Shown here in pieces: positions 1 through 64,000 of a DNA stretch of 64,000 nucleotides. How positions within the stretch are numbered: position 1 is the stretch's first letter; each line of letters begins with the position of its first letter. This DNA comes from Blepharisma stoltei ATCC 30299. Taxonomy: Eukaryota; Protista; Ciliophora. The stretch covers positions 877,581 through 941,580 of the forward strand of contig CBFDEM010000013.1 of assembly GCA_965603825.1 (NCBI GenBank), read 5' to 3'. The translations under genes were made by a program, and so were the position numbers. The notes beneath the pieces were generated by a model. That model ran no database searches. It was given only the letters and a program-made list of their open reading frames with translations, and was not told the origin of the DNA.

Positions 1-1
1 A

Positions 2-829
2 GTGTCCATGGCTGAACTTCATACCTATTTAAGCGAAAAAGTCGACGTATCTCAAGTAAACCGGCTTATAGGCTCCAAAGCTTCTCAAGACGAAATCACC
101 ACAGTCCGACGTGAAATAGAACGAATCTTCCAAGAGCTTAAACTCCGCGCTCTCAAAGAAGATATGGAGCATCATATTTTGACTACGAAAAACGCCTTAG
201 AAGAAGTAGGAAAAGACATGCTTCTAAAAGCCAGCATAAAAGATATTTGCACCTTATTAGACATGAAGGCAAGCGTAGAAGACGTAAACCAAGCCCTTAT
301 GGACATCCACAAAGAGCTAGACACCAAGGCAAACCATCAAGAAGTCGTCGAACATATGAACGAGCAGTCATTAATTAATGAAGCCTTGTGCAGCGAAAAT
401 ACAGTAGGAAGATGGATATGGAAAAGCAGCGAGGTCAAGAACGGCTTTGCGATTCCCTGGGAAATTCAGAGTGTTAACACTTGTCCAGAAAATTTCTTGT
501 GGGAGCCTGAAGGGACTAATTTAATTGTGGTGGCGCCAGGGCTGTATGAGGTGATGTTTGGGTTTTATTCAAAAAAGAAGCCAACGGTACAGCTGCTGGT
601 AAACGGAGAACCGATATTGTCTGCAGTGAATAATGCATCGTAAGGAATATTTAGATATGTAATACACCATAGCAGTGGACGGCTAAAAGGGGTAAATTCT
701 CATGCGTCAGGAAATATTACAGGGCTGACCTTGATTGACTTCTTAGCATTGCCAGCAAGATCAAGGCTCTCAATTTCGTATACAGGAGACTCAAACGCAG
801 AAGGATTCTTTGGATTGAGGAAGCTTTAG
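2..829 (+). CDS. 5'-partial coiled-coil protein with C-terminal C1q/TNF-like beta domain; one 15-nt intron (640-654)
   Basis: ORF open from window edge; removing GTAAGGAATATTTAG joins ..NNAS to YVIHHSSG..GLTLIDFLALP..GFFGLRKL*, TAG at 827-829; motifs IPWEIQSVNT and APGLYEVMFGF. Confidence 0.75.
640..654 (+). other. 15-nt spliceosomal intron
   Basis: GTAAGGAATATTTAG; A at -6; removal restores reading frame. Confidence 0.9.
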
Positions 830-871
830 AATTTAAAATAATTTAAAAGATAATCAGTAATCTTAGATTAT

Positions 872-2081
872 CTAAAAGTTAAAAATGATTGCAAGAAGAT
901 TTAATGCGATCAATGATAGCACTGAGCTGCTGTCATTTTTATATCCATCAATTGCCCTAGCCAGCCCTACTCTATAGTTATCCATATCAAAAGTAATATA
1001 AAACCTTCTAATAAAGACATCTCCTAGCAGCCAGCTTTCTTGTTCCTGATGACTTAAGGGCACTAAATAAGATCCACTAATAGGATAAAAGTAATCTTGA
1101 GATTCTAAAGTATATTCTTTCCCATTTACCACAAATGTAAGTTTTGGATAATCGCTGCTCGGTTTATTAAAACAAATAACAAAATTTTCATTGTCAGGAT
1201 AATACTGACATCCATGCTTTTTCACCAGATCATTTTGTATGCTGTTAACTGTGTCAGAAGGTCCAAAAATAAAGCTACTCCCTGTATCAATAATTGCTGG
1301 GATATTAATATTTAAAGTATGGTCTCCGAATTTGACACTTTCACACATAATTTCCCAATAGCCAGGGTTGACAGCTGTGTCGTTAATTATGCTCACATAA
1401 GTGAACTCTTTTTGGGTTGAATACGTAGCGAGGTCTGAGCCATCAATCATAAGATTTGATTGCGGTCTTTTTCCAAGCCAATTCAAGAAAAAGGAAAATT
1501 GGCGGTTTTTGATTTTTCCTTGCTTTTGAAGCTGAGTTACTAAGGATGGGTAGTCTTCCAGTCGGTCCAGAGCGAAACCTACTGAGCCGTCAGCTCTGTA
1601 GTTGTCATTGTCTTCTTCATTATTAGCTAGCAGAAAAGCATAATCGGTTGCATTAATTGAAGAAGAGTCTCCTATCGCCACTGTATCTGTTACCATTTCT
1701 CCAGAAATTTCGCCTTTGAGGTAAGTAATAGTCTTATTGACTCCAAGGCTTTTGTAAGTGGTTGAGTTCGAAGGAGAAAAAGTATTGTTGCATTTGTGGC
1801 ATGTGGTGCAGCCTTTTTCAATAACCCAAAGAATAGTGCTGCTTGTATCAAAGAGGCATGAGAAAGATTGCGCTGGGGTGCCTATAGAAATCATGCCGTA
1901 ATATTGTGCCTAGGTAGAAAGTTACATTCTGATAATTTGTGATTGTTGAAGAGCTTCCTCCAAGAGATTTTTCGATAGATTTATAATGCATTCAAAACTC
2001 TTCATACGAAGAATATGGAGATTTGAGATCTATTGATATAAGAGAGAAAACGAATGGGAGAGAAAACAAAAGGAAAAGCAT
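872..2081 (-). CDS. Pepsin-like (A1) aspartic protease, copy 1; signal peptide, GPI-like tail; 16-nt intron 1910-1925; TGA=Trp at 1992-1994
   Basis: MLFLLFSLPF..TNYQN/AQYYG; catalytic motifs FDTSS and IIDTGSS; flap Tyr (TYLKG); WLLGDVF; hydrophobic C-terminus. Confidence 0.9.
1910..1925 (-). other. 16-nt spliceosomal intron
   Basis: GTAACTTTCTACCTAG at the same codon position as the 15-nt introns of the three paralogs. Confidence 0.85.
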
Positions 2082-2117
2082 TTTTTCTGTATTATTAGAT
2101 ATTTATTAGATGCGAAA

Positions 2118-3356
2118 TTAAAAATTAAAGAGTAAGCCTATTACGCAACTAATCGCTGCAAATATCAAATTGTTTGCTGCACTTGGGTCAGCCCACACAA
2201 ATGAGCTCGAAATTGATCTTGCAAAACCAATCCTTTCTTCATCCATATCGAAACTTATATAAAAGTTCCTAATAAAACTGTCTCCCAAAAGCCACTGATT
2301 TTGACTCAATGGTGAAATTGGTAGAATATAGATATCATCAATAGCATCATAAAACAGATATTGCCCTATATCGAGAGCATATGAAGTCCCATCAAATACC
2401 CAATTCAATATTGGACCATTAGTGCCTTCAGGGCATACGACTAATCCATCTGACTCTGAATACTTACATTTATGGTTATTTATAAATTCTTTCCAGATCT
2501 TTTCGACTGATTTCTTAGGGCCATAAATAAAGCTCGTCCCAGTATCAATAATAGCCTCATTGCCAGAATCAAGGACTTCATCTCCCATTTTCATACGGTC
2601 ACAGTCTATTTCCCAGTAGCCAGGGTTTTTCTTGGTATTTGTGATTAGGTCGACATATGTGAAAGAAGTTTGGTTGGGGAGGGCGTAGGTAGATAAGCTG
2701 CTTCCGTCAATCATGAGGTTAGATGATAGTGATTTGCTCTTCCAGTCGAGGAAAAAGGCAAATTGGCGGTTTTGGATTTGACCTGCTTTTTTAAGAGCAG
2801 TAATCAAGCTTGAATAGCCTTCTCCTAGGCCATCTAGTCCAAATCCTACCAATCCATCTGCTTGGAATCCATCGTTGTCTTCTTCATGGTCAGCCAAAAG
2901 AAATGCAAAGCTTTTTGCAGAAACTGATCCAGTATCTCCAATAGTAATAGTGTCTTCAGCCATAAATCCATCAGTTTCTCCTTTCAAGTAAGTCAACTGC
3001 ACAGGCTTGGTTAAATTTAAGTACGTATTCGAATTCTTTGGGTTGAATGTATTATTGCATTTGTGGCAGCTTGAGCAGCCATTTTGTACCACCCAAACAG
3101 TTGTGCTGCCTGTATCAAAAAGACAAGAGAAAGACTGTGGAGGAGTGCCAAGGGTGATGCTTCCATAATATTGAAACTAAATTAATTTTACATTTTCAAA
3201 GTTTGTTATTGCAGTCGAAGAAGTTAGAGACCATTTCTTCTGAGCTTTTGAGTTTCTATAGTGTTCCAAGAATTCATGATAGGTATTGAAAGGAGATTGA
3301 AGGTCTATAGAAATTGTGGCAATAGCCAAAGGAATGAAACCAAAAAGCCATAACAT
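2118..3356 (-). CDS. Pepsin-like aspartic protease, copy 2; 15-nt intron 3177-3191
   Basis: Exon 1 MLWLFGF..NFEN, intron GTAAAATTAATTTAG, then FQYYGS..FDTGS..IIDTGTS..LLGDSF; alternative upstream ATG at 3380. Confidence 0.9.
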
Positions 3357-3774
3357 TTTTATTAATTCAACATTTGACATGAGAGAATATTATGAAGATA
3401 TTCAAAAATGATATTTAATTGGTACTGAGAATTGGCCTGACCTCTTAACCCTGTAGATGATGCTTGATATGGATGGGGAACTTGAGGAAGAGAGTGAAGT
3501 GCTTGATATGTGAATCGCTAGGTTTATAGAAGGAGCACAACAATACTGAACTAATAGCCAAGAGGTGATAGATGCAGGATTTTAAGATTCTAACTAGTTA
3601 TCTGGCCTCAAAAGAGCTTTTGCAAGTTGCCTAATTTGTCTTAAAAGATATATAATTTGTGATAGACTGATACTGTCTTAATAAAACGCTGCTAGCCTAT
3701 CAATAAGGCAAAAAGGTTGTTGTGGAGTGCCTTAAATTAAGCCAAATTTAAGACATTTTAATAATATATATTCT

Positions 3775-3892
3775 GCCTCCAAGAGCTTTGATAGATTTAT
3801 AATATAATCTAAATATTTATATAAAGAGCATAAAAAGAAAACACATATAGGTGCAAAAAAGCAATTGTGAGAGAAAATGCAAGAAAAAACAT
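3775..3892 (-). pseudogene. Degenerate relic of an aspartic-protease first exon
   Basis: ATG at 3892 gives MFFLAFSLTIAF..; cctccaagagctttgatagatttataat resembles copy-1 exon 1 (cctccaagagatttttcgatagatttataat). Confidence 0.5.
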
Positions 3893-3930
3893 TTATACCA
3901 TATGACAAGACAATTACTCTAAAGCGATGA

Positions 3931-5172
3931 TTAAAAGTTAAAGAGTAAACCTAATACACAGCTAATTGCTGCATATACTAAATTGTTTGCAGAATCATCA
4001 ACAAGACCAGATGAGCTCACTTTTGATCTTGCAAAGCCAATTCTGCTATTGTCCACATCAAAACTGATATAATAATTCCTAATAAAGACATCACCTAAAA
4101 GCCACTGATTTTGATTCCATGCCTGAATCGGCAGAATATACAAGTCATCAGGCTCATCATAATAAAGATACTGTTTTCCGTTTAATGTGTATTGTTTTCC
4201 GTTAAAAACCCAAGTCAATATCGGATAATTGCTTTCATTAGGCTTTGTTTTACATAAAACAAGATCTTCTGATTCAGAATATCCGCAGCCACTGATTTCT
4301 AAAACTGAATTGTATATAGCTCTGACAGAACTTACTGGGCCATATATAAAGCTAGTTCCAGTGTCAATAATACAAGGAGAGCCCATATCAAGAGCTGTGC
4401 CGTCACATTGGAATTGGTCACTGCTGATTTCCCAATAACCAGGGTTAATTTGGGTATCTGTTATGAGGTTTACATAAGTAAAAGCAGTTTCATTGGCATA
4501 TGTAGCTAAGTCGCTACCATCAATCATAAGGTTAGATTTTGGCGACCTGTCGAGCCAATTGAGGAAAAAGGCAAATTGGCGATTTTGAATTTGACCTGCA
4601 GTTTTAAGAGCAGTAAGTAAGCTTGGGTAGCCATCTCCTAAGCTATCTAGTGCAAATCCTACCAGTCCGTCTGCTTGGAACCCATCGTTATCTTCTTCAT
4701 TATCTGCCAAAAGAAACGCGAATTTAGTAGCAGAAACTTTCTCATTGTTTCCAATGCTGATGGTGTCTTCAGCCATGAATCCGTCAGTTTCTCCTTTCAA
4801 GTAAGACAATTTCGCTGCTACTGTTAAGTTCTTATATGTATCGGATTTGTCTGGGGTAAATGTATGCTTGCATTTGTGGCAGGTTTTGCAGCCAGTTTGT
4901 ACCACCCAAACAGTTGTGCTGCCTGTGTCGAACACGCATGTGAAAGGCTGTGAAGGAGAGCCTAGACCGATGCTACCGTAATATTGAAGCTAAGTTAATT
5001 TTACATTTTCGTAATTTGTGATTGGGGTTGAAGGAGAATTAAGGGATGATCTGCTTTTAGCTTTTCCAGCTCTATAGTGATTTAAGTATTCATGGTAGTT
5101 CTTAAAAGGAGATTGCAGGTCTATAGAGATTGTAGCGAAGGCTAAAGAAATTAAACTGCAAAGCCAAAACAT
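3931..5172 (-). CDS. Pepsin-like aspartic protease, copy 3; 15-nt intron 4990-5004
   Basis: MFWLCSL..NYEN / GTAAAATTAACTTAG / LQYYGS..FDTGS..IIDTGTS..LLGDVF; GPI-like tail. Confidence 0.9.
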
Positions 5173-5830
5173 TTTTATTGATTCACCATTTGATCAATAT
5201 GGATATAAAATTCAATTTTATGCAAAAATTAATAGCTTTTAATAAGAATTTATGAATCAACTATCTATAATAAGCCAATTGTGGAAAAAATAAGAGGGTT
5301 TTTATTATATAATGGTATAAGCATAAACTCCTTTCAAGGTAAATCAAATAATGGCATTATAAAGAATTTCAATCAATAATTTTTTGAGTTCTTTTAATGA
5401 TTCCAAACAATTAGAATAAGAAAATGCAAATTTAAAATTAAAATAGTCTGCATATGAGCGAGAGATACCCATAGCTAAAGGTAAAAAAGGAATAAAAATT
5501 GATATTTTATAAAAAACAGGAGAAAGGCTTCATTTTGAGGTTTATAATTTATATCGGTCTTTTTCTCATAGGGATTTTATTTTTGTAATAGCATTTCTTA
5601 GCAACTCTTTGCATTCCAAGACCTTATCAAACCTCTCAAAATATTGGCTAAATGTGCAACCATAAATTTCTTATATTTCTGAAAATGAAATATAATAAGA
5701 ATAATATTTTTGTATGAGATATCATAAGAAATAATATTTAAGAATTTTGAATTATACAAATCACGGCTTAACTATTAACTAAATTTTAGCTGTTTTTATT
5801 TTAGATTTTTTAAATTAATCTTTAACCTAA

Positions 5831-7048
5831 CTATAGGCTAAAGTAAATTATAGCCGCAATACTCCAGGCTGTAGCAATTAAATTGGAAGCCCCATTTGAT
5901 GCGCTCGCTATAGATCTTGCCAGTCCAACTCTCAAATTGTCCATATCAAAAGTGATATAAAAGTTTCTTATAAAGACATCTCCAAGAAGCCAAGATTCTT
6001 CCTCATATGGACATATAGGCAAATAAAAATACCCGCTCCAAGAATCCTCGTAAAAGTATTGCAGCGGCTCCAAAACATAGCTTTTTCCATTAATCGCTAA
6101 CTCAAAAATCGGGTACTTATGATCCTTAGGATTTTTCCAACATCTCACAAGTCCTGACTCTAATTCATACTCACATTCATGGTTACTTAACAATTCACTT
6201 TGAATAGCCTGCACAGCTCTACTTGGCCCATAAATAAAGCTTGTCCCGGTATCAATTACAACTGGGATTTGCAAATTCAGCTCATTTTCATTAAATTTTA
6301 CACTATCGCACAAAATTTCCCAAAAAAAAGGATCAGTGCTAGTTAAATTTACATAAGTAAATTCAGTATCATTTGAGTATTTTTCTAGGTCATACCCATC
6401 AATCATTAAGTTAGATTTAGGAGATTGCCCTAGCCAGTTCAAGAAAAATGCGAATTGGCGGTTTTGGATTTTTCCTTGGTTTTTTAAGACAGAAACCAAA
6501 GAAGGATAGCCCTGCCCCAGACTGTCAAACGCAAAGCCTGCAAGTCCATCAGGTCTATATCCATCATTATCCTTTTCATCATTAGCTAATAAAAATGCAT
6601 AATTTTCAGCTGAAACTGAAGAAGAGTCTCCAATAGAAATAGTTTCGGCTGACATTTGGCCAGCAGTGTAGCCTTTTAAATACTGAATTGAAAGGTCTTC
6701 AGATAGGTCTTGGAAGGTTGAAGAGGCGGATGGGTCAAAAGTATTACTGCAGAGGTGGCAGGTTGTGCAGCCTTTTTCTACAACCCAAACCGTTGTGGAG
6801 CCTGTGTCAAATAGACAACTGAAATTCTGAGGAGGAGTTCCTAAAGAAATTGTCCCATAGTATTGGGCCTATTTTAAGCTTACATTTTGGTAGTTTGATA
6901 AAACTGATGAAGAATACCCAAGTGCCTTTTGCTTTGAGACTAGGCTGATGTAGCGCTTTCAAAACTCGCTGTAAGACTTATAGGGGGAATTCAGCTCTAT
7001 TGAAATTGAAGCTAAAACAAGAGGGAGAGACAAGAAGAGAAACCACAT
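5831..7048 (-). CDS. Pepsin-like aspartic protease, copy 4; 15-nt intron 6869-6883; TGA=Trp at 6959-6961
   Basis: MWFLFLSLPL..NYQN / GTAAGCTTAAAATAG / AQYYGT..FDTGS..VIDTGTS. Confidence 0.9.
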
Positions 7049-7376
7049 TTAGAATTTATAAGGACAGCCATAAAATATGGAAACTTTTATATAGCATTGG
7101 AATTATGATTTTTGAAGCTGATATTAGAGGATTTAAATTATCAAGTATTTTGATTATATTTATCTGCTGCCATTATCTATAATTAATACACATTTATTTA
7201 AAATCCATTTTCTAGAATAGAAGATATTGAGCTTTTTTAATCAAAAGAAACTGTGAATTTATATAAACAGCTTGCTATACAATTTAATCCCTAAATAATC
7301 TAAATTTACTTTAAATAATAATTTTATAGTAAAATGTATTATTATCTTTAGTATTTATCACACTAAAGGAAAATCT

Positions 7377-8231
7377 TTAGATCGGATTAACCTTATAGTT
7401 CAATAAACTCTCGCACACCCCAGATATAATTTTTTCAGAGTAATCTTGGTATCTTTTGATACCATCCTCTTCCTCACTATTAAGATCATCTATTTTTTCA
7501 TTTTTATGAACCAAATTTTCTTCAAGCTTCTTCAAAAATGAAATCCTTTTACTTTTCTTCTCTGAAAAAAGCTGGCTTGGGATACGATCAACCGACCCAG
7601 CTCTCCCCAAACTTATTTCTGACTTAGCTTGCTTCAGCAACTTTGGCAAAAATTTCGCTTCTCTGCTTAAAACTTACAGTTTTTTTATTTCAGTCCCTAA
7701 AATACTCTCTGCCCTTAAAGTATTTGCCTGCTTAGGGAAAATTCCTTTTTCCTCCATCGTCTTAAGCTGGCTCGATACTTTTTCCTGGATTTCTTCATAC
7801 TGCCCTTTCAAAGCCAGGCTAACCTTTTTCTTCATTTCCTGCTTTTCTTCTACTGTTAGCTCTTCATTAAAAATTTGTCGATGAGACTTCATAAAAGGCC
7901 CTTCTCTGCTTCTCCTTCATGAGCTGTTATTTCTATGACAATCAATTCTTGACTTTGAATTTTGAAAAGGTGTATGATTTCTCACCGAAAGATGACTAAA
8001 AAACCTCGATAATTCCTCAAAAGAGTCTGTATGCTGAGTCGGTGACTTTCTTTTTAGCTTAATTTCTGGGGTTTTAAGCTCATATCTATTAACACTCACT
8101 TTTGGACGAACCTCTCTTTCCCTTCTCCCATATGTAGACTTACTCCTCTCCTTTTCAGACTTATCAACCCTTATATGTGGGTTCGGCGACTGGTTCAGTA
8201 GGTATACAATTCTCCCTTTTTTGCTTCTCAT
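7377..8231 (-). CDS. Basic/charged hypothetical protein; TGA=Trp at 7917-7919, 15-nt intron 7663-7677
   Basis: Three same-strand ORF pieces join into one frame via one TGA and intron GTAAGTTTTAAGCAG. Confidence 0.75.
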
Positions 8232-8273
8232 AATTTCATGATTTTCTAACAAATTAAAATTATTTTCTATTAC

Positions 8274-11200
8274 TTATAAATGAAGATAAATCAATAGCAG
8301 AGCTCCAAAGGTTACAATTGGGCTAGCTGCTGAGGTAGAGTTGTTGTCTGATGATATTGTCCCTGCTTGGGTAATGATTTGTAATTTTGACATGACGTCG
8401 TCGCTCATTATTCTTGGCAGTCTTGCATTGTTATTTTTTGAGGTAATGACTACGACGTAACTGCTTTCTGGTAACAAGTTTGAATAAGTGATGGTGACAG
8501 TTGTATTTACAGCTACTGTTTGGTTATAAACCATAGTGGCAGGTTTTCCATAAGCGTTAACTCCTAAGGTGACTTGTCGGGAGGATGGGATGACGTCGCC
8601 GTCATTGATTATTTGCATATAAAGGGTTCCGGCTGTTGCGCATTTCAAAGTTATGGTTACAGCTGTTTTTGTAGTTGTGGTCGCAGAAGGTGCTTCAATC
8701 CAAGTCGGCCTTGGGTTTGATAATACTGTGATGGACTGAGCTATATTATAAGTCAAGTCCAGCGTAATTCCATAAGCAGATAATCTTTTATTTAGCTCTG
8801 ATGGAATTGCCATATAGGTAACTGAGTCTTGAGGGCTTGGCAAAGAAGAGGTAGGGTCTGAGTATATATAATAGCTAGCTGTAGTATAAGAAGAATCATC
8901 TAAATACCTAGAGGTTGGGGTTATATAAGCAATCAGAGATGAAGATATGGCTAACTGCTGAGCCAGCACATTAATAACGGTCGTTGTAAGTAATGTCGAA
9001 TTGACAGCTGATGCAAATTTAAGAGTAATCATAATTGAGTCATAATACTCCGCTGTATAAAAATCAACAGAAAATACACTTTCCATCACATTTTGATTCA
9101 AATCTATCAAAATTCCATACAAAATATAGTCGTGCTCTGTTGTCAGCCCAGAAATTGTAAACTCGTATATGAAGCTTGCCCCAATGTAGCCTGTATAGTA
9201 CCCTGCTGTATTATTTGAGGCATAGCTAATTAGGCTTGTATTAGAAGGCAAAGCCAAACCTCTTTCTCCATAGGTGTAATAGAATATAGAGGCTTCTGTC
9301 GCTTGGAATGATATGTCGACCATATGCTGTTGCTTTGGATTATTTATCACAAATGAGGCAATTCCAGGGTCAGTTGTGTCATAGTTTGAAATAGTCACGT
9401 GGAGGGATGAGCTTGACAGGTAAAATGAGGCTGCGTCAGTCCCTGCTAATTGGAGAGCTATTGTATATATTCCTACAGTAATGGTTGCACCAACTGTAAT
9501 GGTAAAGCTGCCTTTTGTAGACCCTGCTGCAAATGATAAGGCTGAAACTGTGATTAAACTGGGAGGTGTAAAGGTCACTGATAAACCGCTTGAAGGTGCA
9601 GTCTCTAAGTATACATAAAGTGGGATTGAGGTACTGCCTGTCATAAGTGTAGGAATACCTTCAAAGCTGACTGCATAATTATTTTCATTGCTTATAATTA
9701 GTCTAGAAATAGGTGGATCGTTATATAAGTCATAAGTATCTCCAGTCATTGTCCATTTTATAGTATAATTCCCAGTACTAGAGCCTGTTGGGCACATAAC
9801 GGTAAAAGCTGAGGATATTGACCCTTTGCTAAGATTAATTGATGTAGGCGAAATAGTCACCAAATTTTGAACACCATTTCCTAACAACTGATAAGTAAAT
9901 ACCAAATCAGACCTCACTGGCATTTTCGTCGAAGAAGTATGTATATAAAACGTAATCTGAGTCCCTGGGGTGATTTCTAACACCCCATCAGCAGTACTAA
10001 TAATAATATCCTGTTTTTCGTCTATATAGCTCACAACGTCTCCACTTGATGCAGTTCCATAGCTTCTGTCTACAATTGACATTGTATCCACATTAAAAAC
10101 TGACATCACAAAAGCCTTGCTGATTCCTTCTGAAGATGAGGACTTTACATCTTTAAAAGTAGTCTGCAAGTAATAAGAAGACCCAATACTGCCTGACGCC
10201 CCTGACATCACAAGTAAATTGTGGTAAGGGTTAGAACAGGTGACTGAGGATACCCAAGAAGAGGTTGCTGTGGACGTTGCTTTGGAGACTGCAAGGGTTG
10301 AGCAGTTATAGGAGTCGCTAAGACCTGGGAGCTCTCTGTCAAAGTTTTCCATAGGGAACCTGTACCAGATTTGGAACTTGCTTGGAATTGAGGAGAAGGT
10401 AGACGTAAATGTATAGGCAGCTGTTGCAAAAATAGAGTAATTGTCAAGAGAAATAGAGTTAAGAGTTAAAAGGGCTGGAAGATTAGATATTGTCACAGTC
10501 AGTGAAGATGTTAATTGATCAATTACTTTGTTGTTTGCATCAATTGAGACTATTGAAAAGGCGCTTGTGGTTGTTGAGGATATAGGGTTAGGCACATTTT
10601 CAATGATGATATTAAAAGCTGTCCCTGCAGCAGTCTGAGCGAAGCCACTGAGGACTACTCCGCGCATATAAGAAGAGCTGTCACAAGTCAAGGCACCAGT
10701 CAGGAGGATACCTGCAGATGAGGAACACCTTAGCTCGCCCATAAAAGCAGGGTACTCCTTAGGGAACCAAATGACTATTGAAAAAGTAGTATTCAGCTGT
10801 GAAGCTGTAGTTAACGAGAAATTATAAGTTGCCAATTCAGCCGCATTTTTAGGCCAAAAGTTGACTGTAGCTTGAATAGCAGTTGTCGTTGCTGTATAAG
10901 TGTTTAAATAGAATGCGGAAGACGGAGAACTAGGATTAGTCGACATTGTAAGACTACTCCACATTGACGAAATCTGTATAGGGGATGTACTATTGGTAGG
11001 AACTGTTATATCAGGAATTATCAGAATCATTTCAATCCCAGCTGGGAAGCTTTTATAAGGTTGAATTGTAATTACATTCCCAGATTTAGAGCAGGATGAG
11101 TACTGAAGATTGAATATGCAATTGCTGGTATCCATTGTAGATGGTAAAGAAAAACTGCTTGGGACTGTGATAGTAAGGCTTCCTCCATGAGGCACAGAAG

Positions 11201-14200
11201 AGTCAAGTGAAAAATCAAGCAGAAATTGGCCTTTAGTGCCAGCTGACATTGGGAAAAAAGAGAGGGCTGTAATATATACACTCCCAGATACAGCAGCACT
11301 CGTCATATTAAAGCCTGTATAAGTAGCACTATCAATGGTTAGCGTTGCTGATGAATCATAATAGGTCGTCACTGAAAAAGAGCCACTTGTAGCTGTAGAT
11401 GGATTTTTGACTGTCAAAACTTTTACAGAAAAAGAAGTTCCAGCAGCTATTGTAGTGAATCCTGTAATTTTAATAGTCTGAGAGCTAAAAGTACAGGTTG
11501 AAGCACTTGATAATAAATATGAATATGAGCAGGTACTGTATACTAAGTCAAAACCACTTGGAAATGTTATTACGATATATCCTCCTGCTGGAATAGAAGT
11601 AGGGTTTACTATGGAAAATCTAAAAGTGACATCTCCTGCAGTCTGATGCATTGAATTGGGAGACACTGAAAGAGTTAAAGTATTATGAGTTGCAGAGGTT
11701 AATGATACCGAAGAACTGGCTTGGACTGCCAAAGTGCTATTTGTTATCATAGTAACTTGAAGATTTCCTGAGCCAGATCCTTCATATGGCCCGTTTTTCA
11801 TTCCTACAATATTAAGAATGCTTGAAGCTGAATGGCTTATAACGTCGTCTATTGTCATATAAACTGCTGGCGCATATGAATTCTGGAAAAGGCTGTATTT
11901 AGTTATTGGAATTGAGTCAATGCTCATAGAAAAGCTTTTGGAATTAATACTCCAGAGAGCCGGGAAAACGATTAATAAGAGATCATAAGCTTGGGAATCT
12001 GCTGTAGGAAGCTGTAAGGTAACATTCAAAGGTGTAACAGTCCCTACAATAGTATTGTCTCTGGATATCGTAGATGTTGTCCATGTAGAGGCTGTACTCG
12101 AAAAAGTCACTGAAATAGAACTTTGCTGGACAATTTGGGAGACTGAATTGCTGTCTGTATAGCCAGACTTTATAGTTATGCTTGTAGTAGCTAAACTTGC
12201 CCCATTTTGGATTAATAAAGTAAAACTTATAAGTGTCCCTGCTGCAATTGAATCGAAATTTGTAATTTTAACATTAGAAGAACCGCTAGCTGTAGTCAAA
12301 GTGCAAGTCACTGAGGCTGTCTTTAAATCCTTTAGTGTATATGGTGAGCAAGGGATTGAAGTCGCTGTAGAATAGGCATATCCTGTCCCTAACTTGTCTG
12401 GGAATGCAGATGAGGTTGGAAAATCAACTGAGAAAAATAGTTTCCTGTTATTTACTATAGTAAGAGCTTGATCAACTTGGATGCTAAAAGTATAAGGATA
12501 ATAAATGCTGACAGCCTTAGAATATGAAATTCCTGTTTTTCCAGCAGAAGTATCGAATGCTTTTGGATTTAGAGTTGTTTGAAGAGTAGTCAATGATTGG
12601 CTACCTATTTTGATAACCCATTCGAGAGGATGAGATTTAGAGCTTGCAAGTGTAGGATAATTGAATCCAAGAGCTGGGGCTATTTTAATGGTTGAAGCTA
12701 TACTAGAGCCAGTATAAGTTGTTTGGAAATAAATAGACTGACCACTTCAAGTTGGAGAAGAAATAGTGGTCAAAGCAGCATTGCTGCTATCCAACCATGT
12801 TAGCGTTATTATATCTCCTGCCGTAATGCTGCAATCGCTCGGCATATAAATAGTAAAACTTTCTATGCCTGAATATGTACGAGTCAGGCCAATAGTAGCA
12901 TAGCCAGTTCCTCCAGCATTGTTCTGGTATGTAAATGAAGTAGATGTAGGTTGGGATCCAGAATACGATGACGCCAATGTAAAGCCCCAGGTTGCTGAAT
13001 TTGTATCTATAGTCATTGAACTTGAATTAATCGTAACTGACGTCGTTATTGTTGCAGAAGTGATACTAGATGATCCAACAGTTAATAAATTTGCAACTGA
13101 AATAGTTTTTCCTGCATCTATTGCTCCAAAGTTACTTATTGTAGCAACAGTCCCACTCACTGCGCATGAATAAAAGCTTCCATCAGTTTTGTTAGGCAAT
13201 CCACTTACAATATAGCAAGAGCTTGAATCTAAGGTTGCTTTATAATCAATAGTAATAGTTCCCCCTACGGGCACTGCAGTTTGAGTTGTAAAATTCAGTA
13301 ATGTATATAATGTATTTCCGCTAGAAAAGTCACTCCCACTTGTATAGGGGTCATGTGAGATTGAGCTTATTACACCTGCTGGGACTGCAAGACTAGATAT
13401 TGATGCCCTGTCGACGATAATTTCTGAGTTCGGCATTATTGTTTGGACTATGAAATTTGCTGCACTAGCAGACAAGCTGTAATAGGGATTCATAATTGAA
13501 GTCACTTTAATCCCGACTTGAACGCCTGAGGCTAAATTTTGAGAAAGACCTGATAAAGTGAGGATGTTTCCTGAGCTTGTGCATGTATAAGTGCCAGGAA
13601 TCACAGCGACCCCTGTTGAATAAGCTACAGGAATGCATGAGGTAGTTGAAGTTATTGAAAAAGGGCTTGGGATAGTTATCGTAAAAGTAGAGCCAGCTGA
13701 TAGAGAGCTGGCAAGCGTAAAAGTAAATGTATAGTCACTAGTTTTTGTCAGTGCAATCGTGGTTGAGGTTACTGCCCCAGTCATCGAGGTTACTGACTTA
13801 GCAAACCCGATTACCCCAAAAGCATCGTTAGAATCAATGATTTGTCCTCCATTATGCATTTGTGAGTAGATTGTAAAGTATCCAGTTCCCATAGAGCTTG
13901 ATGGATTAGTTATATTTGGAACTTTTACCCTTAAGCGGGTAACTGAAGAGATTGTTGATGAGAGGGTGATTGTGACAATAACATTGTTTGATTCAGAGCA
14001 GGAGTGGACTACATCATTGATTAAACAGCTTTGCCCAGTGCCCATGCCTATATCTGAAAACTGGCTTGGGAAAACTATGATTAAATAGTCGCCTGCTGAG
14101 ATTCCTTGCTCGATCTCCATGAAAAACCAATAATCGACTCCAGTTTCACCCGCGTTTGCAGAGGAAGGAGAGACTGGATTAGGCTTGGAAGTATCTGCAA

Positions 14201-14252
14201 TAAGATAAGAGTTTGCCAGGCTGAATAAGAAGATAAACAGATATCGAACCAT
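8274..14252 (-). CDS. ~1992-aa Ser/Thr-rich secreted, probably GPI-anchored surface protein with repeated beta-sandwich-like modules
   Basis: 501-aa and 1439-aa ORFs are in frame across a single TGA (12747-12749); N-terminal signal peptide; recurring [IV]P.G..[IL].ITFP motif; hydrophobic C-terminal tail. Confidence 0.85.
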
Positions 14253-14698
14253 TTTATGTTTGTTAGACGATCAAATTTATTAAAAAATTCAGTTTTTTTT
14301 GTACTGCTGAAGAAGGGAGAGATAATAAAGACTGATTAAATTAGAAGAAATAAAATATTGAATTTGCGGAAGCTGCAAAACTTAGTTTTCAAGATTGAGA
14401 AGTTTGAATTTGGCTCCTGAAAAAGCCATATTATGAATTAAAAAAAACAACCCGACAGATTATTTGAAAAAGTATGATAGTGGATTACTGAAAATATAAT
14501 TAATGCGAAAATAGAATCTCTGAAATTTGTAGATTTTATAGTGAATTTATTTTGATAATTAATAAACTAAATTAATTTATTAATTAAATTATTGTAGTAA
14601 AAGCTTATTATATTTCAAAACCTTTTTGCTTTTGACAAGAATTTAATAGACAAATATAAATTTCTAATATATATTTCACTTAAACAATTTCTTATAAT

Positions 14699-15442
14699 AT
14701 GAATTTTTGGGAGCTGGAGATAGCCGATGAAATTCCCAGCATTTTAAAAAATCGTGAACTCCATGGGACCACTGACATCTATTATATAGGAATAGTTGGA
14801 TATCCAGGAATTGGCAAAGTAATTTCTAAATAGACAGTTTCAGCTGATTTTCTCAAAAAAGAAATCAACTCACGTCTAGAAAATCTTTATCCTTCTCCTT
14901 ATGTTTTCACAGAGTTTTGCAAGGTAATCCCAATGGATGGATTTCATCTCTACAAATACGAGCTTGACGATATGCCAAATCCTAAAGAAATGCATTTTCG
15001 AAGAGGGGCGCATTTTACATTTGACCCTCAAAATCTCTATTACAAACTTTCCCATTTAAAACTAGGAAACCACCCTATAAACTTCCCTTCATTTTCACAT
15101 ACACTTGACGATCCTCAAGAAGATACTATACAAGTTGATCCAAATATTGTGAAAGTTGTAATTATTGAAGGACTGTATTTATACTGTGAGCTGCCTATTT
15201 GAAAAGAAATAAGGGAAATTATTGATTATAAAATTTATATAGATGGGAATTTAGATGAGGCAATGGATAGAGTTGTGCAAAGAAATGCAAGATGTTTAAA
15301 TATGAGCCTTGAAGAAACGGCGTATAAGGTACAGCATAATGATAGGCTGAATGCAGGGGTTGTGGAAGAATCAAGGAGATATGCAGATAAAGTTTTTAGG
15401 TATCAGGAAAAACCAAGAGAAATTTTGAGGCTATATGAATAA
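14699..15442 (+). CDS. P-loop kinase of the uridine kinase/pantothenate kinase/PRK superfamily (Yfh7/YggC-like); 15-nt intron 14819-14833; TGA=Trp 15200-15202
   Basis: Walker A GYPGIGK/T split by intron GTAATTTCTAAATAG; PMDGFH, RRGAHFTFD, IIEGLYL..W, ND..NA motifs; TAA 15440-15442. Confidence 0.85.
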
Positions 15443-15540
15443 AATTAAAATATAATTTAATTATAGCTCAATAATATTATTGCTATTTTATAAGCTAATT
15501 ATTAAAGGTTTTAACTTTCATTTTTGAGTTTAATTTTAAT

Positions 15541-16305
15541 ATGGATCCATGGCAACTTAAACTTCTCTGTTTATCTAATCCTCCTCAATCCATTACAGTA
15601 GCACCACCTTCTCCACACTTCCCTTCTTCTGATAACCCTCCTTCTTCACTCCGAGTCCCAGAATATCTTATCGAGCAGACCATAATTTCCGAAAAAATTC
15701 AAGAATCCCAATACAATAAAATTGGAGGCTACAAACCTTTAGAATTCTTAGAAACAATTGATATTGCAGCCCCAAAAGCAAAAAAAACTCAGCCCAAGCC
15801 TTCAAATCCTCTCCCAGTCCAAAAATTCATTATTGACAATTCTGAGTACGAAAAGTCCTATGATGAGCTCCAAAGATTAAATTCTGAGCTAGCCCAACAA
15901 AAGGAAAATGCAGAATATAAAAAAAAGCTGGATTTATTAGAAAAAACTTTAAATAGAATTGAAAATGTATCAATAAGACTGAATGAAATTTCTGACAAAA
16001 AAACACAAGAGAGATTAAGTGAGCTGGCTTTTGAAAATGAGAAAAGTGACATCAAAGACATTTTGAAAAAAATGAATAAAGAGACTGATAAAGATGAGGA
16101 AAGCAGAATAGGGGAATTATTGGCAAAAAATAAAGCCATTTATAGCGAAGTTGATACATATTTAGATAGTAGGAAGAGCAAAGTTGTAAATAGGCCGAGC
16201 TGTATTCAAGTAAATCCAATGCGAGTAGCAAAAATAAGAAGGGTGTCTCAAGTCAAAGTTGTTAAATATCCTCCAATTTCGCGTTTTAAAAGCACAAATT
16301 TCTAA
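15541..16305 (+). CDS. Hypothetical coiled-coil protein (254 aa)
   Basis: ATG..TAA ORF, Pro-rich N-terminus, heptad-rich middle. Confidence 0.75.
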   Translation: MDPWQLKLLCLSNPPQSITVAPPSPHFPSSDNPPSSLRVPEYLIEQTIISEKIQESQYNKIGGYKPLEFLETIDIAAPKAKKTQPKPSNPLPVQKFIIDNSEYEKSYDELQRLNSELAQQKENAEYKKKLDLLEKTLNRIENVSIRLNEISDKKTQERLSELAFENEKSDIKDILKKMNKETDKDEESRIGELLAKNKAIYSEVDTYLDSRKSKVVNRPSCIQVNPMRVAKIRRVSQVKVVKYPPISRFKSTNF

Positions 16306-16437
16306 TTATAATGAAATATTAACGAAAACCTTAATGACTCATTAATTTTTTTTGCAAATTCAATCATTAGAGAAAATTTTTCTTACTGATGACAATAATG
16401 AAATAAAGATTTCAAGCTAAATAAACTTGAATATAAA

Positions 16438-17250
16438 ATGGAAGAAAGTAACCAACCCAATTCTTCTCAATACGACTCCAAAAAGCTCCTCTACAAATAC
16501 CAGTTCGCCTTTCTCCTCATGCAACGATCATTCAGCTCAATGGGCAAAATAATTTCTACTTGGGAAACCCGCCAGCTTTTCAAATCCATTTCAGTCTGGA
16601 AAATCCACTGTTTAGACTCCCCAAAGCTCGAAAAAGCCCAAATCCAAGCAATTCTTTCTACCATACAGTCTAAGCTTGACAACTTAAATTCAGTCCTATC
16701 CTCAAGGGTCAAGCAAAATATGCATGCAAATCTGCTTCGGATTTTGAAATGCGCAAAGCTGAAACACGTTCTTGATAAGGCTAAGCAAGAACAAGAAACA
16801 ATACAGGCAGGACATCAGCAAGAATTAGACGCAATGACCCAAGAACTCAGCAATCTTCAAGAGAAGCAAAAAGAACTGGAAAGTCTGGTGAAAGATTTCA
16901 AAACGAAAGAAAATCAATATAAAGACCAAATCAACGATTTAAAAGCAGGCAGAGTTCAAAATGCGGCAGCCATTGAAAGAAGTAGAAAGCTAGCCCAAGA
17001 AAAAGAAGAAGAACTGATGGAAAGAATTGAGGATTTAAGAGAAGAAAACGCACAATTAAGTGAAAAATTAGCTGCAGTCGAAAATAATGTGACTACATTT
17101 ATCCAAGAAATGGGAACATTATTGGAAGCCAGCGAAGAGTCTAATAAAAAGAGAGCTAGTGTAAGTAGTAGCCAAAAGCCTAAAAAGACTGGTAAAACTG
17201 GAAAAAGAAGCAGAGGGCCGACTATAACTTTGGATTTGGGTAAGTGATAA
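16438..17250 (+). CDS. Hypothetical coiled-coil protein (~270 aa)
   Basis: Long Q/E/K-rich ORF; ends TGA-TAA, so stop placed at TAA 17248-17250. Confidence 0.75.
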
Positions 17251-17351
17251 ACTAATAATATTTTATTATGTGAAGAAGTAGATTAATATTATTTTTCTCT
17301 GATTTCAGCTATTATTATTAGAATTCTAATAATTTTAGTTGACATAATAAA

Positions 17352-18602
17352 ATGCACAAGGATTTTTTGCTCATATTTACACTTTTAAGCTGACAAATAG
17401 TTCTGGGCAAGCTAGCAGAAAAATTTATTACGATTTCTCCTGAAAGCCAATGAGAATATATCAGTAAATTTACTTGTGATCCAGGTAAAGGATCCTGAGA
17501 ACTAAAAGCAAAAATCCATAGGCCTAGTGATCTCTCCAGTACACAATTTTTATCGCTAGAAACCTCTATTTACTTGGATACTAATTGGGACGAAACTTTA
17601 AGTTTCCCAGCTTGTAAAGACAAATTATCTTCAAGTAAAGGGATAAAAAACGTCAAAATTCCTCTCAATGGAGACTGATCTGAGCTCATTAAAGGAACTT
17701 TTTCTCAAACTTCCCCTCACGTTTGGTTCTTTGCCCTCTCAAATTGCAATGCAACAATCAATAATTCTCATGAAATCCGTGTAGAAATGCATTTTTTAAA
17801 TTCTGATAAATCAGAATTCTCAACAGAAGATAAAGACTTACTGCTACTATATATTGCAATTTTTATAGTTTTTGCATTAACTTTATCAAGAAATATTTAT
17901 CACCTTATTAAGGTTTTCAAGCAAACCAGTGAAATTACTCCAAATTTAATGATGCTAAACTCAGCAATTTTAATAGAGTTTTTTGGGTTGGTCTTTGAAG
18001 TTGCCCATTTGTTAGTTTATTATAGTAATGGAAAAGGGTGGATTATATTTGATTTCTTTTATCATTGCTTGTTTATAGTTTCAGGGCTAGTTGTGAGCTT
18101 TTTATTCTTGATAATGGCTGATGGCTGAAGCTTGAAATATAAAGATTTCCCAAATTTTGAAGAGCTGATACCGATTTTACTATTGCAGGTGCTGATAAAC
18201 ATCTTATTTGTAGGGTTCAGCAAAGTTATTGATGATTCCTACTACAAATTTAGCGATTTTGAAGGAATTCCAGGCGCTTTGATGCTTATTTTTAAAATCT
18301 GTATTTGGTGCTGGTTTATTTTTACCATAAAATCACAATTTAATTCTTTGCCCCCAAGAAAAGCCTCCTTTTTAATGAATTTTTCAGTTTTAGTATCTTT
18401 TTACCTATTAGGCCTGCCTCTGCTAGTATCCATTTCCTGGCAATTCAAAAACTACCTGCGAAACCGAATCGTAAAAATCGGCTACAATTTGATACAAATC
18501 CTGGTCTATTTTTTACTTACACATTTATTTAGTGACAAGAGCAATTACTATAAGATTTCTACTCTCTCAGAAAGTAGCCTGCCTGGAAAAAGAGCCTACT
18601 AA
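17352..18602 (+). CDS. GPR180/TMEM145-like multi-pass membrane protein (416 aa) with five in-frame TGA=Trp
   Basis: Signal peptide; W-EYISKF, PHVWFFALSNC, and MADG-W motifs typical of the family; multiple TM helices; single frame to TAA. Confidence 0.85.
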
Positions 18603-18636
18603 TGTGCTTTTATAAGCTTATTAATTTAAATTGAGC

Positions 18637-20667
18637 TTAAATTTCTTCATCAACAGTCACTTCTTGTAAAGCAGATTCTAGCTCTCCAGAAGCTTCAAAT
18701 CTTGATATATAATTTTTCGGTGCAAAAGGACAAGCAGCCGTAAATAAATCATGTTCTCTCCCCTGGACATAATCAAAAGCTTCAATCGGCAGCACAAACC
18801 ACCTTAATTCTTCTTTATCGTCTGGGATCACAAAAGCATCCTCAGCATAATTGCAGCCTTCATATCTTTTTTCTTTAATTTCTGCCAAAAATCCTCTAGC
18901 TATTTCTAAATACTGAGGTAAATTTTTTTCTTTTGTTAAATCCATTTTTTGGTAATGCATTTTTCCAGACTCATAAGAAATGTCACTGAGCCATTTGCGG
19001 ATTTTTTTCCTGCCTTCTTTGGTGAATTCTCTATGCATAAAAGCAGCACGGTCCATCATAAATTGATACTGAGGCAAAAACCATATAGCATTTTCTGCTA
19101 CAAATTCCAAGGCGTCTAAAATGTAATCAATTGTATCTTCGGTCGCAAAATAATTGAAATTTATCCTTACAAAGCCAGGCCGGAATAAGTCAAAACCATC
19201 TGCTAAGACTTCCTGAAAAGATTTGGCAAGCTCGTATTCGATATTTAATAAATTAAATGCATAAGGCCCAGCACAAGCGCAGCCACCTCTGCATTCAATT
19301 CCAAATAAATCGTTCAGCAGTGCAGCCATAAAGCTGTGGTGGAAAAATCTGTTCCCACATCTGATTAAAAACGAAAAAATTGGTAATCGATTGATTTCAC
19401 AATTCCCTAGCAGAGCAATATTAGGGTTTTGTGACAGCCTTGCCAATATTTTTTTAGCAATTTCAAATTCTCTTGCCTCAATGGTTTCTACACCTACAGC
19501 TTCTTTAAGCTGGAATACAAGGCCAGCTCTGATGGCTCCAATTATATCAGGAGTCCCTCCTTCTTCTCTTGCTTCTGGGTCTAATACATAAGTATGGTCT
19601 CTTTCTGTGACATAAAATACAGTCCCACCACCAGGCGAAACTGGGATATCATTTCCAAGTAAACGCTTTTTTACTACCAGCATCCCAGGGGTTCCTGGAC
19701 CTCCTGGGAATTTGTGAGGGGAAATAAAAATCGCGTCTAGAGGACTCATAGGCGGATTCATGTTAATTTTCACATATGGGGCTGCGGCTGCATAGTCAAA
19801 AAAGGCAAGGGCGTTGTACTTGTGGAGCAGGGTCGCAATGGCTTCTACATCACTCACGATCCCTGTCACATTAGAAGCTGCAGAAAAAGAGCCGAGCTTG
19901 CAAGGAAAAGCTTGATATTTAATAAGCTCATTTTCTAGAAATTCTAAGTCAATTTTCCCTTGTTTGCATTCAGGGATTTGTATTACTTCAGCCCCAGCCT
20001 CTCTCCATGGTAAAATATTCGAGTGGTGCTCAAACACAGAAATAAATACAATTGGCTTGGATGGGTCTGGAGGGATATGTTTTGCTCTTTTTGCCAAATT
20101 TCCCTGGTGTATTTCTGAAGAAGTATGTTCCAGAAAATTTCCCTGGGTTTTAAAGTACATTTCACATAGAGTGCACTCATAAATCCCAAGGTGATTTTCT
20201 TTGAAATAGCAATGTTTGTGGCCCCATTCAGTCTTTTTAAGGACTTCTACCAGTTTATTGATAGAAGATGTGGACCCGCTGCCACAGAAAATTACGACGT
20301 CTTCATCACTGGCGCCGACACATCGGGATATGATTGATCTGGCTTCACTTCGGAAAAAGGTGGTCTGAAGGCCTACCCAAGATGTGGAGGTATGGGTATT
20401 GGCGTAGTTTGGCATTATTACGTCTCTTATATAGTCCTCGATAAAGGTAAGAGGCCTTCCTGAGGCTGTGTAATCGGCATAAATTAGAGGACGCTGTCCG
20501 AAAGGTGTAGTAAACATATAGCGATCGCCTATTACAGAGTCGCAGATAGTGTTTAGAAGAGCTGTATTCATGGTAGGGTGGGAATTGGAGGTTTTTGATT
20601 CTTCTTGTGGCTGAGTTTCTGAGGATGTTTTGTGTTGAGGATTTATTTGATTTGGAGCCACAGACAT
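18637..20667 (-). CDS. Class-V PLP-dependent aminotransferase / cysteine-desulfurase-like protein with internal C2H2 zinc finger
   Basis: IYADYTASGR, EHHSN.LPW, SNVTG, DYAA, SPHKFPGG (PLP Lys), EEGGTP, RGGCACAGPY. Confidence 0.9.
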   Translation of the reverse strand: MSVAPNQINPQHKTSSETQPQEESKTSNSHPTMNTALLNTICDSVIGDRYMFTTPFGQRPLIYADYTASGRPLTFIEDYIRDVIMPNYANTHTSTSWVGLQTTFFRSEARSIISRCVGASDEDVVIFCGSGSTSSINKLVEVLKKTEWGHKHCYFKENHLGIYECTLCEMYFKTQGNFLEHTSSEIHQGNLAKRAKHIPPDPSKPIVFISVFEHHSNILPWREAGAEVIQIPECKQGKIDLEFLENELIKYQAFPCKLGSFSAASNVTGIVSDVEAIATLLHKYNALAFFDYAAAAPYVKINMNPPMSPLDAIFISPHKFPGGPGTPGMLVVKKRLLGNDIPVSPGGGTVFYVTERDHTYVLDPEAREEGGTPDIIGAIRAGLVFQLKEAVGVETIEAREFEIAKKILARLSQNPNIALLGNCEINRLPIFSFLIRCGNRFFHHSFMAALLNDLFGIECRGGCACAGPYAFNLLNIEYELAKSFQEVLADGFDLFRPGFVRINFNYFATEDTIDYILDALEFVAENAIWFLPQYQFMMDRAAFMHREFTKEGRKKIRKWLSDISYESGKMHYQKMDLTKEKNLPQYLEIARGFLAEIKEKRYEGCNYAEDAFVIPDDKEELRWFVLPIEAFDYVQGREHDLFTAACPFAPKNYISRFEASGELESALQEVTVDEEI

Positions 20668-22183
20668 TATTGTAATAAAATAAATTTGAATAATTTCATT
20701 GAAAGTGCAAGGGATTTTTATATAGCTCGCAATTAGGCTTATTTATTTTTATTTTCAATTAAGAGCTTGAAAAGGCTAATTCTAGTGTCAGAATTATTTA
20801 TTAAAATTTATTAAAATTATATTCTAGTAAAATTCCAAAGGATAGGAAATTTGAGGTTAAAGAATAAAGGAGAACGATTTTTAGTGCATTTAAATAATTG
20901 AATGCTTAAAATATATTTTAATTTTTTTAACCAAATATTCAGTAATAAAAACAGTAGCATATAAAGCCATTTTGAAAACATATTTATCAAGCTAGGGGTT
21001 TTCATTTTAATACAGAAATATATTAAAAAGACATTCACGAATTTATTTTTTTAGCGCAAGTCGGAGTAATTTTATTTTTGCAGCTTACTGTATTTGGCAG
21101 ACTTTTTTTATTGAGCCGTAAACCAGCTCTCCAGTTGGACTATGATTTTAGAGCTTGGAGGCTATATGCTCTTAAATATTATCCAATTAATCTTATAAAG
21201 TTTCTGAAATACCTCTCCCCTTCTTATGACTTTCGACAATTATGGCTTTGATGATCTGCTAAATATAGTCTTTTTAAATCTCAGAAGGAAATCTAAACTT
21301 GCTTTAAAGGTCAAAATTATTTCAAGATCCATCAACTCCCTGATGACGCCATCCTTAATTACGTAGCATTGATAGAATTAAAATCAATAACTTTAGGTCT
21401 TTTGAGATAGAAACAATAGTTTGAAAGGAAGCTAAGCTTATATGCATTGACCCCATGATTTTCATTGAGGCAATAATTTTTTCTGTCTTATAATTTTCTA
21501 AAAAATTATAAATCTCATAAACTAGTAAGTAAGATAGAGGATATCTCGCAAAAAATCTTGCCATATAATTCAGATTCAGATATTTCAGACATTGATTTTT
21601 AATTTAAGACAAAAATGATGACGTAAAATTTGCCTAAAATAAATGGCATAATTATAGTAAAATATCAATTGGATTGCAATATAATTTTCTTCTTTCCTAA
21701 TTATATTACAATTAAAATCATTGTTAAGCAAACATGCTATCCTAGCTAAGCAATAAATATTAAAATATTCAACTCACGAGCGTTAGATAAAAAATAAAAA
21801 ATTATCTTAATTAGTTAAAAAATAATTAAAATATGAGAAGTTTTTAATAAAACTATAATTATAAGAAAATCTAACCACAGATTCAGTATGAAATCACATC
21901 CATGATAACTTAGGAACAAAAGTATTATCGAATTCAAAATTGCGATTTTCTTGCACTATTTCAAAGCCATAAAAATTCGCTAAATTATTTTAAGGAGATC
22001 CCAAAATTAAGTATAAATTTAAGCATCCAAATCATTGTTTTAGAAAAATAGGCAAGCAGTGTAATCATAGTTAACAATATAAAATATTAAGCTAAACACT
22101 TTCAAGTTAAATGCTTGTTTCACCATTTTACCATATTCCCGACCTATATTTATTGCCATTAAATTTAAGGAAAGCTATTAAGC

Positions 22184-22543
22184 TTAAGGGAATCCAATAA
22201 CTGATTCGTGATAAGGAACCATGTTGCAAGACAGCTTATGGTAGACTAAGTTGTCTTGCTCGAAGTTATGATGTTCGACTTCAAATTCCCACCCCCACTT
22301 CATAACTCTCATGACTTGGTAGCCACATAAGAAAAATAAACCAAATAATCCAAGCCTAAAAAATGTAATGTGGCTAAATATCACCTTTTCACCATTTCTT
22401 TCAAAGGATCCGCATGGGCGGATCAGGTGTCTGTTGTTTGGAAGTTCATTTCTTGGGATCAGACCAGGAATTTCCAATGGAACACGTCGTCTAACAGCTT
22501 CTCTTTCCCAAGTCATAAGCTGAGTCCATGTAAATTTTGACAT
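22184..22543 (-). CDS. Small single-TM hypothetical protein (119 aa), possibly mitochondrial
   Basis: GC-richer ATG..TAA ORF in AT-rich flanks; one hydrophobic segment (FFRLGLFGLFFLCGY). Confidence 0.7.
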   Translation of the reverse strand: MSKFTWTQLMTWEREAVRRRVPLEIPGLIPRNELPNNRHLIRPCGSFERNGEKVIFSHITFFRLGLFGLFFLCGYQVMRVMKWGWEFEVEHHNFEQDNLVYHKLSCNMVPYHESVIGFP

Positions 22544-23312
22544 TTTCTAATATTACAGGGAATTTCACCATTTTCAAAAAACATACCTGTCGAGCTGTTT
22601 AAAAAGCCATTTTTTTGCCATTAAATATTTTATTCTTAAAATGAATCTCTCCACACAGCTTCTTTGTTACCTTTGAGTATCTTAAACTAATTCATTGAGA
22701 AGCATTTAGGTATTTTTATTTTTAAGCAGTTGAATCAAGTATAAAAAGCTGAAAAACCAGAATAATTTAAAAATTAAGATTATAATAAATAATTCTTATA
22801 GTGAAATCAAAACAAAAAAGTAAGGCTTTAATATATCAATATTTTAAGCATAAAATAATTTATAAAAGATAGCATCATTTGGTTTAATTAAAAGATGCTG
22901 GCTATTTTAGCTATTAGTAGATTATAAGTCGAAATACTTATACCGCAAGAAGTTTTTTTATTATTAGGTAATTGGTTTACCATAAATTTGTGATATAGCA
23001 TGCTAAAATAACGCAGGGCTAAAATAATCAAAGAACAAACTTTTAATTCAGCGAGTATGATAGAATTCACAAGAAAAATTCTTTAAAAATCATCCTTAAA
23101 AATTATAATAAATTGCATTTTTACCTTAGCATTATTTATATAATTTACTGATTTTAAAGAAAAATAAACCTCTGATTTTTAAGCTAAAATTTTTCAGTAT
23201 ACAATTATAGGGGCTTTAGCTTTTTCTACCATTAGAAGATTTGAAGTTGATTTTAGCTCAATTTTTCAGTAGCTATAACAAAACTATATGAAACCCTTAT
23301 TATCTAAATAAA

Positions 23313-23987
23313 CTAATTTATGATCTTATTAGTAAATTTGCTTGATGAGCGTCATACAGATGATAAAGTGCTCTCTGCTAAGGTCTTGAGATGTTTTAAT
23401 TGTTTATTTTTCAAATCAAACTGTATAAGTCTGTAATCATTAGTTATAAAGTAAAAGCTTTCTTCATATAGCAAAGAATCTAAAATATTAAAGAATTTTT
23501 TAATCCCTTTTTTCAGTTGAACATTGTTAATCTTAACTATATCTTCTTGATATTTTATTTTTGCAGCTTTTTCAGGAGACAAATTTAAGAGTGATTCAAT
23601 GAAGCTACTGCTGTTGAACTGATTGATTTTATCTAAGGTGGCACATAAATATATATATTCATTTAATCTTTTTTCTATAAATAAAATCTTTTCTAATGAT
23701 TTTTCAACTTTTTCTTCTATTTGCATTACTAGTATTGATGCTTCTTGGAGTAACGTTAGTCGATCTTGCTTTATTTTCTGCTTTAAGCCTTTTAAAAATT
23801 CAGAAATTATTTTTCTGGTTTGAGGATCAGGATTTTTCATGATTGGAGTGAAATGGTGGCTTCCAGGTGTTTCTCCATGCTCTCCAAGGTGGCTTTGGCA
23901 TAAAAACACAGATTTATTATCAGAACAATCACATAGATAAATTGGTTTGTTTGAGCAATTTATTGAGCAAGTAATCAACTCATCCAT
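23313..23987 (-). pseudogene. Family A copy A0: zinc module + coiled coil fused directly to last propeller blade (internal deletion)
   Basis: MDELITCSINC.. joins to SLLYEESFYFITNDYRLIQFDLKNKQLKHLKTL; family stop codon lost, frame runs on to TAG at 23313. Confidence 0.7.
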
Positions 23988-24808
23988 AATTGTATTCCTT
24001 CTACAAAAATTCCATAAATTTAAAGGAATTTGATAAGACACACTATTAAAATTCAATTTAAAAATATAATGATATCAGCTAGAAGCCTCATTTTAGAAAT
24101 TAATTCTATTTAGTCTTGGGTAATTTTTTTAAAATCTTTTATTCAATATTGGAAATAAATATATTGTGGAGCAAGGATTAGCTCAATTATTTATTAGTTT
24201 TTGGCACAATTTATTCATAGACTTATTTTTTGAGTAAAATATAAGATTCATGTCTGTATTAAATAAATAATTTATATCTTGAGGCAATGAATTAACAGAG
24301 AACAAATTAACAATATTTTGTAGTCTTTATTTTAAATAATCAAAACAAATTTATCTCTAATCTACTACCAAGACAGATCTTTGACTTGCCCAGCGTGTCT
24401 TATCTTGAAATTTTGCATTAGATAATAATAATTTTAAGCTGCACTGATTATTAATTTACCTAAACTTAATTTCAGCTTAAAATTTATAAAAATCTCGATG
24501 AATAATAAATTCAGCTGATATTGCTCAGTATACTGAAAATAATGTTCATAGGAAAAGCTTTTTCAGTGTCGCTGTAATCAGAAGACAAGAATGCTCTTCC
24601 AGACCTGAAAGAAATCAACTATTAGCATAAGTGCATAATACCTGCAAGCTCCATTCTTTTCTTTACTTGGCTTTATTTTAACATAAGATTTAATTCTAAA
24701 ATGCTAGAAGATGAATCCGCCAGCATTTACCTTATTTTTTCTATTTGTATCAAAATTAAATTCCTATTTAAGATTATGAATCTTTAATTTAAAAAAATTA
24801 AAGTTAAA

Positions 24809-26089
24809 TTATAAGGTCTTGAGATGTTTTAATTGTTTATTTTTCAAATCAAATTCAATGAGTCTGTAGTCACAAGTTATGAAGTAAAAGCTATCTTTAT
24901 ATAGCAATGAATAAGAATGGCGAGGATAACCTTCTCCAAATATGTTAGAAGTCCCAAATTGTGTTCATGTATTGATATCGTTTAAGCTACTTTCATAGCA
25001 GGATCTATTGTACTGAATTATATAAGCTTTGTTTTTGGTTGCTAAAATAGTCTTTCCTGTGCTAGTATTTAATGTAATTGGAACATTTGTATATGAATTA
25101 TTTGAAATATTGTGTCCGTATAGATATTGAGATTCATAACCTACAATTAATATCACACCATTAATAAAAGCACAAGAAATAAATCTGTTGCCTGATACTG
25201 GATACTGAGCAATTGCATTTCAATTGTTTGATACAAGCGAAAATTTAAAAGAAGCGTTTCCATACCCTCCAAACATGTAAACAAAATCATCAACTGCAAT
25301 AAGTCCAGAATAGTTACTGTACCGAGAAGAATCCAAAGGAATTATTAAGTTTTTTGGGGTTATAATAAAAGTTTCTGAATCGAAGCAACAAAACACAAAG
25401 CCATCATTTAGCAAGCAAGTTGGATCTCATCCTTTTCAGTTTTTATTTATGTTTTGAGAAATTGAGGTTTGCGACACAACATCAACGGCAAATAGAACTC
25501 TGTCTCTAAAATATTTTATGATTGGTTCTACTTTTATAGGCCCTAAGCCTTCAAAGTTGTCAATATCAAATAAAAGTTTTGCTTCTTTAACAGAAAATAG
25601 ACTTTCTATTTTTTCTTTTATACCAGAGTTGTTAATCATCATTATATCTTCTTGCAATTTTATTTTTACTGCATCTTCAGGAGATAATTTTAATGCTGAT
25701 TCAATGAAGCTCTTGCTGTTTAGATTATTGACTTCTTCCAAGGTATCGCATAAACGTATATACTCGTCTAATCTTTTTTCTATACTTAAAAGCTTTCTTA
25801 ATGATTTCTCAGTTGATTCCTTTACTTGTTTTATTAGCAAGGATGATTCTTGAATTATTTTTGACCGATCTTGCTTTACTTGAAGCTTTAAGTTTTTCAA
25901 AAATTTATAAATAGTGATTTTGGTTTGTAGGTCTGGATTTATCATGATTCGAGTGAAATGATGATTCCCAGCTGATTCTCCATGCGTTCCAAGATGATTA
26001 TAGCATATAAAGATTTTTTTATCTGCGCAATCGCATACATAAATTGGCTTATTTTGACAACCTATTGAACAAGTCACAAGCTCATCCAT
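24809..26089 (-). CDS. Family A copy A1: Cys/His zinc module - coiled coil - Kelch-like beta-propeller (426 aa)
   Basis: 1281-nt single frame with four TGA=Trp; VYMFGG, ILIVG blades. Confidence 0.85.
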
Positions 26090-26953
26090 TATTTATCAAA
26101 CTCTACAAATATATATTTTTAACTGGGCTTATTCTGAATAATAATTAATGAATCGACTGATTTAAATGAGAAATTAGAATTTATTTAACTAATGCGTAAT
26201 AGGTAAACAATTATTAAATGGAATTAATTGGAAAAGACATTAAATTCTCTTGCCTTGTCAGTAATAAAACTAGCAAAATCAGAGATGCAACACCCGCAAG
26301 CTCTTTTTCAACTTTTTAGATTATTTTTGTATTAATTATTCAATTCTAACCACTTATTAAGAAAAAGTGGAACTGTAAAGAGATACGTTTGTTCAAATAT
26401 TGATAATATGTTTTCCAGGCTTTTTATTGAAACCAGACAAAATGGAAGCTGTGGAACATGATTGCTTGCTTTTCTGTATTATTTGCTTTAGTCGTCGCAG
26501 AGGAATGAATATATGGCTTGCTGCTCTTAGCCAATTCACGAAGATTATTGCAGAAACTCACTTTCTATCTGTCCCCATTCCAGAAAATCTGGATTCCATT
26601 TGTAAGATTTCCTTTCGAGCCAACCAGAGCATTTGCACAAAGTAATGAGTTTTTATCTTTAACAATACTTGGGAGTAATTAAAAGTATATTAGTCATATT
26701 GGTGAAATCAATGTTCTCAAGATCGTAGAGTTTATTAATAGCAGCATGATCAGAAAGACTAAAATGATCTTCCAGACCTAAAAGAACTCCATCTATTAGT
26801 ATAAGCACATAATACCTGCAAGTCCTTTCTTTTATTTGGCTTTATTTTAATATCAATATTTATTTCTAAAATGTTAGTAGATGAATTCTTTAATTTTTTA
26901 ACTTATTTTTTATCTTTGTATAAATTAAATTCCTTCTTAAGATTATATTAAAT

Positions 26954-28234
26954 TTATAAGGTCTTGAGATGCTTTAATTGTTTATTTTTCAAATCAAATT
27001 CAATGAGTCTGTAGTCACAAGTTATGAAGTAAAAGCTATCTTTATATAGCAATGAATAAGAATGGCGAGGCCAACCTTCTCCAAATATGTTAGAAGTCCC
27101 AAATTGTGTTCATGTATTGATATCGTTTAAGCCACTTTCATAGCAGGATCTATTAAAGTCAATTATATAAGCTTTGTCTTTGGTTGCTAAAATAGTCTTT
27201 CCTGTGCTACTATTTAATGTAATTGGAACATTTGTATATGAATTATTTGAAATATTGTATCCGTATAGATATGGAGATTCATAACCTCCAATTAATATCA
27301 CACTATTAATAAAAGCACAAGAAATAATTCTGTTGCCTGATACTGGATACTGAGCAATTGCATTTCAATTTTTTGATACAAGCGAAAATTTAAATGAAGC
27401 GTTTCCTACTCCTCCAAACATGTAAACAAAATCATCAATTGCAATAAGTCCAGAACAGTTACTGTATCGAGAAGAATCCAAAGGAATTATTAAGTTTTTT
27501 GGGGTTATAATAAAAGTTTCTGAATCAAAGCAACAAAACACAGAGCCATCATTTAGCAAGCAAGTTGGATCCCATCCTTTTCAGTTCTTATTTATATTTT
27601 GTGAAATTGAGTTTTGTGACACAACATCAACAGCAAATAGATCTCTGATTTTAAAATATTTTATTATTGACTCTACTTTTATAGGCCTCAAGACTTCAAA
27701 GTTGTCAATATCAAATAAAAGTTTTGCTTCTTTAACAGAAAATAGATTTTCTATTTTTTCTTTTATACCAGAGTTGTTAATCTTTATTATATCTTCTTGC
27801 AATTTTATTTTTACTGCATCTTCAAGAGATAATTTTAATGCTGATTCAATGAAGCTCTTGCTGTTTAGATTGTTGATTTCTTCCAAGGTATCGCATAAAC
27901 GTATATACTCGTCTAATCTTTTTTCTATACTTAAAAGCTTTCTTAATGATTTCTCAGTTGATTCCTTTACTTGCTTTATTAGCAAGGATGATTCTTGAAT
28001 TATTTTTGACCGATCTTGCTTTACTTGAAGCTTTAAGTTTTTCAAAAATTTATAAATAGTGATTTTGGTTTGTAGGTCTGGATTTATCATGATTCGAGTG
28101 AAATGATGATTCCCAGCTGATTCTACATGCGTTCCAAGATGATTATAGCATATAAAGATTTTTTTATCTGAGCAATCGCATACATAAATTGGCTTATTTT
28201 GACAACCTATTGAACAAGTCACAAGCTCATCCAT
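26954..28234 (-). CDS. Family A copy A2 (426 aa)
   Basis: 1281-nt frame, near-identical to A1 in N-terminal half. Confidence 0.85.
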
Positions 28235-28849
28235 TATTTATCAAACTCTACAAATATATATTTTTAACTGGGCTTATTCTGAATAATAATTAATGAATCG
28301 ACTGATTTAAATGAGAAATTAGAATTCCAAATACTAATTAACTACTTAGTTGGATCACAATTAAAAAATTTTGCGCTTTTCAAAGATTGTCTGTAGTTTT
28401 TCAGCTTCTTATTTAAAAAAATACACAAAGATTAAATAAATCAAATAAAATTCACAGTAAATGCACAAGTGTGAAAAATTGTGATGATTTTTTTCTTGAT
28501 ATAGCTTTTCTGTTTAAATCGCAAATTTTAAGTGTGACTGATACAGAAGTTTCGTCAATCATCAATTTATTTTCTAAAATTTTATATTTTACTTAGCTAA
28601 TGCCAAATTATTAAACAATTATTAAATCGAATTAACTGGAAAAGACAATAAATTCTCTTGCTTGTCAGTAATAAAACGTGTGAAACCAGAGATGCAATAC
28701 CCGTGCTCTTTTTAGATTATTTTTGTATCAAAATACAATTCTAACTCTTTTTTACGTTAAATTACTTCTGCCTTCTAAATGGCAGTCCAATATGTTTTTA
28801 AATATTTATGTCGATTAAAGTACAAACTTTTAAACAATAATTTTATTAA

Positions 28850-30157
28850 TTAATCAGAAAGAAAATATAATACCTGCAAGTTCCATTTGAGAAGCTTTAA
28901 TTGTTTATTTTTCAAATCAAATTCAATGAGCTTATTCCCACAAGTTATAAAGTAAAAGCTATCTTTATATAGCAATGAATAAGAATGGCGAGGATAACCT
29001 TCTTCAAGCATATTTGCAGTCCCAAATGGTGTTCATGTATTGATATCGTTTAAGCCACTTTCATAACAGGATCTATTGTAGTCAATTATATAAGCTTTGT
29101 TTTTGGTTGCTAAAATAGTCTTTCCTGTTTTACTATTTAATGTAATTGGAACATTTGTATATGAATTATTTGAAATATTGTATCCGTATAGATATGGAGA
29201 TTCATAACCTACAATTAATATCACACTATTAATAAAAGCACAAGAAATATATCTGTTGCCTGATACTGGATATTGAGCAATTGTATTTCAATGTTTTGAT
29301 CCAAGCGAAAATTTAAATGAAGCGTTTCCAGATCCTCCAAACATGTAAACAAAATCATCAATTGCAATAAGTCCAGAATAGTTACTGTATCGAGAAGAAT
29401 CCAAAGGAATTATTAAGTGTTTTGGGGTTATAATAAAAGTTTCTGAATCGAAGCAACAAAACACAGAGCCATCATTTAGCAAGCAAGTTGGATCCCATCC
29501 TTTTCAGTTCTTATTTATATTTTGTGAAATTGAGGTTTGTGACACAACATCAACAGCAAATAGATCTCTGTTTTTAAAATATTTTATGATTGGCTCTACT
29601 TTTATAGGCCTCAAGACTTCAAAGTTGTCAATATCAAATAAAAGTTTAGCTTCTTTAACAGAGAATAGACTTTCTATTTTTTCTTTTATACCAGAGTTGT
29701 TAATCATCATTATATCTTCCTGTAATTTTATTTTTCTAGAATCTTCAGGAGATAATTTTAATGCTGATTCAATAAAGCTCTTGCTGTTCAGATTATTGAC
29801 TTCCTCCAAAGTATCGCATAAGCGTATATACTCGTCTAATCTTTTTTCTATACTTATAAGCTCCCCTAATGATTTCTCAGCTGCTTCATTTATTTTCTTT
29901 ATTAAAAAGGATGATTCTTGAATTAATTTTGACCGATTTTGCTTTACTTGAAGCTTTAAGCTTTTCAAAAATTTAGAAATAGTAATTTTGGTTTGTAGCT
30001 CTGGATTTTTCATGATTCGAGTGAAATGATGCTTCCCAGCTGATTCTCCATGTGTCACAAGATGATTATTGCATATAAAGATCTCTTTATCCGAGCAGTC
30101 GCATGCAACAATTGGCTTATTTTGGCAACCTACTGAACAAGTCACAAGCTCATCCAT
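28850..30157 (-). CDS. Family A copy A3 (435 aa; altered C-terminus from a 3' deletion)
   Basis: 1308-nt frame; ..KQLKLLKWNLQVLYFLSD* reads into downstream intergenic motif tacctgcaag. Confidence 0.8.
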
Positions 30158-31302
30158 TATTTATCAAACTCTCCAAATATATATTTTAAATGGGCAAAAG
30201 AAGTCTTATTCTGAATTATAATTAATGAATCGACTGATTTAAATGAGAAACTAGAATTCCAAATACTAATTAACTTCTTAGTTTAGTTGGATCGCAATAA
30301 AATATTTGCATTCTCAATAGATTTTATGCTTCGTATTGAGAAAGCGCACAAACTTTACGATAAATCAAATAAAATTCACATAAAATGCACACATAGGCTA
30401 TATTGTGATGATCTTTTTCTTGATAAAGCTTTTTTTGTTTAGACTGCAAATTTTAAGTGTGACTTATACAGAAGTTTTGCAATCATCAATTTATTTTCTA
30501 AAAATTTTAGATTTTATTTAACTAATGCGTAATAGGTAAACAATTATTAAAAAGGAGTTAATTGGAAAAGACATTAAACTCTCTTGCCTTTCAGTAATAA
30601 ACTAGCAAAATCAGAGATGCAACACTCGCAAGCTCTTTTTCAACTTTTTAGATTATTTTTGGATCAAAGTATTGAATTCTATTTACTTTTTAAGAAGAAG
30701 TAAACTGTAAAAATATAAGTTTGTGCAAATATTGATAATATGCTTTTCAGGCCTTCATTGGAGCCAGACCAAATGGAAGTTGTGAAAAATGGTCGCTTAT
30801 TTCCTTGCATCATTTGCTTTAGTCGGCGCAGAGGAATGAAATATACGGCGCGCTGCTCTTAGCCAATTCAGAAGATTGTTGCAGAAACTCTCTTTCTATC
30901 TGTCCTCATTGCAGAGCACCTGGATTCCGTTTACGAGATCAACTTTTTGAGCAAATAAAGCATTTGCCTAGATTAATTAGTTTTTATCTATAAGAATACT
31001 TGGGAATTATTAAAAGTTTATTAGTCGTATTGATTAACCAATGCTCTCAAGAGCGTTGAGTTGATTAATAACAATATAATCAAAAAGACAAAAATACCCT
31101 CCCAGACCTGAAAGAAATCTAACTATTAGTATAAGCATAATACCTGCAAGCTCCTTTCTTTTATTTGTTTGCTTCATTTTAAAATCAAGATTATTATTTT
31201 AAAATATTATGAGATGAATTCTTCAGCTTTTAACTTATTTTTATATTTGTATCAAAATTAAATTCCTATTTAAAATTATTAATCTAAAAAATTAAAGTTA
31301 AG

Positions 31303-32583
31303 CTATAAGGTCTTGAAATGTTTTAATTGTTTATTTTTCAAATCAAATTCAATGAGTTTGTAGTTGTAAGTTATAAAGTAAAAACTATCTTTATATAGCA
31401 ATGAATACGAATGGCGAGGATAATTGTGGTCAAGCATGCTAGCAGTCCCAAATGGTGTTCATGTATTGATATCGTTTAAGCCACTTTCATAGCAGGAGCT
31501 ACTGTACTGAATTATATAAGCTTTGTTTTTGGTTGCTAAAATAGTCTTTCCTGTGCTACTATTTAATGTAATTGGAACATTTGTATATGAATTATTTGAA
31601 ATATTATATCCGTATAGATATGGGGATTCATAACCTACAATTAATATCACACCATTAATAAAAGCACAAGAAATAAATCTGTTGCCTGATACTGGATACT
31701 GAGCAATTGCATTTCAATTTTTTGATACAAGCGAAAATTTAAATGAAGCGTTTCCATACCCTCCAAACATGTAAATAAAATTATCAATTGCGATAATTCC
31801 AGAGCAGTTACTGTACCGAGAAGAATCCAAAGGAATTATTAAGTTTTTTGGAGTTATAATAAAAGTTTCTGAATCGAAGCAGCAAAACACAGAGCCATCA
31901 TTTAACAAGCAAGTTGGATCTCCAATTTTAGAGTTCTTATTTATGTTTTGTGAAATTGAGGTTTGTGACACAACATCAACGGCAAATAGATCTCTGTTTT
32001 TAAAATATTTTATGATTGGCTCTACTTTTATAGGCCCCAAGCCTTCAAAATTGTCAATATCAAATAAAAGTTTTGCTTCTTTAACAGAAAATAGACTTTC
32101 AATTTTTTCTTTTATACCAGAGTTGTTAATTTTTATTATATCTTCTTGTAATTTTATTTTTACTGCATCTTCAGGAGATAATTTTAATGCTGATTCAATA
32201 AAGCTCTTGTTGTTTAGATTGTTGACTTCTTCCAAGGTATCGCATAACCGTATATACTCGTCTAATCTTTTTTCTATACTTATAAGCTCTTCTAATGATT
32301 TCTCAGTTGTTTCCTTTATTTGCTTCATTAGCAAAAATGATTCTTGAATTACTTTTGATCGGTCTTGCTTTACTTGAAGCTTTAAGCTTTTCAAAAATTT
32401 AGAAATAGTAATTTTGGTTTGCAGGTCTGGATTTGTCATGATTAGAGTGAAATGATGCTTTCCAGCTGATGATCCATGCGTTCCAAGATGATTATTGCAT
32501 ATAAAGACCGCTATATCTGAGCAATCGCATACATAAATTGGCTTATTTTGACAATTTATTGAACAAGTCACAAGTTCATCCAT
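31303..32583 (-). CDS. Family A copy A4 (426 aa)
   Basis: 1281-nt frame; WKGWDP replaced by SKIGDP. Confidence 0.85.
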
Positions 32584-33418
32584 TATTTATCAAACTCTAC
32601 AAATATATATTTTAAATCGGCAAACAAGTTTTATTCTGAATAATAATTAATGAATCGACCGATTTAAATGAGGAATTAGAATCCCAAATACTAATTAACT
32701 GCTTAGTTGGATCGCAATAAAACATTTGCATTCTTCTATAGATTTTCTGCTCCGTATTGAGAAAAGGCACAAAGCTTATAATAAATAAAAAAATTCACAA
32801 TAAATGCACAGGTGTGCAATGTTTTGATGATTTTTTTATTTATATAGCTTTTTTTGTTTAGATCTCAAATTTTAAGTGTGTAAAAAGATTTTAGGCAATC
32901 ATCATTATTAGCTAATCGGTAAACAATTACTAAATGGAATTAATTGGAAAAGACAATAAATTCTCTTGCCTTGTCAGTAATAAAACTAGCGAAATCAGAG
33001 GTGAAATACCCACAAGCTCTTTTTCTTTCTTGTGGTTAGTTTTGTATCAAGCATTGAATTCTAAATACTATTATGAGCTGGTTGGCTCGAAAGGTTGATA
33101 GTGCAAATGGAATCCAGATTCCCTGCAATGAGGACAGATAAAAAGAGTTTATTAGCTATATTGGTGAAACCAATGCTCTCAAGAGCTCGAGTTTATTGAA
33201 AACAGTATAATCAGAAAGAAAAGAATGCCTCTCAGACCTAAAAGAACTTCAACTATTTTAGCACAAGCACATAATACCTACGAGCTCCATTCTTTTCTTT
33301 GTTTGGCTATTTTAATATCAAGACTTAATTCTAAAATTCTTACTAGATGAATTCTTCAGTTTTTTAACTAATTTTTTCTCTTTGTATAAATTAAATCCTA
33401 TTTAAGATTATATTAAAG

Positions 33419-34695
33419 TTATAAGGTCTTGAGATGCTTTAATTGTTTATTCCTCAAATCAAATTCAATGAGTTTGTAGTCGCAGGTTATAAAGTAAAAA
33501 CTATCTTTATATAGCAATGAATAAGAATGGCGAGAATCACCTTGTCTAAACGTGATAGCAGCCCCAAACGGTGTTCATGTATTGATATCGTTTAAGCCAC
33601 TTTCATAACAGGATCTATTGTACTGAATTATATAAGCTTTATTTTTGGTTGCTAAAATAGTCTTTCCTGTGTTAGTGTTTAATGTAATCGGACCATTTGT
33701 ATATGAATTATTTGAAATACTATAGCCGTATAGACATGAAGATTGATAGCCTACAATTAATATCACACCATTAATAAAAGCACAGAAATATATGCGTTGC
33801 CTGATACTGGATACTGAGCAATTGCATTTCAATTTTTTGATCCAAGCGAAAATTTAAATGAAGCGTTTCCATACCCCCCAAACATGTAAACAAAATCATC
33901 AATTGCAATAAGTCCAGAACAGTTACTGTATCGAGAAGAATTCAAAGGGATTATTGAGTTTTGGAGTTATAATAAAAGTTTCTGATTCAAAGCAACAAAA
34001 CACAGAGTCATCATTTAGCAAGCAAGTTGGATCTCATCCTTGTCAGTTCTTATTTATATTTTGAGAAATTGAGGTTTGTGACACAACATCAACAGCAAAT
34101 AGATCTTTGATTTTGAAATATTTTATGATTTGCTCTATTTTTATTGGCTTCAAGCCTTCAAAATTGTCAATATCAAATAAAAGCTTTGCTTCTTTAACAG
34201 AAAATAGACTTTCTATTTTTTCTTTTATACCAGAGTTGTTAATCATCATTATATCTTCTCGTAATTTTATTTCTAATGCATCTTCAGGAGATAATTTTAA
34301 CGCTGATTCAATAAAGCTCTTGCTGTTTAGATTGTTCACTTCTTCCAAAGTATCGCATAAACGTGTATATTCGTTTAATCTTTTTTCTATACTTAGAAGC
34401 TTTTCTAATGATTTCTTAGCTGCTTCATTTATTTGCTTTATTAGCAAGGATGATTCTTGAATTATTTTTGACCGGTCTTGCTTTACTTAAAGCTTTAAGT
34501 TTTTCAAAAATTTAGAAATAGTAATTTGGTTTGTAGGTCTGGATTTTTAATTATTCGAGTAAAATGATGTTTCCCAGCTGATTCTACATGCATCCCAAGA
34601 TGATTATTGCATATAAAGACCCCTTTATCCGAGCAATCGCATACATAAATTGACTTATTTTGACAATCTATTGAACAAGTCACAAGCTCATCCAT
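33419..34695 (-). pseudogene. Family A copy A5, three small deletions (frameshifted or homopolymer assembly errors)
   Basis: 1277 nt vs 1281; -1 at ~34525, -2 at ~33960, -1 at ~33784, all in short runs. Confidence 0.7.
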
Positions 34696-35554
34696 ATTTA
34701 CAACTCTACAAAAATATATTTTAAATCGGCAAACAAGTTTTATTCTGAATAATAATTAATGAATTGACTGATTTAAATGATTTAAATGAGGAATTATATT
34801 CCAAATACTAATTAACTCCTTATTTGGATCACAATAAAATATTTCCATTCTTCAATAGATTTTCTGTTTGCATTGAGAAAAGGCACAAAGCTTATGATAA
34901 ATTAAATAAAATTGACAGTAAATTAACAGGCGCGCAATATTGTGATGATTTGTTTCTTGAAATAGCTTTTTTGTTTAGATTGCAAATTTTAAGTGTGTAA
35001 AAAGAATTTAGGCATCAATTTATTTGTTAAAAATTTTAGATTTTATTTAACTAATGCCTGGCAGGTAAACGATTACTAAATGGAATTAATTGGAAAAGAC
35101 ATAAAATTCTTTTGCCTTTCCACTAATAAAACTAGCTAAATCAGAGACGAAATACCCGCAAGCTCTTTTTCCTTTTTTATATTATTTTGTAATTAAGGTG
35201 TTATTAAATTATTGTTACAATATAAAAAGCTGAAATTTTAGTATTGAAATATAGCCTTTATAATAAATTCGGTGATGATTTGAGGATATGAGCCCATAAA
35301 GGCTAAATTAATAACAAAATTGCAAATGAAATTAAATGAGTGACTGAAATTTATAATAGCATATATTCTAACTAATTATTAAAAGAGCTCCATCTATCAG
35401 CATAAGCACATAATACCTACACCTGCTTTCTTTTATTTGCTTGGCTATTTTAATACCAAGATTTAATTCTAAAATATTAGAAGATAAATTCTTCAGTTTT
35501 TTAATTATTTTTTCTCTTTGTGTAAATTAAATGCTATTTAAGATTATATTAAAG

Positions 35555-36823
35555 TTATAAGGTCTTGAGATGTTTTAGTTGTTTATTTTTCAAATCAAAT
35601 TCAATGAGTTTGTAGTCGCAAGTTATAAAGTAAAAGCTATCTTTATATAGCAATGAATAAGAATGGCGAGAATCACCTTGTCTAAACGTGCCATCAGACC
35701 TAAATGATGTCCATGCATTGATATCGTTTAAGCCGCTTTCATAACAGTAGTTATTGTACTGAATTATATAAGCTTTATTTTTGGTTGCTAAAATAGTCTT
35801 TCCTGTGCCGACAAATAGCGTAATTAGAACATTTGTATATGAATTATTTGAAATATTGTATCCGTATAAATTTGGAGATTGATAACCTCCGATTAATATC
35901 ACACCATTAATAAAAGCACAAGAAATATATGCGTTGCCTGATACTGGATACTGAGCAATTGCATTTCCATTTTTTGATCTAAGGGAAAATTTAAATGAAG
36001 CGTTTCCATACCCTCCAAACATGTAAACAAAATTATCAATTGCAATAAGTCCAGAGCAGTTACTGTACCGAGAAGAATCTAAAGGTATTATTAAGTTTTT
36101 TGGGGTTATAATAAAAGTTTCTGATTCAAAGCAACAAAACACAGAGCCATCATTTAGCAAGCAAGTTGGATCCCATCCTTTTCAGTTCTTATTTATGTTT
36201 TGAGAAATTGAGGTTTGTGACACAATATCAACGGCAAATAGATCTCTGTTTTTAAAATATTTTAATTTTGTAGGCCCCAAGCCTTCAAAATTGTCAATAT
36301 CAAATAAAAGTTTTGCTTCTTTAACAGAAAATAGACTTTCTATTTTTTCTTTTATACCAGAGTTGTTAATCTTCATTATATCTTCATGTAATTTTATTTT
36401 TAATGCATCTTCAGGAGATAATTTTAATGCTGGCTTAATGAAGCTCTTGCTGTTTAGATTGTTCACTTCTTCAAAGGTATCGCATAAACGTATATACTTG
36501 TCTAATCTTTTTTCTATCCTTAGAAGTTTTCCTAATGATTTCTCAACTGCTTCATTTATTTGCTTCATTAGCAAGGATGATTCTTGAATTATTTTTGACC
36601 GGTCTTGTTTTACTTGAAGCTTTAAGTTTTTTAAAAAATTAGAAATAGTAATTTTGGTTTGTAGGTCTGGATTTTTTATGATTCGAGTGAAATGATGCTT
36701 TCCAGCTGATTCTACATGCATCCCAAGATGATTATTGCATATAAAGACCCCTTTATCCGAGCAGTCGCATACATAAATTGGCTTATTTTGACAATCTATT
36801 GAACAAGTCGTAAGTTCATCCAT
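35555..36823 (-). CDS. Family A copy A6 (422 aa)
   Basis: 1269-nt frame, one TGA at 36182, 4-aa in-frame deletion. Confidence 0.85.
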
Positions 36824-37728
36824 TATTTATCAAACACTACAAATATATAATTTTAAAGGGGCTTATTCTGAATAATAATTAATGAATCGACTAATTTAAA
36901 TGAGAAACTAGAATTCCAAATATTAATTAACTGCTTAGTTGGGTCGCAATAAAACATTTGCATTCTTCAATAGATTTAGGCACAAAGCTTAAACATAAAA
37001 TAGCTATTTAAAGGAAAAAATCATCACAATATTGTATACCTGCGCATTTACTTTTAATTTTATTTGACTAAAATTTAAGGGGTTTACTGCTTTAGATATA
37101 GAATAGTTATAATCAATCTAAATGATAAAAACAGCAGCATACTTTTGTCACGAATAATGCTCATTAGATTTAATTGACTTTATATTTTATAAAGACATAT
37201 TCACTTTCCTAATCGGAAGTAGAGCACAGCTAAAGCACAATAGCATAATTTCTTTGAATATTTCCTTATTGAGCTTCTAAATATGAAGCATGAGAATTTT
37301 TGTTTTTTAGCCCATTTTATTGGTGTCCAAGATTTTACAGCTAATACACAATATGCTCGATGCTACATAAGGATTGATTTAACGTTTTTCTCTTGAGCTG
37401 GAAGGACATTTATTTCTAAAACCTTTCCATAATAAGGTATAGATGATATTTGATTTATAAATTATGCTTAGAATTAATGTTTACAATTTTTATATTTAAA
37501 ATCATTAATTAAACTATAAGGTTTTAAGGCGTTTTAATTCTATTTTCTAGTCTTCAAATTTAATTGAATTAGCCTGAGAGTAGTAGTTACAAAGTAAAAG
37601 CTATCTTTATAAAGCAAAGGATATGAATGGCGACAATCATTATAAGTAAGCATGCTAGCAGTTCCAAGTGTTGTCCATGTATTGATATCATTATAGTTGC
37701 TTTCATAGAAGTTTTTGCTGTAATCAAT

Positions 37729-37804
37729 TATGCATTTATAGATGAATTTGAATACAGTGCTCTATAAATATAATCAGCTGCTCAATTCTAACAAAAATAA
37801 ATAT
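37729..37804. mobile_element. IES-like insertion, 73 bp, TAT direct repeat
   Basis: caatTATgcat...taaaTATataagc; excision gives caattatataagc as in paralogs. Confidence 0.7.
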
Positions 37805-37848
37805 ATAAGCTCTATTTTTAGTAGCCAAGCAAGTTTTTCCTGTATTAG

Positions 37849-37961
37849 AATTTAATGCTTAATTAATTATCCATATTTTCTAAACTCAAACCCTAAAGTT
37901 AAGGCCCAAGCCTTTTTCTCTTTTTGAAGCATATTACTATTGTAATGTGTAAAATTTAATG
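37849..37961. mobile_element. IES-like insertion, 104 bp, 9-bp TA-containing direct repeat AATTTAATG
   Basis: Repeat at 37849-37857 and 37953-37961; paralogs have a single atttaatg. Confidence 0.6.
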
Positions 37962-38544
37962 TGATAGGGATATTTGCGTATAAATTATTCGAAACAATAT
38001 ATCCATGCATACTTGGAGAATCATAGCCTCCAATTAATATCGCACCATTAATAAATGCACAAGAAATATATCTGTTATTTGACACTGGATACTGAGCAAT
38101 CGCTGTTCAATCGTTTAGCTCTTGTGAAAATTTTAATGAAGCATTGGCAGTTCCTTCAAACATATAAACAAAATAATTAACTGCAATGAGCCCAGAAAGT
38201 GGACCATATTTAGAGGAGTCCAAAGGAATTATTGAATTATTTGGAGTGATAATAAAAGTTTCTGCCTGGAAGCAGCAAAAAACAGAGCCATCATCCAGTA
38301 AACAAGTTGGATCTCACTCTTGAAAATTTTTATTAATATTTTGTGAGGCTGAGCTTTGTGATATAACATCAGCAACAAATAGATCTTTGCCTTTAAAATA
38401 TTTAATATTTCGTTCAAAAACTTTATAATTATTGACGTCAAATGCACTTTTGGGATCTTGAACGATAAAGAGATTTTCTCGTCTTTCTTTCAAATTTTCG
38501 TTATTAATCTTTACTATGTCTCTTGATATTTTATTCTTTGCTAC

Positions 38545-39037
38545 AGCACTCTTATTTATAATAAGAATTTGATTGCAATGCATTTGGATATTTCTTAAGC
38601 TCTAATATTAAGACTTCTTTATAAGCCTTCTATATATCACAGCCATTTTCCAGATTTTATATGCATATAAGTACAAAATCGTATTCCAGGCATCTAAAAA
38701 CCAAAGCACAAAATAGAAATATTCTTAACAATTAATACCTAAAGGCTTTAGTTGCATATACAAAATTCCAAATGTAGAATTCAAAAGAATATTCTCGCCA
38801 ATAAATCTTAAACATAAAAATTAAATAAACAATAGCTTGATTATACTTAAAAATTATATAAAACTTGCTAAGATTATAAAAAATAATAATTATCTCGTGG
38901 CCCATTATAAACAGTAGAAGCACTTAGGTCACTTATTAAAAATTGTAACCCAAAAAAAGCTTTCTTAATTTATTCATAAAATCATCATTTGCATTTGCTG
39001 AAGCCATTTTCAGCAATAAGCTATACTTCTATAAACA
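38545..39037 (+). repeat. Duplicated family-B upstream region
   Basis: Closely similar to 42680-43176 and more weakly to ~48640-49035. Confidence 0.75.
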
Positions 39038-40342
39038 ATGTTTAGTGGTAGATGCTTTAAGGAAAACTGCTATAATAAGCTTGCTGGGAAATGTGAATGC
39101 GAAGGAAATATACTATTTTGCATTGAGCATGCACCTGAACATTTCCAAAAATCCAACAGTAAAAGGCATCAATGGTTGAGCTCCTACATCAAGCCAGCAG
39201 ATGAAATCAAGCAGCCAATCATTGAGAAGTTGACTGAGCTTAAAAAAGATATTAAAGGATACAGAAATGAAGTAATTGCAGAAGCAAGTGAAGTAATCAA
39301 AAACCTTAAAATTGCATTTGGGAAATATCTCGATCAAATTAATCATATAGAAAAAAGATGCACCAAAATAATTGAAGGACTGATGAGCGGAGAACAGTTT
39401 CTTGATGTCTCTGCTGAAGATGATATGGAAAGTGTGCTTAAACTTAATGCCCAAAGAGCCCAATTAAGAATGGCTGAATGGGGTGCAAAACAATGCTACT
39501 TGGATTATAGGGAAATAAATGAAGTTATTAGCAGAACTTATGAAAATCCTTTTAATCCTTTTAGAAAGGCCATAGAAGATACTATTGAATCAAATGAGCT
39601 ATCATTTTTTAGGCATAACTCTCAAAATTTTACTACAATAAATTTAGATAGCTTTCAGGTAACTTCTACGATTACTCTTCCAGTTCAGGAAAATATTCAT
39701 GGATATACCCAAAGCTGCATACTGCCTGATAAATCTTATTTTTATTTCGGCAATGCAACTATCAATTCAGGACTAACATTTACGGTAGACAAAAATAAAA
39801 CCGTTCGACTATTGCAAAAAGCAAAACAAGGTTGCTATATTGATGCTGCTTTTTATAAGAATTTTATGTATTTGATAGGAGGAAGTACTAATATGGCTGA
39901 AAGGTATGATTTTGCCAAAAATTCGTGGGAAAGTATAGCTCCAGTACCTCAAGGTTTGAATTTCAGTTACAGCTGCAGTGCTTTATTGAAAGATTCAATT
40001 CTTATAGCTGGATATTATTTGAATAAAATGATATGCTATAGCATTAGTCAAAATAACTATAAAGATGTTCCTAATTTAGTGCTGAATGCTAATTGTCATA
40101 AATTTATGATGAGAGGAAACAACAGAATTTATTTAGTAGAGAAAGGAAACAGAATTATGGAAAGCGCTGAAAACGATTATTCAAGCTGGACTCAGGTAGG
40201 CGACTGTGGTATTGCAAATGGCGGTACACTTCAATCAAGTATTGTTCGTTATAAAGGTTCTCTTTACTCCATTCATTATGATAGCCAACTATGGAAATTC
40301 GATCTGGCTTCAAAGCAAATCTCTCAAGTAAAAAACGTCTAG
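39038..40342 (+). CDS. Family B copy B1: Cys/His zinc module - coiled coil - Kelch-like propeller (434 aa)
   Basis: C-x4-C-x6-C-x-C-x6-C-x2-H-x3-H; MYLIGG..AERYDF..W..IAP.P Kelch signature. Confidence 0.9.
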   Translation: MFSGRCFKENCYNKLAGKCECEGNILFCIEHAPEHFQKSNSKRHQWLSSYIKPADEIKQPIIEKLTELKKDIKGYRNEVIAEASEVIKNLKIAFGKYLDQINHIEKRCTKIIEGLMSGEQFLDVSAEDDMESVLKLNAQRAQLRMAEWGAKQCYLDYREINEVISRTYENPFNPFRKAIEDTIESNELSFFRHNSQNFTTINLDSFQVTSTITLPVQENIHGYTQSCILPDKSYFYFGNATINSGLTFTVDKNKTVRLLQKAKQGCYIDAAFYKNFMYLIGGSTNMAERYDFAKNSWESIAPVPQGLNFSYSCSALLKDSILIAGYYLNKMICYSISQNNYKDVPNLVLNANCHKFMMRGNNRIYLVEKGNRIMESAENDYSSWTQVGDCGIANGGTLQSSIVRYKGSLYSIHYDSQLWKFDLASKQISQVKNV

Positions 40343-40519
40343 ATTTAAATTTAAGTTTTATATTGAGATTTCATACTAAAGCTAAACTTCCTTCCAACTT
40401 TGAAACCCGCTATTTGTAGGCTGCATGTGACCTATTTTAATGAGATATGCATCCTTTATAATTATAAGAATAATATTCTGGTTATATTTTTTCTTATCAG
40501 TACCTGGTGTTCTATTAAG

Positions 40520-41086
40520 GATGAGTTATAACATTTGACCATGCATTCTCTTCATTACCTTGATTTTTATCAGGATGATATATAAATAATAAGCGTCTCT
40601 TTTTGGCTTCAACGGCTTCATTGCTTGAGTACTCGTATAGTTCAAATACTTCAAGTGCAACCTTATACATATCCTTCTTAAACTCTATGCTGTCTTCCTT
40701 TCTTATAGCTATAGCATACTCTTGGAAGCTAAATATTTTCCAGCTTTATAGCCTACAATTCCGCCAATAGCTGCACCTATAGCAGATCCTATTCCTGGAA
40801 AAATGATGGTTCCAATAATACATCCAATGCTAGCTCCTAATAAACTTCCCAATAATCCACCTCCTTCATTACATAATTCTTTGAAGGCTTCACTCCCAGA
40901 AATTCTTCCAAACATCCATCTTGCAATTATCTGAGAACAATTAACAAGCGCACTCGTAAGCGCATAGCCCATTGGATTCATCCAGGTGCTAAGAAAGTTA
41001 GCATTATTTGCAACTGCTGCTGATGCCGCTGTAACCATTCCTTCAATTGCTTGCTTTCTCCTTGAAGATGTTTTGCCACTTCCCAT
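40520..41086 (-). pseudogene. Glycine-zipper membrane protein with frameshifted C-terminal J-domain
   Basis: GxxxG array (GGLLGSLLGASIGCIIG..PGIGSAIGAAIGGIVG); alternate frame after ~40720 reads ALEVFEL..KKRRLLFIYHPDKNQG (HPD at 40569-40577). Confidence 0.7.
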
Positions 41087-41329
41087 TATATTTTATATAG
41101 GGGAATTCATCTATAAAAATGTCATATAGCTATAGTCTAATTCAACCCTTACTAAATAATAATTAGGCTATTTATTCAAAATATCGAAATTGTATGACTG
41201 AATAAAAGATTAATTGAAATTATTTGCTATAGCTTTTGAATTTAAAGCTGCGTAAGGGTGGGTCGGGAGTATACTTGAATTCTTGGTAATACGGATTTTG
41301 GCAGCACACAAAAGGTTGAATTTAATCTG

Positions 41330-41850
41330 AAGACTAAATATTTACATTGTTCAATAAAACTCTATAGATTTTTTGCTTCATATTGAGAAAGCGTACAAAG
41401 TTTATGCTAAATCAAGAAAAATCTATACTAAATGCACAGGTGCGCAATATTTCGAAGATATTTTTCTTGATATAGCTTTGTTTTTTCGGAAATCATCAAT
41501 TTATTATTAGATTTTATTAACTAACTTAATAATTAAACAATGAAAATATTAAATACTCTTGCTTTATCAGTAATAAAACTGGCGAAATCATAGATGCAAT
41601 ACCACAAGTTTTTTTCGTCTTTTTAGATCATTTTTGTATCAAGGTCTTGAATTATAATCAGTTATTAAGGTATTTCCGTTTTCTTTTTCCTCAAATTTTA
41701 CAGCTAGCACTGAATTTTATATATATTTACCATTGGTTCCAGAGAGATAATTCACACAAGAATTATATTTAAAGTCGATTATAAAGTTTTAAGATGCTTT
41801 AATTGATTCTTTTTAGGTCAAATTGGATAAGCCTGCACTCAAAAGTTGTA
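41330..41850 (-). pseudogene. Relic of a family-A repeat unit (intergenic motifs plus last codons of the gene)
   Basis: Shares attgagaaagcg.acaaa, aaatgcacaggtgcgcaatat, cagtaataaaact motifs and ttataaagttttaagatgctttaattg 3' end. Confidence 0.6.
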
Positions 41851-42274
41851 ATTAAAAAATATTTTCTAATTGCAAAGATTATGAACGACGAGAAGCTTGT
41901 TGAAATATGTGGTTCATTCCAATTGATGCTCATGCTTTGTTATTGTGTAAGCCACTTTCATAATAATTTCTATTGCAGTCAACATGGGTTTAACAGGAAT
42001 TTGATTTAAAAATTCTATATATACTTGGTAACTTGGTAACCAACTGCGAAGAGTTGAGAGTAAGATGAGCCATCTTGATCGTAAGCACATATCATTCAAG
42101 AATAATAAACATTTGATAAGAGAGTCTTATAGGCTGTCATGTGTCAAAAACAAATTGAGGAATGAAGTCCGATCATAAAAGATTGCTATACACTAAATAA
42201 ATTAATGCAAATTGTAATAAATCTAAGAAATTAAGTTACCTATCATTAAAAATTGCAAAAAGATAAATTTATAT

Positions 42275-42660
42275 ATAAAATTGCTAATGCAACTTAAGTT
42301 ATCAAAATTTCAGCATGCTTTTAAAAAAATTTTGGCAAATCAATGAAGTTGGTAAAAGATGCACCAAAATTAATATAAAACTATAATGTGAAAAAGAGCT
42401 TCTGAATGCTGCTACTAAAGATGATATAGAAAACTTGCTCAAACTCAATATTGAGAGAGCCAATTCCAAAAGGATGAGTTTAGTACAATCGCTGACAAAT
42501 GAATTATAGGAAAATGAATGAGACTTATTAAATCTTTTCAATCCTTTATTGGAGCTGTTGGAAATGAAATTGAATCAAATGAACTGTCATCCTTTAGGCA
42601 CAATGCTTCATTTTTTATTATAAATTTAGAGAGATTGGAAATTTCTTCCATAAGTACTCT
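42275..42660 (+). pseudogene. Degenerate family-B fragment
   Basis: aaaagatgcaccaaaata, gatgatatagaaaac, attgaatcaaatgaactgtcatcctttaggcac match B1; frames broken. Confidence 0.65.
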
Positions 42661-43176
42661 TGATTTTCAATTCTAATTGCTGTAGCACTCCTTTTATAAG
42701 AAGAATTTGATTGCAATGCATTGGATATTTCTTAAGCTCTCATATTAACACTTCTTTATAAACCTTCTCCATTTTTCAAATTTTTATATGTATATAAATA
42801 GAAAATCGTATTTCAGGCATCTAAACACCAAAGCACATAATAGAAATATTCTTAATAATTAATACCTTCAAGGCTTTGGTTGGGCAAGCAAAATTCCAAA
42901 TTTAGCATTTAAAAGAATATTCTAGTCAATAAATCTCAAACATAAAAATTAAATAAATAATAGCTTGATTATACTTAAAATTGTATAAAACTTGCTAAGA
43001 TTATAAAAATAATAATTATCTAATTTTGAGTAGAAGTCAATTATAAACTACAGAAAATCTTAAGCCACTTATTTAAAATTGTAACCCAAAACAGTTGCTT
43101 TTCTTAACTTATTCATAAAATCATCATTTGCATTTACTGAAGCCATTTTCAGCAATTAGCTATATCTCTATAAAAA

Positions 43177-44458
43177 ATGCTTAGTTGCAGATGCTTTAAG
43201 GAAAACTGCTATAATAAACCTGCTGGGAAATGTAAATGCGAAAGAAATGTACTATTTTTCATTGAGCATGCACCTGAGCATTTCCAAAAACCCTGCAATA
43301 GAAGTCATCAATGGCTGAGCCCTGACATCAAGCCAGCAGATGAAATCAGCCAACCAATTATTATAAAGCTGATAGAGCTCAAAAAAGATATTGAAGGATA
43401 TAGAAATAAAATAATTTCAGAAGCAAATGAAGTAATCAACAACTTTAAAACTACATTTGGGGAGTATCTAGATCAAATTAATAACATAGAAAAAAGATGA
43501 AGTAAAATCATTGAAGGACTGATGAGTGGAGAAAAGTCTCTTGATGACTCTGCTGAAGATGATATGGAAAATGTGTTTAAACTTTATGCTGAAAGAGCCC
43601 CTAGATGAGATTCAAAACAATATTGTTTGGACTATAGCGAAATATATGCAGCTATAAGCAAAACTTATGAAATTCCTTTTAAAGAGGCCATAGAAGATAC
43701 TATTAAATCAAGTGAACTATCATTTTTTATGAGTAACTCTCAAAATTTCACTACAATAAATTTAGATAGCTTTAAGATAACTTCTACGGTTACTCTTCCA
43801 GTTCAGGAAAGAATTCATCCATATACCTCAAGCTGTATGCTGCCTAATAAATCGTATTTTTATTTCGGCAATCCAAATACGAATTCAGGTCTTACATTCA
43901 CAATTGACAAAAATTACAATGTTAAGCAACTGCAAAAGTCAAAACCAGGCAGCTATATTGATTCTGTTTTTTATGAGAATTTTATGTATTTGATAGGAGG
44001 AGACACCAATATGGCTGAAAGGTATGATTTCGTCCAAAATCAGTGGGAAAGTCTAGCTCCAGTACCTCAAGGTTTGAATTTCGATTTTAGCTGCAGTTTT
44101 TATTTAAAGATTCAATTCTTATAGCTGGATTAAATTTCAATAAGATGATATGCTACAGCATCAGTCAAAACAGCTATAAAGATGTACCTAATTTAGTACT
44201 AAATGTTAGTTATTGCAAATTTATGATGAGAGGGAACAACAGGATTTATTTAGTCGAGAAAGGATGCAGGATTTAGAAAGCGCTGAAAACAATTATTCAG
44301 GTTGGGCTCAAGTATGTGGCTGTGGCATTGCAAATGACCGTCAACTTCAATCAAGTATTGTTCGTCATAAAGGGTCTCTTTATTTCATTCATTTTGATAG
44401 CCAACTATGGAAATTCGATCTCACTTCAAAGCGGCTATCTTATCTAAAAAACGTCTAG
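43177..44458 (+). pseudogene. Family B copy B2, in-frame deletions and two frameshifts
   Basis: Colinear with B1; shifts near 44100 and 44273; Cys-to-Phe change in zinc module. Confidence 0.75.
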
Positions 44459-46275
44459 ATTTAAATTTAATTCTTTTACTTGGAATTGCATATATTTCAA
44501 CTAATTATTTAATTAAATAAAATCTTGAATATCAAACTGGATATAATTTTTTTTGAATAAACATATCAGCCTTTATCATTCACATTTAAGACTTTTTGAA
44601 CCCATATTCGAATTGAGTCTTTTGCTAAAATTAAATAATTCCCTGTAAATTTATAACAGTTTATAGAGTTCTCGTTGTATTTTATTCTATGAATTAATTT
44701 ACCTGACACAATCAATAAATGAGAAATGGTTTTTAGTTAGGAAGATATAATACACTTACAAAGCATTATTCCTCTAATTTTCTCATTAATTAAGAGATTT
44801 AATAAAATTTCTGCACTTAGAAATGATAAGTTTTTCAATTTTTCTATCTTTTGGTTCAAAAATTGCTTTTATGCATTATTTCACTCATCTTACAGTTAGA
44901 AAAATTTGAAAAAGCCACAAATGATAAAGTAAAATCTGCATCTCTTAAATCGCTATTGGAAAAATCAGTTCTAAGAAAAGAGATATTTAACAAATCTGCA
45001 TAGGGATTGTAATATTTAGCAAATTTGATCATCAAAGGAAATCCAATTTTTATTCAGCGTTGCTTGAAGCTAAATTATTCCTTCTGAATACCTGGAAAAA
45101 AGCATAATTTGATAAAGTCTTTGCTTATGTTTTTTGATTCTTCATTGATGAGTGAGATTTAATTGAAGAGATATTTTCTATATTTTTGATATTATTGAGA
45201 ATCTTTTCAATTAAATCTTTCTTTAGAGCTGATGATTTACCAAATTTTATTCTTCCAGGATTTTCTTGAATATGTTTAATTGAAGGTAGAGAGTTTTTTT
45301 TGCCCCTAGAAATCTGCTATTTAGAATTCCAACTACAAAATCTAAAAATCCTTGTTTACTTGACAACTACTTTTGAATTTCAATGGAAAATTCATGCATG
45401 TCCTTCAAATTGCCTACTAAAATTATTTTTTATTGTAGCAATCCAAAATGGCAGTTCAGACTTGCTTTTACGATTGGCAAGAATAAAAATGCCAAACAAC
45501 TATAAAATTCATAAGTTAACTCTTAATTTTTATACTTGCTAAGGTGATATTATACGCTTGCTGAAAGATATAATTTTAAGCAAAAAGAGTGGCAAAGCTT
45601 TGCTCCTACCTCAAGACCCAGTGTTTTGCTATAGTATAGCAGCTATTATAATAACTAACAAATTGCATAAGGAACTAAGTGACAGTCCGTAATTTATCTT
45701 TCTTCGAAGGAATTATCTCAAGTAAAAACTGTCTAGGATAAATTTAATAAAAGTTGAATTGCTCTAAATTTTATATCTAAATTATAAAACTAAATATTTT
45801 ATTGATAATAATTTTATACAAGTTTGCATAAGAATAGGCAATAGACAATGCACATTATGATTAAGCTTACCTATGTTTTCTAAGGCTGCATGATTCAATT
45901 CCATATATAGTTATCTTTCTGAAAATTGAGCCTGAAAGCTCTAAAGATGACAGTAAAATTCATTATTTATATGATAAAAATGCTAGAGCGAATAAAATTT
46001 GCTATTTTGTTGCTCCTAATTATTGCTCTTTTTATTTATAAGTAAATAATTCGAATTTCTAGTTTTAAATAAATTGATTATTCCAGTCAATACACCTTAA
46101 ATTGTAAAATTTTTGGTTGAATAAAATACTCTTATTGTTTGCATAAATAAAAATAAACCCAATTTAAAAGATCAATTGAGATTATAAAGCTTAATATTTC
46201 TCCCATTTTTTGTGGAAAACCATAATGGCTACTGATGTTGATTTAATATCTTAATAGACATCAAATCTATAAAAA

Positions 46276-47708
46276 ATGTTTAGTGGCAGATGCTTCAAAG
46301 CTGACTGCTATAATAAGATTGTTGGAAAATGTGAATGCGAAGGAAATGTACTATTTTGCTCTGAGCATGCATTCGAGCATTTCCGAAAAACACCCTCTAA
46401 AGGTCACATATTACGAGATTCTTACATTAAGCCTGCCAATGACATCAAGCAGCCAATCATTCAAAAGTTGACAGAGCTTAAAAAAGATATGCATAATTTT
46501 CTGAATGCAATTAAACATGCTTTATCAACATTAAAATAAATAAATAAATTAAATATAAGAATATTAAAAATAATTAATAGCTATTAAAATTTTTGTTTAA
46601 TTCTATCAAACTGTATATTAAAGCATTCAGAAGTCAAGCAATAACTAATGCAGGTGAAGTTATCAAAAATTATAAAATCGCTTTTGGAAAATACATAGAT
46701 GAAATTAATTTTATTGATAAAAGATGTAGTAGTTTGATTGATGTTTTGAATAATGGAAAAGAGGTTCTTGACATCTCTGGGGAAAATGACTTGGAAAGTA
46801 TTATCAAACTAAATGCCCAGGCTGCTCAACTAAAAATGCTTGGGTGGGATGTAAAGAAATGCTATTTCAACGCACAGGAATTAAGTACCTCTATAAGCAA
46901 AATATGTGAAATCCCCTTCAATCCTTTTGGAAAGGCGATAGAAGATATGATTGAATCAAACGAACTTTCATTTTTTAGACATAGCTCTCAAAATTTTACA
47001 ACAATAAACTTAGACAGCTTTGAAGTGACTTCTACAATTGCACTTCAAACTCAAGAACCAATCCATGGATATACCTCAAGCTGCATGCTGCCTGATAAGT
47101 CCTATTTTTATTTCGGCAATGTAAATTACAATTCAGGACTAACATTTATTATTGATAGAAATAAAAATGTTAGACAATTACAAAAATCAAAACCAAGTGG
47201 TTATATTGATCCTATTTTTTATAATAACTTTATGTACTTGATAGGGGGACAGAATAATATAGCTGAAAGATATAACATTGCTCAAAATTCATGGGAAAGT
47301 ATAGCTCCAGTACCTCAAGGTTTTAATTACACTTATAGCTGCAATGCTTTATTGAAAGATTCAATCCTTATAACTGGATATCATTTCAATAAAACGATGT
47401 GCTACAGCATAAGTCAAAACAATTATAAAGATGTACCCAGTTTAGTGCTAAATGTGAATTATTATAAATTTATGATGAGAGGAAACAACAGGATTTATTT
47501 AGTCGAGAAAGGATTAAGGATTATAGAAAGCGCTGAAAATGATTATTCAAGCTGGACTCAGGTAGGTGGCTGTAGCATTTCAAATAGCCCTTGACTTCAA
47601 TCAAGCATTGTTCGATATAAAGGCTCTCTTTACTTCATTCATTATAACAACCAACTATGGAAATTCGATCTGGCTTCAAAACAAATTTCTCAAGTAAAAA
47701 GCGTCTAG
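46276..47708 (+). CDS. Family B copy B3, intact (434 aa) once a 128-bp IES-like insert is removed
   Basis: 1433-128 = 1305 nt, same as B1 and B4; TGA=Trp at 47592-47594; TAG 47706-47708. Confidence 0.8.
46487..46618. mobile_element. IES-like insertion, 128 bp, ATAT direct repeat with TAT(G/A)CA inverted ends
   Basis: aaaagATATgcat...ctgtATATtaaagc; paralog B4 reads aaaagatattaaagc; extremely AT-rich; no GT..AG ends. Confidence 0.85.
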
Positions 47709-49035
47709 ACTTAAATTTAATTCTTTATATCGAAATTGCATATTTTGTAAGTAAGTAAGTAATTTAAAATAATCAAACTTAAAATATGCAACTGCAGATA
47801 TAAATATATATTGAAAACCATAACTACCAACTCATGAATCACTTTATCCCAAAACCAAAGAAACTTTTTTATGATTTAGAAAGAGCTTAACGAAATGTAA
47901 TTATATTGCTGCAAGGACTCTGATTAGATTAAATAAATATGGTATTTCGGGGACATGCTTTGTAACTCCGAAATTTTTCAAATCCTGCTTTATCTCTGAA
48001 TTTTAATAAATTTGCCATGTTTACTTTTCCTCGACTTCTTCTGATCCTGTCGTCAAATATTTTTAAATTGACCTTAGTTTATTTAACATGGCATTCTTCG
48101 CAAATATTATTTTTACCATCGTCTGAATTCTGATTCCTAATCACCATCAGGCTTATTGGCCCGTATCTCCACGCTGCTTTTATCCTCCCTTTTTGCATCA
48201 ACTCGATTCATACTTCAAAACTGAGCCTTTCCTAAATTTAGAGTGTTTATTTGCATGCCATATGTTGCTTTAATGATATTTCTTTCTAGCTTTTCTTATT
48301 CTTTCAATGATTTTTCGCTTTCCTTTTAAAAGCCCTTTTGGAGTTATTTATACTTTATTGGATCTCAGACCCATTATTTTAATGATATATGGCTTATCCA
48401 ATTCTTATTTTAACAGTAAATTATTGTAAAGATTTTGATCTGGTGTGATTTTATCGTTTAAAGTTTTAAGTAAATGTGCTGAAATTTAGAATGCGATGAA
48501 ATTTAAATATTTTTTAAAAAAAGAATAAACTCTCTTGATTCATATATTGATCATTCTCATTATTTTTAAGTCAAGCAAGATAGGCTTTATTGAATTTTTT
48601 TCATAGGCATGGTAAATTTCTCTAAGAGATGTTTTATAAGCATATAAGAATAGAAAGCCATATTTCGGACATCAAAATAGTTACAACAAAGTATAAAATA
48701 GAATATTCTAGAGAATTAATGCTTTAGCGGTTTATTGCTTAAGCATATTCAAAATTTAGCATTCAAAAGCGGATTATTCCAGTAAATAAATCTCAAAAAA
48801 ATTGAAATAAGTAATTAACTCAAGTAAAGCTTTTATTTATTATAACTTGATAAGACATAAAGTTAATGATATGTAAAAAATAATAATTCTCCAATTTTGA
48901 GTAGAAGTCCATAATAAACTATTGAGCCTTTAAGTAATATATAAAAAATTGCAACTAAAAACAAAAAATATTTAATTTGCTCATAAAATCATCAATTTGC
49001 ATTTACTTAAGACATTTTTTGAGATTCTATAATAA

Positions 49036-50340
49036 ATGCTCAGTGGTAAATGCTTCAAGGAAAACTGCTACAATAAGCTTGTTGGCAAATGTAGATGCGA
49101 AGAAAATATACTATTCTGCAATGAGCACTTACCTGAGCATTTCCAAAAGTCCAGCAATAAAGGGCATCAATGGTTGAGCTCGCACTTCAAGCCAGCAGAT
49201 GATATAAAGCAGCCAATTATTCAGAAGTTGACTGAGCTTAAAAAAGATATTAAAGCATATAGAAATAAAGCGCTTAGAGAAGCAAGTGAAATAATCAAAA
49301 ACTTTAAAACTACATTTGGGAAATATCTAGATCAGATTAATTATATTGATAACAGATGCAGCAAAATAATTGAAGGGCTGAATAGTGGAGAAGAGTTTCT
49401 TGACGTCTCTACTGAAGATGATATGGAAAGTGTGCTTAAACTTAATGCACAGAGAGCCCAATTAAGAATGGCTGGATGGGATACAAAACAATGCTGTTTG
49501 GACTATAGTGAAATAAATGCAGCTATAAGTAAAACTTATATAACTCCCTTCAATCCATTTGTAAAGGGCATAGAAGATGCTGTTGAGTCAAATGAACTCT
49601 CTTTTTTTAGGAGTGGCTCTCAAAATTTTGCCACAATAAACTTAGATAGTTTTCAGGTAACTTCTACGATTACTCTTCAAATTGCGGAAAGCATTCATGC
49701 GCATACTTCAAGCTGCATACTGCCTGATAAATCTTATTTTTATTTTGGTAATCCAAGTTATAATTATGGCACTACATTTATGGTAGACAAAAATAAAACC
49801 GTTCGACTATTGCAAAAAGCAAAACAAGGTTGCTATATTGATTCTGTTTTTTATAAGAATTTTATGTATTTGATAGGAGGAAGTGCTAATATGGCTGAAA
49901 GGTATGATTTTGCACAAAATCAGTGGCAAAGCTTAGCTCCAGTACCTCAAGGCTTGAGTTTTCAATATAGCTGCAGTATATTATTGAAAGATTCGATTCT
50001 TATAACTGGATATAGTCTCAATAAAATGATATGCTACAACATCATTCAAAACAATTATAAAGATGTGCCCAATTTAGTGCTAAATGTGAATTATTATAAA
50101 TTTATGATTAGAGGGAATAACAGAATTTATTTAGTTGAGAAAGGATGCAGAATTATGGAAAGCGCTGAAAACGATTATTCAGGCTGGACTCAAGTAGGTG
50201 GCTGCGGTATTGCAAATAACGCCCCACTTCAATCAAGTATTGTTCGTTATAAAGGCTTTCTTTACTTCATTCATTTTGATAGCCAACTATGGAAATTCGA
50301 TCTGGCTTCAAAGCAAATTTCTCAAGTAAAAAACGTCTAG
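49036..50340 (+). CDS. Family B copy B4 (434 aa)
   Basis: Intact ORF, close paralog of B1. Confidence 0.9.
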   Translation: MLSGKCFKENCYNKLVGKCRCEENILFCNEHLPEHFQKSSNKGHQWLSSHFKPADDIKQPIIQKLTELKKDIKAYRNKALREASEIIKNFKTTFGKYLDQINYIDNRCSKIIEGLNSGEEFLDVSTEDDMESVLKLNAQRAQLRMAGWDTKQCCLDYSEINAAISKTYITPFNPFVKGIEDAVESNELSFFRSGSQNFATINLDSFQVTSTITLQIAESIHAHTSSCILPDKSYFYFGNPSYNYGTTFMVDKNKTVRLLQKAKQGCYIDSVFYKNFMYLIGGSANMAERYDFAQNQWQSLAPVPQGLSFQYSCSILLKDSILITGYSLNKMICYNIIQNNYKDVPNLVLNVNYYKFMIRGNNRIYLVEKGCRIMESAENDYSGWTQVGGCGIANNAPLQSSIVRYKGFLYFIHFDSQLWKFDLASKQISQVKNV

Positions 50341-50649
50341 ATTTAAATTTAATTCTTTACATTGAAATAATTTATAAATAAGTAATTAAAAAAGCACAGA
50401 CTTAAGCCTAGAATTATATACAATAGAAATATCGAATTATTCAAGCCAAAAGTTATAAAATCACTGAAAAAATAAAAGACAAGTATAAAATCAATAAATA
50501 TATACAATTCAGCTATGGTATAATAACTTATTCCTCTCCATGAGTTACTTTTTTAAAAAATTAATTCCTACCTGATATGGAGAGCTGTTCATAGATTGAA
50601 ATAGATTAAATTTTAAAATTAAGCCTTTAAATCTCAAGAATCTGTAAAT

Positions 50650-51925
50650 ATGTCAATTAGTAGGTGCTTTGTTGATGGCTGTATGAGCAAGCTCTTTGGA
50701 AAGTGTGAATGTGAAGGAATCGTCTTATTTTGCAAAGAGCACGCTGTTGATCACGTAGTAAAACCATCTTCTAAAGGACATCAATGCTTGAGGCTTTACT
50801 TTAGGCCAGCAGACGAAATTAGGCAGCCAATTATCGATAAGCTGAAGGAATTCAAAAATGATATCAAAAAATATAGAAATGCAGCAATTGCTAATGCAAA
50901 TGAAATAATCAACAATTTTAAAAATGAACTTGGAAAATATATCAATAAAATCAATGAAGTAGAAATGAGATGTAATAAAATGATTGAGATTTTATATAGT
51001 GGAGAAGAGGTTCTTGATATCTTTACTCAAGACGATATGGAAAACGTGTTGAAATTAAATGCTACTGGAACTAAAGAGTGCATCGCCGATTGAAATATAG
51101 ACGAATACCAATTGGATTACAAGGATATAAATGCAGCTATTAAAAACATTTATAAAATCCCTTTTAAGATTTATTGGGTAATTGAATCGAACAAGCTTTC
51201 CTTTTTTAGAGCAAATTCTTCAAGTTTTACTACTATCAACTTAGGTTTTTTCTACAGTAGCTCTTCCAACTTGAGAACCAGATCAAGAATATGCTAGAAG
51301 CTGCATACTTCCAGATGGATCTTATTTTTACTGTTGCAATCGGAATTCTACATCAGGCCTCACATTTATCATTGACAAAAATCAAAATTGCAAAAGGCTG
51401 CAAAGCTCAAAATTTAATATGAATGTTGATCCTATTTTTTACAATAATTTTATCTACTTGATTGGTGGAAATTATAATCTGGCTGAGAGGTACGATTTTA
51501 AACGAAACGTGTGGGAAAAGATGGCAAAAATACCTCAGGGTTTGAATTTACAATATAGTTGTAATGCGAGATATAGAGATTCCATTCTTATAGCAGCCTA
51601 CAATCTTCATAAAATAATAATTTATAACACATCTCAAAATAACTATCAAGACGTCCCGAATTTGGCATTGAGTTGTGGGTGATTTAAATTGATGCTAAAA
51701 GGGAACAATAGAATTTATTTGCTTGAGAGAAATAGAAGTATTTTCGAAAGTGCTGAAAACAGCATTTTAAGCTGAAGTCATATAGGAACTAATAGCATTC
51801 CAGCTGAATATTATCAGTCAAGCTTTGTTCTGTATAAGAAATGCTATTATATTGTTGATTATGGCAATAAACTCTGAAAATTTGATTTAACTTCAAAGCA
51901 AGCATCTTATATAAACACTGTCTAA
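50650..51925 (+). pseudogene. Family B copy B5, divergent, frameshifting deletion near 51245
   Basis: Zinc module and IYLIGG..AERYDF blades present; several TGA=Trp; frame change at ttaggttttttctacag. Confidence 0.7.
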
Positions 51926-52747
51926 AATAAGTTATCTTGATTTAATAATCCTCTATTTATATTTGCAAATAAATTGGAGTATTAAGATTGCCTTTATATC
52001 TGAGTGTTGCTTATTTGGGTCTTTTTCTAGCGTTTAATGAGCAGTAAAAAGGCAAAGGCTGCTAGTTATATTTCAGTAATTTCTTTGCACTTTATTAGCA
52101 GCATTATCTATTAAGTGTATTAATATATTTAATAATTATATACAATTAATTTTTTTAGATGTGAATAATAATTATGTACAATTTAATTATTTTTAGATAT
52201 GAATCTAGTCTGGAGATAGCAATTTTGGCGTGTGTGAAAAATACTTTGTGTGCTCCAACTTATAAAAAAGCATTACTAAATTTGATTATATTATAATATT
52301 AACATAAATGAGTCTCGATTTAAGTCATCAAAGCAACAAAACCACTGCTGGCTAATTGCAGGGAAATTGATCTCCCTCAGAAAATCAACTAATAAACAGA
52401 TCAAAGTAGTATAACATTACTGAGACGTTAAGCAGCTTTATGTTTTTATTTCTCCGTCAGCATAGCAAGGGGTATTTATTAGAATGCAATAATTTATTAA
52501 TAAATACAATTTTAAGAGTAGCTGCATAGATTTAGTAGCTATAAAGGATATTGCTTAACAACCCTTATAGTAAAAGTTATAAGCTAAAAAAATAATTCAT
52601 CCTAGCAATGCTGAAATTGAAACATTTTCCTATGTTAAATAATGAAATCTGTAAAAAGTGCCTAAAATCTCGGCTGAGGGATTTTATAGGCTTATAAAAT
52701 TATTATTTTAGTCCTTAAAACAATTAAGCCATCATGAATCTATAAAA

Positions 52748-54040
52748 ATGTTTAGCGGTAGGTGCTTCAAAGATGGTTGCACAAGCAAGCTGCATGGAAT
52801 ATGCAAATGTGAGGGACTCATCCTATTTTGCAAAGAGCATGGACTTGAGCATGTAGAAAGTCCAACTCCTAAAGGACATCAAATCGTAAGATGCTATTTT
52901 AAGCCAGCAGAAGAAATCAAGAAGCCGATTATCGATAAGCTTATAGAATTCAAAAGAGATATAAAAAATTTAGGATTGAAGCGATTGCTAAGGCCAATGA
53001 AATTATAAATAATTTTAAAGTTGCGTTTGGGAAATATATCAATCAAATAAACGAGGCTGAAGCAAGATGCGACAAAATGATTGAAATTTTATATAATGGA
53101 CGAGAGTTTCTTGATATTGCTACTGAAGATAATATGGAAAATATTTTAAAATTAAACGCTACAGACATTCAACAAAAGACGATCTGGTGAAATATAAGCC
53201 AATTAAGCTACAAAGAAGTAAATGAAGCTATTGAAAATATGTATAAACACCCTTTTGTGGCTTACTTTGCAGGAACTTTAGAAGATGAAATTGAATCAAA
53301 CGAGCTTTCATTTTTCAGACATAATTCTTCAAATTTTGCAACTATAAACTTAGATAATTTACAGATTTCTTCTACAGTAACTCTCCCAACTCAAGAATCA
53401 ATCCATGGGTATACAGGAAGCTGCATACTTCCTGATAAAACTTATTTTTATGGCTGCAATAATAATTCTAGTTCAGCCACCACATTTACGATCGACAAAA
53501 ATAAAAATTTAAAGCAGCTGCAAAACTCAAAGGTTAATTATAATGTTTTTCCTATTTTTTTCAATAATTATATCTATTTAATAGGAGGAAACAATAATCT
53601 GGCTGAGAGGTATGATTTTAAACAAAATGTGAGAAAGTATGGCTCCTCTGCCCCAAGGTTTAAATTTTAACTACAGCTGTAATGCGCGATTTAGAGATTC
53701 AATATTTATAACAAGCCAGAGTCTTCAAAAAGTAATAGTTTATAGCATTACCCAAAATAGCTACCAAGAGATTTCGAATTTGGCATTGAGTGTTAGTTAT
53801 AAATTGATACTTAAAGGAAACAGAAGAATTTATGTATTTGAGAAAGGGGGAAGAATTTTCGAAAGCGGTGAAAACAATTTTTCAAGTTGGACTCAAATAG
53901 GAACTAATAGCATTCCGGGTAACCCTGGCCATTCAAGTATCGTTTATTATAAAGGTTCCATTTACTTTGTTCAGCATCAATATCAGCTCTGGAAGTTCGA
54001 TCTCACTTCAAAGCAAGCATCTCAAGTAACAACTTTCTAA
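52748..54040 (+). pseudogene. Family B copy B6, two small frameshifts (or assembly errors)
   Basis: -1 in A-run at ~52965, -2 at ~53630; otherwise full length. Confidence 0.7.
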
Positions 54041-54967
54041 AAATAAAGATTTATCGCTTTAATAAAATTCGATTTATATAGCATCAAATTGCATAATGCA
54101 TTATCGCTCGTTATTTCATCACATGATTATAATTAGTTGTTTTATTAAGTCTTGCAAAAAGTAAAGAGCATAACTCTGTTAATATTTCAATCAGCCTTAC
54201 TATTGAGTTGCAGAATATACACTGTATAGCGTCTTTACGCTCATGGATCTTCTTTTCGATATCTCCGAGAAATTAGGAGTTGATTTTACTTTTACCATTG
54301 TATTTGAGATGAGAAGGACTAAAACGTGAAAAACAGCCGGGCTCTATCGAGATGTGATGGGCAGAGGATCAAGAGTAGGATTTCCGTTATACCTGTGGAA
54401 CATAGGGAAAGCTATAAAGTAATAGGTATTATTTTTTGACTGAGAGCATCATCTGATGCCAAATTCTCATTTAATACATTTAAATTGATTTGCAGCAGTG
54501 AAAATGATGAATTGGAACAGAAGAGCCATATCTATTAATTTCAATGAAGAAGCGAATAATATAAAAAATCCAAGAAAAATCATAAGCAATGAACCTATCA
54601 TAATTATAATATTATCTGATTATAAATACTTGCATCGTTTCTGCAGCAATGTTCGGCTTTAGTGATAGGAAAACGCAGATAAGGTCTTCAAGCATATTAT
54701 TAAAGTTAAAACTGCGATTTATTACTAACATTTTAATTTATTCTCTAAGCTTTCTTCAAAGTGCTAATCACTAATACAAACTATAAGAAATTATAATTTA
54801 AATAATGGTTTCTATATTTACATAAGTGATAGATAAACTACAAATAATAAAGATCAAACCACATTAGTAATGAATTCAGCATAATAAAATTTTCCCTAGC
54901 TTTTTTAATAATATCAGACTAATTCCACTACACAGAATTATAACTATAAATTTATTAATATGAGATG

Positions 54968-57178
54968 CTATGGGATATAGTTATAAGCTGAAAGATCATT
55001 CACATCTCTCGCCAAGAATTCTCTTTCAATCAAGCTTTCAATTTGTGCCTTAATCATGTTAGGCTGAGGTTTAAAACTCTTTACTTCTTCGAGGACTTCA
55101 GATACCAGCTCTTGATGCTTTATAACTCTTCTGGCTTTGGTAATCTTCACAATAATAGCATCCAAAATCTGCTTTCTTTCAGAAATAACTACTACTTCTT
55201 CATTATGGCTTGGATTGGTAGCTCTCACTGTTTTTTTTAGGAATGCAATTAATTCTAGCCATTGCAGCTTTAAAGTTTTCATTAATTGTAATCAATTCTT
55301 CATCATTTAGCGTCTTCCCTTTGCTTTCTTTATTAAATATTTTTGATTTTGGGCTGAAAAATTTGATGAAATTGGCTTTAAAGGTATTGTCACTTAATTT
55401 GGAGTTCTCTCTCAATTCTCTGACACTATATGCATTTCCATTATTAAACATAAGAAGTATGACTGCTTGATAAGGGTTCACTATAAAATTGTAATTTTTA
55501 TTCGAAAACAAGCTACAGATTTCAAAAGTTCCTAATCCAGTTATCCAAGTAATGCTACGTCCACCGTATTTATGTTTATAAAATAGAGAAAATTCTTTTG
55601 CTAACACTTGAATTTCATAAGGTAATAAGCAAATCTCAGACGATATCCCAGGCCAGCACCCTGATTTTAGGACTTGTGCAGAAAATTGAACTTCATGAGG
55701 ACGGTCTTGATTGTAGTTCTGATTAAACTCAGCCGTAATAACTTCTGATAAAGAAAAATCTTGGTAAATGCTGTAAATTTTATTCACAATTGCATGGTCG
55801 CCCTCAACCTTAAGTTTTTCAATCAATATTTGTTCTGCATCATTGCTTATGCTAGTCTTTTCCAATAATCGCTTTGCCAAAAAGCGAGCATAGTGATTAA
55901 TAAATATATCTTTATCATATAACAATGCAAAAATTATAGAAATTTCAGATAATCTTATATCAATTTCTATATCAGAAAGCCCAATAAGTCCTTTTTTCAT
56001 CATATAGTCACTATAATAGACAACATTAGAAGCTGAGCATGAGAATTTATTGATAAAGTTTCGAAATGCAAAAGAGCTGCTTTTTTGGAATGTAAGATGA
56101 TTGGAAAATGAATAATTAATAAGTTCATCAATTTCTGCTTTATATTTTAATATTGATCTTGTGTATTCAATAGGATCTTGCTGAAGCTTTTCATCTGATA
56201 TAATTTCTAAACCCTTTTTTTCAATGTAAAGCTCAAATTCAGGAATGATTGATTGAAGAGTAATTTCATAGTTTTTAAAAATCTCAAACAGCATTTTCAC
56301 TTCATCTCTTTTATCTTGATCAAACATTCTTATTTTCCCAATTTCTGGCATTTCTGCCAAACTCAAGGCAACTCTTTTTACAATCTCTCCAGCGATAATA
56401 TTTAAAATTTTATTTTGTAAATCCTCATAATCTCTAATTTTTTCTGATTCTTCTTCAAATATTTTAAGTGCTTCCTGGAAATTTGTAGGAATCAAAAGGC
56501 TTGACATTCATCCTATGGGCTTAGAAGCATAATAAAGCTTGGTTTTCTGCAAATATGGGTTTTCAACAATTTTTTTAAAAAATTTATCATTGGGGATCCC
56601 TTCGCATGTAATTTCTTTTGATTTTTCCTTTTCGTTAGACTTGGATTGCTTACAAAAATTTCTTGAAGGCAGGATAAGCATTTTCTCACACAGCTAACAT
56701 TGCTGTCATTTCCTTCTCTTTCATTATGTATTTGCTCAAAAAGGGCTTTATAGATTTTTCTTTTTGAATAATCAAATAGCTCAGTTTTAAATATCTGTAA
56801 TCCCATCGGAACTAAAGGTGTAAATTCATAAATTTTGGGTTCTCCAAAGTCAACATGATAAAAAATTTTTTTGAGCCAACGGACAAGAATTTTGTGCTTT
56901 TTTCATGATTTATAGAGATTAACTAATAAATTTCTTCCTTCTGAGTGAAGAAGTCTTGGCTTTGATATTTTTTCAGTATAAGTTCTGACAAGATTGGCAT
57001 ATTCATCATACAAGCAAAGTGAATGACCCCAGCGTGCCGCCTCGTAAACAAGACTGCAAGCTTTAGCAAAAATATTGCATCCTAGATCTGCTGGATTTCC
57101 ATTTTCAATTTGCTCGAATATTTTAGGAGCAAGGTCTTCTTTAATGTAGCGTAAAGTTTCTGTGAACTTTGTGCTCAT
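54968..57178 (-). CDS. Cullin (divergent), with two single-base shifts in A-runs (~56630, ~55235) and TGA=Trp at 56903 and 56508
   Basis: W..HKILVRWLKKIF, QIHNEREG, DKDIFINHYARFLAKRLL, VLKSGCWP, neddylation helix DAIIVKITKARR, IESLIEREFLARD..YNYIP. Confidence 0.85.
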
Positions 57179-57815
57179 TGAATAAAAATTACTAAAAATG
57201 TAGAAAGCTTATTAACGTTTTTAATAAAGAATTATAAAAATATGATAATAAATTTGTAAAAATATTATAGAGTTGAAATGGGTGTCTATTATAGTCCCAC
57301 ATCCAAAAGAATTTATCTTTTTAAATTATAATTATTTTTGTCAATTTATAAAGAAACTCTCTACTAATTATCTTTTAATATTTTACCAAAATATTATCAA
57401 TTTGTTAGCCTATCTTTAAGAGAGGCAAGAAAAATATGCTATACAAATATGTAGCCTACTAAGCCTATAATCGCTATCAATTATCAAGGTATTCCTAGAA
57501 ATTCTGGAATTGCCCATTTGGAAGTTGAGAAATGCACATTTCAGTTCTTATAACTTCTAAATTTTCTAAAATCTTGAACCCAGCTAAGTAAAATCCTGGT
57601 CTACCCTTCTAAAATCTTGATTTCTTCTACTTCACTTTCACTGTCATAAATCATCAATTCAATTCTATTGCTAATTCTTCTATGCTTTGCTTCAGTTAAA
57701 TATTTCTGGAGTTTCCAGCGCCTTTGCCTCTTTTTTTCACTCGGTGTCGTAAATAAACAAATCAGGGATATATTATGATTATTATAATGATGACTTATTA
57801 TAACCAAATTTTATT

Positions 57816-60770
57816 CTAAATCTGCATTTTTTGGAGTAGCTCAGCACGGTCTCGGCTTAATACTTCGTTAATAAAATTGATATCTTTTTGAGAAAGGTTT
57901 CATTCATCCCCAGTGAAAACACCACTTTCTTGATTTTCTTGCTTCAAGTTATAAGCTCTATTAAAGTCCTGCAAAGCTGCTTCTTCTTGTCTGAGATTAT
58001 TAAATACTCTAGCTCGGCTGCAGAAATGCAAAGGATTATTGGGTTCAAGTTTGATTGCCTCATCATAGCATTGTATTGCTTCTTGATATTTGTTTAAAGC
58101 ATAAAGAGAATTGCCTTTATGATTATAAAAATCGCCATCATTTGGATTGATTTTGATTGCTTCATCATAGCTTTCTACTGCTTCTGGGTATCTTCCTAAT
58201 TCATTTAAAGCATCTCCTTTATTATAGTAAAAATCAGCACCGTTTGGATCGAGTTTGATTGCTTCGTCATAGCATTCGATTGCTTCTAAATATCTTTTTA
58301 AATCATAAAAAGTGTGGCCTTTATTTTTGTAAAAACAAGCTTCATTTGGATTGAGTTTGATCGCTTCGTCGTAACATTCGATTGCTTCTTGATATCTTTG
58401 TAAATTATAAAAAGCGTTGCCTTTATCATTGTAAAAATCAGCATTGTTTGGATCGAGTTTGATTGCTTCGTCATAGCATTCAATTGCTTCTTGATATTTT
58501 TTTAAATTAGAATAAGCTCTGCCTTTATTATGGTAAAAATAAGCGCAATTTGGATTGATTTTGATTGCTTCGTCATAGCATTCAAGTGCTTCTAGATATT
58601 TTTTTAAATTAGAAAAAGCGTTGCCTTTATCATTGTAAAAATCAGCATCGTATGGATCGAGTTTGATAGCTTCGTCATAACATTCAATTGCTTCTAGGTA
58701 TCTACTTAAATCACAAAACGCTTTGCTTTTATTATAGTAAAAAGGGGCATAAATTGGGTTGATTTTGATTGCTTCATCATAGCATTCAAGCGCTTCTAGA
58801 TATTTTTTTAAATTAGAAAAAGCGTTGCCTTTATCATTGTAAAAATCAGCATTGTATGGATCGAGTTTGATAGCTTCGTCATAGCATTCAATTGCTTCTT
58901 GATAATTTTTTAAATTAGAATAAGCTCTGCCTTTATTATGGTAAAAATAAGCGCAATTTGGATTGATTTTGATTGCTTCGTCATAGCATTCAAGTGCTTC
59001 AAGATATCTTTCTAAATTAGAAAAAGCGTTGCCTTTATCATTGTAAAAATCAGCATTGTTTGGATCGAGTTTGATTGCTTCATCATAGCATTCGATTTCT
59101 TCCAGATATCTTTTTAAATTATTAAAAGCGTTGCCTTTATCATTGTATAAATTAGCATCGTTTGGATTAATTTTGATTGCTTCGTCATAGCATTCGATTG
59201 CTTCTAGATATCTTTCTAAATTATAAAAAGCGTTGCCTTTATCATTGTATAAATCAGCATCGCTTGGATTGAGTTTGATTACATCGTCATAGCATTCAAT
59301 TGCTTCTTGATATTTTTCTAAATCATTAAAAGCTTTGCCTTTACTATAGTAATAACAAGCTTCATTTGGATTGAGCTTGATTGCTTCGTCGAAGCATTCA
59401 ATTGCTTCTAGATATCTTTCTAAATAAGAAAAAGCTTTGCCTTTATTATTGTATAAAACAGGATCGTTTGGATCGAGTTTAATTGCTTCATCATAGCATT
59501 CAATTGCTTCTAGATATCTTTTTAAATCATAAAAAGTATGGCCTTTATTTTTGTAAAAACAAGCTTCATTTGGTTCGAGTTTGATTGCTCCGTCATAGCA
59601 TTCGATTGCTTCTAGATATCTTTGTAAATTATAAAAAGCGTTGCCTATATTATTGTATAAATCAGGATCGTTTAGATCGAGCTTGATTGCTTCATTGTAG
59701 CATTCAATTGCTTCTAGATATCTTTTTAAATCATAAAAAGCTTCGCCTTTATAATAATAAAAAGGAGCGTTGTTTGGTTTGAGTTTGATTGATTCGTCTA
59801 AGCGTTCAATTGCTCCTAGAGTTCTTGCTAAATCGGCTAGAGTATTGCCTTTTTGATTTCATTCATCCTGGTAATAAGGATCGAGTTTAGAATTCTGGTT
59901 ATTGCATTTTATTACTTCAATCTTTTTACCTACTCTTCTTAGTGAGAAATGCTCATTATAGTAAGAAACATCAATAATGATTTTTTGTTCTAAATTAAAA
60001 AAATAGTATTCTCTAGTCAAATAAGAAATAGTTGAGATGCATACTCCTCCTTTATTATATAAAAAATAAACTTGATCAGGATTGCAGCTGATTATCGATT
60101 CTGCTATTCTTTTCCAATTTCATAAACTTCCAATTTCGCTTTCATAGATTGATCCTTTTTCGCATTCAATCAAATACAGTCTCTCTGTATTTATCAGGAC
60201 TTTTCTTTTCTTCTCTGCAAACTCATAAGGAATTGTTGAGAAAGAGTCAATATCAATTGAGTATAACCAAAGATTTCTATTAAGAAATCCAGAAATCAAA
60301 ATGTTTCCATTAAATATTATACTATGGCACATATAATCATATGTTGGCATCTGAGCTAATTGAATTCATCGATTTTGTTCCAAATCAAATCTACTAGAGA
60401 GAGTTATTTTGTTTCTACCCTTTTCTCCAAAGCAATAGATGCTGTTGTTGAAATAGATACATGATGTGCCAGAGCAAGGAGTTCCAGATGGCAACACTTC
60501 GACTCCACAATTCACATCAATTATCATTGGAATTCAAGAAGATGAATAACTACCAAAGCAGAATAGCTTGCCGTTTGGAAGTTGAGCCATGCAAGTACCT
60601 AAGTCTAGTGGTTGTTGAGTCTGCAAGATTTTGACTTCTTGGGTTTCATTTTCAGTGTTATAAATAATCAAATTAGTTCTTTTATTTTTATAATCTTGTA
60701 TAATATTATAGAGAGATGTCCTTTGCTGGTAAGCATTAAGATAATCTTGGTAAGCTTGAATTAATTGTGG
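57816..60770 (-). CDS. 5'-truncated Kelch-like propeller + TPR array protein (>=984 codons)
   Basis: Single frame from telomere junction (PQLIQAYQDY..QLPNGKLFCFG..IYCFG..RFDL..W) through TPRs to TAG 57816; five TGA=Trp; missed by ORF track. Confidence 0.85.
57950..59860 (-). repeat. ~18-19 tandem 102-bp TPR-coding repeats
   Basis: Unit approx. FYNDKGNAFSNLKRYLEAIECYDEAIKLDPNDAD recurring every 102 nt. Confidence 0.9.
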
Positions 60771-63700
60771 GTGTTAGGGTGTTAGGGTGTTAGGGTGTTA
60801 GGGTGTTAGGGTGTTAGGGTGTTAGGGTGTTAGGGTGTTAGGGTGTTAGGGTGTTAGGGTGTTAGGGTGTTAGGGTGTTAGGGTGTTAGGGTGTTAGGGT
60901 GTTAGGGTGTTAGGGTGTTAGGGTGTTAGGGTGTTAGGGTGTTAGGGTGTTAGGGTGTTAGGGTGTTAGGGTGTTAGGGTGTTAGGGTGTTAGGGTGTTA
61001 GGGTGTTAGGGTGTTAGGGTGTTAGGGTGTTAGGGTGTTAGGGTGTTAGGGTGTTAGGGTGTTAGGGTGTTAGGGTGTTAGGGTGTTAGGGTGTTAGGGT
61101 GTTAGGGTGTTAGGGTGTTAGGGTGTTAGGGTGTTAGGGTGTTAGGGTGTTAGGGTGTTAGGGTGTTAGGGTGTTAGGGTGTTAGGGTGTTAGGGTGTTA
61201 GGGTGTTAGGGTGTTAGGGTGTTAGGGTGTTAGGGTGTTAGGGTGTTAGGGTGTTAGGGTGTTAGGGTGTTAGGGTGTTAGGGTGTTAGGGTGTTAGGGT
61301 GTTAGGGTGTTAGGGTGTTAGGGTGTTAGGGTGTTAGGGTGTTAGGGTGTTAGGGTGTTAGGGTGTTAGGGTGTTAGGGTGTTAGGGTGTTAGGGTGTTA
61401 GGGTGTTAGGGTGTTAGGGTGTTAGGGTGTTAGGGTGTTAGGGTGTTAGGGTGTTAGGGTGTTAGGGTGTTAGGGTGTTAGGGTGTTAGGGTGTTAGGGT
61501 GTTAGGGTGTTAGGGTGTTAGGGTGTTAGGGTGTTAGGGTGTTAGGGTGTTAGGGTGTTAGGGTGTTAGGGTGTTAGGGTGTTAGGGTGTTAGGGTGTTA
61601 GGGTGTTAGGGTGTTAGGGTGTTAGGGTGTTAGGGTGTTAGGGTGTTAGGGTGTTAGGGTGTTAGGGTGTTAGGGTGTTAGGGTGTTAGGGTGTTAGGGT
61701 GTTAGGGTGTTAGGGTGTTAGGGTGTTAGGGTGTTAGGGTGTTAGGGTGTTAGGGTGTTAGGGTGTTAGGGTGTTAGGGTGTTAGGGTGTTAGGGTGTTA
61801 GGGTGTTAGGGTGTTAGGGTGTTAGGGTGTTAGGGTGTTAGGGTGTTAGGGTGTTAGGGTGTTAGGGTGTTAGGGTGTTAGGGTGTTAGGGTGTTAGGGT
61901 GTTAGGGTGTTAGGGTGTTAGGGTGTTAGGGTGTTAGGGTGTTAGGGTGTTAGGGTGTTAGGGTGTTAGGGTGTTAGGGTGTTAGGGTGTTAGGGTGTTA
62001 GGGTGTTAGGGTGTTAGGGTGTTAGGGTGTTAGGGTGTTAGGGTGTTAGGGTGTTAGGGTGTTAGGGTGTTAGGGTGTTAGGGTGTTAGGGTGTTAGGGT
62101 GTTAGGGTGTTAGGGTGTTAGGGTGTTAGGGTGTTAGGGTGTTAGGGTGTTAGGGTGTTAGGGTGTTAGGGTGTTAGGGTGTTAGGGTGTTAGGGTGTTA
62201 GGGTGTTAGGGTGTTAGGGTGTTAGGGTGTTAGGGTGTTAGGGTGTTAGGGTGTTAGGGTGTTAGGGTGTTAGGGTGTTAGGGTGTTAGGGTGTTAGGGT
62301 GTTAGGGTGTTAGGGTGTTAGGGTGTTAGGGTGTTAGGGTGTTAGGGTGTTAGGGTGTTAGGGTGTTAGGGTGTTAGGGTGTTAGGGTGTTAGGGTGTTA
62401 GGGTGTTAGGGTGTTAGGGTGTTAGGGTGTTAGGGTGTTAGGGTGTTAGGGTGTTAGGGTGTTAGGGTGTTAGGGTGTTAGGGTGTTAGGGTGTTAGGGT
62501 GTTAGGGTGTTAGGGTGTTAGGGTGTTAGGGTGTTAGGGTGTTAGGGTGTTAGGGTGTTAGGGTGTTAGGGTGTTAGGGTGTTAGGGTGTTAGGGTGTTA
62601 GGGTGTTAGGGTGTTAGGGTGTTAGGGTGTTAGGGTGTTAGGGTGTTAGGGTGTTAGGGTGTTAGGGTGTTAGGGTGTTAGGGTGTTAGGGTGTTAGGGT
62701 GTTAGGGTGTTAGGGTGTTAGGGTGTTAGGGTGTTAGGGTGTTAGGGTGTTAGGGTGTTAGGGTGTTAGGGTGTTAGGGTGTTAGGGTGTTAGGGTGTTA
62801 GGGTGTTAGGGTGTTAGGGTGTTAGGGTGTTAGGGTGTTAGGGTGTTAGGGTGTTAGGGTGTTAGGGTGTTAGGGTGTTAGGGTGTTAGGGTGTTAGGGT
62901 GTTAGGGTGTTAGGGTGTTAGGGTGTTAGGGTGTTAGGGTGTTAGGGTGTTAGGGTGTTAGGGTGTTAGGGTGTTAGGGTGTTAGGGTGTTAGGGTGTTA
63001 GGGTGTTAGGGTGTTAGGGTGTTAGGGTGTTAGGGTGTTAGGGTGTTAGGGTGTTAGGGTGTTAGGGTGTTAGGGTGTTAGGGTGTTAGGGTGTTAGGGT
63101 GTTAGGGTGTTAGGGTGTTAGGGTGTTAGGGTGTTAGGGTGTTAGGGTGTTAGGGTGTTAGGGTGTTAGGGTGTTAGGGTGTTAGGGTGTTAGGGTGTTA
63201 GGGTGTTAGGGTGTTAGGGTGTTAGGGTGTTAGGGTGTTAGGGTGTTAGGGTGTTAGGGTGTTAGGGTGTTAGGGTGTTAGGGTGTTAGGGTGTTAGGGT
63301 GTTAGGGTGTTAGGGTGTTAGGGTGTTAGGGTGTTAGGGTGTTAGGGTGTTAGGGTGTTAGGGTGTTAGGGTGTTAGGGTGTTAGGGTGTTAGGGTGTTA
63401 GGGTGTTAGGGTGTTAGGGTGTTAGGGTGTTAGGGTGTTAGGGTGTTAGGGTGTTAGGGTGTTAGGGTGTTAGGGTGTTAGGGTGTTAGGGTGTTAGGGT
63501 GTTAGGGTGTTAGGGTGTTAGGGTGTTAGGGTGTTAGGGTGTTAGGGTGTTAGGGTGTTAGGGTGTTAGGGTGTTAGGGTGTTAGGGTGTTAGGGTGTTA
63601 GGGTGTTAGGGTGTTAGGGTGTTAGGGTGTTAGGGTGTTAGGGTGTTAGGGTGTTAGGGTGTTAGGGTGTTAGGGTGTTAGGGTGTTAGGGTGTTAGGGT

Positions 63701-64000
63701 GTTAGGGTGTTAGGGTGTTAGGGTGTTAGGGTGTTAGGGTGTTAGGGTGTTAGGGTGTTAGGGTGTTAGGGTGCTTAGGGTGTTAGGGTGTTAGGGTGTT
63801 AGGGTGTTAGGGTGTTAGGGTGTTAGGGTGTTAGGGTGTTAGGGTGTTAGGGTGTTAGGGTGTTAGGGTGTTAGGGTGTTAGGGTGTTAGGGTGTTAGGG
63901 TGTTAGGGTGTTAGGGTGTTAGGGTGTTAGGGTGTTAGGGTGTTAGGGTGTTAGGGTGTTAGGGTGTTAGGGTGTTAGGGTGTTAGGGTGTTAGGGTGTT
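60769..64000 (+). repeat. Telomere (GGGTGTTA)n / (CCCTAACA)n, ~404 units to window end
   Basis: Perfect 8-mer array with one C insertion at 63774; heterotrich-type repeat. Confidence 0.98.

Follow-up and report, generated by a model that had tools for sequence, protein, structure and literature searches.

The closest described relatives in layout of the proteins considered here are of the TRIM-NHL type, among them Drosophila Brat, a RING-less protein that strings together a B-box, a coiled coil and a six-bladed propeller. A second point of reference is provided by the dimeric, bivalent KLHL proteins such as Keap1 and KLHL3, and a third, at the level of genome organisation, by the yeast PAU/FLO and Plasmodium var families of chromosome ends. 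The 64,000-nucleotide stretch of DNA that we analysed (the window) comes from Blepharisma stoltei and covers one end of a macronuclear contig, telomere included, with contig and window finishing together. It uses a genetic code in which TGA specifies Trp, and it holds two gene arrays that invite comparison with each of these systems.

On balance, we lean toward the view that these arrays belong to a RING-less, TRIM-like multigene family of heterotrichs (Blepharisma and Stentor), whose B-box-like/helix/Kelch proteins would act as bivalent binding scaffolds rather than as ubiquitin ligases. No relevant description of B-box/Kelch proteins was found in the literature on Blepharisma, Stentor or other ciliates, and the Blepharisma genome paper makes no mention of Kelch or B-box. 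This large, uncharacterised family is not described in the literature that we searched.

Organisation and turnover of the arrays

Copies were mapped by tblastn with one query per clade, reading TGA as Trp, and by DNA alignments to paralogues (Table 1). The original prediction of eight minus-strand and at least six plus-strand copies is borne out. Specifically, five of the eight minus-strand copies (clade A) are intact, whereas the plus strand carries six clade B copies plus relics, of which two copies are intact, one has a 128-bp insert and three are frameshifted. About half of the 14 copies are thus broken (seven, or eight if B3 with its insert is counted), in addition to further relics. Intact proteins of both clades are about 430 amino acids long. 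The two arrays do diverge from a common region, as expected for the head-to-head arrangement first proposed, but they are not cleanly separated, because an A-type relic lies on the B side and the upstream region of B1 is repeated upstream of B2 (42704-43174, 84% identity) and, as a weaker match, ahead of B4.

Table 1. Features of the arrays and of the adjoining chromosome end (positions in the window)
Feature	Position	Strand	Description
A copy 1	23379..23987	-	zinc module, coiled coil and last blade kept; in-frame deletion of about blades 1-5; stop codon lost (ORF 23316-24092)
A copy 2	24812..26089	-	intact, 426 aa (TGA = Trp)
A copy 3	26957..28234	-	intact; protein 93% identical to A copy 2
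A copy 4	28853..30157	-	intact, 435 aa; C-terminal tail changed and longer
A copy 5	31306..32583	-	intact
A copy 6	33443..34695	-	pseudogene; deletions of 1, 2 and 1 nt (three frameshifts) and a CAA>TAA stop
A copy 7	35558..36823	-	intact, 422 aa; 12-nt in-frame deletion
A copy 8	37543..38565	-	relic; first ~130 codons gone; propeller interrupted by two inserts
Inter-array region	38566..39037	.	upstream of B1; arrays diverge here
B copy 1 (B1)	39038..40342	+	intact, 434 aa, no TGA codon; protein used for modelling
A-type relic	41361..41982 (approx.)	-	intergenic part and 3' end of an A gene, on B side
Clade B relic	42336..42670	+	aa 100-217, 35-47% identity
B copy 2 (B2)	43177..44458	+	pseudogene; two 1-nt deletions and one 12-nt deletion
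Clade B relic	45392..45610	+	aa 226-303, 33% identity
B copy 3 (B3)	46276..47708	+	frame open except for a unique 128-bp insert (46487-46614), ATAT-flanked
B copy 4 (B4)	49036..50340	+	intact, 434 aa; probable RNA contigs
B copy 5 (B5)	50650..51925	+	pseudogene; 11-nt deletion near 51243
B copy 6 (B6)	52748..54040	+	pseudogene; 1-nt and 2-nt deletions; within duplicated block
Cullin-family gene	55206..57208	-	two overlapping frames; same duplicated block as B6
Kelch propeller + ~17 TPR repeats gene	57819..60773	-	open frame runs to telomere, N-terminus missing
Telomere, GGGTGTTA (= CCCTAACA) x 404	60769..64000	+	at contig end

Small introns do not account for the frame changes. Broken copies show deletions of 1, 2 or 11 nt relative to intact paralogues, unlike the introns of B. 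stoltei, which are 15-16 nt long. Likewise, the insert in B3 is a poor candidate for an intron: none of the five excision registers that the alignment permits is bounded by GT..AG, and neither DNA contigs nor probable RNA contigs contain a joint that skips the insert. Nor are the inserts copies of a multicopy MITE, as the one in B3 and the two in A copy 8 (~37858-37961, ~104 bp; ~37732-37804, ~73 bp) are each unique in the somatic genome. Separately, longer relatives of the Kelch/TPR gene that abuts the telomere combine a coiled coil, Kelch and TPR repeats.

Counted genome-wide, the family comprises no fewer than 102 full-length matches in B. stoltei, where the N-terminal module alone gives at least 146, and 120 representative clusters are found at E <= 1e-30. 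Full-length homologues are also present in Stentor coeruleus. Those sampled homologues that bear an organism name, a minority of the sampled hits, all come from Blepharisma or Stentor, but a restriction to ciliates is not established. The subtelomeric position is supported, with statistical enrichment for clade B. Of its 13 loci, 11 are found no more than 50 kb from a contig end, compared with 15% of the genome (p = 5e-8); the wider family is for the most part internal. The tree groups the A copies together and places B1, B3 and B4 in a second clade, and copies have spread recently between contigs. The coexistence of intact, frameshifted, deleted and relic copies agrees with the birth-and-death turnover that had been proposed. 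The locus may have originated through local tandem duplication (the A clade and the B1/B3/B4 clade) and through segmental duplication, for example of B6 with the cullin gene, after which about half of the copies would have decayed; clade B overall sits preferentially at chromosome ends.

Predicted architecture of the proteins

The N-terminal Cys/His module noticed originally is present, but its spacing is corrected here to C-x3/4-C-x7-C-x-C-x6/7-C-x2-H-x3-H-x8-H, which adds an eighth conserved ligand (His44, B1 numbering). Across 68 sequences, C6, C11 and C28 never vary, and C19, C21, H31, H35 and H44 are each retained by 90% or more. The number and spacing of these putative ligands fit those of B-boxes (seven to eight Cys/His/Asp in ~40 residues, arranged in two cross-braced sites), and zinc binding is predicted. 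Profile methods give no such assignment: Pfam zf-B_box (PF00643) matches none of four window proteins (E <= 1) or 72 family members (E <= 0.01), and profile searches of PDB sequences return no B-box, also with a deeper profile. An HNH nuclease match from the PDB search is at chance level. One homologue bears the automatic UniRef name 'B box-type domain-containing protein'.

Five of the eight best structural matches (VIA-align) of the zinc-module model are B-boxes, from TRIM28, PML, COL2, ZFYVE19 and CYLD. TRIM28 B-box1 aligns over 42 of 43 residues with an rmsd of 1.8 A and a Z of 4.4, in a range (Z 4-5) that is weak in absolute terms. Similarly weak scores against a model of pLDDT 71 are obtained for PML B-box1 (Z 4.3) and the COL2 B-boxes (Z 4.6). 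The top-ranked match is a ZZ domain (Z 4.9), RING and U-box domains follow, and Foldseek with the isolated module, whose pLDDT is only 71, yields no significant match. Judged by this model, the N-terminal module would be B-box-like in fold, with a resemblance to B-box1 domains.

In the model, the zinc module is followed by a helix of ~63 residues and then by short helices. A homodimer prediction scores an ipSAE of 0.38, compared with 0.00 for the best control; in calibration, the mark was reached by 21 of 30 solved proteins with same-chain pairs and by none of 23 solved single chains. Between residues 53 and 118, predicted helix contacts recur every three to four residues; residue 65 is matched with 108-112, so that the two helices would run antiparallel. 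The long helix is thus predicted to form an antiparallel coiled-coil homodimer, with a pLDDT of 56 for the partner in the predicted dimer, and the success of this prediction may draw on solved TRIM coiled coils.

By profile and by model, the C-terminal part is a six-bladed Kelch propeller. Of 72 members of the family, 69 have a Pfam match to Kelch_6 and 51 have one to Kelch_1; in B1 and B4, Kelch_6 passes the gathering threshold. The AlphaFold2 model of B1 has a mean pLDDT of 90 and places six blades over residues 187-433, most of them above 90. Its best Foldseek counterparts include the Kelch domains of Keap1, KLHL2 and KLHL3 (E ~1e-12, TM ~0.7 on target). From Keap1-type Kelch domains and the strand order in the model, we take the B-C and D-A loops to be the binding (top) face. 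The layout of zinc module, coiled coil and Kelch propeller in the original prediction is matched by a B-box-like model, a predicted antiparallel dimer and a propeller seen by both Pfam and AlphaFold2.

These parts suggest how the proteins might work. Two chains would pair antiparallel through the long helix to make a rod with a B-box at either end, and the rod would carry two propellers. Each propeller would bind a ligand, most likely a protein, via a face built from its B-C and D-A loops. We take this to be the top face, as in Keap1, and it is also the one that diverges most between paralogues. On their own, such proteins would be bivalent binding scaffolds and not ubiquitin ligases. The RING-less order of B-box, coiled coil and six-bladed propeller resembles Brat in outline, and one could imagine regulators of this type whose variable face binds RNA motifs while the dimer represses translation or localises mRNAs. 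Since the propeller is Kelch rather than NHL, we regard an RNA-binding role as highly improbable.

Constraint, expression and alternative roles

The genes have a gene-wide dN/dS of 0.25-0.5 that rises to 0.5-0.7 in the B-C and D-A loops. For clade B, values are 0.53 for these loops, 0.05 for the A-B and C-D loops and 0.19 for the strands, and the balance of replacement and silent changes sets the two classes of loop apart (Fisher p = 2e-4). B3, taken without its insert, gives 0.25 against B1 and B4. Among young A copies, a 12-codon loop that links blades 5 and 6 has accumulated 23 replacement and two silent changes, and in clade B, too, this loop varies more than any other. Tested against local neutrality, the hotspot has p = 0.078; its p of 6e-4 relative to the silent rate of the whole gene was chosen from ~105 windows and is non-significant after correction. 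No gene-wide or loop-wide positive selection was found in clade-level counts, in which dN/dS is below 1 in every structural class and loop, and no single site is significant (lowest p 0.12). The description of the arrays as diversifying thus gains from the concentration of replacements in the B-C and D-A loops and loses from the ratios and the corrected hotspot, and diversification of the family is only suggestive.

Read coverage was surveyed over 46200-52000, in the clade B region, using runs whose RNA label is a guess and relying on contig depth, which reflects expression poorly. Probable RNA contigs span the B4 frame (49031-50334) from end to end and leave intergenic DNA uncovered, while pieces of the broken B3 and B5 have only low contig depth. 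At least one intact copy, B4, is therefore likely to be transcribed, in line with the expectation that intact copies are expressed. Could the arrays nevertheless be mostly decaying, functionless subtelomeric duplicates, whose variable loops reflect relaxed constraint only? The broken half of the copies and the relics, the loop ratios that near 1 without exceeding it, and the low depth over B3 and B5 are what such decay would produce. Intact copies, however, retain all eight putative zinc ligands and frames of ~430 codons, the overall ratios and the low values of 0.05-0.19 in the A-B/C-D loops and strands of clade B speak of constraint, B4 is fully spanned by probable RNA contigs, and Blepharisma and Stentor share the same architecture. 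We judge wholesale decay to be decidedly improbable.

An alternative to the scaffold reading places the proteins in the ubiquitin system, as substrate adaptors or as E3 ligases in their own right: the Kelch propeller would deliver substrates to a cullin-RING ligase, or else the B-box would stand in for a RING. The nearest propeller folds do belong to Cul3 adaptors (Keap1, KLHL2/3), and a cullin-family gene, about equally similar to Cul1-4, lies 1.2 kb from B6 in a pairing that is seen again at C13:744-748 kb. However, the block with B6 and the cullin gene was duplicated from, or to, C13:743945-747997, and both pairings represent one inverted segmental duplication (92-95% identity), such that the neighbour is not independent evidence for a ubiquitin link. 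Ten other cullin matches in the genome fall outside the listed family-locus positions, the nearest of those checked (on C37) being ~65 kb away. Moreover, no Pfam match to a RING, BTB/BACK, F-box or SOCS box occurs in 72 family members. Only one codon of open frame precedes the ATG, the first putative zinc ligand is residue 6, leaving only five residues ahead of it, and the B4 RNA contig begins 5 nt before the ATG, which makes a hidden N-terminal exon unlikely. As judged from sequence, no domain in these proteins ties them to ubiquitination, and we consider this alternative unlikely.

The arrays might also encode a diversifying repertoire for intracellular recognition of endosymbionts, viruses or transposon products, in the manner of TRIM5-like restriction factors. 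Copy number, birth-and-death turnover, the subtelomeric enrichment of clade B, the clustering of replacements in the B-C and D-A loops and the blade 5-6 loop would all suit this role. The same loops nonetheless keep dN/dS below 1 without a significant site, their hotspot is marginal locally and otherwise picked from many windows, and the majority of the wider family is internal. We rate this reading as quite unlikely, and a defence role for the family is pure speculation. Just as doubtful is the broader proposal that heterotrichs, independently of animals, assembled TRIM-like dimeric sensors, in which subtelomeric clades diversify one or a few propeller loops, notably that between blades 5 and 6, against changing intracellular targets. 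The arrays show no sign of acting in ubiquitination or defence.

Should the predicted fold and dimer prove correct, the TRIM ground plan, in which a B-box and an antiparallel coiled coil precede a C-terminal binding domain, exists in ciliates, RING-less, joined to Kelch and present in more than 100 genes. What, then, does a B-box/coiled-coil scaffold do without ubiquitination, and why does one clade reside at chromosome ends? Blepharisma and Stentor now offer a well-delimited group of candidate binding proteins, in which the variable loops point to ligand sites. Were the sensor reading true, a single-celled eukaryote would possess a repertoire akin to innate immunity, aimed at symbionts, viruses or transposon proteins.

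Comparison with known systems

The scaffold proteins that we favour share with TRIM-NHL proteins and Brat the predicted order of B-box, coiled coil and six-bladed beta-propeller; their coiled-coil dimer is predicted to be antiparallel, and in the model their B-box-like fold is nearest to B-box1 of TRIM28 and PML. They differ from TRIM proteins in having no N-terminal RING by Pfam and a helix of ~63 residues instead of roughly 100. Unlike TRIM-NHL proteins and Brat, they carry a single B-box-like module with a C-x-C ligand pair that Pfam zf-B_box misses, and more than 100 copies, arrayed in tandem and near chromosome ends, occur in one ciliate's genome; their propeller is Kelch where that of TRIM-NHL proteins is NHL.

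KLHL proteins such as Keap1 and KLHL3 offer the closest solved propeller folds and are likewise dimeric and bivalent. The Blepharisma proteins, in contrast, lack BTB and BACK in all 72 members and hence a known route to Cul3, would dimerise through the predicted coiled coil, and have a shorter propeller of ~247 residues.

Like yeast PAU/FLO and Plasmodium var, the family is enriched at chromosome ends, has duplicated in tandem and by segments, contains numerous pseudogenes and has spread recently between contigs. Only one of its clades is subtelomeric, however, with no evidence of antigenic or switching behaviour, and because no domain that marks surface location or secretion was found, its proteins are taken to be intracellular, unlike the products of those families.

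Family copies at a macronuclear chromosome end

The last part of the window is a run of 404 GGGTGTTA repeats (complementary to CCCTAACA) that starts at position 60769, and the contig ends at the window's final base. The same telomere repeat is given for Blepharisma in the genome paper (PMC9942806). With TGA read as tryptophan, the window has 45 open frames of 150 codons or more, compared with 29 otherwise. Queries for the search tools were TGA-free segments or proteins from databases, and translation with table 4 was confined to scripted analyses. Together with homologues named as B. stoltei proteins, these features identify the window as a genuine B. stoltei macronuclear subtelomere. Telomere addition appears to have taken place within a gene encoding a Kelch propeller and TPR repeats, because its frame runs open to the telomere without a start codon, whereas longer relatives (coiled coil, Kelch and TPR) carry the N-terminal part. 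At the other side of the window, a second tandem family of this subtelomeric region encodes putative aspartyl proteases: three of its four genes were scanned, all matching Pfam Asp (eukaryotic aspartyl protease; E 1e-41 to 1e-57).

Positions of features in the window and in the B1 protein model
Feature	Position	Strand	Remarks
Putative aspartyl protease genes	875-6868	-	four in tandem, about 345-352 codons each
Large open frame	8277-14276	-	2000 codons (TGA = Trp); no Pfam match in either of two large TGA-free pieces
Class-V aminotransferase / cysteine-desulfurase-like gene	18640-20667	-	zf-C2H2_jaz match at residues 163-188, N-terminal to the enzyme domain
Insert	37732-37804		within a family gene
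Insert	about 37858-37961		within a family gene
B1	39038-40342	+	intact; modelled protein
A-type relic	41361-41982		on the clade B side
B3	46276-47708	+
Insert, 128 bp	46487-46614		within a family gene; ATAT on both flanks
B4	49036-50340	+
B6	52748-54040	+
Cullin-family gene	55206-57208	-	adjoins B6; matches positions 205-620 of Pfam Cullin
Kelch/TPR gene	57819-60773	-	Kelch propeller and ~17 TPR repeats (102-bp period); 985-codon frame, TGA = Trp
Beta-beta-alpha module	B1 residues 15-37		small
Long helix	B1 residues 55-117		single helix
Short helices	B1 residues 130-167
Propeller	B1 residues 187-433		six blades, four strands each

A map built by tblastn with one copy per clade, and then by DNA alignments, confirms the originally described mixture of intact and broken genes. 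Clade A comprises eight copies on the minus strand, and clade B six on the plus strand along with two relics; the two clades diverge from 38566-39037. Of the clade A copies, five are intact (422-435 aa), one has an in-frame loss of about blades 1-5, one carries a stop and three frameshifts, and one lacks the N-terminus and has two inserts. In clade B, two copies are intact (434 aa each), the 128-bp insert is the sole break in one otherwise open copy, and three have deletions of 1, 2 or 11 nt relative to intact paralogues. The 15-16-nt introns of this organism were considered as the cause of the clade B frame breaks and rejected in favor of these deletions. The A units are repeated together with their intergenic DNA. 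The original prediction of two head-to-head arrays thus holds for the opposite-strand divergence but not for clean separation: because the B side holds an A-type relic and the region upstream of B1 has a duplicate ahead of B2, the locus is a mosaic rather than two clean arrays.

Each of the three inserts within family genes is unique in the genome, and they might be retained germline-limited sequences. The 128-bp insert has no GT..AG register and also occurs in DNA contigs from an independent sample; no joint removing it occurs in DNA contigs or in contigs of two runs guessed to be RNA. Expression was read from Logan contigs on the clade B side. In the two guessed-RNA runs, B4 is covered over 49031-50334 at depth 53-85, B3 and B5 are represented by pieces at depth 3-7, and sampled intergenic DNA is mostly uncovered, whereas DNA runs give cover throughout, the 128-bp insert included. 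The family frame begins one codon ahead of the ATG, and the B4 contig from a guessed-RNA run starts 5 nt ahead of it.

Family size, chromosomal distribution and the cullin neighbor

The genome-wide count proposed with the original prediction gives a minimum of 102 full-length matches over the 64 contigs (41.46 Mb), and a minimum of 146 for the zinc-plus-helix part. Among 1.84 billion representative proteins, a profile search recovers 120 clusters at E <= 1e-30. All named proteins in 20 sampled clusters belong to B. stoltei or Stentor coeruleus, the other clusters being metagenome or Logan contigs, and the Stentor homologues are full-length. Relatives fuse the same compact propeller with a protein kinase or TPR arrays. 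As a lead only, the Atlas holds clusters pairing Pfam zf-B_box with Kelch.

When genome matches are merged into 46 loci, with counts as lower bounds, 11 of the 13 clade B loci (at least 40% identity to B1) lie within 50 kb of a contig end, a zone comprising 15% of the genome (p = 5e-8). For the whole family the figure is 16 of 46 (p = 7e-4). Subtelomeric enrichment is therefore upheld for clade B, but most of the wider family resides in internal tandem clusters. Clade B copies near the end of contig 4 (C4:1007743) and 38-53 kb from the end of contig 35 (three copies, C35:726605-742337) form a very tight clade, pointing to recent duplication between these contigs. In our best account, the family expands through tandem and segmental duplication, clade B resides at chromosome ends, and the proteins would act as bivalent binding scaffolds.

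Does the cullin-family gene beside B6 connect the family to ubiquitin ligases? Pfam reports no Cullin_Nedd8 domain for this gene. A paralogue at C13:744881-746158, on the same contig, is 96% identical and has a broken B copy alongside. However, the cullin-B6 block and C13:743945-747997, ~190 kb further into the contig, form a single inverted duplication spanning 4 kb or more (92-95% identity), and none of the remaining cullin matches in the genome adjoins a listed family locus. We count the adjacency as coincidence for now. The ubiquitin and defense readings of the family are unsupported.

Selection on the propeller loops

Pairwise dN/dS values are 0.33-0.51 inside clade A and 0.25-0.32 inside clade B. 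Propeller residues were classed through the strand order in the model, and the B-C and D-A loops between blade strands are presumed, by analogy with Keap1, to make up the ligand face. For these loops the clade B dN/dS is 0.53, against 0.05 for the A-B and C-D loops and 0.19 for strands; the corresponding clade A values are 0.47, 0.85 and 0.35. Parsimony counts on 8-9 intact members per clade, copies from other contigs included, give 0.43-0.47 overall and 0.6-0.7 for the B-C and D-A loops, with no significant replacement excess at any loop or site. Among five young A copies, a 12-codon stretch in the D-A loop between blades 5 and 6 has 23 replacement versus 2 silent changes (local omega 3.1; binomial p = 0.078). 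Testing it with the gene-wide silent rate lowers p to 6e-4, a value to be read in light of its selection from about 105 windows. The same loop is also the most variable in clade B. Diversification of this one loop is therefore suggestive.

Protein architecture and its likeness to TRIM proteins

Of the 72 family members, 69 carry Kelch repeats according to Pfam, which detects no other recurrent domain and no RING, BTB, BACK or F-box. The AlphaFold2 model of B1, made from the 72-sequence alignment, has a mean pLDDT of 90. Its six blades bear out the expected propeller, which Foldseek groups with the Kelch domains of Keap1, KLHL2 and KLHL3 (E about 1e-12).

The zinc module carries eight conserved ligands (C-x3/4-C-x7-C-x-C-x6/7-C-x2-H-x3-H-x8-H). 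By sequence profile, B-box membership failed: Pfam zf-B_box is unmatched in the window proteins scanned and in the 72 family members, and profile searches of PDB sequences with the module found nothing. Modeled in isolation (pLDDT 71), its closest structural neighbors are cross-brace zinc domains, and B-boxes make up five of the top eight. TRIM28 B-box1 aligns over 42 of 43 residues (Z 4.4, rmsd 1.8 A), and PML B-box1 is also matched. On this model the module is called B-box-like and nearest to B-box1, a fold assignment that is likely but weak.

A homodimer is predicted for residues 1-185 (ipSAE 0.38 versus 0.00 in the best control; controls passed), at a mark reached, when the tool was calibrated, by 21 of 30 homodimers and by 0 of 23 monomers of solved structure. 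Contacts recur each 3-4 residues over 53-118 in an antiparallel register, with residue 65 against 108-112. Although it could reflect recall of solved TRIMs, this predicted antiparallel coiled-coil dimer is the TRIM arrangement. The TRIM-like layout of the original prediction is largely right and, as modeled, can be drawn more sharply as a RING-less protein in which a B-box1-like module is joined to a six-bladed Kelch propeller and dimerization is predicted to be antiparallel.
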